The notes beneath the pieces were generated by a model. That model was given only the letters and a program-made list of their open reading frames with translations, was not told the DNA's origin and made no database searches. Shown here piece by piece: positions 1 to 64,000 of a stretch of DNA of 64,000 nt. This DNA is from Emiliania huxleyi CCMP1516 (Eukaryota), in contig NW_005201392.1 of assembly GCF_000372725.1 (NCBI RefSeq), forward strand, positions 190,521 to 254,520, written 5' to 3'. The position numbers and the translations under genes were made by a program. The first letter of the stretch is position 1. The number at the start of each line of letters is the position of its first letter.

Positions 1-2914
1 GAGCTGTGCAGAGATTCGCTGCCGTCCCTTTTTTGATCGAAGAAACTCGAACGGAGGCGCCTGCCCGCATCTTTGATTTGCTGTGTGAGTGTTGAGGTGA
101 TGCGAGCGCGCGTGCGCGCGGCGCGGGTGCGGTTTTGGTTCTCTTTTATACCAGTGATGAAATGTAAACCGACTTTACCACGCGCGCGCACGCGCACGCC
201 GCGCTCCTCGACTCTCTCGCACCCGCCCCGAGCCACGCCCCTCACGAGATAGGCGGCTGCGACCCTGAGAGTGCGCAACGGTGCCGCTGGCGTGCTCACC
301 ACACCCATCCATCATGCCTGTATCATTCCTGCACGCACTGCCCGGTCTGGTCGGGGCGTGGGGCGAGATCTGGCATGGCGGCGCGCTTGAACTCAGCGCC
401 TTCGATCGTCTCGCGGCAACTGCTCGCAGGCCGGGCGGCCAGAAACTGTGCCGCTCAGCCATCCGCCGAAGCGAGCGCGCCGGCGTCCGCCGCCGGCGCG
501 CTCGGCTCAGTGTCTTCAAACCCGCCGGTGGGGAGCTCCGCTTGCGGGCAACGATTGACATGCGGGCAGCCTCGCTGTCCGTGAATCAAGCACTCTTCAC
601 GGACGATTTGATTGTGGAAATACCCAATCTCTGCACCACTTATATTTGCCACTTTCCGCACAAACATGGCACCCGACCAGCTGAAGCTCTAGACTCGTCG
701 ACCGAGCTCTGGACGATGCCGACCTCAAACCACCAGCGCCAGCAACGACGTGCCGCGGCTCGCCGCGCCGCTGTTGCGACCGACGACGTGCCCGACGCCG
801 TCCCGCGGCCGAAAGGAAGAGGCCCGCGCAACCACTTCTGGGACCCGCGGCCGCCGGGCGTGCGGCGGCACAACGAGTCGAACGAACCGAACCAGCGCAG
901 AGCGGCGCGTCTCGCGAGCGCCCGCGGCCGCCACGCCGACGCCGTCCGCGGCCGACGGTGGTCGCGAATCAACGCGGCGCGGTGCAACGAGGCCAAGTCC
1001 TTCCAGGCTCCCGCCAGCAGCGCCTCGTGGCGTGGGCTGCACGGCCCTTCGAGACGGCCCGGGGGGCGGTGAGAGACCTCTCCCGCCGGCATGGCGCACT
1101 ATATCACCCGTAGAGGCCTCTCTATAGTCGCCTTTTGGCACCTCCTCTATCCACGCCGCCGATTAGACCTCGCCGCATCGCATCGCCCCCTTCCCTGCCC
1201 CGTCGCCCTCCTGAGCTCTCCCTCCTTCGCTCCAGCCATGCACAGGACGGCTGGACCATTGGCCCGCGTGCCAGGCGTCCGGGACGGCCGGGTATCGGCT
1301 CCGTACTTTGAGCCCTCTTGGGCCACCCTCGCGTCCACCGGCCGGCAGAGCACCGCTTGGGCGACTCAGACGGCCCGCCCGACCAGCGCGTTCGATCGTG
1401 CCGCCCCCACAGCGTCAGTGGCGTGCGTGGGGTGGCAGGCGGCGTCAGCGCAGCCCCTCGTGGGGGTGCCCACCGCTCTCCTCTCACCGCTCCCCCCCGC
1501 CCGTGGCACCCCACACACTCGTCCCTCCTCAGGGGCGCAAGGCGGCACGGCACGTTCAGCGCTTGCCTTGGCCCACCTCGCCTTCACGCCCGCCACCGCG
1601 ACCAAGGAGGTGGCCTCGGCGGCCCAGATGAAGCCCGTGCGGCTCGTTTGGGAGCCGCATGCCGTCCCTCTCTCGCCGGCGCTGCTCACCACGCCCAAGC
1701 CTACGCCGAGGAACCCGTCGCGCCCGTCGCTCACGAGCTGGTGGCTCGCATCGACCGAGCCGTCCAGCTTTCTCACGCCCTGCCCACAATCAAATTCGAG
1801 ACGACCAACATCCGACCACAAAAAAGGCCCGCGCGTGCTGCGCGGGCCGGCGAGCGACTAGCGAGCCAACCTGCTAGTCTACTCAAAAAAAGTGACGTAG
1901 AGCACCCACTTTTTAAGCGTTCCGCGCACACACAAGGTCCGCCTGCGTGCGCCGCCAGCTTCCCAGGGCCATCGCGCGAAAAACGACGGAGGAGATGCAT
2001 CCTAGCTGTCGCCACCGAAGGCGACTCGGCGCCGCTGAGATCGGAGACCAAGCTCTGACAGGTCGCACGTTGCTCCTTTGACGCCGACGTGACTCACCCG
2101 TGCAGAGCGCATCAGGACACGGTCTCGACGCGCTTCTTACGACGCCTGCGACCCGTCTCCGGTCAGGTGGCACGACGCTCATCGCGCCTGCCAGCGCTGC
2201 CGTGCAGGCTGCCACGACGAGGTCGAGCACGCTTCTATATGCTCGCCCAGCCTTCCTTTCCATCCCACTAGGCAGCCTGGGAACGGTGGCGGTCAGAGGC
2301 AAAGCCTGCGAGGGGTGGTGGAACCACATGTCACGGCCACCGCCGGCTCGACGCGACGATAGCCTCCGAAGGCTGACTTTGAGGCACCATCATCGGACGA
2401 TGTCGACGAGTTGGGTCGCTCTCGCGGTAGCCAGGTAGCCCCCCGTACTAGTATCACCAGCCATGGCCTCAGGGAGCGCGGGCGAGGGCGCTGGGAGCAA
2501 CACGGACAAAAAAACATCAAAATTCATCAAGTGCTCATCATGTTCACACCACCCGTATTTGCAACTAGTCGTCGAGGGGTGTCGTCATGTGCCACAGGGA
2601 GAATCGGCATCTCTTTCTTTCGTCGGAGCTCGAGGCTCGGCTCCTCGCCCAGAGCCTGCCTCGGCACGCTCTCCATAGTCTCGCTCGACAGTTCACAATC
2701 ATAAAGCCGTACGAGCCGGCTCTTCGTGTGCAGTGGAAAAAGATAAAAGTAGTAAAGACGGAGCACGTACAGTCCCGGAGAGAGACGAGGAGAGAGAGGT
2801 CTGTCCACACACACACGGTGTCGCACGCCGTCGCTCAACACTGTGCACCGTGTTGCTACCTTCAAAGCCCTGCTAAGCTTGAGCTTGAGCACAACTTGTC
2901 ACGGTTCACGCGTT

Positions 2915-4578
2915 TCAAAGCCGCAACTGCTGGTTGAGCTGCCCGAGCAGCTCCAGCGTATCGGTGTGGTCGGGGAAGGCATCCCGCGCCTTTTGAGCAA
3001 GCTCGAAGGCCTCCTGGAACTCGCCGAGGTTGTAGGCAAGAAGCGCGCCGTTGTAAAAGGGCTCGTACATCTGCGGCGCGTGCGTCTGCGCGGTCCGAAA
3101 GTTTGCCCTGGCCGCCTCGACGTTGCCCTTTCGCAGCTCGAGCACCCCGAGATTCGTGTAGGCCTCGGCGTGGTTCGAGTCGGCCTGCGGTTCACAGCGG
3201 CAGCTCGACGCGACTGCCCTCTAGTGGGGTGGGTGGGTGGGGGAGGGGGTAGCAGGCCCCTGGCAGGCGAGGCCGATCGGGCGGGGCGGGCAGGGCGGAC
3301 CGAGATCGCAACCTTGAGCGCTTGGTACGCGAGGCCGAGGTCGCCGATCCCGATCGCCACCTGACCAATGTTGTACCACACGTCGGCCATGGCGTCGTCC
3401 GATGCGAGGAAGAGCGCGCGCTCGAGGCACGAGAGTGCCATGTCGTACTGCGACGAGTGGAAGCAGCACAGGCCGAGGTTGCACCACAGCTCAGTGTTGC
3501 GGATCCCCATCTGCAATAGCCGGCGGTAGAAACGCAGCGCCAGCTCGGGCTGGCCAGAGTAGAAGTGATTAGCCGCAATGCACGCAATGGCCTCGACGTT
3601 GGACGGATCCATGCCTGCCACCCGCTTGTAGCTCTCCACCGCGAGCGGCAGCTCACCCAGCGCCTCGTGCACGCGCGCCACGCCGAGCAGCAGTGCCGTG
3701 TCGTGCGGGTACCTCTCGGCGCCCTGCTTGTAGATGAGAAGCGCGGCCTTTGGCTGGTCAAGGCGCAGGCTCACGTTTGCCAGCTGCAGGTACGACGCCA
3801 CCATTGGCTGCGTCTTGACGGACGCCGCGTACTGCCGCTCTGCCTCCCGGTAGAGGCCGAGCTGGTAGTAGCACTTGCCGAGCCGCTCCTTCCACCACCA
3901 GTCCTCGTATCCCGCGGCGGCGGTGCAATGCGCCGCGAGCTCGAGCGCCTTCTTGGGGCTGTGTTCGAAATACAGCAGGTACTCGAACAGCGCGCGCGAC
4001 AGTGCCGGTCGCTGCGCGTACTTTCTCAGGTCAAGCCGGTCCACGTTGATGAACGGCCCACCCGCTGCCGCCACCAGTGAGGCCGTCCCGAGACGCACCA
4101 AGCGACCGAGCGCAGTCATCGGTCGCGACGTGCCGGGGCGGATCCCAGCCGGCGCGCCTGACAACCCCACTCGCGAGTCTGGACGAGCCGACCCCGTCCC
4201 CGGCCTCGCGAACCCAGACAGCGGCCGTCCGCTCGCCGAGACGGGCCGCATGCCGAGGCCTGGCTGGCCAGGCGCATTGGACTGGGTCATGGGACGCGTC
4301 AGAGAAGTGCCCGGCCGCGGTAGTGCGGCTGTGGCGTTCTCGTCGAGCAGGGCGTCCGCCGTCGCCTCCTCCTCAAAGTCGAGGTCGTCGATGAACGCCT
4401 GCATGGTCATTGCGCGGCACTTGAGGCACCACACGGCCTGATCGTACGGATTCTCGCCCAGCAGCGCAGTGCAGAGGGAGATGCACGCGTCGTACTGTCC
4501 CCGGTTGAAGCGGTGCAGCGCCGCGAACACGGGGTCGACTCCGGCAGGGATCGCGGCGCTCGAGGCCGCCGTTTCCAT
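2915..4578 (-). CDS. BBS8: Bardet-Biedl syndrome 8 / TTC8, BBSome TPR subunit; 2 exons (4578-3301, 3184-2915), about 515 aa
   Basis: Typical BBS8 motifs NPYDQAVW, RPGTSL, SGRPLSGFARPGT, VRLGTAS, DWWWKERLGKCYY and ADVWYNIG. A GT-AG intron at 3300-3185 restores ADSNHAEAYTNLGVLE. Confidence 0.95.
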
Positions 4579-5037
4579 CTTGCGTTGGACCCTCGTCTAA
4601 GATTTTGGGACGCGTCCCACGTCAACCGCGCGTATCCGAGCCACAGAGCATGGGCGCGTGAGAGACGACTTGCCCCCGGCCGCGCCGGGAGCGGGCCACC
4701 CGACGGGGTGCGGAGGTCCTCGCGGAGGGCGGCCGCGCTCGCTCTCCGGCTCTGCTCTATTTTTCGGGCGTGGACCACACCAGGAGGTCCAGGACGTACG
4801 CACGCCCCGCGGTCTCTTCTGAGATCTGACTTCTCTTGTGACTCTGTCGTTACACAAGAGGCGATTGCTTACACGTACACGTGGCTCTCTCTAAAGGCTC
4901 AGTACAGTCTACAGACGTAAAGGGGAGAGTGCTCGAGGGAGAGTGAGATATCTGCCGGGACGCACACAAATGCGATGTGGCCATCCATACGTACGTCAAG
5001 TGAGAGCGCGCCGTGACGCCGTCAGAGGGTGGGTCAG

Positions 5038-6084
5038 TCACCCGACCCTCCGCTTCTTGCCTCGCCCGTCGGCCTCGCTGGGCGCAGCCGCCGCGGCGGG
5101 GGGCGAGCAGGCTGCGCAATACCAATCGCTCTCCGGGATGGCGGCGAGCGGCGGCGAGAGGCAGCCGAGGTGGAAGCCCTTGTTGCAGCCGTCGCAGAGA
5201 AGCATCCTCTCGGCGTCGCGCGGACTGCCGCACACCTCACACTCCTTGCCCACGATGGTGAGCACGTCCGCAGCGCTCACCGTCGACGTCCCGCCGGCCC
5301 CGTTTGCCGTCGGCCAGCAAGCAGCCCCGCGCCGGACTCCGTGGAGGGGGCAGTGCCGCTCGTGCCGCGGGCGCGAGCAGCGGGCGCACGGAGAGGCGGC
5401 GGCGGCGTCGGGCGAGGAGAGCACGAGGCAGTCACGCACATCCTCCGGGTGCAGCAGGTTGTGCTGCCTGAGGACCTCGAGGTGGGAGCGAAAGGGGGCG
5501 GCGAGGCCGCGGAGCTCGGCGGCGTGCTGGACCGCGAAGGCGCGGCAGAGGGCGGGCAGGCACCGGTCGCTCACCAGCCGGCTGCGCTCCGACCGCTGCA
5601 CCGCCCCGTTCCACAGATCCATAAAGGCAGCCTCCGCCTCGCCGACGCCGCGGCGGCTGCGGATGCGGTCAGCCGCCTGCTCGAGCTGCCACGCGTCCGC
5701 CTCGTGCCGCCACGACGGCGGCACGGGGTCCGCCTCCACCGGCCCCTCGCGCAGCGGCACGCCCCACTCGAGCGGGTGGTAGAAGCGTGCGAGGCCGCTC
5801 GGCAAGCGCTGCTGCGGCGGCGGCGGCGAGACTGGCCGCTCAGCGGCGACGGGCCGCTGCTGCTTCTTGCGCTCGCGTTGCTCCCGCTTCGATGCCTTGA
5901 TGGCCGCCGCCTCGCCCCGCAGCAGCTGCTGCGCCGCCTTTTCATTGTACGGCAGCTTGATGTTGTGCTCGCGGCGGCGTCCGAGCGAGGCCGCGTTGGA
6001 GCAGGGCCCGGCGTGAAAGTCGGCCAGCGTGCAGCCCGGAGTGCCGCACAGCCGGACGCCGTCGCCGCTCCAGCGCGTCGCCAT
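5038..6084 (-). CDS. VEFS-box (Suz12/EMF2/VRN2-like) protein with C-terminal PHD finger
   Basis: RFYH...EAAFMDLWN...VSDRCLPALCRAFAVQH...HLEVLRQHNLL...DVRDCL resembles the VEFS box. CEVC...MLLCDGCNKGFHLGCL..PL..IP..DWYCAAC is a canonical PHD finger. Confidence 0.75.
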   Translation of the reverse strand: MATRWSGDGVRLCGTPGCTLADFHAGPCSNAASLGRRREHNIKLPYNEKAAQQLLRGEAAAIKASKREQRERKKQQRPVAAERPVSPPPPQQRLPSGLARFYHPLEWGVPLREGPVEADPVPPSWRHEADAWQLEQAADRIRSRRGVGEAEAAFMDLWNGAVQRSERSRLVSDRCLPALCRAFAVQHAAELRGLAAPFRSHLEVLRQHNLLHPEDVRDCLVLSSPDAAAASPCARCSRPRHERHCPLHGVRRGAACWPTANGAGGTSTVSAADVLTIVGKECEVCGSPRDAERMLLCDGCNKGFHLGCLSPPLAAIPESDWYCAACSPPAAAAAPSEADGRGKKRRVG

Positions 6085-7306
6085 GAACGACTTTTGGCTT
6101 CCGCTGTTTGTTTTGGGGGGGGGGGGGGGGGGCAGGGGGCGCGGCCTGGGTTGTACGTGTTCGCCCCGCTCCGCGGATTTGGTAAAGTGGGAGGCCGGCG
6201 GCTCTGCCGCCGCAGGGGTAGGGGGGTAGGGGGTGGCCCCCCCACGCCCCAGATTGCGTAGGGCTCTGGGCTGGTTCTCGGCCCGAACGAATCCACAACG
6301 ACCGACGGCGGACCTGTCTGTGTCCGCTGCATGAGACGGGGGCGGCGCGCGCGCGGAGGGGCAGCGTGAGGTGACGTGTTACGGCTTCTGGAGGCACCTG
6401 GGGGTAGGGGGTGCGCGGGCGCGCGGAGGGGCGGCGGGGCGTGAGGTGACGGCTGACGCTGTCCGACAAACGCTACCGTTACAGCAATCTGGAGACCTGT
6501 GAGTAGTTGTCGTGCCGTGCCTTTAGTCCTTGTGCATCATCCTCTTTAGTTCAGTTGAAGTTATAAAATTCAATTCGGGGGCCTCCCTCATACCCGCCCC
6601 ACCCCAGTGAGGGTGGGAGTGTCGAGTGACAGTTAAGACCTCGTCAGAACGTACCGCGGTCGTCATTCACTTGTAGCCGTGCCAAATCCCGATACGTCGT
6701 CGTGCAGTGCCTTAAATTCAGCTCGTAATGTCCCTGTTTCGATTTTCGTACTCTTTGCGCAGCTCCTCGCGGCACATGGCCAGGCATATTTTTGCGTCGG
6801 CGCGACTCAGCTTCTTTTGTCAGAGTAGCATTGAATGTAGCAATCCTCACTCTTCTCATCCGGAAGGCCGACCTACAATTAGAGTGGTGAAGTCAAAAAG
6901 GAGATGAGCTGAGGTGTGTGTAATGAGCAGTCGAGCAGTGAGTGAGATTCGCGCCACCACTGCAATGGGCGGGTCGATGGGGTGTGCGAGTGCGAGAGAT
7001 GGGAGTGGCGAGAGGGGGGCACCACGCCGCACTCTCTGGAGGAGGGGAGGGGGGGAGGGGGGAGCGTGTCTGATTGGTGACAAGGCTCGCGTACGCCGAT
7101 CATGCGCACGCAGGATGGCCAGCTTCTGAGGCGGGCTGCTCTCGGGGTTCGAACGCCAGAGCCGGGATCCAGGCAGGGCCCTTGTGTGGCGGAGCGGGGG
7201 GGGGGGCACCGACGAGGTCAGCGCGTCTGCCTTGAGGACACGGAATCCAATGTCCGTCGGCGAGAGAGAGGGAGTCGGCGACGTACTTTTGCACTCCCCC
7301 AGTAGT

Positions 7307-8100
7307 GTACTTTTAGCTTACTGGGAGAAAAAGGAGAGGGGGTTGTGTTCTCTAGGCCCCTAAGGGCCCTACGCGCGGCGTGAGAGCTCGGAAGCGAGCT
7401 TTGCACGACGATCGAGGATGGTGCGGCCCCCTTCACCGTGAAGCGATGGAGATGCGCGTTCCGCGTGGTGTGACACAAATGAAAGGCGAGAGTGGGGAGG
7501 GGTAGGGGATAGGCGCCAAGAATCACAAGGACTGGTACGCGCACCAGGAGCTCGTCAAGGCGCGGGACGTGCACGTCAAGAACAACCCGTCCCTCGGAGA
7601 CAGCGCCGTCAACAACCGCGAAGCCGCGCGCTTCATCTCCGCCTCAACGCCTTTCGCCGGCAAGGCCCTCGATGTCCGTGTCGACGGCACGTACGCCACC
7701 GCCCTCTCCTCCGACGCCCTCCAGGACGAGCTCCAGCGGAAGCTCGGCCTTTGGCTCTCCGCGGCGCTTCCCACCCTTCGGGTCGCGCTCGAGCGGGGCA
7801 TGCCAGTCGATTTCTTCGGCGACTACCTTCACAACAAGGCCCACCACCGGCGGCCCCACGAAGGCGTCCTCGCCGCCTGGGCGGACGCGATGCGCGCCCC
7901 GGCCAACGCGCCGGTCGTGCACGGTGACAAGGAGAAACCAGAGCTCACCCGGCAGTACAACGAGGGGTACAAGTCAAGACTGACCTCGCAGAACCCCATG
8001 CGGGACCGGGGGGGTGCGATGAAGTGAATGAAATCAATCTGGACGCCCCTCCTCAAGACCTCCTCGCCGGGCGTTGGCAACGCCTCGAGTGGCGGCACCC
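7307..8100. mobile_element. Rearranged CRE-like non-LTR retrotransposon fragment: 3' end on the minus strand (about 7307-7520) joined to an internal segment on the plus strand (about 7570-8100)
   Basis: 7570-8100 is nearly identical to 11447-11972. 7307-7410 is the reverse complement of about 60999-61100. Confidence 0.8.
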
Positions 8101-8544
8101 GGGGCGGGTTTGGATATAGTGATAGCATAGGCTGGGTGAGCAAGTTGGTACGCCCTCAATGGCTCGGCGCTTACCGTTTCCTGTGGGCTCTGGGCGGCGG
8201 GCGGTGGCTGCGGCGGTGGGAGGAGGTGAAGGAGCTGGTGCTGTCAGCGGAGCTCGTCGCGGACCTAACAGACCCAACACCAACCGCCACGCGCGCGGGC
8301 GTGCATAGCATGTCTCGCCGAGCCGGCGACCAGCTCGGCGGCACGGCCGACGCGGACCGCCGCTTTTGGAAAAGGTTCGAGGAGGATTCTACCCTCCTGC
8401 GCGTTCTGAAGCGCACGGCGCTGCAGAGGGCACCCCTCGAGTGCCGCGCCGCCGGGGCTCATCACCTTTGTCGCGGCCGCTGCACCCAGGACCCAGCCGC
8501 GCCACTGACACAGGTCACAGCTCGCAGGCACGAGCGGACGAGGA

Positions 8545-8657
8545 TAAAGGTACACCACGGGTAAAAGGATTTAACACACGGGTAACACACGCCACACGGG
8601 TAAAAGGAACACGGGGGACCTCGACCAATAACACAGGTACACCACGGGAGCCGCCCT
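8545..8657 (+). repeat. ACACGGG-rich tandem motif; its end (AACACAGGTACACCACGGGAGCCGCC) recurs at about 46237-46262
   Basis: Direct sequence match between the two sites; probably the terminus of a dispersed repeat. Confidence 0.6.
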
Positions 8658-8687
8658 ACGGGAGTCAGTGCGTGCACAGTACTAGCC

Positions 8688-10676
8688 CTAGCCCAACAGC
8701 GGAGCGACCGCCCTCTCCAGGTAGGTTTGCTGCCCATTGGCTGTCGCAAAACCGTCCCACTCGTAGAATGGAACGCTGATCACCCTCCAGCCAGCCGCCG
8801 CGAGGAGGCGCCGCTTGAGCAGCGTTGGCCCATTGGGTTTGCGCACGCCCCGGCCGTCGGGCAGCAGGAAGTGAGAGGGGCCGTCCACCTCGACAGCGAC
8901 GCGTGAAGAGGGCAGCGCCAGGTCGAGCGAGTAGCCGGTGCGCGGCTCGAGGTGCTCCTCCTCGAAGCCGTGCTGGACGGCGGCGAGGGCAGCCGCGACG
9001 GAGCGCTGTAAGCGCGAGATCGTAACTTCGGTGCCTTGCATGGCGTCGCAGCAGAGCTTGCGCTGGGACTCGGAGAGGAGGTGCTGCTGCCCGTCTGCTC
9101 CTCGCTCAAGGGAGAGCCAGAGCTGCCACTGGTGCAGCTGAGAGCGGCGCACGACGCCCCACCTCGACGGATCCCGCGCGAGCGAGTCGCTGATCACGCG
9201 CGAGCAGTCGGCAAGCAGCGCCTGGTGATAGTAGTCTGCCGTCGCATACGCCCACACCGTGTTGGACAGGTCCTGCGGCTTGAAGCCAGCCAGCCCGCCG
9301 CGCACCGCCGCCTCCGCCACCGCCGCGTACAGCGCGTCCGCAGCCACGCCCGCCGTCGCATACGCCCACACCGTGTTGGCCAGGTTCTGTGGCTTGAAGC
9401 CAGCCAGCCCGCCGCGCACCGCCGCCTCCGCCACCGCCGCGTACAGCGCGTCCGCAGCCACGCCCGCCGTCGCATACGCCCACACCGTGTTGGCCAGGGC
9501 CTGCGGCTTGAAGCCAGCCAGCCCGCCGCGCACCGCCGCCTCCGCCACCGCCGCGTACAGCGCGTCCGCAGCCACGCCCGCCGTCGCATACGCCCACACC
9601 GTGTTGGCCAGGGCCTGCGGCTTGAAGCCAGCCAGCCCGCCGCGCACCGCCACCTCCGCCACCGCCTCGTACAGCGCGTCCGCAGCCACGCCCGCCGTCG
9701 CATACGCCCACACCGTGTTGGCTAGTGCCTGAGCGTTGAAGCCAGCCAGCCCGCCGCGCACCGCCGCCTCCGCCACCGCCGCGTACAGCGCGTCCGCAGC
9801 CACGCCCGCCGTCGCATACGCCCACACCGTGTTGGCCAGCTCCTGCGGCTTGAAGCCAGCCAGCCCGCCGCGCACCGCCGCCTCCGCCATCGCCGTGTAC
9901 AGCGAACGCACAACCCCTACTTGCAGGCCGCACTTTGCCACGCCGTGGGCGATGTTCGCCAGATTGCGTGCTTCGCATGACGCGACGAGGTCAAGCGTGC
10001 GCTGCACCAGCTGCTCAAGCCGCTCCTCGTGCCACCGCTCGATGCGCTGCTTGCCCAGTTTGTTCCACAGGTTCGCAGCGTGGATGTGGTTCAAGTTCGC
10101 GCTGTGGGCAGAAAAGAGCGCGAGCAATGCGTCAGCGCTGCCAGCATTTGAGATGTGGCTGCTGAGCTGCTTAGCGTTGAGCTGACCGGCAGCAGAGCCG
10201 CTAGACGAGGGGCGCTCATGTGCGTGGCGACGGCTCTGCTGCTCGTCGCGTCCTTGCACTCCGTGCATGGGCGGTCCCACCCGGCCATCGCTGCGCTGAG
10301 GCTGCCCCTCGCCGCGTCGGTCGCGCCTGGGATCGTGGGACCAGTGCCAGTCATCGCGCCGATCGTGCCAGCCGCGCTCGCGCTCGCCTCTGCACCGACG
10401 GTCATCGTAGCCGCGCCGCTCGTCATGCCGCCCGTCATGATGCGGCCGTTGCTCGCGCTCATCGGGCCATTGTGACTCATCGTGCCATCGCTGCTCGCGA
10501 CCTCCGCACCAAGCGTCGTTGTAGCCGCGCCGCTCGTGTTGCCGCCCGTCATGGTGCGGCCATTGCTCACCTTGCCAACGCTCGTCGCGCCGCGGCTCAC
10601 GCGATCGCGACCGCCGTCGCGGCTCGCCCCGCCATCGCCGCTCTTCGCGTCCGTACTCGGCGCGTTTGCTCATCAC
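8688..10676 (-). CDS. Octotricopeptide repeat (OPR) protein with C-terminal RAP domain, intronless
   Basis: 38-aa repeats FKPQxLANTVWAYATAGVAADALYAAVAEAAVRGGLAG. RAP motif GYSLDLAL...AVEVDGPSHF...TLLKRRLL...GWRVISVPFYEW. Confidence 0.9.
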   Translation of the reverse strand: MMSKRAEYGREERRWRGEPRRRSRSREPRRDERWQGEQWPHHDGRQHERRGYNDAWCGGREQRWHDESQWPDEREQRPHHDGRHDERRGYDDRRCRGERERGWHDRRDDWHWSHDPRRDRRGEGQPQRSDGRVGPPMHGVQGRDEQQSRRHAHERPSSSGSAAGQLNAKQLSSHISNAGSADALLALFSAHSANLNHIHAANLWNKLGKQRIERWHEERLEQLVQRTLDLVASCEARNLANIAHGVAKCGLQVGVVRSLYTAMAEAAVRGGLAGFKPQELANTVWAYATAGVAADALYAAVAEAAVRGGLAGFNAQALANTVWAYATAGVAADALYEAVAEVAVRGGLAGFKPQALANTVWAYATAGVAADALYAAVAEAAVRGGLAGFKPQALANTVWAYATAGVAADALYAAVAEAAVRGGLAGFKPQNLANTVWAYATAGVAADALYAAVAEAAVRGGLAGFKPQDLSNTVWAYATADYYHQALLADCSRVISDSLARDPSRWGVVRRSQLHQWQLWLSLERGADGQQHLLSESQRKLCCDAMQGTEVTISRLQRSVAAALAAVQHGFEEEHLEPRTGYSLDLALPSSRVAVEVDGPSHFLLPDGRGVRKPNGPTLLKRRLLAAAGWRVISVPFYEWDGFATANGQQTYLERAVAPLLG
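9238..9900 (-). repeat. 114-bp coding tandem repeat, about 6 units (OPR units start at 9854, 9740, 9626, 9512, 9398, 9284)
   Basis: Exact 114-bp periodicity with near-identical DNA. Confidence 0.95.
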
Positions 10677-10781
10677 GCCAGCGACGATCCTCGCCTCGGT
10701 AGGACATATATATATAAACTTGGTGTAAGGTGTACGTACGCCGTGGCCAACGACGGCGTCTGTTCACGCCTGCAGCTGTGA

Positions 10782-10960
<179 letters not shown>

Positions 10961-11089
10961 CACTCACTCACTCACACGCAGGAGTGTCTTTCGAATAAGG
11001 CGGACCTACCGTACCCCGCAAAAAGGTGGAAGAGGCGGTGGTAGCTAAAAATGAAAGGCACGTTAGCTAGCTATTAGAGTACAAAACAA

Positions 11090-12470
11090 ACCCACGGGGC
11101 GAGTGGACTGCTTCAAGGCCGTCGGTACTTTCTTTGGCGACCCTGAGGCCCGCAAAAAGGAGCTCACCGCGCACCTCAGGAAGAAGCTCGCGCCGCTCGA
11201 CGTCATCGACATGATCGTCGACACTGACTGCGTCACAAACACCAACACCTCGCAGCTCCGCCTCAACCTCGTCCAACGGATTGCCTGCGCAAAGACCAAG
11301 TACATTGCCGGCATCACGCCGCCCAATGTCGCGTGCGACGCTCTCGAGTTTGCGCACAACCGCATCCGCAAGTCCTTTGAGAGCATTGCTCGCGCCGACG
11401 CCTCGCCCCAGGCGCTCCGCGACCTCGCGTGGCTCCAGGCGCAGCTTGCACGTCAAGAACAACCCGTCCCTCGGAGACAGCGCCGTCAACAACCGCGAAG
11501 CCGCGCGCTTCATCTCCGCCTCAACGCCTTTCGCCGGCAAGGCCCTCGATGTCCGTGTCGACGGCACGTACGCCACCGCCCTCTCCTCCGACACCCTCCA
11601 GGACGAGCTCCAGCGGAAGCTCGGCCTTTGGCTCTCCGCGGCGCTTCCCACCCTTCGGGTCGCGCTCGAGCGGGGCATGCCAGTCGATTTCTTCGGCGAC
11701 TACCTTCACAACAAGGCCCACCACCGGCGGCCCCACGAAGGCGTCCTCGCCGCCTGGGCGGACGCGACGCGCGCCCCGGCCAACGCGCCGGTCGTGCACG
11801 GTGACAAGGAGAAACCAGAGCTCACCCGGCAGTACAACGAGGGGTACAAGGTCGACCTCGCGGAACCCCACGCTGGCCCGGGAAGATGCGATGAGGTGAA
11901 TGAAGTCAAGCTCTGGACGCCCCTCCTCAAGACCTCCTCGGCGGGCGTTGGCAACGCCTCGAGTGGCGGCACGCCCGCCTCCGTTGGCCACTCCTACGCC
12001 TTCGGCAACACCGAAGAGAAGGCCCGCCGCCTAAACATGGGCTGCAAGGCGCGCGGGCAGCCCGGCCAACCCTTCGACCACAAGACCGGCCACGGCTACG
12101 TCAAGGCGCATCGCGGTTTCTACCACGACGCGATCTTTGTCAAGCGCAACAACTTCAACCTGCTGCTCCACGAGACGTTCGGCGGCGGCTTCTCGCCCAC
12201 CGCCGTTCTCAAGCTGCGCCGCCTCGCGCGCAAAGTCGCGCGCGGCAGCGTTGACCGCACAGCCTACTCGCCCAAGTACTCGCTCTCTTTTATGTCCCAC
12301 CATGCAGAGCGCATCTCTCTCTCTGTTGTGCGAGGCGTGAACCGCGCCATTCGCTCTCACCTGGCAACCCTGTCTGCACGTCTCGCGCGCGCGTGGACAG
12401 GGCTCCAGGCCCCAAATGACGTGTGAGTGTTAGAGTTGTTTGGTATTGCTAAAAATCTCGCAAACAAAAC
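11090..12470 (+). mobile_element. 5'-truncated CRE-like non-LTR retrotransposon (RT C-terminal region plus restriction-like endonuclease region), frameshifted
   Basis: AVGTFFG...LRLNLVQRI...YIAGITPP (post-RT region), AARFISASTPFAGKAL, DFFGD..H, KVD..E, LLHETFGG and ERISLSVVRGVNRAI resemble CRE C-terminal motifs. Two further copies occur in the window. Confidence 0.7.
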
Positions 12471-12766
12471 TAGGCGGCACGTATGCCTGCATGTGTGCCG
12501 TGGCGCGTGGGTACAAACAACTGTAGGGGCTAGGGGGGTAGGGGGTCTGCACAGATCTGCGGAGTCTACCCTACCCTACCCCCCAAATATACGGAACCCT
12601 GAAGAGCCCTTTGTGGAGCACCACTGAGGTTTGAACGTCTTGGGACTACCACTGCGTTTTCTTCTACTATACCAGAACTCCCGCCGCTCTCGCCGGCCGC
12701 AAACTGGCAAAGAGACCCGGCCCTGGAGCTGGCGAAACTTTCGCTACCGGCCCCTGATCGCGAGCC

Positions 12767-14236
12767 ATGTCTGGCTACCCCGACCGCACCACGCCCAAGT
12801 GGGTGGCGGCGGATTCGGCCGGCCGCAGCGCCACCCGCTGCATTCCGCTGGATGGCTGCGTCGAAGAACTCCGCTCCTCCCAGGTGCGCCGGCCGCCCCA
12901 CCCGCCCCGGCTTCCGTCCCGCGCATCCACGCTCGCTCCCCCGCGCCCCAGGACGAGGTGATGATGGGGATCGACGAGGCGGGCCGCGGACCGACGCTCG
13001 GCCCGATGGTGTACGGCTCCGCGTACTGCCGCGTGGCCGACCTGGACAAGCTCAAGGCGATGGGCTTCGCCGACTCGAAGACCCTCACCGAGGCCAAGCG
13101 CGAGGCGCTGTGGGCCGACCTGCGCGCCTCCGGCTTCCTCGGCTGGCGCATTCGCGTGCTGCACGCGCAGGAGATCGCGGCGGGGATGCTGCGGCGGCCG
13201 AGCCCGTACAACCTGAACGCGATGTCGCACGACGCGGCCATCGGGCTCGTGCGTGAGGTCATCGAGCTCGGCGTCAACCTCCGCCACCTGTACGTCGACA
13301 CGGTCGGCGACCCGGAGCACTACCAGGCGCCATGCACACCAGCATGCCCACGGCCATGCACACCACGGATGCTGCCACCGACCCTCTCCGCCCCCTCTCC
13401 CTGGCTGAGCCTGCTCACTTCCACCACCCCCTCCCCCAGCGCAAGCTCGAGGGAATCTTCCCGTCGCTCTCCATCACGGTGGCCAAAAAGGCTGACTCGA
13501 TCTTCCCGGTCGTCTCGGCGGCCTCGATCTGCGCAAAGGCGCCGCGCATCGCGATCCTCGCCCCACCCTCCACTCACCACTCACACAAAAGCACCGCCCC
13601 GCCCCCCCAAGGTCACGCACGGACAGTCAGAAGACAAGACACCGCTCAGCACTCACCAGGCGAATCATGGATGACCGAGGCGTCGCCCCCGGTCAGGTGC
13701 CGCGCGACGCGATCCTCGCCGGCTGGCGCTTCGAGCACCCGAGCTTGGGCGACGGCCACGAAGGGCGGCGGCGGCGGCGGCGCCAGGGCAGTGGACACGT
13801 CCAGGACGTGCCCCTAGGCGACGACTACTCGTGGGGGTGCGGCTATCCGGGCGACAAGGAGACGGTTCGGTGGATGAAGGCCAACCTGCACCCGCTCTTC
13901 GGCGAGCCCCCTCCTCCTGCACCCGCCCCCTTCTCCCCCCAAACCACCTCCTCCTCCTCCTCGCGAGCACCAACCATTCCCCTCTCCCCCTCAACCCCCC
14001 CCCCGCCCCCGCCCCCCGCCCTCCCTCGCGCCGGGCCTCGAGGACCACTCGCTCCCTCGGAACTGTCTCGGAACCGTCCCGTAAGCTGGCCGTCGGTCTG
14101 CCGGTTCTCTTGGGGGCCCGCCCTCGAGGTGCTGGAAAAGAACCCGGCCGCGCAGGGCGCCGTCCCGTTCCCTTGGCCGGACGACGAGGCGCCCGACCAG
14201 GGGGCGCAGCGCAGCGCGATGGAGCTCTTCCCCTAG
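12767..14236 (+). CDS. RNASEH2A: Ribonuclease H2 catalytic subunit A, multi-exon
   Basis: GIDEAGRGPTLGPMVYG, ADSKTL, YNLN, YVDTVG, KKADSIFPVVSAASICAK|VPRD, GCGYPGD, RFSW. Introns at 12884-12951, 13327-13439 (GC-AG), 13539-13696 (GC-AG) and probably two more. Confidence 0.95.
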
Positions 14237-14634
14237 ATGGAGCACCGCACAGCACGGGCTTCCAGGGGGGCACCCCCCCCCCCGCACCACCGTTACCCCC
14301 CCCCCCCCGGCGCGCGCTTTCGCGTTCGGTCGCCCGTGGCTTGCGCGCGATGCGCCGACTGCACCACACCGCCCCGTGCCCACCCACCGGTCGGCTGCTG
14401 CTCAGGAGCTCTTTCTCGGCAAGCGCAAGCGCGCGCCGGCGCGGCGGCACAAGCTCTACCACGACGCTGGGCTCGAGCCAGTGGCGGCGTGGTGAGCGGG
14501 ACCTGGCCACTCCGCTCCCCATCCCGAGGCGCGTCCGAAATGCGTCACCCCTCCCCCCCACGGCGACCCGATGAAGATAACTGGCGCCGGCGTAAGGGGG
14601 GAGACGGTGTTGGTCATCAAAAGAAGGGGAGGGG

Positions 14635-14742
14635 CTGGCGAGGTACTTCCAGCCTGCTGTGGGAACAGCTGACGCAGTCTCGCCGAGGCTCGGGTTGACT
14701 CGGCCAGACAAAAAACCCGGTTTGCTTGGGAGACCTCGCCAG
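14635..14742. mobile_element. 108-bp MITE, TIR CTGGCGAGGT/ACCTCGCCAG, 8-bp TSD GGGAGGGG
   Basis: TSD at 14627-14634 and 14743-14750. Both ends are homologous to the element at 35888-36446. Confidence 0.85.
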
Positions 14743-14810
14743 GGGAGGGGAGAGGAGAAATCAGTCGGGAAAATCTGCCGCCGTCCTGCAGGACTGCTGC
14801 AAGGCGCGAA

Positions 14811-17800
14811 ATGTCTGAGCTGCAGCAGGAGTTCGTTCGTGTCTGTGGGGAGGGCGCCTCCCCCCGGGTGGTCGAGGAGGGCTGGGCCGCGGTCCGAGGG
14901 CTTCTCGAGCAGAGGGACAAGCTGGCCAACCTGGCGAGCTGCGCGCAGGCGCAGACGGCGGGGGGGGGGCACACTCGGCAGCGCACAGCTCTTCATCCCG
15001 CGCCGTTCGGCCCCTCGCCGCACCCCTGCCGCCGCCGCGATGCGGCGCGCCCCGCCCCGCCGCCGAGCGGCCACCTTACACCGGGGCTGCCTCTTCCAGG
15101 CGCCCGCGTCGTTTGGCGCTCAGTTTGCGGCTGTCGCATACCTGACGGGCCTGCGGCTGGGCGAGCCGACACCCGTCGAGCGGCTGGTCCGGAATGCGGG
15201 GATCAGCGTCAAGGCTCGCGCGCGCCAACCGCCCTGCGCAGCTCCGCGGCTGCAGGCCACCAACCACCCCTGCTGTGCCGCAGGACTTTTTCGGCAGCGT
15301 AGAGGAGCAGCACCTGCGGCTGCACCCCGGCGAGCCGATTCCGGAGGCGCTGCGGCGGCTCAAGGAGCACTACATGGCCGCCACGGTCGCGTGGAAAAAG
15401 TACGACCAGCTCTTCGCCACCCTCTTCCCCTCTGGCTTTGTCGGCGCCGCCACCGCCGACCAAACGACGAGCGACGACTCAAAGCAGCTTGGCTGGTGCG
15501 CTTTCCTCGTCGCAAAGTGCCTCGTCTTCGGCGCCAGCGGCGGCGGGAACGTCCTCGACGTGTACCACCTCCTCGTCTGCGTCATCGAGCTGCTCCTGTC
15601 CCACCTCCCACTCGACGCCCGCGGCGGCGCAATCTGGCAGTCGCTCGGCGCCCTCGTGCCAAAGGAGCACTACCCGATGCCGGCGCCAGCGCGCGCCGCG
15701 CTGCACGCGGAGCTGAAGGCGGATCCGGACCGGATCTACAAGCTGGACTCGGCCGTCGCCAAGGTCTCGGCCGACCTGCGCGCCACCCTCGGGCTGCAGC
15801 AGGCTGCCGGCGGCCCGAGCAGCGCGCCCGGCCTGCTGCGCGACGCCGCCAGCCTGCGCAAGGCGCGCGAGGCAGTCGACGCGCGCTACGCCAAGCTCGT
15901 CGTCGAGACGAAGCAGCCGCTTGACGACCGCGCGCTCTCGAGCATCGCGTCGCTGCCGAGCGCGTCGGCTGCGGGCGGCGCGATGCCGCGCGGCGTCACA
16001 TCGCCTTGCCGCAGCAGCTCGGCGGCGTGCGCGCGGTCGGGCAACGCGGTGCTGATGACGCCGCTGCGCGACCCGAACCCGCCCTCGTCGCCCGCGCACA
16101 GCCACCTGATGGCGACGCCGATGTCGGGCCAGCTGGAGTGCGTCGGTTGGCTGCGCGCGGCCGTGCGCGGGGTCCCGGCGGAGGAGGCGTCTGAGGCGCT
16201 CGCCGGGTACTTTGCGCACTGCAGCGCCTCGCCCGCCGAGGCCATCGAGCAGCGGCTGGACGGGCTTTGCGACAAGCTGCGCGCGGCGGCGGGCGAGTAT
16301 GAGGCGGAGGAGATCGACGAGCAGTGCGTGCTCGGGCGCCGGCTCTACCACAAGATGCTGCTCGCCTTCCTCGAGTCGGAGGAGAGGCGGCTGCAGCACG
16401 GGCACTTTGTCGAGACGCTGCTGTCGCAGGGCATCTTCCACTCCTCACTCTTCGCCTGCTGCATGGAGTGCGTGTTCGCCTCCTACTGCATGCAGTCCTC
16501 GGTCTTCCCGCAGATCATGCACACCCTCGATCTCTCGCCCTTCGACCTGTACAAGGTGATCGACCCCTTCGTCAAGCACGAGCCCAGCCTGCCGCAGTAC
16601 CTGCGCGTCCACTTCCGCGAGGTGGAGGTCAAGATCCTCGAGCACATGGCGTGGGCGCTCGAGTCGCCGCTCCACGCGCAGCTGCGCGAGTACGACGCGC
16701 TGCTTGCGTCGCCGGAAGCGGCGGGCGGCGAGTCGCGCGCCGCCACCGCGCTGGAGCAGTTTCTGAAGAAGGTCAAGTATCTCGCGGCCAGCCGAGTGAA
16801 CGACCTGTGCCTCCGGCTGCTGCTGCGCAAGGAGCTGGTGGCGCAGATCTGGGAGTGCATCAAGGTGGTGGTGGAGGGGCCCGCGCGGCACCTGATGAGG
16901 GGCCGCCACCTCGACCAAATCATCATGTGCACCATCTACGGTGTGTGCAAGGTCAACAAGCGGCAGGAGGAGGCGCCAAAGACGTTCCGAGACATCATCG
17001 AGCAGTACAAGCGGCAGGACAAGGCGGCGGCCAAGGTGTTCCGCGAGGTGCGCATGGGTGACGCTGGGGAGCCGCCGCAAGACATCATCGCCTTCTACAA
17101 CAAGATCTTCATCCCGGCGATGAAGGCGCGCCCGCGCCGCCGCCCGCCCCCCCCCCCCCCCCCCGCCGTTTCCGCTGCGCAGTCGTTGGCCGCTTCCCTG
17201 CCCTCCTCTCCCTCGCCCCGACAGCGTCCCTCCGTTGCCGAAGGACCACCTGCTGCGCATCCTCGACGCGTCGCGCAAGCAGCAGCGCTCGCCCTGCTCC
17301 ACGCTCCAGTCCACTGCCGAGTCCGAGATCCGGCCGCCGAGCGGCGTGCTCGCGTCGCCACAGCGCGTCCTTGGCGACAGAGACGTCTTCGTGTCGCACC
17401 CGCGCACGCCAGTGGCGGCGATGACGCCACGGACGCGCACGCTCTACGCGTTTGGCGACTCGCCGTCCGGTGCAACCCTGCCGCTGCCGCTGCCCCCCGC
17501 TTCCCTCGCGACGCCTCCCTCGTAGCCGCCGCACGTGATGTGCATCGGACCACCCCCGCCCCACCCCCGGGATGCCTGTAGGGGGCCTCTTGCGCATCAA
17601 CCACCAGCTCGCCTCCCAGCCGAGAGACGGGTCCGACGCCGCGAACGCGCTGAGGGCCTTGTCGACCACGCCGTCGCACGGCGCCGCCAGCGCCGCGATG
17701 CCAGCCCCTGCGGCGGTGCCGGCGCCGGTCGAGCGCAAGCGGAGCCACGAGGGCGGGATGTCGAAAAAGCAGCTCCAGCGGCGGCTCGCCGACGACGGCG

Positions 17801-17850
17801 CGGCGATCCCTGTCGACCGCTCATCGAGCCATGGCTCCTCCTCAGGGTGA
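14811..17850 (+). CDS. RBR: Retinoblastoma-related protein; exons 14811-14948, 15100-15213, 15284-17125, 17244-17469, 17582-17850
   Basis: Pocket A (LYHKMLLAFLESEE, FHSSLFACCMECV, FDLYKVIDPF, EVKILEHMAW) and pocket B (RHLDQIIMCTIYGVCKV, DIIAFYNKIFIP), plus many SP/TP CDK sites. Splice phases are consistent; 3 of 4 donors are GC. Confidence 0.93.
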
Positions 17851-18091
17851 CGAGACGCGGTGTTGGGCCGAGGGCGGAGGCCCTCGAGTGGTGGAGGCCC
17901 TCCTCCTGAGGCCCTCGCTAGCCTGCGCACGGGCCACGGCCAGGACCCACAACGCACAAGAACGGCATGTGTTCAAACTCACAATGTGCGTTGACTGTGT
18001 TATATGTGGGGCAGCACACAGGTCTCCGGCTGATCTTGTGTTCGCGTACGTACACCATTTTTTGAGCCGTTCGTTCTTAACGTCTCTATAG

Positions 18092-21000
18092 TAGGGGTCG
18101 GGACAGGTCGCCAGAAAAATAAATTCGAGCGCCCCAAAAACAAATAAATTCCAGGTCCCTAAAAATCCTCAAATCCAGCCTCGCTTCGACTTCGATGGCC
18201 TCCGACTCTCCGTCGCATGCGCGACCCGGCCGGGCTGGTCCGCTAGCCGCCCGGCCGATCTGCTGCGCTTTCAGGCGAGGTTTGGGGCACCACCGCGCCC
18301 TATGGCAGCGCTCCGGGGCCTCCGTTTTGCGCGGGAAAGGTGATCCGTGGCAGTTGGCGAGCTTTTCACTGGCTGCTGCAGCCCCTCCTCCTGATGCTTG
18401 GAGCGGCCCCTACCCAGCCCTACCCAGCGGAACCGACGCAGCCAGCAGGGGTGAAATTCTCAAAAAGGTGCAGCACTTCTAGCCGACATCGACAAAAGTC
18501 CCTCTCTAGCCCCGCGGCGAGCGGCCCCGCCGGAGGCGAAGAAAATTTCGCCATCTAGCGCTCGCAACACATAGATTTGTGCATAAATCAACACCTCCAA
18601 TCTTCGGGGGAGTGACGGATAAAGGCGTGCGAAAGAGCTAATGAATCCGAAAGCAGCGAATCCAAGTGATGGCCCGCCGCAGGCGAAGAAAATTTAGGGT
18701 TGGGGTTCCCCTATGCCAAAGAACTCTTATTAGAGGATTTCGGCGGCCGGCGCGCCGAGGCACAGCGGTTCGCGCTGCCTGCTCGCGCTGGTTACACCGT
18801 TGCTGTGGCCGTCTTCGTCCGTATTGTACACCGAGCTGGCGCCACAGCAGAGTACAACAACGGCTCGGACTAGCTGCTCCACGGTACTACATCATCAGAG
18901 GGCCCGGCAAGGTCCACGGCGGAGCTGGCGGTGGTGGGAGTGGTGGTAGGAACGAAGGCGCACCTGTCGGCGATTCACCGCCGTTCGTTCCCGTCTCTCA
19001 AAGCTGGTTACACCGTCGATGCGCACATCGAGGCGCTCGTGGACGAGAGAGACGTCGCCTCCTCTTTCGTCCCGGGGCACTGTTCACGCCGGAAGGCCCC
19101 GTACACTGCCAAGTACATTAGCCTTCATCTCTCCTACCGCCGGCCGGGAGTGCAGCCGCCACCAGTGAGATTGTCCTCGACGTTGGCACCTGCGAAGTAA
19201 TGAACAACAGGCAGTGCGTCATATGGCGCTATGATAGCCCTGCGGTGGACGTCCTCGACGCAGACGAGGCGGAGCTCATCTGCGCGGCGCAGATCGCCGA
19301 CTGTCTCTCCCTCCCTGCGCGAGTGGTTGCACCACCCTGGATGAGGCATCTGGGCTGGGGCAGGGCCGTTAGTAGAGGAGGGCGACTGAGGGCGCGAGGC
19401 CGCCAATCGTCAAAGTCTGCTGCGACTGACTGTCGGTCACTGACTGAGCAATGAGCAATCGCATCGGCGGTTTCACTCACGCTCACAATCGGGTTACATC
19501 CAGGTCTCTGTGCGGGATGTGCTGGGGGGCTGCCCCCCAGTCGATTGCCGCATAGTTCGTCGATGTAACCCTACCAGAAAGCTGTATTCACACCTACCCT
19601 TCCAAAAAAAGAAATGTCCCTGCTTTTGTCGAAGATCCGGCGGGTTTATCGGAGCATCACCCGCAGGTGTTTAGCGCCCCGCCCTTGGATCCACCCACAG
19701 TGCGGCCCACAGCCGCGTGCAGCCCTGCAAACTCACGCGCTCTGCGCCGCTCTGCGCAGGCGGGCCCGTCTGCCTGGGCAACAGCGAGCAGGTCGTCGCG
19801 AGTCTGCACTTCTTCGACTCCCTGTCCGACGAGCAGAAGCGGCTCTGGGAGAAGATGCAGTCGCCGGCCGCGCCGATGGCGGTCGAGCCCGAGGACAGCT
19901 CCATCTTTGCGGCCGCTCCCGCGCCACTCGCGCCGACGCCCGCTGGACCTTTCTACGCCCCGGGCAAGGCGGCGGCGACGGTGATCGAGGTGCAGGTCAT
20001 CGGCACACTCGTGCTGCTCTACTTCAGCTCGGACGTGCGCGCCGCGCAGCAGTGGGTGCTCAACGCGGAGAGCGACGCCGACCGAGTTGGCCGCTGCGGC
20101 CTCGACGGCCAGGTGTGGGCGCCGCCTTCCTCCTCTCCGACCTGGGCGACGCACGGCCCCGTTCTTAAGCCCCTCGACACCGCGCTGTCGGTCCGGATCG
20201 GCGGCGGCGAGGTCGAGACCGCCGCCGCCGTGGTGAGCACGTGGAGCGGCTCCGTCGGCGTCGTCACGCCAGCTCAAGTTGACGCTTACGTCGTCGCGCT
20301 GCGCCAGTCCAAGTCCAAGCGCAGGATCGCCGGGCCCGTGCGCGACATGAAAGGCAACGCGTCGCCGCGGCATGTGGCCGCGATCCCGGCGGTGGCGGCG
20401 CTGCTGCGCGTGAGCGGCCGAGTTCTTCGAGATCGTGTGGCCGTCCTCGCCACTGAGCCAACGTTCGAGCCGAAGTGCTCCAAGGCGGACCTGCACGAGC
20501 GTCTCGAGGCGGCGGAGCAGCAGAACACGGTGCTGCAGCAGAAGCTCACGCACGCGAACCAGCTCAAGTCGCAGGCGCAGCTGCTCGCCAAGGAGAAGGG
20601 CAAGATGCGCATCGCCGACACGGTCGCCGCGCAGGTCAGCAAGGTCCGCTCTCGCCTCGAGAGCGAGTACGACGACAAGCTGCTGCGCGAGAAGGCGCGC
20701 GCGCAGGGCGAGCTCGAGCGGGCGACCGCGGCGATGGAGAAGAAGCTGGTGCAGGCGAAGCGGCTGAAGACGGACGCGCACGCGGAGAAGCGGGGCGAGC
20801 GGGCCAGGGCGGAGGCGCAGAGCGAGCTCGCCGACACGCGGCTGGGCAAGTTGAAGGCGCTCAAGGATAAGCTGGCCGCGACGGAGGCGGAGTGCGAGGA
20901 GCTCAAGGCGCAGCCCGGCGCCGACCCGACCGAGATGGAGACGCTCTACGAGTCCCAGGGCAAGGTGCTCGCTATGGACGTGTGGGAGAGGGAGGCGCGC

Positions 21001-24000
21001 GGCGCGGGCGGCGGCAAGGGCGCCAAGAAGTTCGGCTTCCTCTGGCGCACTACCGCTATGGCGATGATGTCCAACATGACGCCGCAGTCCGCCGTGGTCC
21101 CGAACGTGCGCTGCGTCCTTCGCGCCGTCGCGCCGTGGCTCAACATCGACGAGCCGTCGTCACGCGCGCTGACTGAGTGGCGGTTCGAGTTGCGCTTCAT
21201 CGAGGAGGCGCTCGCCTTCATGGAGGTCGCCGGCGCGTACAGCATCCGCATGCTGGGCTTCGACGGTACGACCAAGTTCGGGAAGCCCATGATGACTTCG
21301 AACGTCGTCATCGAGCCCAAGAAGGGCGCCCCCCTCAAGGCGGTGATCCTGCGCGCCTCCTACCTCTCCCCGGACGGCACCGCCGCGGGCGAGGCCAAGA
21401 CGATCGAGACGAAGTGCTTTGCCCGCGGGCGCGACTTTATCAACCGGTTGATGCGGCGCTGGCGGTTGATGCACCCGGGGGTGCCGTGGCCCGGACCTGA
21501 GGCTGCCGCTCTCTCCTTGGCGCGGCTCGCAGGCGGCGGCGCGCTCATGTCGGACACGTGCGCCACGGCCGAGAAGACCAAGCGGCTGCTCTCCGAGATG
21601 ATCAAGGAGCAGGCGACGGAGATGGCGCGCGAGAAGATGGGCGACGCCTGGGACGGCCTCTCGGACGAGGAGAAGGAGCACGAGCTGCGCGTCCACCTGC
21701 TCGACTGCCACCAGCACATGCGGAACATCTTCCTGAAGGAGATGTCCGCCGCGCAGGCGCGGCACGTCGCGGAGGAGCTCAAGCCGCACTTGGACAACTT
21801 CAGCGCGTGGGAGCGGATGTCGACCGACTTCACGCAGCTGCTGCGCGCGACGTACAAGGAGCTGCACCACACGCAGCGCTACTACAAGGGCAAGGGCGTC
21901 GAGTTCTCGGCGTGGCTACTCGCGAACTACCCCTCCGCGTTTGCGATCCACTTCGAGCGCGCCGATGGCGGCCGCCAGGTGACGCGCCCACCGGATTGCG
22001 GCGTGTCTGATCTCCCCGCAATCTCCCCGCAATCAGCCGCGTCTCGCCCCGCAGGACCTCGACTACGACGCGGCCATCGCGATGTACGTCAACCGCAAGT
22101 ACATCGTCGAGTTCCTCGCCATGCTCGTCTTCTCGAACGACCACTCGAACGTCCTCGAGGACTTTCTGTACGTCTGCTTTACCGCGAACGAGTACATCGC
22201 CATGACGCGCGCGAACGCTGTCATCGACCTGCTGATCTCGCGTCCGTACCGCTGGCTCGCTGGCAACACGTTCGACACGTCAAAGCTTACGAACTGGTCC
22301 CCCTTGAGCATGAACCGCGCGCTCGACTGCGTGTACACCATCCTGGAGCGGGCGGCGGCCGACGGCAGCGTGCTGCTCGACTCGTCGCTCGACGTCTACG
22401 CCCCGATCACCGCGGAGCAGCGCGGGTTTGCCGAGTGGCGCAGCTACACGTACGAGGAGGAGACGGTGCTCGCCCCCGACGGCAAGACGCCGCTCCTGCT
22501 CTACAAGCTGGCGCTCGGCGAGCTCCTCAATCCGACCGACCCGACCAACATCGCCTCGCGCGCCAAGACGGTGGAGTACATCGAGGTGCAGGCGGCCGGC
22601 GGCCTGCTCAAGATTCGCGACACGAAGCTCGCGCTGGCCAAGCACGTGGCGGCGCTCGACGGCGCCTACGCGTACGAGGCGATGGAGCAGGCGCACGTTG
22701 ACACGATTGGCCTCGACGCGACCAACGACCGGCTGGCCGAGTCCGTCTTTGGCCGCGTCGACATGATCATGCGGCGCTACCCGGGCATCACCGTCGAGGC
22801 TGCTTCCGCCTTGGCGCAGGCGCTGTCGACGAAATCGTTCGAGTCCGACGGCGCCTTCTGGCAGTTGAGCCGCGAGATGCAGGAGGTGCTCCTCGAGGAG
22901 GCTCGGCTCTCGGTGCGCTCGGAGCGCGCCGTCGACCGGGCGCACCACAAGGCGCCGCTCTATCCTTCACCAGTAGCAGCCCGCCGGCGGGTAAGAGAGC
23001 GCGCTCCCTCCCTCCCTCGCCGCAGGAGCATGACGACTACGTCGCCCACAAGCGCAAGACCAACTCCCAGCTCGAGCTGGACGCGCTCGTCAGGCGCTAC
23101 GGCCTCGCGCTCTCCTTCTTCCAGCGCTGGCAGACGCGCGGCGTGAGCTCCATCCGCGAGATGACGGTCCAGCTCGCCAAGATCGCGGACAACCAGGACA
23201 AGCTCGATTGGCTCCGCGAGCAGTGCGAGATGCGGGTCATCGGCCTGAGCTTCAACTACAGGCTGCAGTGGGGCTCGAGCAAGGACGAGGACATCGGCAC
23301 CGTCGAGGACCTGACCGGCCACCTCAAGGAGATCCTCGAGGAGGAGCAGGAGCGGCGGGGCGCGTGCGAGCTGCCGGACCGCTGCCCCATCCCGACCGTG
23401 CGGCGCAAGACGTTCAAGGAGCTGGGCACGCCGACCGTCCAGGCGAAGGAGATTGCGAGCCGGGTCCAGGAGTACGGGGCGGAGGAGCTGCTGGAGCGGG
23501 CGGAGCGCGAGCGCGTGCGGCTCGAGGAGGCGGGCGAGATTGACCGCGTGGCGGACGGGCAACCCGACGACGCGCCGCCCTGCGACGACTCGCTCGTGTG
23601 GGCAGAGCTGGAGATCTGCTGGCGCTACTGGGTGCCTTACACCGACGCGAGCGGCAGGCAGCGCCGGAAGGGGGCGAAGATGTGGTGCCTCGGCACCGTT
23701 GTGCAGGTGTGTCGTCGCCCGACCAGCCGCCTCCCCATGCCACTCGTCCACCTCGCACACACTCATGCCACATGATGCTCACTGCGCCACACTCGCCCCA
23801 ATCGCGCAGATCGCCAACGGCACGACCGACAAGCAGGAGCCCGACAAGCCGAGGTGCAAGAAGCTCGCCAAGGCCGGCGCGGCGCGCATCCGTTGGCCGG
23901 CAGACGCCGAGCGCGACGAGCCCGAGTCGTGGTCATGGGAGATCCTGACCGAGGCCAACTTCAACGACGACGTGCACATCGGCTGGAGGCTGTCGGAGGG

Positions 24001-24269
24001 CGAGCTGCAGAGGCGCGCCGGTGCGCGCAAGGGGCGCGCGGCCATGTAGTGGCCCTCTAGAGGCCCGCGATCGCGGTAGAGCGCGCGTCCGCACAGCGCA
24101 GCAGCCGGAAAGTTGCACAATGTGTGTGTCCGTTGTGGGTGTCCCTGTGGTCGCCAGGCTGTCGCCATTGGCTTGTGTGACTGCCCGTGGCAAGTGCTTT
24201 GCGCGGGTGTACGAAATTAAGCCCGACGGCTTACCGCTAAAATCGCGGATTTTCCCCTCCCGACCCCTA
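18092..24269 (+). mobile_element. About 6.18-kb autonomous-type hAT-like DNA transposon
   Basis: 12-bp TIR TAGGGGTCGGGA (18092-18103) / TCCCGACCCCTA (24258-24269). TCTATAG is duplicated at 18085-18091 and 24270-24276. Contains a transposase gene. Confidence 0.85.
19760..24049 (+). CDS. DDE transposase (hAT-like) with N-terminal coiled coil; introns 21979-22054, 22952-23025 (GC-AG), 23707-23809; 5' exon(s) uncertain
   Basis: Candidate catalytic motifs LGFDGTTK, LMSDTCATA, CHQH (CxxH) and ATNDRLAESVFG. The three introns join the ORF pieces in frame without stops. Confidence 0.75.
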
Positions 24270-24452
24270 TCTATAGTCGCGTAGATCGCGTTTTTCGCGG
24301 CCGAACGAACGCGGCGCGCGGCTGCGTGCATCGCGTTCGCGACGCGCCCGGACCCCGGACCGCTTCTCGGCCCAGGGTGGTGCGGGGAGGCGCCCCGCCC
24401 CCCGCGGCCGCGAGACTGGCCGGGGACCGGGTGACCTCGACGTCCTCATCGC

Positions 24453-26341
24453 TCAACCTTGTCCTTGATCTTCGAGCAGCAACCGCTCGAGCAGCGCATA
24501 GTCCTTCGCGTACACCTCGCGCACCAGCGAGCGGAGCTCAGCGGACTGCTCCCACGCCGCCCGGGCCTCCGCCTCCCGGCTCGCGTTCTGTCCCGACTGC
24601 GGCGGGATCGCCCTCCGGTGATGGCCGAGGCGTGGCTGTGCGTGGCGGGCAAGCCGCGGCTCGGCCCGGAGGAGGCGGCCGTACTCCGCCTCGAGCGCCT
24701 CGAAGCGCCCCACAAAGTGGAGGGCGCCGGCCGCGCCGTCAGCGGGCAGGAAGCAAGCCTGCGGCCGAAAGTGGATCGGGACGCGCGCCCAGTGCCCCTC
24801 GAGGCGCTGCAGGTGGAGCAGGAAGAGCAGCGGGTCGGCGCCAAAGTCGCGACGGAGCATCTCCGCCTAAGTGATTGATAACTTGTCCGTGACCAACCAC
24901 TCTCTCAATCAGGCAGGGCCGCGGTGGAGCATCATCCGCCGCGAGAAGGTCGTGCGGTGACACGGCGGCGGCGGCGGACTGCGTGAGGCCGCGGAAGAGG
25001 AGGTAGTAAAAGGCGGAGAGGAAGCGGTCAAGAGGGTCGCGCACAAAGGCGAAACGGAAGGCGCCGTCGTACGCACGCGGGCCGAGCAGAGCGCGCAGCT
25101 CCGCCGCCGTGAGGTGCTGCGAGTAGTGGTCCTGCGCAAAGATCGCCGCCTCGAGGCTGGTGCCCGCGCAGCGCGGCACGTGCACAAAGACGGCGCGCCT
25201 GTTTGATTCGAGCACGGAGCTGACGACTCAAGAGTGAGACGCGTGCTCGAAAGGCGGCGCGCCGAGACGCGAAGCTGGCAGCCCACGCCGCCGACCTCCG
25301 ACCGTTGACGCAGCGGGAGAGCGGGTCCCACTCGGCCGGCGCGTGCGCGTCTGGCGCAGGCACGCCGTAGTAAAAGGAGAAGATCTGCGCGGGCGTCGCG
25401 CCGAGCTTGTGCCACAGCATCACCGCCTGGTTGATGGCATTCACTCTCCACACCTTGCCTCGCTCCCACCGGCGGGGCGAGCACAGCGCCGCGGCGTCGA
25501 GCGTGGCGATGCGCGCCGCTCCACCCGCCGTCAGCCTGCGGACCTGGTTGACGAGCATGTACTCCTCGAGGATGCACCTGGCGCGACGGAAGGCTGCTCG
25601 GCTGGTCTCGGTTGACCTAGGTTGGTCTCTCGGGTAGTCTCTCGGGTAGTCGCACGTCGGCGGATATCCCCCCAGCGCGTCCAGCGTTGCGCGTGTCGTC
25701 GCCAGCGCCTGGTCTCCGAACGGCAGCTCGTACCAGCGCGAGCGCAGGTTGACAGTCCACTCCATCAGCGCGAGGCCCGCGGGCGGCGAGTGCGCCTCGG
25801 CGAGCTGAGCGCGGTCGCACTGAAACGAGAAGGCCGTCATCAGCACCGCCCGGTCGGAGAGCGAGCGAAGCAGCAGCGCATCCCACAGCGCTGGCAGAGC
25901 CGTGTCGGCGTGCAGGACGAGCACGGCGTCGCCCGTCGCGTGCCGCACGCCGGCGCGGACGGCGGGCCCGCGCCCGCCGTGCGACGTCTCACGCAGGAGC
26001 CGCAGCCGCGGGTGTGCCGCCGACCACTCGGCGACAAGATCCATCGTGCGGTCGCGGCAGCCGCCGTCAACGACGATGACCTCGACATCGTCGAGCGATG
26101 CCGCGCCGTGGTGCAGCGCGTCGAGGCAGTGCCGAATGCTCCTCTCCTCGTTGTAGGTGGGCAGCACGACCGACACGGTGCGGAGGGGTGGCAGCGTGGC
26201 GGCTGGCGAATGCAGCGGCGGCGGAGGCCTCAGCCTTCCGAGGAGGCGGCGTATGGCGTCGAAGAAACCAACCTGGAGAAGCATGAAGGACTGCACGGCG
26301 ACTACGAGCAGGTAGTCGACGAGGCCTCCAATCGTCCGCAT
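24453..26341 (-). CDS. Fusion of GT2 glycosyltransferase (TIGR04283-like) and Sulfotransfer_2-type sulfotransferase; exons 26341-25656, 25577-25263, 25198-24940, 24866-24453 (557 aa)
   Basis: GT2 motifs VSVVLPTYNEE, VIVVDGG, LHADT, LPFGDQAL, LEEY, SPRRWE. Sulfotransferase motifs FVHVPRCAGTS (5'-PSB), FVRDPLDRFLSAF (3'-PB), HFRPQ, FVGRFE, VYAKDY. Exon lengths sum to 1674 nt, in frame. Confidence 0.8.
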
Positions 26342-26427
26342 GGGACAACACCCCGAACCCAAGCAAGACGCACAAGCACAGACAGTCGAGAAGCGCGAGA
26401 CAGACAGCGGCGACAGCACAGACAGTC

Positions 26428-26510
26428 GGGAAGGGAATTGCGGGGTCCCCACGGGGCCTCAGTTCGGCCCTCCCGAGGGGGGGAGGGGAGCAAGGGGGTG
26501 GGGGGATCGG
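26428..26510 (+). repeat. About 85-bp dispersed repeat, second copy at about 56880-56964
   Basis: GGGAAGGGAATTGCGGGGTCCCCACGGG..CCTCAGTTCGGCCCTCCCGAGGGGGG... is nearly identical at both loci. Confidence 0.85.
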
Positions 26511-26639
26511 GTACCAGCAAGGCGAATGCGAATTCTTCACCTTCCTCACATACCACCAGAAGACGAAGGCGGGCCTCTCTAATGCTCCCGCAACGCGCTG
26601 TCTGCACGGCCGGCAGCAGACGGGCGCCCACACGGTGGG

Positions 26640-27510
26640 AGGGGTCAGCGAGACTCAGCGCCGGCTGCGCTTCTTGGTCGGGGCCGGCGCAGGCGCAGCG
26701 AGGTGCTTGATAGTGCCGCCTTCCCCTTTTGGAAGCACTTTGGGCAGCACCAGGGGAAGCTCTTGTGCGCTTGAAGGACGGCTCCGGCCCTCGCTGCTCC
26801 CCAAGGCACGCAGGCGTGTCGTGGTAGATGCCGGCCTTGCAAAACGAGCAAGCGCGAAGTTCGCCTGCAGCCGACTTGCACTTGGCGCATTTGGCGCCGG
26901 CTGTGGCCGACCGCGCGGTGGTAGTCGCGGCCTCTAAAAGCTTGAGCGAGCCGGTGGCGATGAAGGCGCCGAGGGCGAACGGCGAGGGCTCGGTGAGCGC
27001 GGCAACGCCGCGCAGCTGGAGGTAGTACGGCTCGAACATCAGTCGCGCACCAGCGATGCCAAACGGCGTCCGCTTCTCCACCATGGCAACCAGAAGCGCG
27101 CAATCAAAGCAGATGTTGGCGGAGTCGAGCTTCTGGATGAAGGGCTCGAGGAAGAGGTGCTGCGTCGCGCAGGCCGGGTGCACCATCTTTGCGCACACGA
27201 AGCACTGGCTGGTCTCGACATCGGCGCGGTCCGCCACCTTGCAGCATGTCGCATAGCAGCACGCAGGCGAAGCTGTTGGCCCGGAGAAGGCGTCGCGAGA
27301 AGGCATCGCCGCCACCCGCCGCTCAAACTTGACCACCTCCTCCTTCGCGTTGGACAGGTTCTCGGGCGGCTCCCACGTCATGTCCGGAGTTTGGTCCCAC
27401 TCGTCCCACTTGACTGCATATTGCACAACGATGCCCTTGCGCGCCACGCGAGCCTCCCTCTTGGCGAGGACCAGCTCGACCGTGTACTGGTACTCGTCCT
27501 CCTGTGCGGC
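26640..27510 (-). pseudogene. Chromodomain plus two PHD-like Cys/His fingers; frameshifted near the 3' end, no clear start
   Basis: YTVELVLAKR...QYAVKWDEWD...TWEPPENL (chromodomain); CFVCAKMVHPAC...CFDC; CAKC...CSFC...YH...WCCPKC split across frames. Confidence 0.6.
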
Positions 27511-28464
27511 GGGGACGGTGCGCTCGCCGGAGAGCTATGCCCTATGCATGAAGCAGCCGGCGCGCCACCGCAGCTCAACGATGGAGCTTGTGCCGCGGCT
27601 CAATCCACAGGCGCAGCAGCATTGCGACGCATTCTCCAAGCACGGCCTCTGGCGTTGCGAGTGCACAGAGGGCGAGCAATAGTTGACAAAAGCACTGATC
27701 TGTGGGCAGCAGATCTCCATGTCGGTCGCGCCCTGCGAAAGGACAACCGCGGGCCGCGGATGCTTGCCCGGACGCGGACCCGCCGTGCGAGTTGCAGACC
27801 CGGAGGAGGCCGACCCAGCTCACCCCGAGAGAGGCCATCCGGCACCAACTTGATTCCTAGATCGGCGTCTCCCCCTCCCCCTATGTGCCGCCACCCCCCT
27901 CCAATCCGTAATTCCGTAAAATCGCGTGAAAAGCGCCCTAATCGAGCTGGGGAGCGGCCCCCAGCCGCCTGGGAGCGTGCCCCAGCTAGCGGGAGCGTTA
28001 GACGTACTTTTCGGCGTGAACATAGAACAAAGACTTGCGGCGACGCGCCCGCCGTCGATCGCCGGGCTGCGTGGCCAGACTCCTCCGAGGAGAGCGAGGC
28101 GGAGGAGAGCGAGGCGGGGGATAGCGAGGCGGAGACCGAGGCGGATGGCGAGGAGGCGAGCAGCGAGGAGGTGATCCGGACTCCCCCTCCCCCCCCTCTC
28201 GTACGCCGTCACCCGGCCGCGAACGCGTTTTCCGTCCGCCGTTTCATCGAGTTGCCCGAGTGGTAAAACCATCGTGGACGGTGACGGTGACGAGCTGGAG
28301 CTGGAGATCCCCGAGGGGGTGGTGGCGGGCGAGACCTTCTTCTACAGGATCGAGTAGCCTCCCCAGGAGAGGGAACGCTTTGTCATCCTCCCTGGAGGAG
28401 GGGGAAGGGGTGGGGGGGGGTTATGCCGGAGGAGTGGGGTGGGATATCTAAAATGGTATGAATG

Positions 28465-28721
28465 GAGGGAAAAGGGAAGGTAAACGGGATGAAAAAGAGT
28501 AAGAGGGAGAGAAAGAGGGAGAGTGAGAATAGAGAGAGTGAGAGGGAGAGGCAGAGTAAGAGGGAGAGGGAGAGGGAGAGGGAGAGGGAGAGGGAGAGGG
28601 AGAGTAAGAGAGAGAGGGAGAGGGAGAGTAAGAGGGAGAGAAAGAGGGAGAGTGAGAATAGAGAGAGTGAGAGGGAGAGGGAGAGGGAGAGGGAGAGGGA
28701 GAGGGAGAGGGAGAGGGAGAG
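28465..28721 (+). repeat. Purine-rich (GAGAGG)n-type minisatellite with internal duplication
   Basis: Seen directly in the sequence. Confidence 0.95.
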
Positions 28722-28851
28722 CTCGCCCTCCATGCGGCGCACCATTGGGGGCGCTGCGGACTATTAGGCCTCGTCGCACATCGGTCATCGCGCGCATTCT
28801 GGATTGTCTTATTTATCTGAGGTGTTAAAATATCCATTTGAAAATGCTTGC

Positions 28852-29125
28852 CACATCTCGGGGATGGCGACGCCAATTCAGCCATCCTGAGATGCAGCGC
28901 CCTCCGGCCAGCATCTCAGGATGTAATGGCTCAATCAGGGATGTCGTGGACATCTTTGGTTGCCTCAGGCATCCCAAGATGCATGAAGCAATTCAGGATG
29001 CGCGAAGCAATTCAGGATGCGCGCGCTTCTCCTGAATTGGTTCATGCATCTTGGGATGCTCGAGGCAATCGAAATTAGAATGGAGGTCGTATCGGGCAAT
29101 TTCAGATGCCTCAGCATCTCAAATT
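28852..29125. repeat. Array of short imperfect palindromes (CATC-N4/5-GATG and half-sites)
   Basis: CATCTCGGGGATG, CATCCTGAGATGC, GCATCTCAGGATG, GCATCCCAAGATGC, GCATCTTGGGATGC and others. Confidence 0.7.
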
Positions 29126-29269
29126 GCGGGTTCCCCGCCCCTGACGAAAAACGTGTGTACGAAGGTTGGTGCTGTCTGTTGTTATGAGAGACGCTCTCCC
29201 CCGTCCCGGTCGCGCAACAACAGTTCGGATTGAGGCGCGGACCAACGGCGAGCTGCACGATGCGTGTCG

Positions 29270-31098
29270 TCAGTGGTGGCGACTCTGTCCACGGCCGCCA
29301 CGGCCGCCACGGCCGCCGCCGCGACCGCCGCCCCGGCCCCCACCCGCCTGGCTCGCCATCCCTCGACCACCACGGCCAGCGCCACGGCCGCCGCCGCCAC
29401 CTCTGCCGCCGCCTCTGCCGCCGCCCATGGCGCCACCGCGGTTGCCGCCGCCGCCGCCGCCACCGCGCCCGCTGGGGCCTTTTGCGACGACTAGACCCGG
29501 TGTGCCGCGCAGGCCCATCATGCCGACCGTCTTGGCTTGGAGCGTGGGCACCTCGGGCAAGCCGAGAGCGCCGAGGGCAAACGCGTTGGCGGTGGCGACG
29601 AGGGTGCGCGCGTCCCACCGCATCGCCTTCATCTTCTGCTTGTAGTAACCGAGCCACGCCTGGTACGCCTTCTCGCGCGTCCCCACGTCGACCGCCTCGA
29701 CCGCACCGCACGCCTCGTCGCGCGCCGCGCCGACGGCCGCTGCCGACGGGCTCGCTTCGGTTATGGGCAGCCCTGCCAGCATGCCCATCGTCGCGCGCTC
29801 CTCCCACTCCGACAACAACAGCAGCGCCTGGCCCGACTTGCCTGCGCGCCCCGTCCGCCCCGTGCGGTGCACGTACTGCTCCCGGCTGTCGGGCGCGCCG
29901 AGCTGCAGCACGAGGGTCACGTCGGGGTAGTCGACGCCCCGCGCGGCCACGTCGCTCGCGACGAGCACGCCCTCGCGGCAGTCTCGGAACTCGTTGGAGA
30001 CGCGCGTGCGGTACGCCTGCGACTTGCGCGAGTGCAGCGGCGCGTTGCTCACGCCCATCGCTGTGAAGAGCTCTGAGACGAACTGCGCCTGCTCACAGGG
30101 CCCGCTGTGAAGAGACGCTGTTCAAAGCGCATCGCCGCGAAACGCCTCGAGACGAACTGCACCTGGTTGGCGGTGGGGCAGAAGACGACGATCTTGCCGC
30201 TGCCCGCGGCGTCCGCGAGGGCGCGGCGTGCGGCGAGGGCGGCGAGGGCAGGCACGGCGTTCATCTCGGCGGCGAGGTAGCTCTGCGCCACCTTGGACGC
30301 CGTCTCCGAGTCGGCCGCCGCGCCCACGCAGTCGATGACCCTGTGCCCGCGTTTGAGAGTCTGGCCGAGGACGGCCGAGAGCTCCGCAGGCATCGTCGCC
30401 GAGAAGCAGAGCGACTGACGCTCGCTCGGCAGCTTGGCCACGATCTGTCCAATCTCCCTCGCAAAGCCCTGATCGAGCAGCCGGTCGCCTTCGTCGAGGA
30501 TCAGCGTCTGCAGCCCGCGCAGCCGCGTCGCGAGTCCCTCGTTCTCCATGTGGTCCTTGAGCCGACCCGGTGTGGCCACGAGCAAATCGACCTCACCACC
30601 GAGCCGGTTGAGGTCTCGCTTCATGGGCGTGCCGCCGAATATGCACACAGCCTTGAGCCCGCTACCCGGCACCAGGCTGGCGGCGGCCTCGGCGATCTGA
30701 GCCGCGAGCTCTCGCGTCGGGCTCAGCACCAGTGCCCGAATCTGGCCCTGAGGTCGCTCGGACGTGCTCAGTCGGTGGAGCGTCGGGACGAGAAAGGCAA
30801 GTGTCTTTCCCGTCCCGGTGCGGGCCTTGGCGACAACATCTTCCCCAGCCAGCAGCGGCGGCATCGAAGCGCTCTGCACAGGTGTCGCGAACTCGTGGCC
30901 GAGTGCCGCGATGTTGCCTCGCAGCGACGACGAGATCTCGAGGTCTGCAAACCGCAGCATCTCCACGTCGGCGGCGGTGCGAGTCGCCGTGGCCAGCATG
31001 CGCGCTGATGCGCTGCCGCGTACGGCAGCAAGTCGCGTGAGCGCCGCGCTGGTGATCGCCGCGCCGTGCAGCACGGACAGCACGCGAAGGGCGCGCAT
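29270..31098 (-). CDS. DEAD-box RNA helicase (Mss116/CYT-19-like) with RGG tail, probably organelle-targeted; intron 30162-30089
   Basis: Q motif, ARTGTGKT, SPTRELA, ATPGRL, DEGD, SAT, SDVAARGVDYPDV, YVHRTGRTGRAG, AYQAWLGYY and a C-terminal RGG-rich region. Confidence 0.92.
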
Positions 31099-31959
31099 TT
31101 TCGTCGGGCAGCGGTGGCGGCGGCGGTGGCGCGCGGAGAGTCCGCGCACGCTGCTGCTGCCGCACTTCTTTTTTTTGGTAGGTTTGTTTCCGCGTGTGTG
31201 TGTGTGTCCGCGAGGAGGGCAGAGTTGCGCCGAAAGGCGGGCTGAAGCCGTGAGAGCAAGGATCGGCAGGCGGCGGCGGCGTCGCAGGACGAGGCAGAGG
31301 AGAGCGACGCGACAGAGGAAGACGCGACAGGAGGGAGAACGACGAGAGTGGGACGACCGCGACGCACGCTGTAGCGTCGCCGCCGAGGCCTCGGGCCGAC
31401 CGACGAGGAAGGCAGCGGCCTCTGCCGCAGGCAGGGCGGCGAGCCGCGAATACTGCCTCTCGAGCGCGTGCACTTGCTCCCACCGTGCTGCGCTCGCCTG
31501 CCCAAAGCCGACGTCCGGCGGCAGGGCGTGAGCCGTACCGGGAGCTCGGCTGCCGCAAGCCGCAAGCTCTGCGTCGACGCGTGCAACTGCGTCGGAGCGG
31601 CTGCACTCTTCGCGTGCGAGCGCATCGAGCGCGTCGACCGAGCGTACGTTCTCTCTAGTGAGCGCGAGTACCACCGCCATGTTTGCAGAGCTCGGCAACG
31701 CGCGACGCGGCCGTTTCATCGAGTTTCCAGGCGTACGTCCCCCGGGGGAGGAGGGGGGATTGGTTGGCAAAGCAGAGACATATGAAACAATTATTATATA
31801 AAATGAACTCGGGGGCACGGGACGCGGCACAATTATTACAAGCGTTCGCGAGTACGATCAAAAGTAGCGGCGCCGTTTTGTGCACACGACCATCTAGCCG
31901 TGTGTGCTGGCGTCCGGGTCCCAGCGGGTTTTCACGTAACAAGCACACACACGACCGCG

Positions 31960-34642
31960 ATGCTAGCCACGCCGGTCTGCAATCGGCCCTCCACTTCCTA
32001 CGTCGAGGGGCGGCGGAGGAAGCTCGCCAAGGAGAGGGTGGGCGCGGTGCGAGGCCGCGGGTTGCCCGCCGCGACGGGCGGGGCGGCGGGCGAGGCGGCA
32101 CGCGAGAGCTCTGCGGGGGTGACCCTCTGCCTCAACGGTGGAGGCAACCTGGCGCTGAGCGGAGCGTACGGGCTGCTTCGTGGGCTTTCCAAAAAGGGAG
32201 CGCTCAACCAATGCGACTCCATCGTGGGCGTGAGCGGCGGCTTCTGGGCCACCGCAATCTACCTCTACGGCAGCGCCGACGCCGACTCGGAGGAGGAGGC
32301 TTCCGCCGCACTCCTCGACACGGCTCGGTCGGATACGCCGGCGGTATGGAAGGCGGAGGAGCAGCTCGACAGCATCCCAAAGGAGACCCTCGGATACTCG
32401 GCCGTCTACAACTTTGGCGTGCGCGAGATCTTTTGCCTCCCGCTGTATTGCTTTGGGCAGGGGCTTTCGCGCCTCGGTCTCGGCTCCATCTCCTGCCACA
32501 AGCTCTGGGTGCAGTCCATCCAGCGCTCCTTCCTCTCGCGGTGAGCTCTGCGCCGCGCTGGTTGCCCCCGACCGCCACTGTCTGCACCGACTCGAGGTGA
32601 GCCTGTGTATAGATACGGCGTCCCGGGCGGAAAGTTCTTTGCACCGAGCCAGGCGGACGCGGAGGCGCTGGTCGCCCAGCACCCAGACCGCTTTGCGCAG
32701 GGCGACTTCATCTACCCACGCCAGGGCGCACGGTCGATGGCGAACCCGGAAGGCACCGCAAGCGGCCCCGATCCGGTCGGCGTCTTTGTGATGCTCAGTC
32801 CGAGTGACCTGAGCTACCGCAACGGCCAAAAACAACTGCAGGAGATGCAGGGCGAGGGCGCCAAAGGCGGGCTACCGACCACAATCTCGGCGCGTGAGAA
32901 GCACAACGGCGTGTCATTGGTGCCCTGGTGGTCGAGCACGTCTCTCACCCGGAGTGGCTACAAAGCCGTTGACCCAGCCACCAAGATGGGTCCCGGCAAG
33001 ATGAGCTACCCACACTGCCAGGCTTTTATGTATGGATGCAAACCTCCACCGCCGCTGAGGGTCGACTCGCCGTCTGCGAAGCCGACCGACTTTGTTGTGC
33101 CTTACCGCCGGCCGCTCTTCTCGCTCGAGCGCTGCTGCCTCGCTCCGCCTTCGACGGACACACGCCCCCACGCGGGCCGCGCTACCTCCGCTCGAAAGGA
33201 CTGCGGTTGGCGTGTGTCGTTGTAGGATCGGCTCACCCTCGAGGCGTTGGCGGGCTTCAGCTCCAATTTCCTCCAGCAGGGCCAGAACCCGCTGCAGCCG
33301 CTTACCGACGCCATCCCATGCGCCGGTTCATGCCTAGGAGACTGCATCAACAGCGCCGTCAACAGCGTCCTCGGCTTGCTCACCGGCAGGGTGAAGATGC
33401 GCACTACTAGCTCGGTCGACACTGCTGACGGCGACGTGCGCACCGAGGCCATCTGTGACCTAGGTGACGGGGGCATCATGGCGCGCGTGCATCGGAAGGG
33501 CGACAGAGCGACGCTAGATGTCAGAGAGAGGGTCGTGAGAATAGGACAGCACGGGGGTGTGCGCCGCCGTCGCCAGCGGCGCGACCAAAGTGATTTGCAT
33601 GATCACTGCGCAGCATCCCTTTCGGCCACCGCCCGGATTCGTCCTGGACAAGGCCAAGGCAAACATCAAGGCCTTGTCGAGCAGCGAGGAGAAGAGTGGA
33701 CGCCCTTCATTAGAGATATCGGCAGCTCACGCCGAGCAGCGGCAGGCTGTGCACGAGAGCTTGGGTGACTACGTCCGCGCGTTGCGGATTGACGGCTTTC
33801 ACAAGACGGCGTTGGACCCCTTTCTGTCGGCCCTCTTTGGCGTCTACGACACGGACCTCCAGACGGGTGCCGCCTCCTCGAGGAGGCTGTGTAATGAGTC
33901 GAGCGGTGTGAGTACGGTACCTCGGGTGTAGGCGCCTTCCACGACGCGGCCTTTGGGATCGGAAGCTACTCCGCAAACCAGATCTTTGAATCTCTACGGC
34001 GCCAAGCTTCGGCGCGTCTTGACCTCGCTCTTACAGTCCTGAAATGTGTGCCACTGCACTCCATGTAGGCTGGTGGAGCTCCTCGAGCGGTTCACGCAGC
34101 TCTACGAGGAGGGCCGGCCGCTCGTGGCGACCATTGATGCGGTGCAAGTCATCGACAACCCCTTCTACGGCACCACCTCCTCGCTTCCCGATGGCACCGT
34201 CAACAAGGTGTCGCTGACTGTCTTCTACTACTCACTGCCTGGAGCGAACGGGTCGTACCATGGCGACGCCACCGGATCATACCTGGAGTGGGACGACGCC
34301 ACCGAATACGTCGAAGGCACGCCGGCCACCGCCCCGTCCCACCCAAGCCATCCCAGTCGCGCCACTCTCACCACCCGCGCGTGGGGGGAAGGCTCGTGGG
34401 CGGCACAGGTTGGCAAGGAGATCCTGAGCAATGACCGCTACAACACTTTCCCGCATCTCAAGATTGCGGGGCAAAATCTCAGCGCGTGCGACGGGTGCAA
34501 GATCGACGCGTACACCCCGGGCCAGGTGAATCTGTTTGGGTACCTTGGCGACTACATGGTGGCGGATCACTGGGAGGAGACACTTTCGAAGCTGTTTGTA
34601 GAGGGGCGCAGGGGTGAGGGGCTGAGGGCTGAGGGGAGCTAG
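31960..34642 (+). CDS. Patatin/cPLA2-like lipase, multi-exon (internal boundaries approximate)
   Basis: CLNGGG oxyanion loop, GVSGG nucleophile elbow and LGDGG catalytic Asp motif. Confidence 0.7.
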
Positions 34643-34847
34643 AGAGATAGAAGCGCTGAGACGTGAGAGCCTGAGGAGAGGGAGGAGAGACTGAGAGGCA
34701 GAGGGCCCGCCTGAACACCGTCGTCAAGCCACGGGCCTGCGGTTTTGGCACACTTCATTTCTATAAACCCTTTTTTCTTGTGCTCACCTATTCGCCGCCG
34801 TGTGCACTTTGGCGCAGAGCTAGGGCGCTACGTGCGCTGCTCGAGAT

Positions 34848-35864
34848 TCACGCATAGCTGACGCTCACCGTGTAGCAGCGCTGGCAAACACGGTGCCCGT
34901 TGGCGGCCCACTCTCCCGCCTCTGACACGCTCACGAGCGTTACGCGCGCGAGGGGCGGGAGACTAAAGCCCGTCGGTGTCGTCTGCACAAGCGCGTGCCA
35001 GCCCTCGCGGCTGGGCGGGCGGCTCACGAACGCCACCACCGCCGCGTCCTGCAGCTGGTACTCAACGCCGTGCGCGCAAAAGATCGGGATCCGAAGGCCG
35101 CGCCCATCAGCAAAGGTGTGGTCGTTTGCGACGAGGCCGCCGGAGACGGTGGTGGCAATGAAGCTTGCGCCCGGCGCCGCCCCAGCGGCGGAGAGGGCGC
35201 CCCACGCCGGGTCCTCCTCGGAAAGGCCCCAGCGGCCGCTCAGGTTACAAAAGCAGGTGGGGGGCAGCTCACCTTGGCCCGCACGGGAAAGCAGCAGGCC
35301 GGTCAGCGCGTGCGTGCTTGCGGCGTACCTACGCGAGCCCACTCGCAGAGCCGCGCCGAGCGCGCCGCGGCCCATGTAGACGAGGAGGGTGTAGGCTTTG
35401 GCGTCGCAACCCTCCCAACCAGACTGAACCAGCCACTCGACCTCCTGGCGAAAACGAGGGAGGGTGGTCTCTGGTGTCTCCACGACAATGTCCTCGAGCT
35501 CGTTGCCCTGCAGCACAAGCTCCTCCCGCCGTATCTTCACCCACTCATCGCGCCAGGTCTGGCCGCGCCAGGGCTGCTTGCCGTTGCCGTCGGCCCGCCT
35601 TCCGATACGGCGCGTCAGATCCTCGGCGGCTGAGAGAGAGCAAAGCAGGCTCGGCCCGTGCGGAGTAGTGCCGGCCGCAGCAGGACCTCTGAGCGCTAGG
35701 AGCCGTTCGCGAGCCGCTGTTACCACCAAGCCCTGCCACGCGCGGCAGACTCGTGAAGCGCGCGCCAGGCCGTCCGCCCGCAGGCTGAGGAGCACCTTGA
35801 AGAGGAGCTCCACCGGGAGGGAAGCCAGCTCGAGTGGCGCGGGAGCGCTAAAGGTGTGGGACAT
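34848..35864 (-). CDS. F-box protein with a possible degenerate ADP-ribosyltransferase-like C-terminal domain
   Basis: F-box LASLPVELLFKVLLSLRADGLARASRVCRAWQGLV; single-exon ORF of 338 aa. Confidence 0.75.
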   Translation of the reverse strand: MSHTFSAPAPLELASLPVELLFKVLLSLRADGLARASRVCRAWQGLVVTAARERLLALRGPAAAGTTPHGPSLLCSLSAAEDLTRRIGRRADGNGKQPWRGQTWRDEWVKIRREELVLQGNELEDIVVETPETTLPRFRQEVEWLVQSGWEGCDAKAYTLLVYMGRGALGAALRVGSRRYAASTHALTGLLLSRAGQGELPPTCFCNLSGRWGLSEEDPAWGALSAAGAAPGASFIATTVSGGLVANDHTFADGRGLRIPIFCAHGVEYQLQDAAVVAFVSRPPSREGWHALVQTTPTGFSLPPLARVTLVSVSEAGEWAANGHRVCQRCYTVSVSYA

Positions 35865-35887
35865 CGAAGAACGGCAGCGGCCTGCAT

Positions 35888-36446
35888 CGGGCGAGGTACT
35901 TCTAGCCTGCTGTGTGGGAACAGCTCATGAGCAGTCTCGCACTGTGCTGTGAACAGAGCGGCAACCAGCAGCTCTCAGGACCCCCCGGTGCTGGGGTGCT
36001 GCCAGCAACCAACCAACTCGCCGGCGAGCGGAGCGAGCCGAAGAGCTGTGGGCCACGCCTGCCCGCCGGGACCGCGTGCAGGAAGCCGCATCGCCAGCGC
36101 CGTCGCAGCATCGAGCGGCGCGTCCTCCCCAACCAGCGGCGTGTATTGCACCATAGGTCGTCGGCTTTGCCGACGGGCGACGTGGACGGACACAGGCAGG
36201 GACGGGCGAAACACGTACCCGAACAAGCATGACCAGGGAACGGGGCATTGCACTACATAGTGCGGGACCTGGGGCAGCAACCAACAACCTGGATGAGGAC
36301 GGGGTGCTGCGCAACCGACGCCAACCAGCGGCGTTCACAGCACCAGTGCGAGACTAAGGTTTTGCAACCTGGTAATAAGACGGCTCGCAGGGTTGACTCG
36401 GCCAGACAAAAAACCCCGAGAGGCGTGGGAGTACCTACCTCGCCAG
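35888..36446. mobile_element. 559-bp non-autonomous DNA transposon, same family as 14635-14742; 8-bp TSD GCCTGCAT
   Basis: TSD at 35880-35887 and 36447-36454. Ends CGGGCGAGGTA and TACCTCGCCAG. Confidence 0.88.
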
Positions 36447-36647
36447 GCCTGCATCAACCCCTTCTGTTCCTCCCTACCTATACCAAACCCCTTGGTGCTT
36501 GGATGGACCCTCTCGTCACTCGTGTGGACGCCGACCCCCTCCCCCTACGCGCCCGCCCCGCCCCCGCGACGCCCTGCCCCCTAACCGCCCTCGCGCGCGC
36601 GCATCATTGACTTTCCACTTCCTCACCGCCCCCTTCCGGCCGCGCAG

Positions 36648-37806
36648 ACACCGTCGGCAAAGAGATCGTCGACCTGGTCCTCGACCGCATCCGCAAGCTC
36701 GCCGACAACTGCACCGGCCTGCAGGGCTTCTTCGCCTTCAACGCCATGGGCGGCGGCACCGGCTCCGGCCTGGGCGCCCTCCTCCTCGAGCGGCTCTCGG
36801 TCGACTACGGCCGCAAGTCCAAGGTCTCCTTCACCATCTACCCGGCGCCGCAGGTCTCGACCGCCGTCGTCGAGCCGTACAACTGCGTCCTCTCGACGCA
36901 CACGCTGCTCGAGCACACGGACGTCACATTCATGGTCGACAACGAGGCGCTGTACGACATCTGCCGCCGCAACCTCGACGTCGAGCGCCCGACGTACACC
37001 AACCTTAACCGCCTCACCGCCCAGATCATCTCGTCCATGACCGCCTCGCTCCGCTTCGACGGCGCGCTCAACGTCGACCTGACCGAGTTCCAGACGAACC
37101 TGGTGCCTTACCCGCGCATCCACCTGGCCATCGCCTCCTTCGCGCCCATCATCTCGGCCGAGAAGGCGTACCACGAGCAGCTCTCCGTCTCCGAGATCAC
37201 CAATGCCGTCTTCGAGCCCGCCTCGATGCTCGTCAAGGTCGACCCGCGCCACGGCAAGTACATGGCGTGCTGCCTCATGTACCGCGGCGACGTGGTGCCC
37301 AAGGACGTCAACTCCGCCGTGGCGACCATAAAGACGAAGCGCACGGTCCAGTTCGTCGACTGGTGCCCGACTGGCTTCAAGTGCGGCAGTGAGTTGCCGC
37401 TCCCCGCCTCCAACCCAGCGCGCGCATCCCCCTCCCCGCCGAGCCGTTTATCCCTCGCCTCCCTAGCCGGAGCCGCTCTCACGTGCCGCCTCCCCCCCTC
37501 CCTCCCCGCGCAGTCAACTACCAGCCGCCCACGGTCGTGCCGGGCGGCGACCTCGCCAAGGTGATGCGCGCCGTCACGATGATGTCCAACTCGACGTGCA
37601 TCGCCGAGCTCTACTCGCGCATCGACCACAAGTTCGACCTCATGTACGCCAAGCGCGCCTTTGTGCACTGGTACGTCGGCGAGGGCATGGAGGAGGGCGA
37701 GTTCTCCGAGGCGCGCGAGGACATGGCCGCACTGGAGAAGGACTACGAGGAGGTCGGTGCAGAGTCGGCTGAGGGCGAGGGCGAGGAGGAGGGAGAGGAG
37801 TACTAG
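36648..37806 (+). pseudogene. TUBA: Divergent alpha-tubulin lacking recognisable 5' exon(s) (about the first 107 aa); intron 37389-37513
   Basis: [49 protein letters not shown]-terminal EEY. Begins at an intron acceptor; no MREC exon is visible upstream. Confidence 0.8.
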
Positions 37807-38522
37807 ACGCGCTCCTGGTGCGGCGTCGTGGCCGGGCCTGCACTGCCCGGAAGCCCGGCGGATGGGGAGGGGTGGGTGGTGTCGAATGGCTTGCGTCTGC
37901 GCTGTGGGCCACACCGAATGGAAGCCCTGGCGGCGCGCCCAGCGGGCCCAGAGGGCCGTTTGCAATATGTGTGTTGGTATTATTTGTTGGTTGGAGTTTG
38001 CGGTGGGAAGGGTGGATCACGGAGCTTTTTTGTCCCAAAACTACAACGTGGATCTGGACTCTTCACGATGCTTACGATTTTGATAGCCAAACAAGTTCAA
38101 TTAAGTATTTCACGAAAAAATCGTGCTCATTCGTCATTGGTCGATTAGCAATTATGCGTTATGTGGGTGGCGGGGGCTGACGGGGAGAAAGAAAGAACGG
38201 CACGCACGTCGACCACGTACAGGCCGCTCCCATCCCTCCCTTGGGTTGTCTGTTTTCTCTCTTTCTTTCTTTACAGGCCGCTCCAGGACATCTCTCCTCA
38301 GATATATTGGATGCTATTTTTCGTTGAAGTTAAGTTGCTTATACAAACATGACCATCCGGTAGGAGGCGGTGGGAAAGGGAGTCGCAGTCACGGCTCGAG
38401 GGTTGTTTTCTGGATGTTGTGTTCCAGGACAGCCCAATTTTACGGACCCGACCCGACATGTTCAGGTGCTCGCAATTCGGCCGGTCTGTCGGCTGAAACG
38501 AACGGATTTGCACCTTGCTAAT

Positions 38523-41384
38523 ATGCCACGCTTAGCGTCGACGATCATCGCAATCGCCATCCCAGCCATCGCGGCCATCTCCGTGCAAGGTGCCCGACGC
38601 CGTCTTGCCTACGGCGGGCGTGACTACGACTGGCCCGTTCATTGGGAAGGGAAGTCCTTCGCTGACGCGTTTGAACAATCACCTGCTCGGCCGATGCACT
38701 CAGACGGCAGAGACATCACCAGCACAGACGACTGCCCGGCGCCGCTCAAGGCGGCGTGTGCCTCGAAGGGTGCGCGAACTGGCGGCCTAGCTTAAAGGCG
38801 TAGAACTGCGAAAGTCACATGGTAGTGAGTTGCTTCTGCCTCAGGCGTCAAGGCGGCTCACCTTGAGGGGCCCATCGCTTGCGGCGGCCAGGGCGCGTGG
38901 TGCCGCATCATGCCGAAGGCCGCTACCCGCCTTGCACGCCTCCCGGCCACTCCCTCTGCTCCTCACCGCTCCCACTCCTCCTCCCATGCCGAAGGACAAC
39001 TTCCCAACGCCATGCGGCGATTTCGGGAGCGCCTGCGGCGAGTTTAGCGACCCTAACTTCTTCTACTGCAACGGGACGACGGTGCGGAGTTCGTGCCCCT
39101 TAGCTACGTAGTGCCACACATGATACCTGAGCTCTCTGTGCCAGCCGCGTGGATTGACGGGTGCTTGACGTTCGACCCCCTCCTCGCTGCGCAGGGCAAT
39201 CTCCTGCCGGAGGGCGAGATAGGCCACGCCCACGGCTTCCGCCGCGACGCCACCTACACCGCCGAATCTGGCCTGGGGAGCGGGTGGCTCCAGGACCACT
39301 GGTGATCGCGCACCCACCAGCCGTAAGTGCTGTCGTCGTCCGAGCCATGACAGTGGCCGTCCGTGCCTATGATAGGTTCCGTGCCTACTCGGGCACCCTG
39401 CACTGCTGTTGCAACCCGTTCTCCGCGACCGGTGTGGTCAACCGGATGGACGCGGGCACCGACGGGCGGCCCGAACAGGAGATCGATCTGGGGTGGTGCG
39501 AGGGGGAGGAGAAGCAGGATCCGCTCTACAGCGGTGGCGAAGAGTGCTGGTCGGTCGAGTTCTTTGGTGACTATATGGCACTGCCGCTCACGGCGGCCGA
39601 GATGCCGCCACCCTACCCCAACATTTTGCCTGGGGAGGGGTCGCCATCTCCGTCGCCCTCGCCCTCGCCCGGCTCCAAGACATATGTCATCTCGGGAGGG
39701 AGCTTCATCTCCCCGTACTACGACTTTTCGCCCGCGCTCGAGCCCCTCGAGCCGGGCATGACGTACACCTTCGAAGCGGCGGGCATTGCCGCCAACCACC
39801 CCTTTGTCATCGCAGTGGCGTGGGGCATCGTCCCGGAGCCGCTCCCAACGCCCTTTCTGCAGGTGCCAGGGGAGCCGCTGCGACTCCTCGCCGGACGCAC
39901 ACGCAGACTCCCAAGACTCCCAACCTCCCCCGTAGGAGGGAGCGTTCCCGCTCGTCGGCAGCAGCGGGACCGTCACCTTCACTGTGCCGCCCTCGTACAA
40001 CGGCTCTCTCCGCTACTACTGTGACCGGCACGGCGACATGTCAGCGCTGCTGCCGCTCGCCGGCGTCGGGCCGCCAGCCCTCACGTGTCCATCGGAGGTG
40101 TGCGACTTCATCTGCCAGCCCTCCGCGTGCATGCTGCCCTCCTGCTCCCAGCTCTGCTCCAGGTGCTGTGTGCCAGTGCCGACGAAGCCACCCCCAGCGC
40201 CGCCACCGCCGGCATCCTCCTTGCCGCCACCCTCCCCCGCGACCGCCTCCGGATGCAACAGCGACGGGTGGTGCCAAAGCCCGGAGGGCCCATCGCAGCA
40301 GTGCGCAGACGACGCTGGACCACCATGGGCAGACGACCTGGATAACTTTGGCGCAAACGTCCGCTACCACGACAACACGCCCGCCGAGCCCATCCTGCCG
40401 GCAGACGGCGCCTGCCCTGGCGCCCTTGCCGGAGCGTGCGCTGTCAAGGGTATCAAGGCCGCCTATCTTGATGGACCGATCGACTGCGGCGGGCAGGGCT
40501 GGTTCTGTCGCATCATGCCGCAGCCCGGTTGGGGGGACTGCAGCTATGGCGACTGCAACTTTGCGAACTGTGCCACGCCAAACGCGGACGAGCTCGACAC
40601 GGACGGCCACTGTCATGGCTCGGACGACGACAGCACTTACGGCTGGTGGGTGCGCGATCACCACTTCCGAGGCTATACAGGCACGCTGAACTGCTGCTGC
40701 GGGTCAGCGACGCACTTCACCGCACCGCCTCCGCAACCCTCCCGCGTCTCTAAGTTGCGCCCGCCTTGTAGGTGGGGTGAGCCGATGCACGGTGTCGTCA
40801 ACCGCTGTGACTACCGCAAGCCCGTCAGCGGGGACGAGGTGTCTACTTGCCGCGACGCGAACGAGGAGCACAGCGTTGATTTCAACCCCACGTGCGACGC
40901 CCATCCTCTCAAGCCCGACCCGGTCACGAACGGCGGCATGTGCTGGACGGTGCGCAGCTTTGCCGCCAAGGACGACGACGAGGGCGGAGGAGGAGGCGGC
41001 GGCGGCGGCGGCGATGACGATGATGAGGAGGACGGGGAGGAGGAGGAGGAGCCCGAATGCTCCACGTTAGAGGACAGGGAGGAGTGCGAGGATGCAGACT
41101 ACTGCAAGTGGAAGAAGAAGAAGCAGCAGTGTAAGGACGGCAATCAGGACGATGACGATGACGACGAGGAGGAGCCCGAATGCTCCACGTTAGAGGACAG
41201 GGAGGAGTGCGAGGATGCAGACTACTGCAAGTGGAAGAAGAAGAAGCAGCAGTGTAAGGACGGCAATCAGGACGATGACGATGACGACGAGGAGGAGCCC
41301 GAATGCTCCACGTTTGAGGACAAGGAGGAGTGCGAGGACGCGAGCTACTGCAAGTGGAAGAAGAAGAAGTGTAAGGACAAGTAG
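38523..41384 (+). CDS. Secreted multidomain protein: signal peptide, two homologous Cys-rich domains, cupredoxin-like domain, Pro-rich linkers, acidic C-terminal repeats
   Basis: Hydrophobic N-terminus. A duplicated domain (G.KAA.L.GPI.CGGQG..CRIMP...GH.HG...DH.FR.Y.GTL.CCC). NHPF...YYCDRHGDM matches a type-1 copper ligand pattern. Confidence 0.7.
41040..41381 (+). repeat. 120-bp coding tandem repeat (about 2.8 units; EEEPECSTLEDREECEDADYCKWKKKKQQCKDGNQDDDDD)
   Basis: Seen directly in the sequence. Confidence 0.95.
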
Positions 41385-41871
41385 GACCCCCCCCCCTCCC
41401 GCCCGCCCACCCGCCAGGAGGGTTGATGCTACGGCCCTGTTCAGTATCGGCGTCCGCGCGGTCAGTCGTGCTTGCCTCGTCATGTGTTCATGTATTCACC
41501 TGTGCAGCGCGCTGCACACGCGCGCAACACGGTGCACCTCGGCCCGGGGCGCGGCCGCCGCCGGCGCGGGACGGGCGACTCTCGTTTTTCGTGTAAAATG
41601 TAAATGATGGGGGGGGGTACTCTATATCTTCACACGTCTCACGTCACACTTTTGCTGCCGAGGACAGTGTGACATATCGTCCGCGTCTTTCTACTGACGT
41701 GTATACACAGTCATCAAGGAGCCATGCTGCGTGCACAACTCCAGAGTGCAGAGAGTCGGTACATGCGACCGCGTCAGCTCAGCAAGAACAACAGCAGAGC
41801 CGGCCGCCGCCATCGATCCAAGCCTGTGACCACCGTGTGTGCCCTCTTCTGACCCTCGCATCGCCCCCGCC

Positions 41872-44298
41872 TCAGCCCTTCTTGCGGAAGCTGCCCTTGC
41901 TCTTTCGCTTGTGGAAGGCAACCGGCGCGGCGGCGGCGGCCGCTTCCTCCGCCTCGCCCTGCAGCGCGGCTTCGCGGATGACGTCGGGCACCTGCGGAGG
42001 CCCAACAAGCGCCGAGAGTGAGGGGGCGGTGTCGAAGGCGGGCGGTGTCCGGTCGGGCGGCCGCGCGCCGCATACTTTGCCCGGACCTGGTCGACGATGT
42101 CTTGCCGGTCGTCCTACAGTCACGACCTCTCCTCCTCCGTCCCCGCCGGCCCCTCTTATCTCAGCGGGGGGGGGGGGGGGGGGGGGGGGGGCACTCCTTT
42201 TTTTTTTCGGGCCCCCCCCCAAAACCCCAAGGGGGGGGGGGGCCTTTTTTCCCCCCCCCCCCAAATGGGGGGGTTGGGGAAGGTTCCACCCCCCCCCAGG
42301 GCCCTTCGGGGGGGGGAAAGAAGGGTTTTGAGGGGTGGTGGGGAAAGAAAGGGGGAAAAAGGCCCCCCAGGGGAAAAAAAAAAGGGGGGAACCCCCTCCC
42401 GGGTCCCCCCCCCTTCTAACCCCCTTTCCCCCAAATGAAATTTTTCCCAATCCGCGGGCCCCAAAACCTTTGGAAGGATTTGTGGCCCCCCCCCCCCCCC
42501 CCTAAAGGGGCCCAGGGCCGGGCTTTTTTAAAAAAACCTCCCCAAAAACACTGCCCCCCCCCCNNNNNNNNNNNNNNNNNNNNNNNNNNNNNNNNNNNNN
42601 NNNNNNNNNNNNNNNNNNNNNNNNNNNNNNNNNNNNNNNNNNNNNNNNNNNNNNNNNNNNNNNGCCCCGCATCAATGGGTCGCCAGGAGCGGGCGGGCCT
42701 TCCTTCGTAGAGCTGCGGTGAACCGCTCCGAGGGAGCTCCCCCCAGCCTACCATGGAAGGGCAGTGGGCACACCTTTCCAGGACCTGTAGGAGCGAGGGT
42801 CAAGACCGCCCGGAAGCTTGGCGCCCGAAGAGATTCAAAGATCTGGTTGCGGAGTAGCTTCCGATCCCAAAGGCCGCGTCGCGGAAGCCGCCTACGCCCG
42901 AGGCGCCGTACCCGCACTGCTGTCGTCATTACTCAGCGCGCTCGACGAGGCGGCGACGGTGAGGGGCTGAGAGGGGGCAGCGAGGGGTGAGAGAAGACGG
43001 GCGGAGCCACATCCCGGCTCCGCCCTCCTCCTAGCCCCCTCTCGCCCAATCGCAATCTCTCCCAGTCCGCGCGCACCGAACCCTGTCGACGGATCTGCAG
43101 CCTCCTCGCCCTCCGCCTCAGCGGCGCCAGCGCCGGCCTCCTGTAGCAGAGCCTGCACGAGAGCACTGCCGCCCGCCGCTCCGCCGCTCATGGCCTCGCC
43201 GCTCGATGCGCCGCCGCCACTGTCAACGCCGCCACCTCCGCCGCCGCCACCGCCGCCGCCGCCGCTGCTGCCGCCGCCGCCGCCGGCACTAGCACCGGCA
43301 CCGGTGTCAGGCAAGCGGGCGGCGCGGGAAGGCCCCAGCGCCGCGCCTTCGCCGAAGAAGTCATACTCGGCCTCCTCCGCCGCCGCGCCCGCCGCCGACG
43401 CCGCGCCCGCCGCCGCTGCTGCGTGGGCCTGCCCCGCCGCTTCGTTGGCCAGCCCCGCCGCTTGCGCATCGGTCGAGCCCTCGCTCCAGCCGGCAGGCGC
43501 CTACCCACAGCACACGAGGCACCTCGCGAAGCGGTAGCCCCACGCCTCGACCCTCCCCGTGCGGCGGGCGCGCCTCCCATTGCGTCGTCTGGCTCGCCGC
43601 GTGGTAGTAGTACGGCACGCCCTCGGGCGAGTAGCCGCACTGCCAGCCGGGAGCGCCGCCGCCGCCGCCAGAGCTTGCGGCGGCGGCGGCTGGGTTCTCC
43701 CACTGCGTGGCGCCCGTCTCCTCGTGCACGTAGTAGAAGCTGTCGGGGAAGGGGGAACGGGGGGTGGGGGGTTGCATGTGCATGTGCATGTGCATGTGCA
43801 TGTGCATGTGCATGTGTCTCTTGCTCGGTCGAGTCACCGGCCGTCTGGGTTGGCCTTGACCCTCCAGCCGTCGGGCGGAGGCAGTGCTTTCCCGCCGGCC
43901 GCGCCGCCGGCCGCGCTGCCAAACGCGGCACCGCCCAGCTGCTGCTGCTTCGCCGAAGCGAGCCGCGCTTCCAACTCGGCGAGCCGCGCAGCCCGGTCCG
44001 CCGGCCCGCCGCCCACCGCTGCGACCGCACCACCGCCGCCGGAGCGAGGGCCAGGGCCCGCGTCTTTCATGTACTGGCGCATCGCGTCGCGCTCGATCTT
44101 TTGCAGCTCGCGGCTCACCTCCTGCTCCTCGTGCCGCCGCTCGCGCCCGCGCTTGCGCATGTCCTTCATGAAGAGCTCGACGATCTCCTTGTGCTTGCGC
44201 CCATTCTCATGGAAGGCGATGGACGGCTTGGAGCCGTTGATGAAGATCTTGCAGTACTCGCACCAGTGGCGGGCCTGAGAGACCCAGTACTCCGTCAT
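41872..44298 (-). CDS. WBP4: WBP4/FBP21-like splicing factor (U1-type zinc finger plus two WW domains), interrupted by a sequence gap
   Basis: MTEYWVSQARHWCEYCKIFI...HENGRKHKE; WW domains GWR...FYYVHEETGATQWENP and GWQ...YYYHAASQTTQWE; C-terminal VAFHKRK. The join across the N-gap is inferred. Confidence 0.8.
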
Positions 44299-44572
44299 GT
44301 AGGTAGCCGCGCAAAAATGCCTGGGCGGGTTCGGGCTCTGGCGCCGGATCGGGACTTCGCGTGCCATCTCGAATCAGAATCAACACGAATTCTCTCGTGA
44401 AATAACTTCCGGGGCCGCTGTTCATCCTTTGGGGTCCCTGCCGACGGCAAGACCGAAAAGGAAAGGCCGCAACACTCATGAAAAAAGAAAATCTGCACAC
44501 GACTGCTTGCGGTGCTGCACCCCCCTGGCAAGCCAGCGCAGCCGGAGCCGAGCTGAGGTTGTTGTGTCGATC

Positions 44573-45504
44573 ATGGACCCCTCTCCGTACGCCGCTTTCG
44601 ATGCCGACGCCAAGCCGTCCGCCCGTCCGTGGAAGATCGCGACTGCCATGTGCGGTGCCATCGCGCTTGGTCTCTCGGGCGCTGTCCTCGGTCTCGCGAA
44701 CGAGCGCAAGCTGATGCAGCGCATGGGAGCGTCCACCGTGGTCGGCTCGTACATGGCAGACGCGCTAACCTCGATGTACGACTTTGAGTTTGAGGCGACG
44801 ACGCTCGGCGGCGAGCGTGTGGCGCTCAAGGCCTTCAAGGGCAAGCCGCTGCTGGTGATGAACGTCGCGACGCTCTGAGGCACAACCGTGCGAGACTTCA
44901 CTGCGATGAATGCGCTCGCGAGCAAGTTTGGCGATGGCTTCTCAATTCTCGCCTTCCCCTGCAACCAGTTTGGCCACCAGACGCAGGAGGACAACTCGGA
45001 GATCCTCAGCATGCTCAAGCACGTCCGCCCGGGCGGCGGTTTCACGCCTGCGGCGCAGGTGACAATGTTTGAGAAAGTGAATGTCAATGGCGCGACCGCC
45101 CACCCTCTGTTTGCCTGGCTCCGCTCGCAAATCCTGTTGCCGATGGACTCGATGGCGTCCGTGCACGAGGCTGGGATGCCGGACCCACTAAAGATGGTGT
45201 CGGCACGCGCGAGCGACGGCAACAGCACCCTCGTGCTGTGGACGCCAGTCACGCGAAGCGACATCGCGTGGAACTTCGAGGCGAGCGGCCCCGCCGCCGC
45301 CTAGCGCCACGCCCCGCCGCCCCCACAGTGCCCCCTTGTTCACCTCGCGCTCCCATCCACTCGCAGAAGTTCCTCATCGATGGCGACGGCATGTGCGTCA
45401 AGCGCTACTCGCAGTTCTACCCCACGATCGACATCGCGGCCGACATCGAGAAGCTGCTCCAAGCAGACGAGGCCGAGGGCGTGGTCAAGCCGACCACGCC
45501 TTGA
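44573..45504 (+). CDS. GPX: Selenocysteine glutathione peroxidase (GPX1-like) with N-terminal hydrophobic segment; Sec TGA at 44876-44878; GC-AG intron 45281-45366
   Basis: NVATL-U-GTT, LAFPCNQFGHQ, VRPGGGF, FEKVNVNG..AHPLF, DIAWNFE|KFLI; SECIS downstream. Confidence 0.95.
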
Positions 45505-45546
45505 GATTGGCGAATAGCTCCAGCAGCCGGCATGGCAGCGCCCGTT

Positions 45547-45616
45547 TGCGACACATCATGAAGGTCGTCCGCCAAAGCACTCCGCGTGTTCGGGCGAGCC
45601 GGAACTCGTTGTCGCA
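45547..45616 (+). promoter_or_regulatory. Eukaryotic SECIS element (type II) in the GPX 3' UTR
   Basis: Helix I TGCGACA/TGTCGCA; ATGAA at 45558; helix II GGTCGTCCG/CGGGCGAGCC; apical AAA plus mini-stem GCAC/GTGT; 3' GGAA. Confidence 0.88.
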
Positions 45617-45706
45617 CGTGGCCGCAAGAAGGTTGCGCTTGGGTGATGTGCTGTCCGCCCCGCCCTGCCCAAAACAAGAGAGTTAAATGGGTGAAAATAA
45701 TGTCGC

Positions 45707-46138
45707 GGTCTCGGGCGAGGCCGAGCGTTTTTAATCTCTCGGTCAGTGGGGGGCCGAGCCGCCTCGGGCGTCGGGGTGGCGGGCGGGCGGGCGTTTTGAA
45801 AAACAGAAAACAAGAGGGGGGCCGGGGGCCCAGGCCCCCCACTGGGAGTAGAAAATACACCCAAGGGGGCCAAGGAGGCGGCGCGGGGAAGCAGCATCAG
45901 GTGGGAGCAGGAAGGATGGCGCTTAGGGTCGGCTTTGAACAAGGATTTCCAGGTTTTAGATCAGTATTGGTGTCGGCACACATCCCCACATGAGGTCAGC
46001 GGCGCGCAGTGGCTCTCTCGCAGGCTGATTTTGGCTGTTTTCGAGTTTGTTTTTGTTTTCAGACTAGGGGGCCCAACCCCCTCAGAGGCGGCGGGCGGGC
46101 GCCCACTGACCGAGAGATCAAAAACGCTCGGCCCGAGA
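45707..46138. mobile_element. MITE/foldback element with long imperfect TIRs
   Basis: GGCCGAGCGTTTTTAATCTCTCGGTCAGTGGG (about 45719) is inverted relative to CCCACTGACCGAGAGATCAAAAACGCTCGGCC (about 46102-46133). Confidence 0.75.
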
Positions 46139-47887
46139 GTGGAGAGAGAGAAGAATGTGAATGAGAATATTTTACTATTTACAACAAAACTCTCTCTCTC
46201 TCGACACTAGGCACGGGACTGGCGCGCACTGGCACTAACACAGGTACACCACGGGAGCCGCCTAAGCGACTCCTGCGAGGACATGAGAAGGTCGACTGGG
46301 CCGACTACGGTGAGCCATACGGACCTTGCACAAAACCTTTTCCTTCTAAGCAGGGCTACACAATGACCCTATAGTGTGGGGGTGTTCCTGGTGAGTTGTT
46401 ATGAGTAGAATTAGATTAGCCAATGGTATTTTGTAGTTCATATGAAAATACCAACTTGCCTATGTGCACGTCTCCGCGGCGGCGGCCCGGCGGCGGCCCG
46501 GCGGAGCGGTCAGAGCAGCACTGCGCCGGCCGGCGATCGACTCTCGACTATAACACGGGCTCTATTGAATGGCCTCAAGGTACTCTCTAGGGCTGCCCTA
46601 TTCCGCTCGCCCGGCTACGTCGCCGGGCTTCGAAGGAAAAGGTTTCGCTCGGCACGGCGTCGGCGAGCAAACTTCGACGTTCGTCCTATAGTGGAAGCTG
46701 GACGTACGCTTGCCGGCGCGGGTGATGCAGCCCAAGGTGACGGCGACGGCGGAGGGGGCGGCGGCAGAGGAAGAGGCGACGGCGGCGGCGATGGCCGCGG
46801 GGTCGGCCCGCCCGCTTTTGCTGCTGGTGCTGTGGGATGTCGGTCATCTCTCATCTGCCACCACTCGCCAGCGACAAGGTTGCTGGGTCCATGGACGCAG
46901 ACTTGCTGGAGATTGAAGAGGTGCTCGGCGTGCGTTACTGTGCGATCCGAGCCAGATGACTGCGGTTGCGCTGAGGAACCCTGTCGTTGAAGACGACCAG
47001 TGCTTGGAGTACCTCGTCTCGGCAGGTCCCGACGACAGTGGCTTCCATTCTGTCGCTTGGTTTTTTCACGGCGACTTGCTGGACCATACAGGGCGGACAC
47101 GGTCAAGGCAGCGATACAAGAGTACAAGGACTGGATAAGGAATTTACGGCGCTGGCGGAGGCGTGTGACGAGGCTGATGCTGAGTAGCCGCACCAGCGCT
47201 GCTCAGCGGCAGTTTGCGCCGACCAGGGGCAGGGGCAGTGGTAGACAGTGGACGTGGTGAGGCTGCTCTGCGAGCGATGACACTAGCAGGAGCATCATGA
47301 GTGTCATCGGAGTCACTTGTGTTACGATATCACCACGCCGCCACGATCGCAAGGGCCGCCTAAGCGCCTAAGCACCCTAAGCACCCCCCGCTTAGGCCGC
47401 TTAGGCGCTTAGGCGAGTGACGGCCACTCCCCGGGGCCTGGCGTGCCTCCGCCGTGGGCTGAGCGCCTGGGAGAGCCACTCGGCAAGTGGTGTGCGAGCG
47501 TGTAGCCTTTAGCGTGCAGTCGGCCACTGGCGCGAGACGCGCGCTAGTGAACTCGCCCAGGGAAGCCGATCTGTGCCTTATCGTTGTGCACATTTTTTAC
47601 GCAAATACTCGGCCCCGCTAGCAAGTCACGAAGTTGGCAAGGGAGAGGGGGAGACGAGCAAACATCACGAAACGGACACAAAGTCTGCGCACACTGGCCA
47701 CTGTGTGCAGTCCGCAAAGCGCCAGCAGGAAACGAAAACAGCGCGTTTTCGTCACAGCGTGAGGTTACCCACAGAACCTCAGTATTTCTCGAGCAAAGTT
47801 CAAACTCTATCTCCGCACCCCGCATCGCCCAACAAACGTGTGCGCTCTCCGTCGTCGTCGCCCACCGGAGGCGCGCCGCTCTTATCG

Positions 47888-47888
<1 letters not shown>

Positions 47889-47958
<70 letters not shown>
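47889..47958 (+). repeat. (CA)n microsatellite
   Basis: Seen directly in the sequence. Confidence 0.98.
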
Positions 47959-47960
<2 letters not shown>

Positions 47961-49473
47961 GCTCACCCACGCGCACTGGGCCTTGCACTTTGAATGCCGT
48001 GGGGCTCCTGTCGTCAGACGTGGAGACGCGAGGGTTGCCCCCCCTTGCCCCACCACCTCGTGTGTGTGGAGAAGTTTACCTTACCTTACCTTACCTTACC
48101 TCGCCCTTGGCCTTGCCGCGCCGGGACGCCAAGCCCGCGTAGAAGCCACGCACTCGCAAGGAGTTGAGGACGCCAAGCGTCGCCAGCGTCGTTGTGCTCT
48201 CAACCGCCGCGGCCCAGTGGCCCCGAAGAAGTCCAAGCCGCCGCGCCCAGTCGGTGGCAGCCAAGAGGGCAGCGCACCCTGCGAGGGTTGCCAGCTTCAG
48301 CGGCTGCAGCAGCGCGGCGAGGATGTGGTCGTAGCCGAGAAACAGCATGGCGAGTTGGCGAGCAGCGCCCAGAGGGGCAAGTCAGACGACCCACGCAGCA
48401 GAAGCTGCTTGGTGGCCTGCCCCTCGAAGAGGTCGTCGGCGTAACGTCTCAACTCGCGATTGAACTGGTCGCGGGCGCGCCAGTCGACAAGGGGCACCAT
48501 CTCGACGCGGACTCTCTCGGCTACGGGACCGGCCCCAGCTTCGCGTTCGGCTGACAAGCTGCCGAGCCCAAATCACTATAAAAGGCGTGATTTAAAAAAT
48601 AAAGAAGAAAATTGTGCTCTCCCGTTCCCCCGACGGCCTTTGCCTGGCATCCACACAAGGAAGCGGCCATTCACCGCACAACTGTGAACGGTGACTGTGC
48701 GTCTTGGGTCCGGAGTTGTGCGTTTATGTGAACGGTGACTCGAATGAGGAGCGAGTCGTAAGGCAAGCCAGCACTTCCTCGTCCGCTCGCGCTTGCCGCG
48801 CCGCATTGCGCCCGACTATACCGCCGCGAGCTGCACGCCTAGACCCCCGCGACGCCTATCGCTCACGGAACCCGCCGCCCCCTCACCTCCCCCACCACGC
48901 GATGCGCCCTCGCTCGTCGCTCGAGCGGCGCGAGCGGCTGTTCCCCAAATGGCCTCGCACCGCCTGCCTACTCCCGCTCGCAGGTGCAGCCGCTGCCATT
49001 GAGGAGGGCGCGAGACGCGTCCGCTGCTGCCCATTCCCCACCCTTGTCCCGCGCGACCGCCCTCCCTCACTTCTGGCAAGAGAGCGACCCGCTCCCGCTT
49101 GCTCGCCAATCGCCGCCCGGCTCCAGTCCGAGCGCCGAGGACGCGAGAGAGCGTGCCGGCGGCCTCGTCTCGACGCTCACGCCGCGACGTGCTGCCCGTA
49201 GGCGCGGCTCTCCTCTCTCCGACTCGCTCTCTCTTCCCATTCAGCATGCACATGCTGTGCGGCGCGTTTGATTTCTTTTTATCTGTGCAGGCGAGGCTCG
49301 AGGCTGGGGGGCGGGTAGGCGGGGGGGCTGCGGGGCTGGGTGGGTGGGTGGCGGGCGGGCTCGAGATCGCGCGACTGATCGTTTCGTGGGGAGATTCCCC
49401 GAGCGCTGGGTGGGTGGAGATTGCGACGATTGATCCAATTCTCGGAGCATTTGGAGATTCCTCGAGATATTCT

Positions 49474-49547
49474 TATACCCCCATATACCCCATATACCCC
49501 CATATACCCCCATATACCCCATATACCCCCATATACCCCCATATACC
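49474..49547 (+). repeat. (CCCCATATAC)n 10-bp tandem repeat
   Basis: Seen directly in the sequence. Confidence 0.95.
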
Positions 49548-49659
49548 TTCTGGACATCTCCATAGCCGTTTTTGACCCTCTTTCACATGGTCATGATCCC
49601 GTAGGTGCTGACCTCTCCGTTCGCCGAGATGGACCCGACGGAGATTCGGAGATGACCAT

Positions 49660-49990
49660 CGCAGTACTGTTATTGCTGGGGACTGGAGACTGTGCTGAGC
49701 GGAGACTGTGCAGAGTCTCCAGTAACCAGTACAAATAGTACTGCTCTGCACAGTCTAGTAACCCAGTCATAATAGGAGTGCTCTGCACAGTCTCCAGTAA
49801 CCACTAATAATAGGAGTGCTCTGCGCAGTCTCCAGTCCCCAGTCATAATAGTAGTGCTCTGCACAGTAAACCAGCAGCAGAGCTCTGCTGCACAGCCTCC
49901 AGTAACCAGTAATAATAGTACTGCTCTGCACAGTCTAGTAACCAGTCATAATAGTAGTGCTCTGCACAGTAACCAGCAGCAGCAGTACTA
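49660..49990 (+). repeat. Degenerate minisatellite with about 40-bp units (AGTACTGCTCTGCACAGTCT..AGTAACC..ATAAT)
   Basis: About 7-8 recurrences of TGCTCTGCACAG and AGTAACC. Confidence 0.85.
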
Positions 49991-50052
49991 TCACATGAAC
50001 CCGTCTCTCTTTGGCGTGCATACCCCCGCGCGGCTGCAGGAACTCGATCAAC

Positions 50053-52798
50053 ATGCTCGACAAGCTCAAACTCGAGCTCGTGCCGGCCGCTGGTGACAAG
50101 CTCGTGCTCAAGCTCTCTCCTCCGCCGCCGCCGCTTGCTGACAAGCAGGCGTGCTTGCGCGCACGTGACAATGCGCTCCCACCTGCAAGACCTATCCTCC
50201 GGCCTTCTGGGTGACACAGGCGTCGCTGGCGGGCAACACGACCGTTAACGCTGCCGGAGGCGAGGCCGCCGGCATCCCGTCCGAGGGCAAGCCCGCTTCG
50301 CTCGAGGACGTCATCGGCAACGGCAATGACGTCCCGTCCGAGTCGGCGCCGACGGCTCCTGTCGGCATCACATCGCTGTCGCCTTCGCTCCTCGGAGCCG
50401 AGGTGAGTGTGCGCACGCCAGGATTGTCATCATCCCTCTACGGTCTCCCTGTCTCCGCACACTTGCGTGTTCTCCCCTCACCCAGGCGTGCGGCATCAAG
50501 TCCGCCGCCGCCGAGGAGTCCGCCGCCAAGTCCGCCGCCGCCGAGGTGTCCGCCGCCGCGGAGGCAGTCGCCGAGGAGGCGCCCGTCGCCGAGGAGGTCG
50601 TCGCCGAGGAGGTTGCCAAGGACGTCGAGAAGCCGGCCAAGACCGTTTCCAACACGCCCGACCCAACGGTGAGCCAGCATTCTCTCCTGGCACTAATCGC
50701 TTCCCACCCACCGGTAACAATTCTCTCTCCGAACCAAGAACGACCCGGCGCTCAAGCCGGTCATCAAGATCGACACGGCTCTCAAGCAGGCGGCGGTTTG
50801 CGGCGAGACGCTGCCGTCGGTCAAGGAGCCTCCGGAGGAGGAGCCCGCCCCGGCGGCGAGCGCCTCCCAGCACCATTCCGTGCACACACTGTCGTAAACC
50901 CCGTGACTCTGTCGTACGTCGCGCGCAGGGCATCGACGAGTGGGCTCTCAAGCCGGCGGTGGCCGGCGGCGAGACGCTGCCGTCGATCAAGGAGTTTCCG
51001 GAGCCCGCCCCAGCGGCGAGCGCCTTGCTTCTGTGCCGTGCGCCTGCGGACCCACACTGACTGACCCCACCCCGCTTTCATTGCGTAGGGCGACGACGGC
51101 TGGAACGTCTCGGCCAAGGAGTTTCCAAAGGAGAAGCCCGCCCCGGCGGCGAGCGCCGCATTCTGTGCCGTGCGTCTGCGGACCCGCTGACTGACCCCAT
51201 CGCGCGTTTTATGCGTAGGGGCCCGACTGGATCGCCTCGAACTCGCGCAAGAAGACGGAGCGCAAGGGCGAGGTCACGCCCACGAAAGTCTCCAACAAGT
51301 ACGGTCTGCTCGACGACGTCGAGACGAACGTCATGGCGGAGATCGACGAGGACGAGGACGAGAAGAAGGCAAAGGAGAAGGGCGCGGAGTCGGGCAAGGA
51401 GTCCACGGTGCGCGCCCTCCCACACAGACGACACACACTGCCCCGCGCCCTTGCTAGCGCGTCGCGCGCACCGCAGTTCGAGTCTGTCTCGCCCGAGTCT
51501 GTCGGTGGCATGGCGCCCCGCGGCTCCACGCCGTCGACCACAGACTCGGTGCTCGCCGCCTCTGCATGCGCCGGGCTCCCTTTTGCCCGTAGCTCACAGC
51601 CAGTCTGACTCCCACGCCCCCTGTTCAGGGCGCGCGGGTCGATAAGACCACGACGGTCGAGAAGACCACGACCGGCTCCGTCTCCGGCTTCGGCTGGTTC
51701 TCCTGGCCCAAGTTCTGCTGGCGCGACATGCTCTGCACCGTCTTCGTCTGCCTGATCGCGGTGGGCGCGAGCGGAGGGGCTTTTGCCTACTTCTCGCACG
51801 GCTCTGACAGCCTTCTCCCTTCGATCGCTGTGCCCGATGCGACGGCGCTCCCGACCGAGCGAGTCCGCGCCGAGACAGCCAGCGCAGTGCTGCGGCCCCA
51901 GTACCAGCCGTCGCCAGTGGAGCGCGAGTGGGCGAGGCTGGTGGCGGAGGTCGATCCGAGGGAGTGCCAGCACGCCTGGTCGAACGGCTCGCGGCTCATG
52001 GCACGGCTCGAGCGCGACGTGGCGTCCAGCGCCGTGTTTGAGCAGAGTTCTTCCTTCACCGTGGGCCCCGAATCCCAAGCCCTCGTCTGGCCTATCGAAC
52101 CTCTGGTGTCCTTCTTGCGTTGGCCCGCAGCGCTGTCGCCAGGCCATACCACGCGCGCGGCCATCATGAACAAGAGCTACTACCAGCTCGCGCCGGTCCG
52201 GGCAGGGTCGCGCCGCTTCTTGTTCTTCGACATAGGGGCATCGCTGTACTCCAGCGCTCGGGCGGGCGGTGATGGCGGCTCGTCACTGCGCTGGTTCAGG
52301 AACCGCTACCAGAACCTGACAGGCTCCCCACAACCTTTCGACCACATCTACGCCTGGGAAGGCCAGGAGTACAACGCCACCGTCCTGTGGGACTCGTTCC
52401 CCGCTCAAGTGGTCCCGTTTGTCTCGTACTACAACGTTCGAGCCGACGCGCGGCCCAACGCCAAGCACAACCCGCTCCGAGTGCTGACGCAGGTGGCGCG
52501 CCTGGACGACCACGTGGTCATGAAGCTGGACGTCGACCACCAGGCGACGCAGGTTGCGCTCATCCAGCAGGTCCTTGGCAACCGCAGGATCTCGGCTCTG
52601 ATCGACGAGCTCTTCTGGGAGCACGAGGTGGCCGGATCCGCGATGGGCTGCCCACGGCTCTGGAAGGGGCGATCGGGTCATGGATGGTCGACAATGAGGT
52701 TTGACACCTCACAGGGCCGTGGCGGGACGCTCGCCGAGTCTTATGAGCTCTTTGGGCGGCTGCGCTCACTTGGCATCGCCGCACACTCTTGGGTCTGA
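50053..52798 (+). CDS. Type II membrane protein: multi-exon acidic/repetitive N-terminus, TM helix, FkbM/Methyltransf_21-like domain (start uncertain)
   Basis: FLFFDIGAS, DHIYAWE, VVMKLDVD, LIDELFWEH, LRSLGIAAHSWV. An exon starting at 51629 reads in frame into the 51728 ORF. Confidence 0.65.
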
Positions 52799-53298
52799 CG
52801 GTAGAGCAGGCGGACATCGCTTCCAGGGAGGGGGGCGCACTTCTACTCACACCACATGCTAGGGGGGGGGGGGGTCCGACCCCCCGCAGAGGCTTCACCA
52901 CATGCTAAGGGGGGGGGGGGTCAGAGACTCGTGGTCAGGCCCTCCGGGCCCTTGATTTTACGCCTCGTTTCGCAGCATTTTCGAGGGGGAAATCATCCTT
53001 TGGAGCTACATGAGCCTTGAGACTGGTCAGATTCCCCAAGATATTGGACTTTCAGCCACGATTTCACACACTTTTGGGGGCAAAATTGGCTCTCTGGCGA
53101 CAATTCCTAGCCCACGAACCGCTGGGGGTGCCCACCACATGCTAGGGGGGGGTCCGACCCCCCCAGAGGCTTCACCACATGCTAGGGGGGGGTCCCGCCC
53201 CCCCCAGAGGCTTCACCACATGCTAGGGGGGGGGTGGGGCGTGAGTAGAAGTGCGCCCCCCTCCCTGGAAGCGATGTCCGCCTGCTCGTAGCCGTACA
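52795..53298. mobile_element. Foldback/MITE with about 45-bp TIRs and internal CACCACATGCTAGGGGGG subterminal repeats
   Basis: GAGCAGGCGGACATCGCTTCCAGGGAGGGGGGCGCACTTCTACTCAC (about 52804-52849) is inverted at about 53241-53287. Confidence 0.85.
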
Positions 53299-54036
53299 GT
53301 ACACCATGCACGCGCGGCGCTGAGCATGACTGCTAGACTGCATGCCTGCATGATGCATGAGATTGAGAACACACTGAGAAGCCAATGCTTAGCCAAATTT
53401 GGGAGCGTGTGAAATCGGGTCGCTATGGACGGAGGGTCGCTTACACCGATTCGCGCAGGATTCGCGGTGGATTCGCAGGGATTCGCAGAGGATTCGCGCA
53501 GATTCACGCAGCACATCAGGATTTCCCCGCTTGCATCATATCATGGATTCCGCCATGTTATTATGGAGTCATGATATCTCAAAGCTCGGCACGTCATTTT
53601 CACGCTCTTGAAATCACACCTTGCCATTTCACACACAAGAAATCACGCTCTCGCCCCCCCCCCCCCCGAGCCTGAACGAAGCGATATTCGTTTGTCATTT
53701 TCTAATACAAGGCGCGCGATACACATAATAAGTACAAACGAAGTAGCCGTGCGCGCTTCTACTGGACACGCGGTGGGGCGCAACCAACATGGCCAGTGCT
53801 GTGCCGCAGAGCACCGGCGCCCACCAGACAGGCCGTGCGGAGCAGCAAAGCGTCTCATCTACATGCGCCGTACTCTGCTCGATTTCTTCCCTCCGCGAAG
53901 CCTCCACGCAAACCCGGAGTGGTGAGGGGCTGGTCGTGCGATGTTCTCAGGCCCAGTGAGGTAGTGCATCCGACGGTCCGGATCCTGCTGAACAAGCTCC
54001 TCTTGTAGCTCGATCGGTCACACCGCCATCGCCGTC

Positions 54037-56653
54037 GGGGAGAGGGGGGACGACACTGCTTCTGCAGCGTGCACCTCAATCCTGTACCGTGTTTGTTATG
54101 CCCCCCCCCAATGAACACACCAGTGAGGGTGGGCGAGACGATCGAGGGGTCCCGTACCATGCGGAACCGACCCTATCCAGTGCTCAAGTGCTCAAGTCAA
54201 TAACAAGGTCTGTGAGCTTCTTGTTTCTTATCAACCTGTCTGTGAAGAGGTATTTTCTTCTCAATAAGAGGGCTCCCGCGGCGATCAACACCGCAACTCC
54301 TTTTCTAAATTTCACCACGCTTCTTACGCGCGACGACGCTACAGCCTCCACCAAACCTCACACTTTTACTCACCCTCGGACATGCTTGCACCGTCATCCT
54401 GCGCGTCTGATGCGTCGCGCATCTGCTCGTCACCCTCTCCGTCACTCGCGTCGGCGGGCGACCGGGCTGTGGGTGCGGCCTGCTTCTTTCTTGCGCTCGC
54501 GGCGCCGGCGCCACGGCGCCGTTTGCGTCCGTCCTTTGCGCTTCGCTTGGCAAGCTCGCCCGCAAAGTACGCCGCGCGCGCGTCATCCCAGACGCCCTCC
54601 CCGTCGAGGCGTGGAAGCGCGTCTCCAGGTCGATGGCCGCCTGCTCGGCCGCGGCGAGCTTGCCCTGGTCGACGCACATGCCGCACACCGCGTGCGCCGG
54701 GCAGCCGCACTGGCCGCGTTGTGGGCGCACGGTCTTGGCGACCGCCGGCGCTGCGCGCCGGTCGTGCTGCTCACGCTGCCGGCGGCGCTGGTCGCGCGCC
54801 TGCCGATCGCGCGTGTTCGCGGCGGCTGCATCTCTTGCTCGTTTCGCTCGCACCCGAGCGGCTGTCGCCAGGCGCTTCAGGTCGGCGGTGCTGCGCGCGC
54901 GGCCGTCGGCCAGGCACAGCCACATGTCCTCCTCCTTAGCAGGCTCGCACGGCTTGCCGTCGAACTGCGGCTGGCGCCCGCGACGATGCTTCGCCCAGGC
55001 CGGGCACGATGGTGCCGCGACGAGCGGCGTCGAGGCGACGGCCATCGATGGGTCCAGAAGACTTGGAGACACTTCTACCAAAAAAATCGAGCACAATTGC
55101 GTTACATGGGCATGGCCGGGGTTTCTGCACCGAACGATCTTACTTTCGGTCTATCGAAAGTGTTGATCGATAACAAGGCTGTGAACAGTCAAGCTTGCCA
55201 GCGGCGCAGTGTAAACCTCACCCTGCTGCAGGCCGTGCAGGCGCTAGCGGCCGCTAAGGAAATGTCGGACAACCATTTCTTTGCAGAGCAGGAGCTGTGC
55301 AACGGCCGCCTCAACGACAGAGTGGTCGACAAGCAGCGGCGCGCGGGTGAGCCGAGGCACTGGCGAGTCGCTGCTCCGGCGGCGCGCCCGCCGTTGGGGC
55401 TGCGTGCGCCTCCTCGCCCACCGCGGTGCTGCATCCGGCCTTGCTTCCTGTAGGCGCGACACGAGCGCGTGACTTTCACGGGCGGCGTGGTGACGCGGGT
55501 GACCGAGGAGGTCAGCTTCGATCCGTCCGAGCCGATGCTCGCCTCCGGAGCGGAGCTTCTCGCCGGCCTGAGCCCGGCGGAGAGGCACGCGCTGCTGCAG
55601 GCGGACCCGCTGCCCGAGCGGGCGCCGGCGGCAGAGCCGACACCCGCGCTGGGGGCTTGCGACGCGTCCGCCGGCTGCGACGAAACTGATGACACTGAAA
55701 GCGAAGAGGCGGCCGCTGGACAGCACACCTTTCGCGCCGCTCACGCGGGGGTGCGGAAGAAGAAGGGGAGGCGGCCGGCCGGCCGGGCTGCCATTGGCGG
55801 CGGAGGAGCCGTGAGAACCGCCGCTGCGTCACGGCCGTCGGTGGATGTGGCTCGGCTCTCGTTTGGTGGGGAGGAGGAGGAGCAGGGGTGAGGCTATCTG
55901 TGTGAGGTGATCACCCACAGAATCACAGAGTGACACCAGACGCGCCACACAAGTCTCTCTCGTGAATTAAAGATTTGCCCGAATTGTGTAAATGAGTTTC
56001 GGGGCAGTTCATCATGCATCATGGGTATAAGGTCGGTCGCGGGGTCCCGGGGGGGTCGATTTTTGGAAGTGAATAGCACGGCATAGAAACAAGGTGTGCG
56101 TTAGCTCGAAAGAAACACATAGGCACCCACATGGGTTGCCATCCCTCAACACAAGTGGCCCACGGTTCACATTCACACACCCGGCCGCACCGCTCACGCA
56201 CGCAAATGGCTCTCGCACCACCTCAACACACGCGCACGGGGGCGGAGGACGCGCGCTAGTCACTCCTCCTCGCCCTCCTCGCCCTCCTCCGCCTCCTCCG
56301 CCTCCAGCTCAGACGCCGCATCGAGCTCCGCCTCGTACGCGTCGATCAAGTCGTCGTGAATCTGTGACTCTGGCTCCCACGTCGACACGTCGGGCGGGTA
56401 CCCCTTCCAGAGGATCAAGTAGTACGTCACCTCGACCCGCTTCTTGCCCTGTGAGGCGAGAAGAGAGGTGGTCGGGCACGTGAGCGATGGAGTGGCAATA
56501 AGCAAGGGCAGGTGCGAGTGTGAGGGCGCAAGCACCTTGCCGACCGTCTCCACCTTGCTGTCGAGAATGCGCTCGATGTCAAACTTCTCACTCGCCTCCC
56601 ACTGCCAGCCGTTGAGCTCACGCAGATCGACCCTCTTCCTCTTCTTCTTCTTC

Positions 56654-56691
<38 letters not shown>

Positions 56692-58595
56692 CTCTTCGCC
56701 CGCCACCCGCCGCTGCCGCACCTTCCGCACCACGCCGTCGCCGTCGCACCCAGAGTCGCCGTCCTCGAGGTCGTTCGCCTCGACGCCAGGGTCGCTCGAC
56801 CAGCGATCCGAAGAGTGGCCGCTATCTATGCGAGGGAAAGAGCGGGGCCCTCGACGCCTCTGTCCGGCCCTCCGAGGGGGGGAAGGGAATTGCGGGGTCC
56901 CCACGGGCGCCTCAGTTCGGCCCTCCCGAGGGGGGGAGGGGGAGCCAGGGGGTGGGGGGATCGGGGCGGTGGGGAGGGGTCTCGGTTTTGTGTGGCTAAT
57001 ACTTGCCTTTCGGGGAGGGGCCTCAGCCAAGCGCTCATCACATAAGTGAGAGCTGCCCGACGTCTTCCCCCCCTCCCTCGAGGCAGCGAGTAGGCAGCGA
57101 GTGGAGGTCTCGAGCGCCTATACGACAACACTTTCAGAAATGGATTGTCGACGCAAACGGCAGGCCCGAACGTGCTCGAAGAGACCGACTGGACCCATTG
57201 TTCAGATCTTTCGGCTCGATTGGGGTTCGCTCCGCCGCCGACGCTGGTGCGACAGCGACGAGCATCAACACGATGGCTCTTGACGCCGACACCTTCTTCC
57301 GCGTGCTGCTTTTCTTGGTAGAAAAGCTTTGGGACGTGGACACGGCGCCCAGAGAGGGTGATGACGCGAACGCGGAACTCGAGCAATTCGTGCAGGATCG
57401 CTGGCGTCTCTGCAAACTCCTCAATCCCCATGATCGGCTCTTCAAGCAGGGTACTCCAGAAGCAGGTCTCCGGGGGCCGCTTTCCCGCGGTGCTTTGCTC
57501 TTTCACCTTCGCCTCAAGCAGCGGGCAGACCCCACGGTACTTCAGCTCGCGCCCATGGACCCAGTCCCTGTGTTTGGGGTGCACACCAGCCGTCCAGCCG
57601 GCACTCAGCTCTCACCCCGTCACAGCTAGCAGTAGACATTGTTCGGTAGGAACGCGGTGCGAAAGCGATCGAAAGCGCGACCGAAAACAAAGAAATGCGA
57701 CTCGCTCACCCGTCACAGCAGACAGGCTCTCTCTCACAGCAGACAGGCTCGACACAGCTCACAGGTGCGGGCTGGCGCGTGCTAGCACTATCACAGGCGA
57801 ACCACCGGAGCCGTCAGAAGAAAACCCGCTGAGAAACACGGCTTGAGCACTTGAGCACTGGAAGGGTCGATTCCGCGTGGTACTGGGCTGGGTTTTTAGG
57901 CATTGTGGGGTTGGCACTCCCGTCGACCCTCATGACCTCCTGCGGTCTCTGAGATGGACACCAGTAGGTGTGGGACCATAGCCAGGGTACACTCGAAGGC
58001 TGGGTTAGCAGTAGAGGTCGATACTCGACGCGTCCCACATGGTCTGTGTCGCTGTCGGCACGCTGTCGACAGGACGTCGAGCGACACCGGTGGCAGTGCC
58101 ACCCAGGAGTGGTCGGGCGGTCTCCCGTCATGAGAGAGCCACCATGTGATCCGTATGATGATTCCTGACAACCGCCTCAGTCAACTTTCGTCACAGTTCC
58201 CGCTCTGAGAGGAGCTGCGGGTCAGTTCGACAGCTGGAGCTGTGTCGCCGGCGTGCAGCGGCCTGCCTCCGGAGGTGCCTCTGAGGTGGACATTTTTTGG
58301 TCACCGCGAGAGAACGCGTTCGAATTTTTACTCCGGAACTTCAACTCTGCACGCGCACCGGCCAGGGCTACATTAGTGCCAGTGAGGCGGAGGCGCGAGT
58401 CGGAAGGCCGCGACCGTCAAGTGTTCCCTTCGTTTTCCTACAATCGCTGTGAACCCAGCCACGTACGAGACCCCTCGACCGTCTCGCCCTCCCTCTCTGG
58501 TGTGTTCATTGGGGGGGGGTCACAACAAAGACGGTACAGGATCGAGCACGGCTGCTCAGAACGAGTGCAGGTGGGGACCCTGTCCTCCTCTCCCC
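54037..58595. mobile_element. About 4.5-kb element with about 160-bp imperfect TIRs (Mutator/Pack-MULE-like); right TIR split by a nested insertion at 57884-58462
   Basis: 54060-54157 is inverted at 58463-58560, and 54160-54197 is inverted at 57842-57876. GTAC is duplicated around the nested insert. Confidence 0.7.
56260..56820 (-). pseudogene. Chromodomain gene fragment inside the TIR element; intron 56535-56449
   Basis: FDIERILDSK...YYLILWKGYPPDVSTWEPESQI. Confidence 0.7.
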
Positions 58596-59051
58596 CATCC
58601 CTCGTTTGGGTTTGACTGTTTTCTTTCTTTCTTTAGAACGGAGGCTGAGGAGAGCGACGCGGTCCCTCGTCGAGACTCACAAGAAAACAAATCTGCAGCA
58701 CGGCCATCCCGCCCCCCCCCCGGGGCGTCTCAGAACGAGGCTGAGGAGAGCGAGGAGGCAGAGGATGAAACAGCAGAAGAGAGAACGACGAGAGTGGGAA
58801 GAACGCGAGGTGGCATTGGAAGGTCGCTGCGAGAATTGGCGAGAAGCTGCGAAGAGACGCGGAGTGCAGCAGAGTCACCGAGTCGATCCGCGTGCCTCCT
58901 CGTGTCCCGTACCGTTCTCACACATCCATAAACTCACTTTGGCCTCACTGAAGCGATGCCTGAATCCCAAATCCTCAGATTTTAGATTAGGACGCTGCGC
59001 ACCCTCTACTTCTGGTGACACCGGTGAGGACCGCTCACGTTGTTTATCAGT

Positions 59052-60281
59052 TTAATTACCGAGCGCGTCCAGGGTTAGCGGCGTCGAGGCGCGCAAGGCG
59101 AAGTAACTTCCTGCTCGGCTTCCTCCGGGCTCGCCGCAGCAAAAGAGAAGCGGCACCTGCGCGACGATCGCCGCCGATCTGCTAAAGGCAGACGGTACGG
59201 GCGATACGATGGCGCGGCGGCATCTCGTGAGGGTGAGCCAGGCGAGGACGGTCTTCTCCATCAAGCCGCTGTCAGTGTAGTCCTGGCTTCCGTACTTTGA
59301 CGCCGCCGCCGTCTCGTTGAGGTCGACGAAGCCACGCGGGCGCGTGAGCTGCGTGTACAGCGCCGGCGAGTCGGAGGTGGCAAAGCGCCGGCCGGATGAG
59401 CAGCGTGAGATCGACTGTGGCATCGGGACGCGCCTGGAGCGGGTAGCGAAGGGGAGCTCAAGGTGGAAGAAGCAGGCTCACCGCTCGCACGAGAAGGAGG
59501 TCCGCGCTTAGAGCCCGGGGGCGCGTTGCAGAGCTCGAGGTCCTTCGGCGGCACGTCGCGGTTCGTGCTGCTGCCGCTGTTGCAGGTGTTTTCGATTGAG
59601 CAGTGCGCGGCGTCGATCGACAAAGAACGGAGGTGCAGCCCTTCGTCGCAGGGTGGGATCTCGTGTCGCACCAGGAGCCTACGGCGAGAGGGCAAGGGGC
59701 GAACGTAGGCGCGATGTTCGGGTGGTATCTCTCTCGGCTACGTCTGGCCTGGGATGCGGCCGAATGAGGCGGAGGCAAGGCGAGCTGTCGTCCTTCATGT
59801 CGGCGCACGACGGCGGCGCGGTCTTCGGGCAGATCTTCTTGACGCCGGCTCGGCTGCGGAGGCAATCCAGGACATGCTTGTTGGGCGCGAGGTGGATCAG
59901 GACGGTGCTGAAGTTGCTGCGGAGCGCGGCAATCACGCCCTTGCACGTCGGCTTCCGGTAGACGGCCAGCCGCCGCTGCGGGTCATGCCACTCGCCCGTG
60001 TGGACGTACGCTCGCTTAGCTGGCATGCGCTGCACCGCGTTCCACGCCCGGCGCGTCGCCCGGAGGGAAGGCAGACCCTCGAAAGTGATGTGGCGGAGGA
60101 GGTCAAAGTGCACGCCGTCGCACATGGGTGGTGGCGGCGCAAAGTGCTCATTCAGCCGGCGCGGCGCGCAGAAGGCGAAGCGCACTGCCCTGTCTGAGGC
60201 GAGTGCGAGCTCGAGAAAGTTTGTCATGCCGAGGACGATGTGCCCCAGGCCTGTGCCGCGCCAAGGATCGAGAACAATCAC
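59052..60281 (-). CDS. Fucosyltransferase-like (GT-B, NodZ/FUT-type) protein; spliced or frameshifted
   Basis: N-terminal GTGLGH..LG...LALAS.R motif; FATSDS; AWLTLTRC...SAFSRSAA C-terminal motifs. Confidence 0.55.
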
Positions 60282-60649
60282 CTATTTTCAACGTGTCCTT
60301 GAGAACCTAAACGCGCGTCGAGATTAGTGCGATTTTTGGCGATTTTTGATGGTCTATTTTTCGCTTGGCAGTGGTGGGAAATCGCACTATTTAAGGGCAA
60401 AAACCGATTTGCTGTGGGGGGCGTGAGGGGCCGCCCCTCCGGTGGGTCAAAATCGTAGAGATGTGGCGGGGGCTTGAAATGTGCGACGTCTCGCCCAAAA
60501 ACGAATCAATCCCAAGCCGTAATAAAGCCGGTGAAGTCAACCCCTATCCCCGCGGCTCCATGTGCTGGAAGAACGAGCCGTGGGACATGTGCGCCTTCGG
60601 TATTTTTGACCCGGCCGCGAGCGTTATGCAAGCTATACCGATACAAAGA

Positions 60650-61100
60650 AGAGCGCGCCCGCCTTGCAAACATGGGCTGCAAGCAACGCGGGTTCCGTGG
60701 TCAACGGGCGTTCGACCACACCACCGGCCAAGGCTACGTCAAGTCACAGCGTGGCCACTACCATGATGGGATCTTCACCAAACGCAACAAGTTCAACCTG
60801 CTTCTCCACGAGACATTCGGCGGCGGCTTCTCGCCGCCAGCAGTTGCAAAGATCAACCGCCTTGCGCGCAAGGCTCAACGCTCGGGCGTTGACCGCACCG
60901 CGTACCCTCCCCACTCCCGCCTCTCATTTGTGTCACACCACGCGGAACGCATCTCCATCGCTTCGGTGAAGGGGGTGAACCGTGCCATCCTCGATCGCCG
61001 TGCAAAGCTCGCTTCCGAGCTCTCACGCCGCGCGTAGGGCCCTTAGGGGCCTAGAGAACACAACCCCCTCTCTCTTTTCTCCCAGTAAGCTAAAAGTACG
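60650..61100 (+). mobile_element. 3' end of a CRE-like non-LTR retrotransposon (5'-truncated)
   Basis: NMGCK...FDHTTGQGYVK...LLLHETFGGGFSP...HHAERISI is homologous to 12030-12400. The 3' UTR is shared with 7307-7410. Confidence 0.8.
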
Positions 61101-61145
61101 TACAAAGATACCGACGACGGGTCATATCTGGAGTCTTACACCACC

Positions 61146-63050
61146 ATGGGGCAACTACTCTCAGAGGATTACGCCGTCAGTCCCGTCTGGGACGGACAGC
61201 CAATCCTTGCGGGTGGCGGGACATGTGCTGCTTCTCAAGACGAAGCTGATTCAGACTGCAAACAGCAGGGAGACGGAGCGGAGAACTTCGCGGTGTCGTC
61301 GTGTTCGCTTCAAAGCCCGGGCGACTCAGAAACGAAGGGCCTTGCGGACTATGATGCGTGCCTCGCAAAGTGCACTGGCGAATCGGCTAGGTACATGGTT
61401 TTCACAATAGGATCGTCGACTGAGCCGTCGTCCTGCATTTGCTGGATCGACTCAGAATTCAAGCAGTCTTGCACGCAATACATCTTTAGGAACCCATACC
61501 TTACCCTTCCCGCTGGTTTCGATGGGGCGCAACTCGACGACAACTGCTTCGGCTGCGTCGCCGAGGAAGCGACGAAAAACTTCCATGAGTGCATCGGAGC
61601 GGCGGAGGGGGGCGGATCGCTCACGATTGCGCCAGCGCTCCCACCGTCGCCAAGTTCGCCACCATACCCGCCGCGGGCGCCCAAACTGCCCGACGGCGGG
61701 ACGCCGAGCGAGGTCACGGCCATCTTCACAGCAACTATCGACTGCGACCACGCCTTCAAAGAGCTCGCCAAAGCTGAGTTTGGCCAGGCGTGCAACGTTA
61801 ATCCAGACGACATCAGTGTCGGGTGCCAACACGAGACTCTGCTCTGTAATTCGGGCACGTGCAGTGAGGGGCGCCGCCTCGCTACAGCATCGCAAGAGGT
61901 GGTAGTCGTAATGAGGACGACAGAAGACAATCAGCAGAACAACGCGGCTGCCCGAACCTTCCTAGATGACGGCGCCGCAGAGAGTGCCTTCGGTTCCTCC
62001 ATCACGCGAGGCCGACTTTCGCGGCCGACACGGCACCTTCTACAACTTTTTCTCCGCGCCTGACTTCGGCGTCAACGTCAAGATGGAGGAGGCTCGCTTC
62101 TTCCTGCACGGGGACAAGCTGACCGTGGATGGCACCTTCATCACCGAGGCGCCTCCGCCTCCCCCCCACCCCTCCCCCCGTCCCGCGCGAGGCCCGTGTC
62201 ACCTTGCGCCGCGCGCCTAGGCGCACGTGGTCGTGCGCAACCGCAAGCTGGCTCAGACCAAGTGGGCCAACGCCTCCTACATCGCGGCGAATCTAAACGA
62301 CTTCAACACGGGCTGGGCGTTCGTCCAGGGCAGCTGCGGCGGCGCAAACTTCACGCGCGGGCTCGGCAGCCCCAAGAAGGTCTGCGGAGGGCTGACCGTC
62401 AAGACCACCTTTTCGGGCGCGTCCTTCACCGTCGGGAACTGGACGCTGACCGTCCACGGCAACTACGTCTATGGCCGCATCTCTGACCCCAGCACCGCCT
62501 TGACCTCGCCTTCAAGGCCCGCGGCGACGCGCCCGCGCGCTCAGTGCCGCATGGCATCGTCGGCCAGGTCAGAGAGAGAGGGGGGGGGAGAGGGAGAGCT
62601 TGCCGAGAATGGCAAAGAGATACAACATCTCCAGCGACACTGAGCGACTTGCGCCTTCTCCCGCTAGTCCTTCTCGTCGACGGCCCCGCGCCATGGGAAG
62701 AAGGACGTCTATCCCAAGGAGGGCCGCACCGTGACCTCTGCGATGGTTTTTGCATAGCCAGCGCTCAGCCACACAACCTCACAAGCACCTGCACTCTACG
62801 ATTGTGAAAGGGGGAGGGCGCGATCGAGGGACGTGCAGCACAGTACGAGGTCCCTGGGCCATTTGGGACGGACTTTGCTTTCTCCCGTTTCGAGGGCGGG
62901 CGAAGTGCACCCAGCCGGGGCGCTCGAGCCGGGCCGGGCCTCACCCCTGCACTCTCTGTCCTCTAGGCGCCGAGGCGACTGCACCTCGCGAGGCAGCACG
63001 CCTGGCCGACATGGAGGCCGCGGCCACAGAGCGGTCGGAGTGAGCGCCAT
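61146..63050 (+). pseudogene. Degraded extracellular protein: Cys-rich, Pro-rich, then a VWD-like domain; frameshifted
   Basis: ADFRGRHGTFYNFFSAP...VDGTFITEAHV...PHGIVGQ|SF pieces lie in different frames; the 5' end abuts the retroelement. Confidence 0.5.
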
Positions 63051-64000
63051 CCATGGCACCGCTTTTGCAACCCACTGGGCCTTGCACCTCTGCGGAGCGT
63101 GGTGCGAGAAGCAGGTGCGCTGTGGCGGTTTGCAAGGCGGTGTCGTACTGAGGGGGGCTGGGCGCTGCTCGCTTCCGGCGCTGCGCGCCTCCGTTTCTTC
63201 CCTGGTGGGGGGCGTGTGTTTCTTTCCCAACGCGCAACCCCCAAATTGATCGGTGAGGGAAACGGGCGGCATTTTCTACATCATCCCTCGCAGGTTGCGC
63301 GGTGTTTGTTCCCCCGATTCCACCACTCCTGGGTGGGGGTTTCTTTGCTTTTCTCGGGGGGTCTTNNNNNNNNNNNNNNNNNNNNNNNNNNNNNNNNNNN
63401 NNNNNNNNNNNNNNNNNNNNNNNNNNNNNNNNNNNNNNNNNNNNNNNNNNNNNNNNNNNNNNNNNTAGCCGCTTACAGTGCCTGGCCAGAGTGATTGCTT
63501 CACCAGAGCACGGCCTCGCCAGCGCACGGATGCGACAGCGCACGGCTGCGGGGGGGGGGGGGGCTTCGCCAACTTACCACCGCGGGCGGGCTGGGGCTCT
63601 GGGCGGGGAGTTAAGAGACTAGGTAAACAGCAATAGATCCGGCCCTCACGCGGCCTAATCGATACCCGGCCCTCACGGAATCGGTCCCAACACTACTGAT
63701 CTATCACAACACTACTGATATCCTGGTCATTAGCTGCCAGGGATAGCGTCAGGAGCCGGTAGGAGTCAAAACCCCTCATATTTGAGACATCGTGGCCCAT
63801 ATACTCGTGCAACGAGCCATGCAGGCGGCGAGCACCGAGTTTATGTGGCCGACGGCGTGGGCGTGGATCCGGCATCCGCGGGTCGCCTTGGACGTTGCCT
63901 TCCAGCCAGTGCAGCCATCCTCCGGCCGATGGCTGCGATGGCTGTGTCCCGGCCATACACCCGGCCGCATGATGGCTGTCATACAGCCGTCGTGCTACCC

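What the first reader, a model, noticed from the sequence alone, without database searches (positions are those of the whole stretch)
13539..50230. Short introns bounded by 8-24 bp duplications of the flanking exon: signature of a duplication-based intron-gain process
Seen in sequence: in unrelated genes, the intron start copies the start of the next exon. RNASEH2A 13539 GCGCCGCGCATCGCGATCCTCGCC vs exon 13697 GTGCCGCGCGACGCGATCCTCGCC (21/24). DEAD-box 30162(-) GTGCAGTTCGTCTC vs GCGCAGTTCGTCTC (13/14), with CTCTTCACAGCG also repeated in intron and exon. Sulfotransferase 24939(-) GCGGATGATGCTCC vs GCGGAGATGCTCC. 25262(-) GCGCGCCG (8/8). WW 43573(-) GCGCGCCCGCCG vs GCGCCTGCCG. 50149 GCGTGCTTGC vs GCGTCGCTGGC. 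At 38919-38994, CATGCCGAAGG spans both junctions. Most are 64-76 nt with GC donors and otherwise unrelated interiors, so they are not one introner family. Established: tandem duplication of a G|GY protosplice site and repair of staggered breaks are proposed intron-gain routes with few clear natural examples. Inference: such a route is active here and would explain the GC donors, since the donor is copied from GC-rich exon sequence. About half of the introns examined (BBS8, RBR, tubulin, transposase) lack the pattern.
Basis: partly seen in the sequence, partly recalled or inferred. Interest (0 to 1): 0.85.

Follow-up and report, generated by a model that had tools for sequence, protein, structure and literature searches.

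The report
Introns copied from their own genes
In this stretch from the bloom-forming alga Emiliania huxleyi, about one intron in five begins with a decayed copy of the exon that follows it, and one predicted intron, likely absent from some wild alleles, is a perfect backwards copy of its own gene, which suggests that DNA-break repair copying nearby sequence makes new introns.

Summary
The window encodes Emiliania huxleyi proteins. Three named introns are spliced in RNA contigs. Firm copies are 12-30 nt (58 in the DEAD-box intron), longer than reported. Only about a quarter of introns show them, not half. The interiors are not one family.

New and stronger: predicted intron 39302-39375 holds a 66/66 reverse-complement copy of exon sequence 1.3 kb downstream, with microhomology at each switch, and public ORFs with a linked variant lack it. 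Its splicing is not shown.

Best reading (0.6): templated insertion during break repair creates introns, helped by permissive GC/GT/GA donors; re-gain or overwriting at old sites is undecided. A second haptophyte shows the pattern in 3 of 4 introns. New variant of the Daphnia-type route; not found in print in ten searches.

The parts
13539..13696 (+). RNASEH2A intron after K197 (phase 0, GC-AG, 158 nt). First 24 nt copy the next exon (21/24). Position shared with human intron 5 and 4 of 9 haptophyte relatives. An internal C-rich AAG|GT at +73 may mark two stacked insertions (inferred).
   Evidence: RNA joint in X10 and X12; transcript contig L001
13749..13817 (+). RNASEH2A intron after aa 214 (phase 1, GC-AG, 69 nt, in frame without a stop). 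Starts with a decayed copy of the next exon (score 21). Absent in 9 of 9 relatives.
   Evidence: skipped in transcript contig L001
14222..14405 (+). RNASEH2A intron after M288 (phase 0, GA-AG, 184 nt). 8/8 then 10/12 copy; the GA donor equals the exon's first two bases. Position shared with L014.
   Evidence: RNA joint with 9 ambiguous bases in X10 and X12
24867..24939 (-). Intron of the glycosyltransferase-sulfotransferase gene (GC-AG, 73 nt). 26-column copy with 20 matches, 5 transitions and 1 gap.
   Evidence: RNA joint; P0288/P0289
25199..25262 (-). Intron of the same gene (GC-AG, 64 nt). Copy of about 25-30 nt (score 33).
   Evidence: RNA joint; P0288/P0289
25578..25655 (-). Intron of the same gene (GT-AG, 78 nt, in frame without a stop). 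Weak copy (score 13, p=0.04), not counted among the 8.
   Evidence: P0288/P0289 skip it
30089..30162 (-). DEAD-box helicase intron (GT-AG, 74 nt). Almost wholly exon-derived: 41 of 58 columns match the next exon, and a second copy supplies the acceptor. Relatives keep Ala at the exon start (GCG here), so the GT donor is the derived form. Splicing inferred.
   Evidence: no RNA check
38770..38844 (+). Predicted intron 1 of an unnamed 793-aa gene with two internal repeat domains. Weak copy (score 15, p=0.02). Absent from the second domain and from P0273.
38919..38994 (+). Predicted intron 2 of that gene (GC-AG, 76 nt). Mirror-image case: the last 10 nt copy the end of the preceding exon. Absent from the second domain.
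   Evidence: no RNA check
39302..39375 (+). Predicted intron 4 of that gene (GT-AG, 74 nt). 39300-39365 is a 66/66 reverse-complement copy of 40598-40663; it then switches through a 6-nt microhomology to 4 further nt of the next exon and ends TGATAG. Missing in P0259/P0262/P0264, likely an intron-less allele.
   Evidence: splicing not shown
40598..40663 (+). Exon segment that is the template of the 39302 insert. It is the part of repeat domain 2 homologous to the sequence just upstream of the insertion site in domain 1.
43501..43573 (-). Predicted intron of the U1 zinc-finger/WW gene (GC-AG, 73 nt). Copy score 18, borderline.
   Evidence: junction from reading frame only
50149..50219 (+). Predicted intron of an unnamed gene (GC-AG, 71 nt). 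Copy score 18, borderline.
   Evidence: junction from reading frame only

Best explanation
These are spliceosomal introns whose 5' ends are copies of the adjoining exon, likely made when a DNA break in coding sequence was repaired by end joining that copied nearby DNA before sealing (inferred). Shown: the copies, their anchoring at the junction, their exon-to-intron direction, splicing of five of the eight, and one insert with an exact template and microhomology at its switches. Inferred mechanism: the broken left end primes on the right flank, copies 12-60 nt, lets go, adds filler or further templated pieces, and rejoins at the break, giving exon1 | copy + filler | exon2. Less often the right end copies the left flank (38919) or a more distant template is used (39302). 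The insert survives if the copy begins with G plus C, T or A, which this alga accepts as a donor, and the filler ends in AG, because splicing then restores the message exactly. The copy then decays and the 3' end gains pyrimidines. The polymerase (theta-like) is a guess from the junction pattern. At 13539 and 14222 the same event either re-created an intron at an old site after loss or overwrote the start of an old intron; this is undecided.
For: Statistics and anchoring. The 13539 copy fits this species' exon best (38 versus at most 28 in relatives). DEAD-box relatives keep Ala where the intron has GTG, and 9 of 9 close relatives that reach the site read across it. Sulfotransferase relatives read across the 25262 site (5 of 5) and the 24939 site (3 of 3 that reach it). 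Site 13749 is empty in 9 of 9 relatives. Copy-bearing introns have fewer pyrimidines in their last 20 nt (0.54 versus 0.68, p=0.0015), as young introns would. The DEAD-box intron holds two overlapping copies. The 39302 insert is 66/66 templated with a 3-nt and a 6-nt microhomology, matching the repeat signature described for synthesis-dependent end joining (passage of PMC7407515). Three ORFs on 6 contigs lack it while keeping both neighbouring introns; all 3 carry W-I where 7 of 7 ORFs ending at the insert's stop (21 contigs) carry W-L or W-R (p=0.008). GC donors make up 56-65% in this species (passages of PMC4028052). Locus L004 shows the pattern in 3 of 4 introns seen.
Against: Two of the eight sit at positions shared with other lineages, one with human. 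Lineage restriction does not single out copy-bearing introns, because copy-less ones (aa 164, 242) are also unique and even close relatives L008 and L016 share no intron. The source of the filler is unknown for 7 of 8 (no whole genome). Extension of copies beyond 25 nt is significant only for the DEAD-box intron (combined p=0.06). Splicing of 39302 is not shown, its DNA was not seen in other alleles, and P0273 shows that such contigs can lack one intron and keep the next, so partial splicing could mimic an allele. The independent part of the signal is modest (p=0.01-0.05). The three copy-bearing or weak-copy introns that could be checked looked fixed. 24 of the 37 junctions have no RNA support. 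The pyrimidine and donor tests were chosen after seeing the data.
Confidence: 0.6

Rival explanations
1. Old introns are overwritten, not gained. A break inside an existing intron is repaired by copying across the exon1-exon2 junction, from the spliced transcript or its cDNA or by slipping between the two junction ends, and the end then rejoins the rest of the old intron (an aborted intron loss).
For: 13539 lies at K183|V184 of the human chain, and the human intron 5 donor is c.549+1 (passages of PMC10340131). It is present in L011, L012, L014 and L016 without a copy; 14222 is present in L014 without a copy. These two are the long members (158 and 184 nt versus 64-74). Four of eight share only one G between exon end and intron end, which an RNA template would not need.
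Against: The sister lineage L009 (98/99 support) lacks both. AAG|GT is an ideal site for repeated gain, and parallel gain made up 48% of new Daphnia introns (passage of PMC4202315). The DEAD-box and 39302 introns contain no old remainder. Low pyrimidine content argues against inherited 3' ends.
Confidence: 0.18
2. Classic tandem duplication (Rogers model): a 65-75-nt exon segment holding AG|GY is duplicated head to tail, and the 3' half of the new intron later diverges beyond recognition under selection for branch point and acceptor.
For: The DEAD-box intron matches over 58 of 74 nt, and loose alignments of 13749, 25262 and 50149 run to 48-57 columns. Local tandem repeats are common inside these introns. 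13749 and 25655 are in frame and stop-free.
Against: The distal test is not significant apart from DEAD-box. The upstream exon ends in AG in only 4 of 8. 13539 drops from 21/24 to no match abruptly. It cannot produce the inverted 39302 insert.
Confidence: 0.12
3. Decayed transposon-derived introns: elements that carry the acceptor and take the donor from their target-site duplication, from several old families or from retro-elements with long variable duplications.
For: This layout is known (Symbiodinium, 4-bp duplication; passage of 10.1101/2022.06.06.494994). Two cases have exact 9-nt repeats (14222, 25262). L004 interiors carry repeated motifs.
Against: Copies are 12-58 nt and variable. There is no similarity among nine interiors (best local score 24) and no terminal inverted repeats. 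39302 and DEAD-box come from their own genes.
Confidence: 0.07
4. Chance plus selective reporting in GC-rich sequence, with 39302 an assembly chimera.
For: The annotation-free scan found no enrichment at AG-anchored pairs (p=0.30). Two named cases are borderline.
Against: Permutation p=1e-5 under two nulls. ORFs reading from inside the 39302 insert exist on JGI and ENA contigs (P0256, P0257). L021 carries the same 13539 copy.
Confidence: 0.03

Closest known systems
Break-repair neointrons of Daphnia pulex (PMC4202315: passages and section 19; PMC3443670: passages)
   Same: [quoted passage not shown]
   Different: Daphnia repeats are 4-12 bp (33 repeats of this kind among 90 new introns) and the inserts are AT-rich. 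Here the copies are 12-58 nt, mostly on the donor side, supply GC or GA donors, remain visible in apparently fixed introns, and one insert has an exact inverted template in its own gene.
[quoted passage not shown]
   Same: The donor is taken from previously exonic sequence and the message is unchanged. The DEAD-box intron fits closely.
   Different: Most introns here are only partly copy, half lack an upstream AG, and there are many cases in 64 kb instead of single examples.
Introner elements (10.1101/2022.06.06.494994, passages; PMC11282704, first fifth and passages)
   Same: One splice site co-opted from duplicated gene sequence; non-canonical donors; marine algae, including a Chrysochromulina family with a 4-bp duplication.
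   Different: No family, no inverted ends and no fixed duplication length in this window.
Templated insertions of synthesis-dependent / polymerase theta end joining (PMC7407515, passages)
   Same: Direct or inverted copies of nearby sequence, with microhomology at each switch and several rounds of synthesis (39302, DEAD-box).
   Different: Described there as repair scars, not as a source of introns. The enzyme was not tested here.

Membership tests
Introner elements | Many introns share sequence up to both ends | tested here: not met
   Nine interiors all-against-all, best local score 24, no BLAST hits among them. Window only; the genome was not available.
Introner elements | Short fixed-length target duplication (3-8 bp in the passages read) | tested here: not met
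   Copies of 12-58 nt with gaps.
Introner elements | Terminal inverted repeats (present in a subset of families) | tested here: not met
   Best half-against-half inverted score 8-20.
Rogers tandem duplication | Whole intron is a copy of flanking exon | tested here: inconclusive
   Met for DEAD-box only; distal test combined p=0.06.
Rogers tandem duplication | AG|GY in both copies | tested here: not met
   The upstream exon ends in AG in 4 of 8; all 8 end in G.
Break-repair neointrons (Daphnia type) | Direct repeat of adjacent exon end above background | tested here: met
Break-repair neointrons (Daphnia type) | Absent from outgroups | tested here: inconclusive
   Met for 13749, 24939, 25262 and 30162; not met for 13539 and 14222; untested for 43573 and 50149.
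Break-repair neointrons (Daphnia type) | Presence/absence alleles within the species | tested here: inconclusive
   Likely for 39302, from protein translations only; not seen for DEAD-box, 25262 or 25655.
Break-repair neointrons (Daphnia type) | Repeats more frequent in new than in old introns | tested here: inconclusive
   Ages known only in RNASEH2A: copies in 2 of 3 shared and 1 of 3 unique positions, which does not favour new introns.
Polymerase theta / synthesis-dependent end joining scar | Templated insert with microhomology at each switch | tested here: met
   39300-39375.
Polymerase theta / synthesis-dependent end joining scar | Depends on the polymerase | not testable with these tools
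   Needs induced breaks in mutants.
Spliceosomal intron | Removed from transcripts | tested here: inconclusive
   Shown for 13539, 13749, 14222, 24939 and 25262; not shown for 30162, 38919, 39302, 43573 or 50149.

The most novel reading that the evidence does not exclude
E. huxleyi, and separately at least one other haptophyte lineage, is building introns genome-wide and still today from its own genes by templated break repair, possibly using the transcript as template (the 39302 insert is antisense to its own message). This would account for thousands of introns, seed the species' majority of GC donors, and re-create introns at ancient positions, so that a shared position need not mean a shared intron.
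Probability: 0.3. Interest if true: 0.88.

Novelty: new variant of a known kind. Interest (0 to 1): 0.75.

Why it matters
Apart from introners, the source sequence of newly gained introns is rarely found. The review read here lists 5 clear break-repair cases and notes that thousands of new introns fit no mechanism (passages of PMC3443670, 2012). One 64-kb window gives 6 firm and several weaker introns with a readable local source, plus a likely polymorphic one with an exact template. If the one-in-five rate holds genome-wide, a globally sampled alga with many sequenced strains becomes a system in which repair-driven intron birth, parallel gain and the rise of GC donors can be counted directly. 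The RNASEH2A case also warns that an intron at a human-shared position can be young in sequence.

Tried and rejected
No whole genome was held, so no genome-wide score or filler search was possible. Reads were laid only on 12700-28400; junctions beyond have no read-level check. In one search, 24 joint rows were hidden; among the 15 shown the DNA run had no joint at any intron, which does not prove fixation. An annotation-free scan for AG-anchored repeats was swamped by ordinary repeats (window p=0.30; ten relative loci p=0.09); it served only as the lead to L004. The distal-extension test was not significant except for DEAD-box, so the 48-57-column alignments are not claimed. Intron remainders matched their flanks at p<0.02 only for DEAD-box and the two paralogous introns. 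A home-made gene finder gave many false models; only introns in plausible genes were read from it. The representative-protein search and the Atlas search never ran, so spliced proteins for the WW, 50149 and 38.5-kb genes were not obtained. Pfam has no family for the 38.5-kb gene (2 queries). Four uncertain introns (two in the 31.9-34.7-kb gene, one in the WW gene, one near 27.5 kb) and the tubulin 5' acceptor were left out because a boundary could not be fixed; genes outside 2.9-52.8 kb were not annotated. Introns 51016 and 51149 were dropped as tandem paralogues (39 to 37). PMC3174169 and PMC13685798 (passages) held nothing on this pattern. Four of five look-ups of earlier findings returned nothing.


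Full report
Organism and data. RNASEH2A exon 2 is 100% identical to a protein named as Emiliania huxleyi (P0003); the window is about 65% GC. No whole genome was held. I catalogued 39 introns and used 37, dropping two tandem paralogues. Thirteen have RNA-level support. Ten are joints in RNA contigs (7 of them in two studies). 13749 is skipped in transcript contig L001. 25655 is skipped in P0288/P0289. 17126 has only its donor side fixed by contig ends. The other 24 rest on homology or reading frame.

Is it real? All seven cited matches are present. I scored the first 30 nt of each intron against the first 30 nt of each next exon, anchored at the start. Eight of 37 cognate pairs reach 17 (13539, 13749, 14222, 24939, 25262, 30162, 43573, 50149), against 1.0% of non-cognate pairs (p=3e-9). 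Permutation gives p=2e-5 for the 13 RNA-supported and 1e-5 for all 37, and 1e-5 when stratified by the exon's first two bases. The mean score peaks at offset 0 (the high value at -60 is self-overlap). 43573 and 50149 are matched by a non-cognate exon and are borderline. The 3' mirror test gives p=0.013 overall and 0.37 in the RNA set; 38919 is its one clear case (10/10).

Anatomy. Firm copies are 12-30 nt, with mostly transitions in the best-aligned ones (24939: 5 transitions, 0 transversions). The DEAD-box intron matches its exon over 41 of 58 columns and carries a second copy whose last bases, with one A-to-G change, form the acceptor. Beyond nt 25 only this intron is significant (combined p=0.06). 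The direction is exon to intron: relatives keep Ala where the intron has GTG, and the 13539 copy scores 38 against this species' exon and at most 28 against relatives' exons. Interiors share no family and no inverted ends. Copy-bearing introns have fewer pyrimidines in the last 20 nt (0.54 versus 0.68, p=0.0015) and more non-GT donors (7 of 8 versus 10 of 29, p=0.014) (both tests chosen after seeing the data). In 6 of 8 the donor equals the exon's first two bases, including the GA donor of 14222; in two it differs by a C/T change.

Are the positions new? I aligned RNASEH2A in 17 of 21 metagenome loci (two duplicates of L004 and two distant hits left out), which gave nine distinct, apparently genomic haptophyte relatives. 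The aa-197 intron (13539) is present in 4 of 9, aa 288 (14222) in 1 of 9 and aa 214 (13749) in none. Aa 197 aligns to K183|V184 of the 299-aa human chain, and the human intron 5 donor is c.549+1, the end of codon 183 (passages of PMC10340131). But the window's sister locus L009 (98/99) lacks aa 197, 214 and 288, and L008 and L016, about 0.08 changes per site apart, share no intron, so turnover is fast and re-gain is possible. None of 14 introns from six relatives reaches 17 (mean 5.8, null 6.4), versus 3 of 6 here (p=0.018). Nine of 9 close DEAD-box relatives that reach the site read across it, and several run into unrelated sequence later, as calls on unspliced DNA do. Five of 5 sulfotransferase relatives read across 25262 and 3 of 3 across 24939. 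Among E. huxleyi-type ORFs, 8 of 8 read into the DEAD-box intron and 9 of 9 into 25655 and 25262, so these look fixed.

A gene at 38523-41384 gives an open 793-aa frame from seven predicted exons and has two homologous domains; introns 38770, 38919 and 39302 are absent from the second domain. Positions 39300-39365 are a 66/66 reverse complement of 40598-40663, the part of domain 2 homologous to the left flank. The insert starts on a TGG shared with the exon end, leaves its template through TCCGTG, shared with the next exon, copies four more bases of that exon, and ends TGATAG. Exact look-ups returned 15 of 15 cluster members. Seven end at the position of the insert's stop (21 contigs), two read from inside the insert (4 contigs), three read straight through while keeping both neighbouring introns (6 contigs), two are uninformative, and one (P0269) continues in different sequence. 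All three read-through ORFs carry W-I, none of the seven does (p=0.008), and they share a 3-residue deletion in the next intron. An intron-less allele is the likeliest reading. Against it: I saw translations, not DNA; a close paralogue is possible; P0273 lacks 38770 but keeps 38919, so partial splicing or a second polymorphism occurs; and splicing of 39302 is not shown.

A second lineage. Locus L004 has an intronless RNASEH2A, but both introns of its transportin-3/importin-13-type gene start with exon copies (scores 33 and 30). The pattern scan first flagged them and a gene finder blind to the pattern recovered them. A third intron has a repeat of about 21 nt spanning the junction (seen by eye) and a fourth has none. 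None is RNA-checked. Plausible introns in L009 and L013 showed no copies (highest score 15), so the pattern is patchy.

Mechanism. One process accounts for forward copies, the mirror case, the double copy and the inverted insert: end joining in which a broken end primes on nearby sequence, extends, releases and rejoins. Direct and inverted repeat motifs of this kind are the described signature (passage of PMC7407515). Selection keeps only products that splice out cleanly, and a spliceosome that takes GC in 56-65% and GA in a few percent of donors (passages of PMC4028052) makes this likely in GC-rich exons. The enzyme, the template type (DNA or RNA) and the filler source are inferred or unknown. 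I give 0.6 to this, 0.18 to overwriting of old introns as the main process, 0.12 to plain tandem duplication, 0.07 to decayed transposons and 0.03 to chance.

Comparison and novelty. It works like the Daphnia break-repair route (4-12-bp repeats, 48% parallel gains; passages and section 19 of PMC4202315) and overlaps the tandem-duplication model (passages of PMC3443670; abstract of PMC4974935). It fails the introner tests within the window. Ten library searches found no report of this pattern in Emiliania or other haptophytes. The introner survey's main text does not name Emiliania; its supplementary species tables were not seen and may bear on this. Subscription papers are largely outside the library. 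Earlier scan notes list single duplication-born introns in other genomes; I did not test them and they are not support.

Verdict. A real feature and a new variant of a known kind; interest 0.75. The frequency, the readable sources and the likely polymorphic case make an open question testable with existing strain data. The claim of pure gain must be softened for 13539 and 14222.

Noticed in passing
   Followed up: partly
window 13902-14220: RNASEH2A intron 13902-14084 ends in AA, not AG, at the RNA-defined joint, and the next exon differs from transcript L001 at 13 of 136 nt, versus 0-2 in the other coding exons: a divergent allele or an assembly error.
   Followed up: partly
window 13612-13696 and L021 1322-1506: The 3' part of intron 13539 follows an internal AAG|GT, is 27 nt longer in L021, and by eye resembles the high-depth repeat near 26370-26430; possibly two stacked insertions. 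BLAST did not confirm the likeness.
   Followed up: partly
P0269 (site of window 39302): An ORF that continues after DHW in sequence unlike either allele: a possible parallel insertion, or a chimera.
   Followed up: no
L004 8813-8680, 7007-6851 and about 12.5 kb: Exon-copy introns in another haptophyte, with internal tandem repeats and TGATTGC-type motifs.
   Followed up: partly
window 44573-45506: Glutathione-peroxidase-like gene (label from recalled motifs) with an in-frame TGA near 44877, likely selenocysteine.
   Followed up: no
window 12767-17850: The public model P0003 fuses RNASEH2A with the retinoblastoma-related gene and reads 13749-13817 as coding; transcripts show a separate 317-aa RNASEH2A.
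   Followed up: yes
window 24450-26341: A family-2 glycosyltransferase fused to a sulfotransferase, 557 aa, also fused in relatives P0243 and P0244.
   Followed up: partly
window 33880-34130 and 42670-42950: An inverted near-duplicate beside the N gap; the second copy has many small gaps and may be low-quality sequence.
   Followed up: no
window 36650-37806: An alpha-tubulin gene whose 5' part was not found upstream; 35890-36440 resembles a short element at 14640-14760.
   Followed up: no
window 50856-51218: Three exon-plus-intron units duplicated in tandem; two introns are 90% alike over 41 nt.
   Followed up: partly
L009 1-3400: BBS8 lies head to head with RNASEH2A in the sister locus; in the window about 8 kb, including a duplicated segment (7570 = 11447), separate them.
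   Followed up: partly

Follow-up and report, generated by a model that had tools for sequence, protein, structure and literature searches.

A gene on the minus strand of the window, the 64,000-nucleotide stretch of Emiliania huxleyi CCMP1516 DNA analyzed here, is predicted to yield, after splicing, a single protein that joins a GT2 glycosyltransferase (GT) to a sulfotransferase. Judged by homology, this fusion of GT2 to a Sulfotransfer_2 domain is real and is conserved in related algae. We consider it possible, at somewhat less than even confidence, that this one membrane-anchored protein, combining a TIGR04283-type glycosyltransferase with a PAPS-dependent sulfotransferase, catalyzes the final two steps in the making of sulfated arsenosugars.

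Reading along the minus strand from position 26341, a GT2 open reading frame (ORF) is followed by two further ORFs in other frames. This agrees with the preliminary description, which had placed the GT2 and sulfotransferase domains in separate frames and had joined them in frame by removing a 64-nt GC-AG intron (25262–25199). The intron is present, and the join aligns without gaps to five fused homologs. The same description attributed a 557-aa product to this intron alone. The length is correct, but it requires three introns: removal of 25262–25199 by itself yields 512 aa, leaves a 26-aa insert in the GT2 domain, and loses the sulfotransferase frame, whereas additional removal of 25655–25578 and 24939–24867, neither of which had been mentioned, gives exactly 557 aa ending at the stop codon 24455–24453, in four exons without stop or frameshift. 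The three motifs singled out previously, LHADT, PFGDQ, and SxRRW, lie in the spliced model at residues 143, 207, and 262 (the last as SPRRW).

Table 1. Features of the predicted gene, in window coordinates
Feature	Position	Strand	Description
Exon 1	25656..26341	-	ATG at 26341; aa 1–229; hydrophobic helix and most of GT2; PF00535 78.7 bits, TIGR04283
Hydrophobic helix, VQxFMLxQ type	26276..26332	-	aa 4–22; likely membrane anchor; Kyte-Doolittle 1.94
GT2 domain, TIGR04283 type	25364..26176	-	aa 56–300, spans intron 1; LHADT, PFGDQ, ILEEY, CSPRRW, FYYG
Intron 1	25578..25655	-	Predicted; in-frame GT-AG intron of 78 nt; the 26-aa insert that its retention gives is lacking in all spliced or intronless homologs
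Exon 2	25263..25577	-	End of GT2, linker, and start of sulfotransferase (WxxxSRCxNG)
Intron 2	25199..25262	-	Predicted; 64 nt, GC-AG; removal joins the GT2 and sulfotransferase frames
Exon 3	24940..25198	-	Both PAPS-binding motifs; ORF containing exon 3 matches PF03567 at 30.1 bits (cut-off 22)
Presumed 5'-phosphosulfate-binding loop HVPRCAGTS	25156..25182	-	aa 340–348; kept in 12/12 rows
Presumed 3'-phosphate-binding motif RDPLDRFLS	25015..25041	-	aa 387–395; kept in 12/12 rows
Intron 3	24867..24939	-	Predicted from homolog alignment; 73 nt, GC-AG; removal restores the frame to give 557 aa
Exon 4	24453..24866	-	C-terminal half of sulfotransferase (HFRPQ, YAKDY); TGA stop 24455–24453

The predicted introns have a GC content of 0.55–0.64, below that of the exons (0.70–0.72), in a window of ∼65% GC. 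GC-AG donors are the majority class in E. huxleyi, at 56%–65% in the accessible text of PMC4028052. The acceptor at 25199 has 16 in-frame donors available and that at 24867 has 8; with only the chosen donor scored at each junction, 24 residues align to the five homologs with 13–17 identities and no gaps for intron 1, 12–20 identities and no gaps for intron 2, and 11–13 identities with 0, 0, 0, 3, and 1 gaps for intron 3. All three predicted junctions fall where the five fused relatives have little or no insertion. On the strength of these alignments, we judge the three-intron model to be beyond chance. Another contig, L006, is 99.4% identical over 1961 nt and has the same gene structure, and all nine near-identical database proteins are unspliced ORF calls. 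We dropped VVSSVLESNRRAVF as a separate start of the sulfotransferase: it lacks a Met, and the homologs follow the spliced path.

The bifunctional architecture proposed earlier is matched in five relatives (P0003, P0004, P0005, P0008, and P0009) that encode PF00535 and PF03567 in one ORF, one of these clusters having 43 members. On an uninterrupted DNA contig, a single stop-free frame covers both domains (L005:6–1763). Over gap-free columns, the window model is 63%–68% identical to the fused relatives in the GT domain and 56%–62% in the sulfotransferase; its nearest named relative is Chrysochromulina. The GT2 region, used as query, retrieved 62 proteins out of 7997 candidates.

The preliminary description had assigned the GT2 domain to TIGR04283 by eye. 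This family (the NCBIfam equivalog "arsenosugar biosynthesis glycosyltransferase") is indeed the top NCBIfam match of the window ORF, at 136.7 bits with the next family at 51, and no GT2 family scores better; the score, obtained on the unspliced ORF, falls below the family cut-off of 182 bits. The general GT2 profile PF00535 is matched well above its cut-off (78.7 against 23.3 bits). TIGR04283 is likewise the best family for all 14 eukaryote-type relatives scanned (128.9–162.4 bits) and matches four further relatives (111.7–160 bits), each below 182. Profile positions 1–221 are covered in 12 of the 14 relatives and 1–219, 1–209, or 7–221 in the remainder, and the atlas neighbors of the GT2 domain include TIGR04283 clusters. 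H-x-D is kept in 21/21 eukaryote-type rows and 50/50 others (followed by T in 21/21 and 40/50), GDQ in 21/21 and 49/50, and RR in all 21 eukaryote-type rows. The acidic ED pair, whose Asp we take to be the catalytic base from its role in GT2 enzymes, is ED in 49 of 50 other rows but EE in 19 of the 21 eukaryote-type rows, including the window. An invariant Cys precedes SxRR in eukaryote-type rows, where others have Thr or Val. The N-terminal segment is more hydrophobic in 11 eukaryote-type GT2 relatives (Kyte-Doolittle 1.55–2.26) than in two bacterial ones (at most 1.49), and in P0005 it is modeled as a long helix. A membrane-type helix together with Asp-to-Glu at the putative base, neither of which the preliminary description had noted, would also be compatible with a lipid or glycan substrate. 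The AlphaFold model of P0005 (pLDDT 78) has a GT-A fold (Z 18–19; against 8viw, Z 19.3, rmsd 3.2, 234 aligned; Foldseek E 1e-10 to 6yv7).

In an IQ-TREE quick tree of 73 rows, sampled with a bias toward near relatives, the 21 eukaryote-type rows and P0023 form one clade (SH-aLRT 99), situated among TIGR04283 rows in a weaker branch (87) rich in DUF2064-fused bacterial forms; two rows are long-branch outgroups whose placement shifted in a larger tree. A FastTree of 192 rows contains a 103-row eukaryote-like clade (support 98) that includes both fusion types described here and a member, P0280, that is itself a GT-DUF2064 fusion. The window GT2 shares with TIGR04283 the best match, full profile length (in its relatives), H-x-D, GDQ, E, and RR, and position in the tree. 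It differs in its score below the cut-off, the N-terminal hydrophobic helix, the Asp-to-Glu change, and the invariant Cys of CSPRR, and as a spliced eukaryotic gene fused to a sulfotransferase, with no operon partners nearby. From these comparisons, the domain descends from the TIGR04283 group and appears to work like its members, but it scores below the family cut-off.

Other fusions and extensions were seen in the same searches. A Nannochloropsis TIGR04282-TIGR04283 fusion (P0120, P0031, and P0032) exceeds both cut-offs and is separate from the clade studied here. Fusions of DUF2064 and GT2 also occur on long contigs of the marine invertebrates Branchiostoma floridae and Tubulanus polymorphus (P0291 and P0302; XP_035676070.1 and XP_074659432.1), in a 5-row branch of their own; from these, animals may hold part of an arsenosugar-type pathway. 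A diatom-like-looking branch of 25 rows within the same GT2 clade (P0310, P0315, P0320, P0322, P0329, and relatives) has, in 18 rows, an unannotated N-terminal extension of ∼150–250 aa with an RRLASL-type motif.

The assignment of the second domain as a sulfotransferase is upheld by a Sulfotransfer_2 profile search (PF03567, 30.1 bits for the exon-3 ORF against a cut-off of 22), by both PAPS motifs, and by the sulfotransferase fold of a relative's model. All six fused relatives examined exceed the same cut-off (22.9–53.2 bits); the exon-4 ORF scanned alone has no Pfam match. WxxxSRCxNG, SQH, H(F/L)RPQ, and the two motifs that we take to bind the 5'-phosphosulfate (HVPRCAGTS) and the 3'-phosphate (RDPLDRFLS) are present in 12/12 rows, and YxxDY in 11/12. 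P0106 and P0365 are stand-alone members of this sulfotransferase subfamily, the former with its own N-terminal hydrophobic segment. The AlphaFold model of P0106 (pLDDT 70) superposes on 5t03 with Z 10.2 and rmsd 3.6 over 170 aligned residues. Its best folds are heparan-sulfate enzymes (Z 10.2 and 9.0), with HS6ST, HS2ST, and 3-OST closest, and every one of its top 21 VIA-align rows is a fold of the sulfotransferase family; Foldseek rows are weak (E 0.085 or above). The window domain resembles the carbohydrate sulfotransferases HS6ST (5t03) and HS2ST (3f5f) in PF03567, both PAPS motifs, and fold, but is 12%–14% identical to them, carries the subfamily-specific WxxxSRCxNG and HFRPQ motifs, and lies C-terminal to a GT2 domain. 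The sulfotransferase profile had no significant match in PDB sequences, only 3 proteins came up when the region was used as query in a second search, and viral relatives, at 20%–35% identity, are uninformative on substrate.

One fused lineage is interrupted. Four contigs (L001–L004) matching a Chrysochromulina tobinii/C. parva cluster (KOO27153.1) have an in-frame TAG in the linker (L003:10913–10915), and the annotated Chrysochromulina proteins of that cluster end there. Past the TAG, the sulfotransferase is open and 82% identical to P0003 (92% for the GT), and relative-rate tests detected no decay (p 0.33–1). An open sulfotransferase without excess change implies that the stop is recent or bypassed. 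A 48-nt GT-AG intron could bypass it but would remove the conserved FYYG, and is unlikely. C. tobinii and C. parva live in fresh or brackish water; a link between the stop and low sulfate is a guess.

A second fusion occurs in the same GT2 clade. A profile search of 50%-identity representatives gave 1522 matches at E 1e-30 or better. By our own profiles, the best 150 of these comprise 119 GT-only proteins, 24 with DUF2064 and GT, a single GT-Sulfotransfer_2 fusion, a single stand-alone sulfotransferase, and 5 proteins that carry another N-terminal domain, ∼430 aa long; three of these five are from Artemidia motanka, Chrysophaeum taylorii, and Pelagophyceae sp. CCMP2097. This domain has LGLxRGGTT, NEPS, and KEVxNK in 5/5 and an RNP..Q.ESR pattern in 4/5, the fifth having RNP in the alignment. 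Three of the five match Sulfotransfer_3 (PF13469) at 14.5–14.6 bits (E 0.04), below the cut-off of 27. In 50 bacterial genomes, the best match of the domain (L197, E 1.6e-8) is without a sulfotransferase Pfam match, and the second best (E 0.003) is a true PF13469 protein, to which hhalign aligns it over 103 columns covering both motifs (48% probability, E 2e-4). The domain had no identifying match in PDB sequences, PHROGs, or the Sulfotransfer_2 alignment. We regard the domain as probably sulfotransferase-like. At the cyanobacterial locus L197:23–2904 (G040), an HMGL-like/TauD fusion adjoins a 474-aa protein without Pfam match that resembles this pelagophyte-type domain.

A single clade for both fusion types is rejected (p-AU 7e-5, 32 rows) in a test whose groups were set by architecture and which was run after the 192-row tree had been seen. 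The pelagophyte/Artemidia proteins (KAJ8601019.1, KAJ1461478.1, and EP01065 P006276, annotated as hypothetical or GT2-like) share the GT2 clade, helix, and motifs of the window protein; in contrast, their added domain, which weakly resembles Sulfotransfer_3, lies at the opposite end and has a separate origin on the GT tree. Two separate fusions on one GT2 clade, one to a sulfotransferase and one to a probably sulfotransferase-like domain, suggest that sulfation likely accompanies the GT product, and the two likely represent convergent coupling.

We infer a link between the window gene and arsenic by association only. An alignment of the closest bacterial GT forms was used to fetch prokaryotic loci; in the best 80 of 585, scanned with our own profiles, the flanks carry DUF2064 in 44, ArsS in 11, ArsM in 6, and a sulfotransferase of this type in none; in the subset of 37 loci of at least 19 kb, the corresponding counts are 17, 7, 4, and 0. 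Of the 80 genomes, the first 50, many of them related cyanobacteria, were searched for ArsS (TIGR04167); 40 contain it, against 1 of 14 controls. In four genomes (G004, G031, G033, and G035), the ArsS matches contain a single in-frame TGA, in keeping with the selenoprotein label that TIGR04167 carries. When 101 of the 181 ORFs from 14 bacterial metagenome loci were scanned against NCBIfam, ArsS was found in one, and some bacterial TIGR04283 genes lie in non-arsenic contexts (L029 and L037), next to a radical SAM enzyme of another type and a lycopene-cyclase domain. When limited to longer proteins, an ArsS search gave 5968 matches; among the 120 listed, none is labeled eukaryotic, and ArsS-DUF2064 and ArsS-methyltransferase fusions occur. 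Our own profiles found no ArsS, ArsM, or DUF2064 in any six-frame ORF of at least 40 aa in the window, nor in 15 eukaryote-type GT loci; a methyltransferase near the GT on L010 has no NCBIfam match at E 1e-18 and no ArsM match.

The neighbors in the window are housekeeping genes and repeats, annotated by a scan of 86 of 187 ORFs of at least 150 aa picked by composition, which likewise showed no ArsS, ArsM, or DUF2064. They include retinoblastoma-like (15146–17578), VEFS-box/PHD (5041–6378), DEAD-box helicase (29273–31857), and tubulin (36611–37561) genes. The gene itself is flanked by likely mobile sequence (26342–27534 and 19675–24281). The end of an upstream chromodomain ORF (26428–26511) recurs at 56880–56965 beside another chromodomain ORF, other alleles have different sequence directly before the ATG, and the 3' flank diverges from L006 at ∼24281, ahead of long unannotated ORFs.

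In the pathway that we propose, the window enzyme would act late. ArsM and ArsS start arsenosugar synthesis and lead to an arsenic-adenosine intermediate (PMC8552651 and PMC12159101, in the text available). The Synechocystis PCC 6803 ArsM-ArsS pathway would supply this precursor; those enzymes account for the first steps, and aglycone attachment and sulfation are unassigned in the available text of the same sources. After removal of adenine, a partner enzyme, probably of the TIGR04282/DUF2064 family, would convert dimethylarsinoyl-ribose into an activated nucleotide sugar; DUF2064 proteins have weak CofC matches. The GT2 domain would catalyze inverting transfer of the activated arsenoribose, possibly at a membrane, to an acceptor of glycerol type. 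With PAPS as donor, the sulfotransferase domain would sulfate either the product of this transfer or, in advance of it, the acceptor, giving a sulfate-ester arsenosugar. The known compound has the beta-riboside configuration and carries its sulfate at the glycerol position.

Outside the gene itself, an E. huxleyi arsenic methyltransferase appears in a published AS3MT tree (PMC5398495, as far as available). Sulfate arsenosugars are known algal products, commoner in heterokonts such as diatoms, and arsenolipids are major algal products (accessible text of PMC10456119). In the literature searched, with subscription journals outside it, we found no data on arsenic speciation or arsenosugar sulfate in haptophytes; the occurrence of sulfate arsenosugars mainly in heterokonts fits the pelagophyte fusion, not these absent haptophyte data.

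The arsenosugar reading is favored by the family match, the kept H-x-D, GDQ, and RR, the clade position, the DUF2064 fusions of P0280 and Nannochloropsis, and the co-occurrence with DUF2064 and ArsS in bacteria, and further by the likely twofold coupling of sulfation to this GT, the known algal sulfate arsenosugars, and the E. huxleyi arsenic methyltransferase. It is weakened by the missed cut-off, the Asp-to-Glu and Cys changes, the 119 GT-only proteins among the best 150, the occurrence of sulfate arsenosugars mainly in heterokonts, the non-arsenic contexts of some TIGR04283 genes, the weakly identified second domain, the relatedness of many of the 50 ArsS-searched genomes, and the lack of such a sulfotransferase in the 80 bacterial loci, and because the role of TIGR04283 is given by the family name. 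Further points that weaken it speak at the same time for a Golgi-like type II membrane enzyme, or a lipid-facing one, that places an ordinary sugar and sulfate on a glycan or glycolipid, its arsenosugar ancestry being no guide to its job: the closest sulfotransferase folds are the heparan-sulfate types HS6ST, HS2ST, and 3-OST, stand-alone P0106 has an N-terminal anchor, as in Golgi glycan enzymes, and the 64-kb window and 15 eukaryote-type loci hold no arsenic genes. The N-terminal hydrophobic helix of eukaryote-type rows, the altered putative base, and the clade-specific cysteines would also fit such an enzyme, as would the sulfated polysaccharides of coccoliths and the differential expression of glycosyl- and sulfotransferases in G. 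huxleyi (bioRxiv 2024.05.26.595999, in the text available). However, the GT retains the family-specific H-x-D, GDQ, and RR, with no drift to a generic GT2, and one clade member is fused to DUF2064; we consider a glycan or glycolipid substrate less likely than the arsenosugar reading, but a strong rival to it. A role in coccoliths would leave the range of the fusion unexplained, since it also occurs in Chrysochromulina, which is non-calcifying.

The membrane helix is also consistent with a GT2 that transfers the arsenosugar to a lipid acceptor, giving an arsenosugar phospholipid or related arsenolipid, with a sulfotransferase that makes another sulfated arsenical, for example a ribose-sulfated one, or has an unrelated substrate. 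Arsenolipids are major products in algae (PMC10456119, accessible text), the 119 of the best 150 family members have no sulfotransferase, and the Chrysochromulina stop cuts off the sulfotransferase and leaves the GT intact. Against this, the two likely independent recruitments of sulfotransferase type argue for a shared substrate, and a phospholipid acceptor would block the glycerol position at which sulfate is carried in the known compound; we consider a lipid acceptor improbable. Very improbable is the absence of any fused protein in this strain, whether the two domains belong to neighboring genes, the allele is inactive or remains unspliced, or nearby repeats silence the gene. Splicing is a prediction from homology, high intron retention is reported in E. 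huxleyi (available text of PMC4028052), a Chrysochromulina relative is split by TAG, other alleles differ just upstream of the ATG, and the 3' flank leaves L006 at ∼24281; but single-ORF fusions exist in five clusters, including that of 43 members, the junctions align at homologous positions, the four exons are free of stops and frameshifts, and L006, 99.4% identical over those 1961 nt, shares the structure. Returning to the arsenosugar reading, we put forward more tentatively a broader form of it: the fusion would be the missing terminal enzyme for algal sulfate-ester arsenosugar, the eukaryote-like clade the algal arsenoribosyl-transferase, haptophytes and pelagophytes would have fused two different sulfotransferases independently, and the C. 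tobinii/parva stop would be a natural switch from sulfated to unsulfated product.

The preliminary description knew of no described enzyme for this step, and our search of the literature, with most specialist subscription journals outside it, also found neither this fusion nor an arsenosugar sulfotransferase described, and no paper on TIGR04283; the terms DUF3641 and DUF2064 are absent from seven supplements of PMC4028052. The fusion is conserved and apparently undescribed, a variant within a known enzyme family. Also new here is the pelagophyte/Artemidia fusion of a different, probably sulfotransferase-like domain to the N terminus of the same GT2.

Most algae turn seawater arsenic into arsenosugars, which enter seafood (PMC5387034, in the text available). 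Published enzymes cover only the first steps, ArsM and ArsS (PMC8552651 and PMC12159101, as far as available), and the fusion would make the late steps directly assayable, with a candidate aglycone transferase and a candidate sulfotransferase in a single gene that can be tested as soluble domains. GT-only relatives, the stop-split allele, the stand-alone sulfotransferase, and the second fusion type offer natural controls, and the genes may serve as markers from which the arsenic species of plankton could be predicted. Even with a substrate that contains no arsenic, the fusion would represent an undescribed family of sulfated-glycoconjugate enzymes of microalgae.

Follow-up and report, generated by a model that had tools for sequence, protein, structure and literature searches.

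How new introns acquire their sequence has long been poorly understood, and the source is known for very few gains. The available text on Daphnia describes polymorphic new introns with direct repeats, parallel gains in 43 of 90 cases and few sources found (PMC4202315). For Dictyostelium, sources are given for 2 of 98 gains (PMC4683709), and the available account of Fusarium and Cryptococcus reports no sources found for their gains (PMC3514964). Sources identified for earlier gains are, in the accounts at hand, mitochondrial DNA, rRNA or doubtful foreign matches. A 2012 tabulation lists five events of intron gain by break repair and three of intron transfer, both proposed routes (PMC3443670), and the symmetrical multi-copy introns described in the available part of PMC8469720 are different from the present insert. 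The main text of PMC4202315 contains none of the terms 'inverted', 'template' and 'reverse complement', and a term search of the main texts of two Introner surveys (PMC9860276, PMC12130899) returned no mention of haptophytes. Our literature search, of incomplete coverage and with most subscription papers outside it, returned no report of the locus described below or of an intron formed from an inverted exon of its own gene. Here, we analyze a probable intron of this kind in a 64,000-nucleotide stretch of Emiliania huxleyi CCMP1516 contig NW_005201392.1, referred to as the window.

Host gene and domain architecture

The host gene, delineated by RNA joints and translation, comprises the following features, all on the forward strand:

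38523..41384, + strand: host gene, seven exons, open frame of 793 codons
38770-38844, + strand: intron 1
38919-38994, + strand: intron 2 (GC-AG)
39082-39194, + strand: intron 3
39302-39375, + strand: intron 4, the subject of this work
39863-39935, + strand: intron 5
40703-40771, + strand: intron 6
39668..40061, + strand: cupredoxin-like middle domain, a lead from the Atlas, lying between the two arms described below and looped out by their predicted duplex

The encoded protein has a signal peptide predicted by eye, two copies (D1 and D2) of an unnamed Cys/Trp-rich domain that are 37% identical (blastp, E 2e-32), the cupredoxin-like middle domain and acidic repeats. Two UniRef proteins labelled Emiliania huxleyi, P0001 and P0024, match the gene product nearly letter for letter. 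The Cys/Trp-rich domain family is widespread, with 127 representatives, and received no name from Pfam, from a PDB sequence search or, for domain 2, from the Atlas. The cupredoxin label that the preliminary description gave to the middle exons stands as a lead: Pfam returns no match, whereas the Atlas gives a feature match (0.92) to a cluster in which 40% of members carry PF00127. The middle domain contains a His ... Cys-x2-His-x2-Met motif, putatively copper-binding as in cupredoxins. In P0001, P0024 and P0028, Asp replaces the His of the putative Cys-x2-His-x2-Met motif (about 40030-40032, in the region of residue 366, YYCDRHGDM), so some insert-type alleles may have lost a copper ligand in this domain.

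Several other features of the gene vary or stand out. Intron 2 is flanked by an 11-nt direct repeat, CATGCCGAAGG (38909-38995), and has no counterpart at the matching D2 position; it looks like another intron born by repair or duplication, and a search of the window did not find its source sequence. D1 of the window allele carries four introns and D2 one, with zero positions in common, a sign that introns of this gene turn over rapidly. Intron 6 is 69 nt long, in frame and stop-free; P0001 and P0028, though otherwise spliced, keep it, and P0024 and P0033 have lost it by splicing. The acidic Cys/Lys-rich repeat forms three tandem 123-nt units at 41013-41381 and only two in P0033, so its copy number varies. 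Several near paralogs of D2 (window 40376-40967) occur in the same sequencing runs at 90-95% DNA identity, differing at the last residue of the DHx motif (Tyr, His or Trp). Relative to the runs covering 38512, 39535 and 40226, the window shows a missing C and two substitutions, which are probable assembly errors or strain-private changes. The upstream gene, extending to 37807, ends in what is presumably an alpha-tubulin C-terminus motif, and downstream the sequence at 42150-42663 is homopolymer-rich and poor up to an N gap, resembling a read tail rather than biological sequence.

Sequence and junctions of the insert

The elements that compose the insert and its template are as follows:

39300..39365, + strand: arm 1, inverted copy of the domain-2 exon, 64 nt intronic plus two exon bases
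40598..40663, + strand: arm 2, the template, D2 coding sequence that stops at the homolog of the insertion-site codon
39302..39375, + strand: 74-nt intron, GT..AG, phase 2, within the Trp codon (TG/G)
39300..39303, + strand: entry microhomology TGGT, pairing with ACCA at 40660-40663 and also present in the intron-less host sequence
39360..39369, + strand: return microhomology, TCCGTG (matching host 39378-39383) followed by CCTA (matching host 39384-39387)
39366..39376, + strand: palindrome CCTAT-G-ATAGG, which supplies the acceptor AG at 39374-39375, presumably through snap-back synthesis
39301..39303, + strand, with a second copy at 39375-39377: GGT direct repeat flanking the insert
39281..39409, + strand: homeologous block, in which, with the intron omitted, 38 of 55 nt are the same as 40643-40697

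The preliminary description had proposed an intron made of a perfect inverted copy of a downstream exon, and the sequence bears this out. Positions 39300-39365 are the reverse complement of 40598-40663 at 66 of 66 nucleotides, the match ending there on both sides, and the chance expectation for such a 66-nt inverted pair in the window is about 1e-28. The arms are separated by 1232 nt, and the insert is located where the template ends in the paralogous domain, at the homologous codon of D1 versus D2, as had also been noted. All 64 nt of the intronic copy (64/64) derive from 40598-40661. In total, local templates account for 71 of the 74 bases of the intron, the exceptions being 39370-39372, and the microhomologies at the three switches measure 4, 6 and 2 nt. 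The host sequence without the insert reads CAC TGG TTC CGT GCC TAC, and TCCGTGCCTA is present twice across the acceptor (39360-39369 and 39378-39387), again as first described. Entry-type TGGT sites number eight on the reverse strand of 3101 nt, and by a null count the return 6-mer match occurs at 7 of 3091 reverse-strand positions. The 38/55-nt block around the site is the second-best block between D1 and D2, and the template may end at the homologous codon because D1/D2 homeology allowed pairing first, followed by a switch to the opposite strand. The other five introns of the gene have no window match over 12 nt and no local template.

Alternatively, the piece might have come from elsewhere, as a dispersed paralog, an RNA or cDNA copy, or a mobile element carrying it. 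Near D2 paralogs do exist (contigs 90-95% alike, proteins 91-96% alike) and could in principle have served. The cis copy, however, matches at 66 of 66 positions, whereas the paralog contigs differ at 40619, 40628 and 40637; the copied segment is confined to one exon and thus bears no sign of cDNA; and the insert has no terminal inverted repeats and one inverted match only in the window. We regard an origin elsewhere as very improbable. Self-blastn of the window also lists other inverted pairs, at 52804-52856/53235-53287 (53 nt, 96%), 54075-54157/58463-58546 (84 nt, 90%) and 33869-34145/42664-42954 (292 nt, 85%).

The insert as genomic DNA

Sequencing runs were used to assess whether the insert exists in genomic DNA. 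The stretch, or part of it, occurs in 15 of the 19 runs listed, and eight were compared with the window. The organism-labelled runs, three with label A and one with label B, come from at most four studies, and one possibly represents the window's own strain. In all four of these, and likewise in X7, a DNA metagenome, contigs break off at 39329 and resume at 39336. These breaks lie 30 nt inside each repeat end, as a 31-mer graph demands; both insert junctions are therefore spanned by contigs. The left contig of X6 extends to 39365, no joint omitting the insert is found in the five DNA-type runs, and two of two close metagenome contigs (L001, L002) carry it unchanged. An assembly or cloning chimera might have been suspected from the low-quality sequence and gap 1.5 kb downstream and from the three apparent base errors within the host gene (38512, 39535, 40226). 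The coverage of both junctions by contigs of all five DNA-type runs and by L001 and L002 nevertheless makes this explanation negligible. Its suggestion that the insert is very recent holds in part: the copy shows no change in 64 nt and alleles without it exist, but it is not private, being found under two organism labels and in wild metagenomes.

Splicing and the predicted RNA duplex

Excising 39302-39375 (74 nt) yields GWLQDHW followed by FRAYSGTLHCCC and an uninterrupted 793-codon frame, as the preliminary description stated, and retention would bring in a TGA stop at 39303-39305. RNA contigs of three studies (X10, X12 and X14) contain a joint at 39300/39375 which, with GT..AG ends (cut +1), corresponds to the skipping of 39302-39375. 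Of these, X10 and X14 do not bear on splicing, as they read TGG at 40662-40664 and are of the allele type (B, below) that lacks this intron in its DNA. In X12 (polyA), exon 4 and the domain-2 codon both agree with the window, on separate contigs, and the spliced mRNA of an allele bearing the alternative intron Y, described below, would look like that of X12. P0001, P0024 and P0028 are spliced, read DHWFRAY and combine the window markers Leu168 and His575 in one molecule. The junction check proposed earlier thus returned the exact 74-nt skip in X12 and in P0001, P0024 and P0028, with DNA and RNA coming from different samples. GT/GC..AG ends together with precise removal from mRNA (X12; P0001, P0024, P0028) are those expected of a U2-type intron. 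A TGAC lies 27 nt upstream of the acceptor, and the neighboring introns have no uniform branch motif.

It is very probable that 39302-39375 is spliced as a precise intron. The opposing possibility is a disabling insertion, in which the insert is retained, with the stop at 39303-39305, or is poorly spliced because donor and branch region are hidden in the duplex, and other alleles are the source of the spliced RNAs. The predicted duplex does span the donor, the pyrimidine tract is the weakest among the six introns (0.50 versus 0.57-0.70), and two of the three RNA runs are of the intron-less type. Weighing more heavily, P0001 and P0024, which bear the E. huxleyi label, and P0028 are spliced with insert-type markers, the insert form is the only one in all four organism-labelled DNA runs, and the remaining frame is intact. 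We therefore consider a disabling insertion unlikely.

The 66-bp duplex between the arms is predicted at -153.7 kcal/mol, and 65 of the 66 arm-1 bases pair with arm 2 in the pre-mRNA fold. The preliminary description suggested that this structure may affect splicing; mature transcripts, however, retain every exon between the arms. No exon-skipping or back-splice joints between the arms are listed for X12, at a contig depth of 5-9 and in contigs, which drop rare forms. The duplex is most likely a neutral by-product, and splicing probably commits ahead of arm 2 transcription.

Alleles at the site and intron Y

Allele states were read from predicted proteins (ORF calls) rather than DNA, and intron retention is described as frequent in this species in the available text of PMC4028052; in principle, then, partly spliced RNA could underlie an intron-less read. 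All 15 members of a read-through ORF cluster and all 11 of a full-length cluster were examined. Nine of the 15 read-through members are insert-type, seven ending after DHW and two beginning within the insert, and two start downstream. Type B is represented by P0047, P0051 and P0053 (six contigs), which read through introns 3 and 5, are uninterrupted at DHW, carry Ile168 and have no D1 intron. A diverged copy, P0044, is likewise uninterrupted at DHW. The search for alleles lacking the 74 nt, which the preliminary description had set as a check, therefore succeeds at the protein level with P0047, P0051, P0053 and P0044.

Type C is P0058, which reads GWLQDHW, then YRCRFPPRCFPRRE, then a stop; it is one of 15 cluster members and a single 763-nt contig, and could be a D1-D2 deletion or a chimera. 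In D2, four full-length cluster members read DHHF as in the window, P0033 reads DHWF and three are uninformative. P0025, P0026 and P0027 read DHW in D2, followed by the same YRCRF peptide or a variant of it. A TGG followed by a Tyr codon implies an intron starting with GT inside the Trp codon, which we name Y. The read-through of Y is identical over 14 residues between P0026 (domain 2) and P0058 (domain 1, one contig), and the two Y sites share an 11-nt target. The corresponding D2 position is the following:

40662..40664, + strand: polymorphic codon at the template edge, CAC (His, no intron) in the window and TGG (Trp) with Y inside in the B-type (X10, X14; P0033, P0025-P0027)

P0026 joins Ile168 to Y in D2. 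For P0051 and P0025, the source, the number of contigs and the longest contig (2934 nt) are identical, a hint that both come from one contig. As read from these translations, B would have a D1 without intron and Y in D2, C would have Y in D1, and the window combines the inverted copy in D1 with an intron-less CAC in D2. P0058 shares its Leu and its intron-3 'GL' markers with the insert-type P0048.

Across the family, the motif can be matched in 78 of the 127 representatives, many of them transcript-derived, and the site residue is W in 70, F in 5, Y in 2 and H in 1. Departure from the family sequence immediately after this residue is seen only in P0074 (1 of 78). In this distant protein (61% identity), DHW is followed by a Tyr codon at which the similarity to the family breaks off, as would fit a third, unrelated intron at the same phase-2 site. 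The nearest D2 paralogs, P0072, P0142 and P0125, are apparently genomic and have Tyr, His or Trp there without an intron; X7 contains a related copy with a His codon. Since family, paralog and type B reads are uninterrupted, the empty state is probably ancestral for the site, although the direct ancestor of the insert allele may have carried Y there, as P0058 does.

Both polarities of the D2 codon stand. In the first, His is the older state and TG[Y]G reached B when its D2 was converted by a D1 carrying Y, which requires fewer events; in the second, Trp and Y are old and the D2 of the window was converted by a His paralog. The first would give the 4-nt entry microhomology for free, as TGG would match only 2 nt. 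The reading of CAC as a derived scar is weakened by the His and Tyr found in intron-less near paralogs. The presence of Y in domain 1 and domain 2 likely reflects transfer between the domains, and the site codon, on these sequences, reads as an intron hotspot with traffic between both domains. In the search for genomic sequence of alleles B and C, a metagenome scan returned two contigs of the insert type and three short, unrelated matches; viral scans returned none, and a prokaryote scan four chance-level matches. Seven of eight alternative-frame ORFs of the window, looked up to extend Y, were absent from the collection.

Origin of the insert

The preliminary description attributed the insert to a template switch between paralogous domains. 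This account is upheld: the paralogous domain served as template, every switch shows microhomology, and other alleles lack the insert. Its further claim, that the insertion was rescued as an intron, is partly sustained, in that the insert is genomic and most likely spliced, whereas it may instead have replaced an older intron, given Y at this site in P0058.

We favor, with moderate confidence, a fresh gain, in which a break at the empty Trp codon in domain 1 was repaired by microhomology-mediated templated insertion. In its favor, the junctions account for both splice sites with no need of Y, and empty alleles exist. A staggered break at CAC TG/GT in domain 1 would have come first, and the broken end would then have annealed to the homologous stretch in domain 2, which is 70% identical and lies 1.3 kb away. 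A TGGT/ACCA switch to the opposite strand would have allowed about 60 nt to be copied backwards, after which synthesis would have returned to the host via TCCGTG, copied CCTA, made TAGG by snap-back and rejoined at GG. Finally, the duplicated GGT would have provided the GT donor and the snap-back the AG acceptor. With donor and acceptor so placed, splicing leaves the codon unaltered, so that neutral spread of the allele was possible. Some observations weigh against this scenario. P0058 has Y at the same nucleotide with the markers of P0048, so that an independent gain there would be a hotspot coincidence, and the template lies 1.3 kb off, beyond the 100 bp searched according to the available text of PMC8421209.

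The alternative is intron replacement, in which the ancestor had Y at the site (allele C), Y was cut out or broken, and the gap between its GT and AG was refilled by templated copying. The position of the intron would then predate its sequence. P0058 is its main witness, with Y at the same D1 nucleotide and the Leu and 'GL' markers of an insert-type protein. The inferred DNA ends (left ..TGGT, right GG..) fall within 2 nt of the expected borders of Y, and replacement would account for the immediate spliceability of the insert. In domain 2, moreover, alleles with Y have TGG where the window has CAC, the change expected if a domain 1 carrying Y had left a conversion tract there, and the near D2 paralogs without an intron include His and Tyr forms (P0142, P0072). 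These points are offset by the nature of P0058, a single member of 15 and one 763-nt contig for which a deletion allele or a chimera (domain 1 fused to the Y of domain 2) is conceivable. Furthermore, no Y remnant is visible past the GT, the 5-bp palindrome fully explains the acceptor, and weak tests returned no additional Y copy in the window (six-frame scan, best score 33), in viral contigs or among longer proteins (only P0001). We hold replacement as a tentative reading. On it, one codon may have seen an intron gained, passed between paralogous domains and overwritten, Y being excised from D1 and the gap refilled by a backwards copy of D2, so that an intron of entirely different sequence came to occupy the old position.

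Comparison with known systems

The favored fresh gain by templated insertion invites comparison with several described routes of intron gain. Like the gains in Daphnia, as described in the available text of PMC4202315, it involves a new intron segregating within a species complex, a short end repeat, a restored codon and different introns at one site. Unlike gains of the Daphnia type, its source is fully readable and is an exon of its own gene in inverted orientation. The insert resembles Introners, as characterized in the available text of PMC9860276, in being recent and having a 3-nt direct repeat, and differs from them in being single-copy in the window, lacking terminal inverted repeats and consisting of host-exon sequence. 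Where Introners are recognized by many near-identical copies, the sole match of the insert in the 64 kb is its own exon template. Intron Y, for its part, recalls Introners in that its two sites, both in this gene, have an 11-nt target in common. Tandem duplication and intronization, as outlined in the portion of PMC3443670 at hand, likewise use host coding sequence and a duplicated G/GT as donor; here, by contrast, the copy is inverted and non-adjacent, and DNA was inserted rather than an exon converted.

Intron Y has its own parallel in the transfer of introns between paralogs, as tabulated in the available text of PMC3443670. It occupies homologous positions of two paralogous domains and the flanking codon co-varies with it. 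Unlike those transfers, it would have moved within one gene, between domains 37% identical in protein, and it is known from peptides alone.

The closest mechanistic likeness is to MMB-TI (PMC8421209), to SD-MMEJ or polymerase-theta end joining (PMC5728401, PMC7407515) and to the four-point template switch (PMC5453318), which, in the available accounts, share an inverted nearby template and microhomologies of 2-6 nt. The likeness to MMB-TI and SD-MMEJ extends to several rounds of copying, a snap-back palindrome and a return to the host. Two features set the present insert apart from those pathways as there described: its template lies 1.3 kb away and was presumably chosen by the homeology of paralogous domains, and its product is most likely a working spliceosomal intron rather than a damaging scar.

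This is a single locus and a known class of mutation. In it, the source, every switch point and the origins of both splice sites are readable, while intron-less and alternative-intron alleles appear to be still segregating in this bloom-forming, much-sequenced marine alga. With strains and reads that already exist, the locus allows two questions to be tested: how regularly templated repair gives rise to introns, and whether parallel gain or replacement accounts for different introns at one site. If replacement proved true, 'parallel gains' at one site would partly represent intron replacement by break repair, and paralogous domains would serve as mutual repair templates at intron sites.
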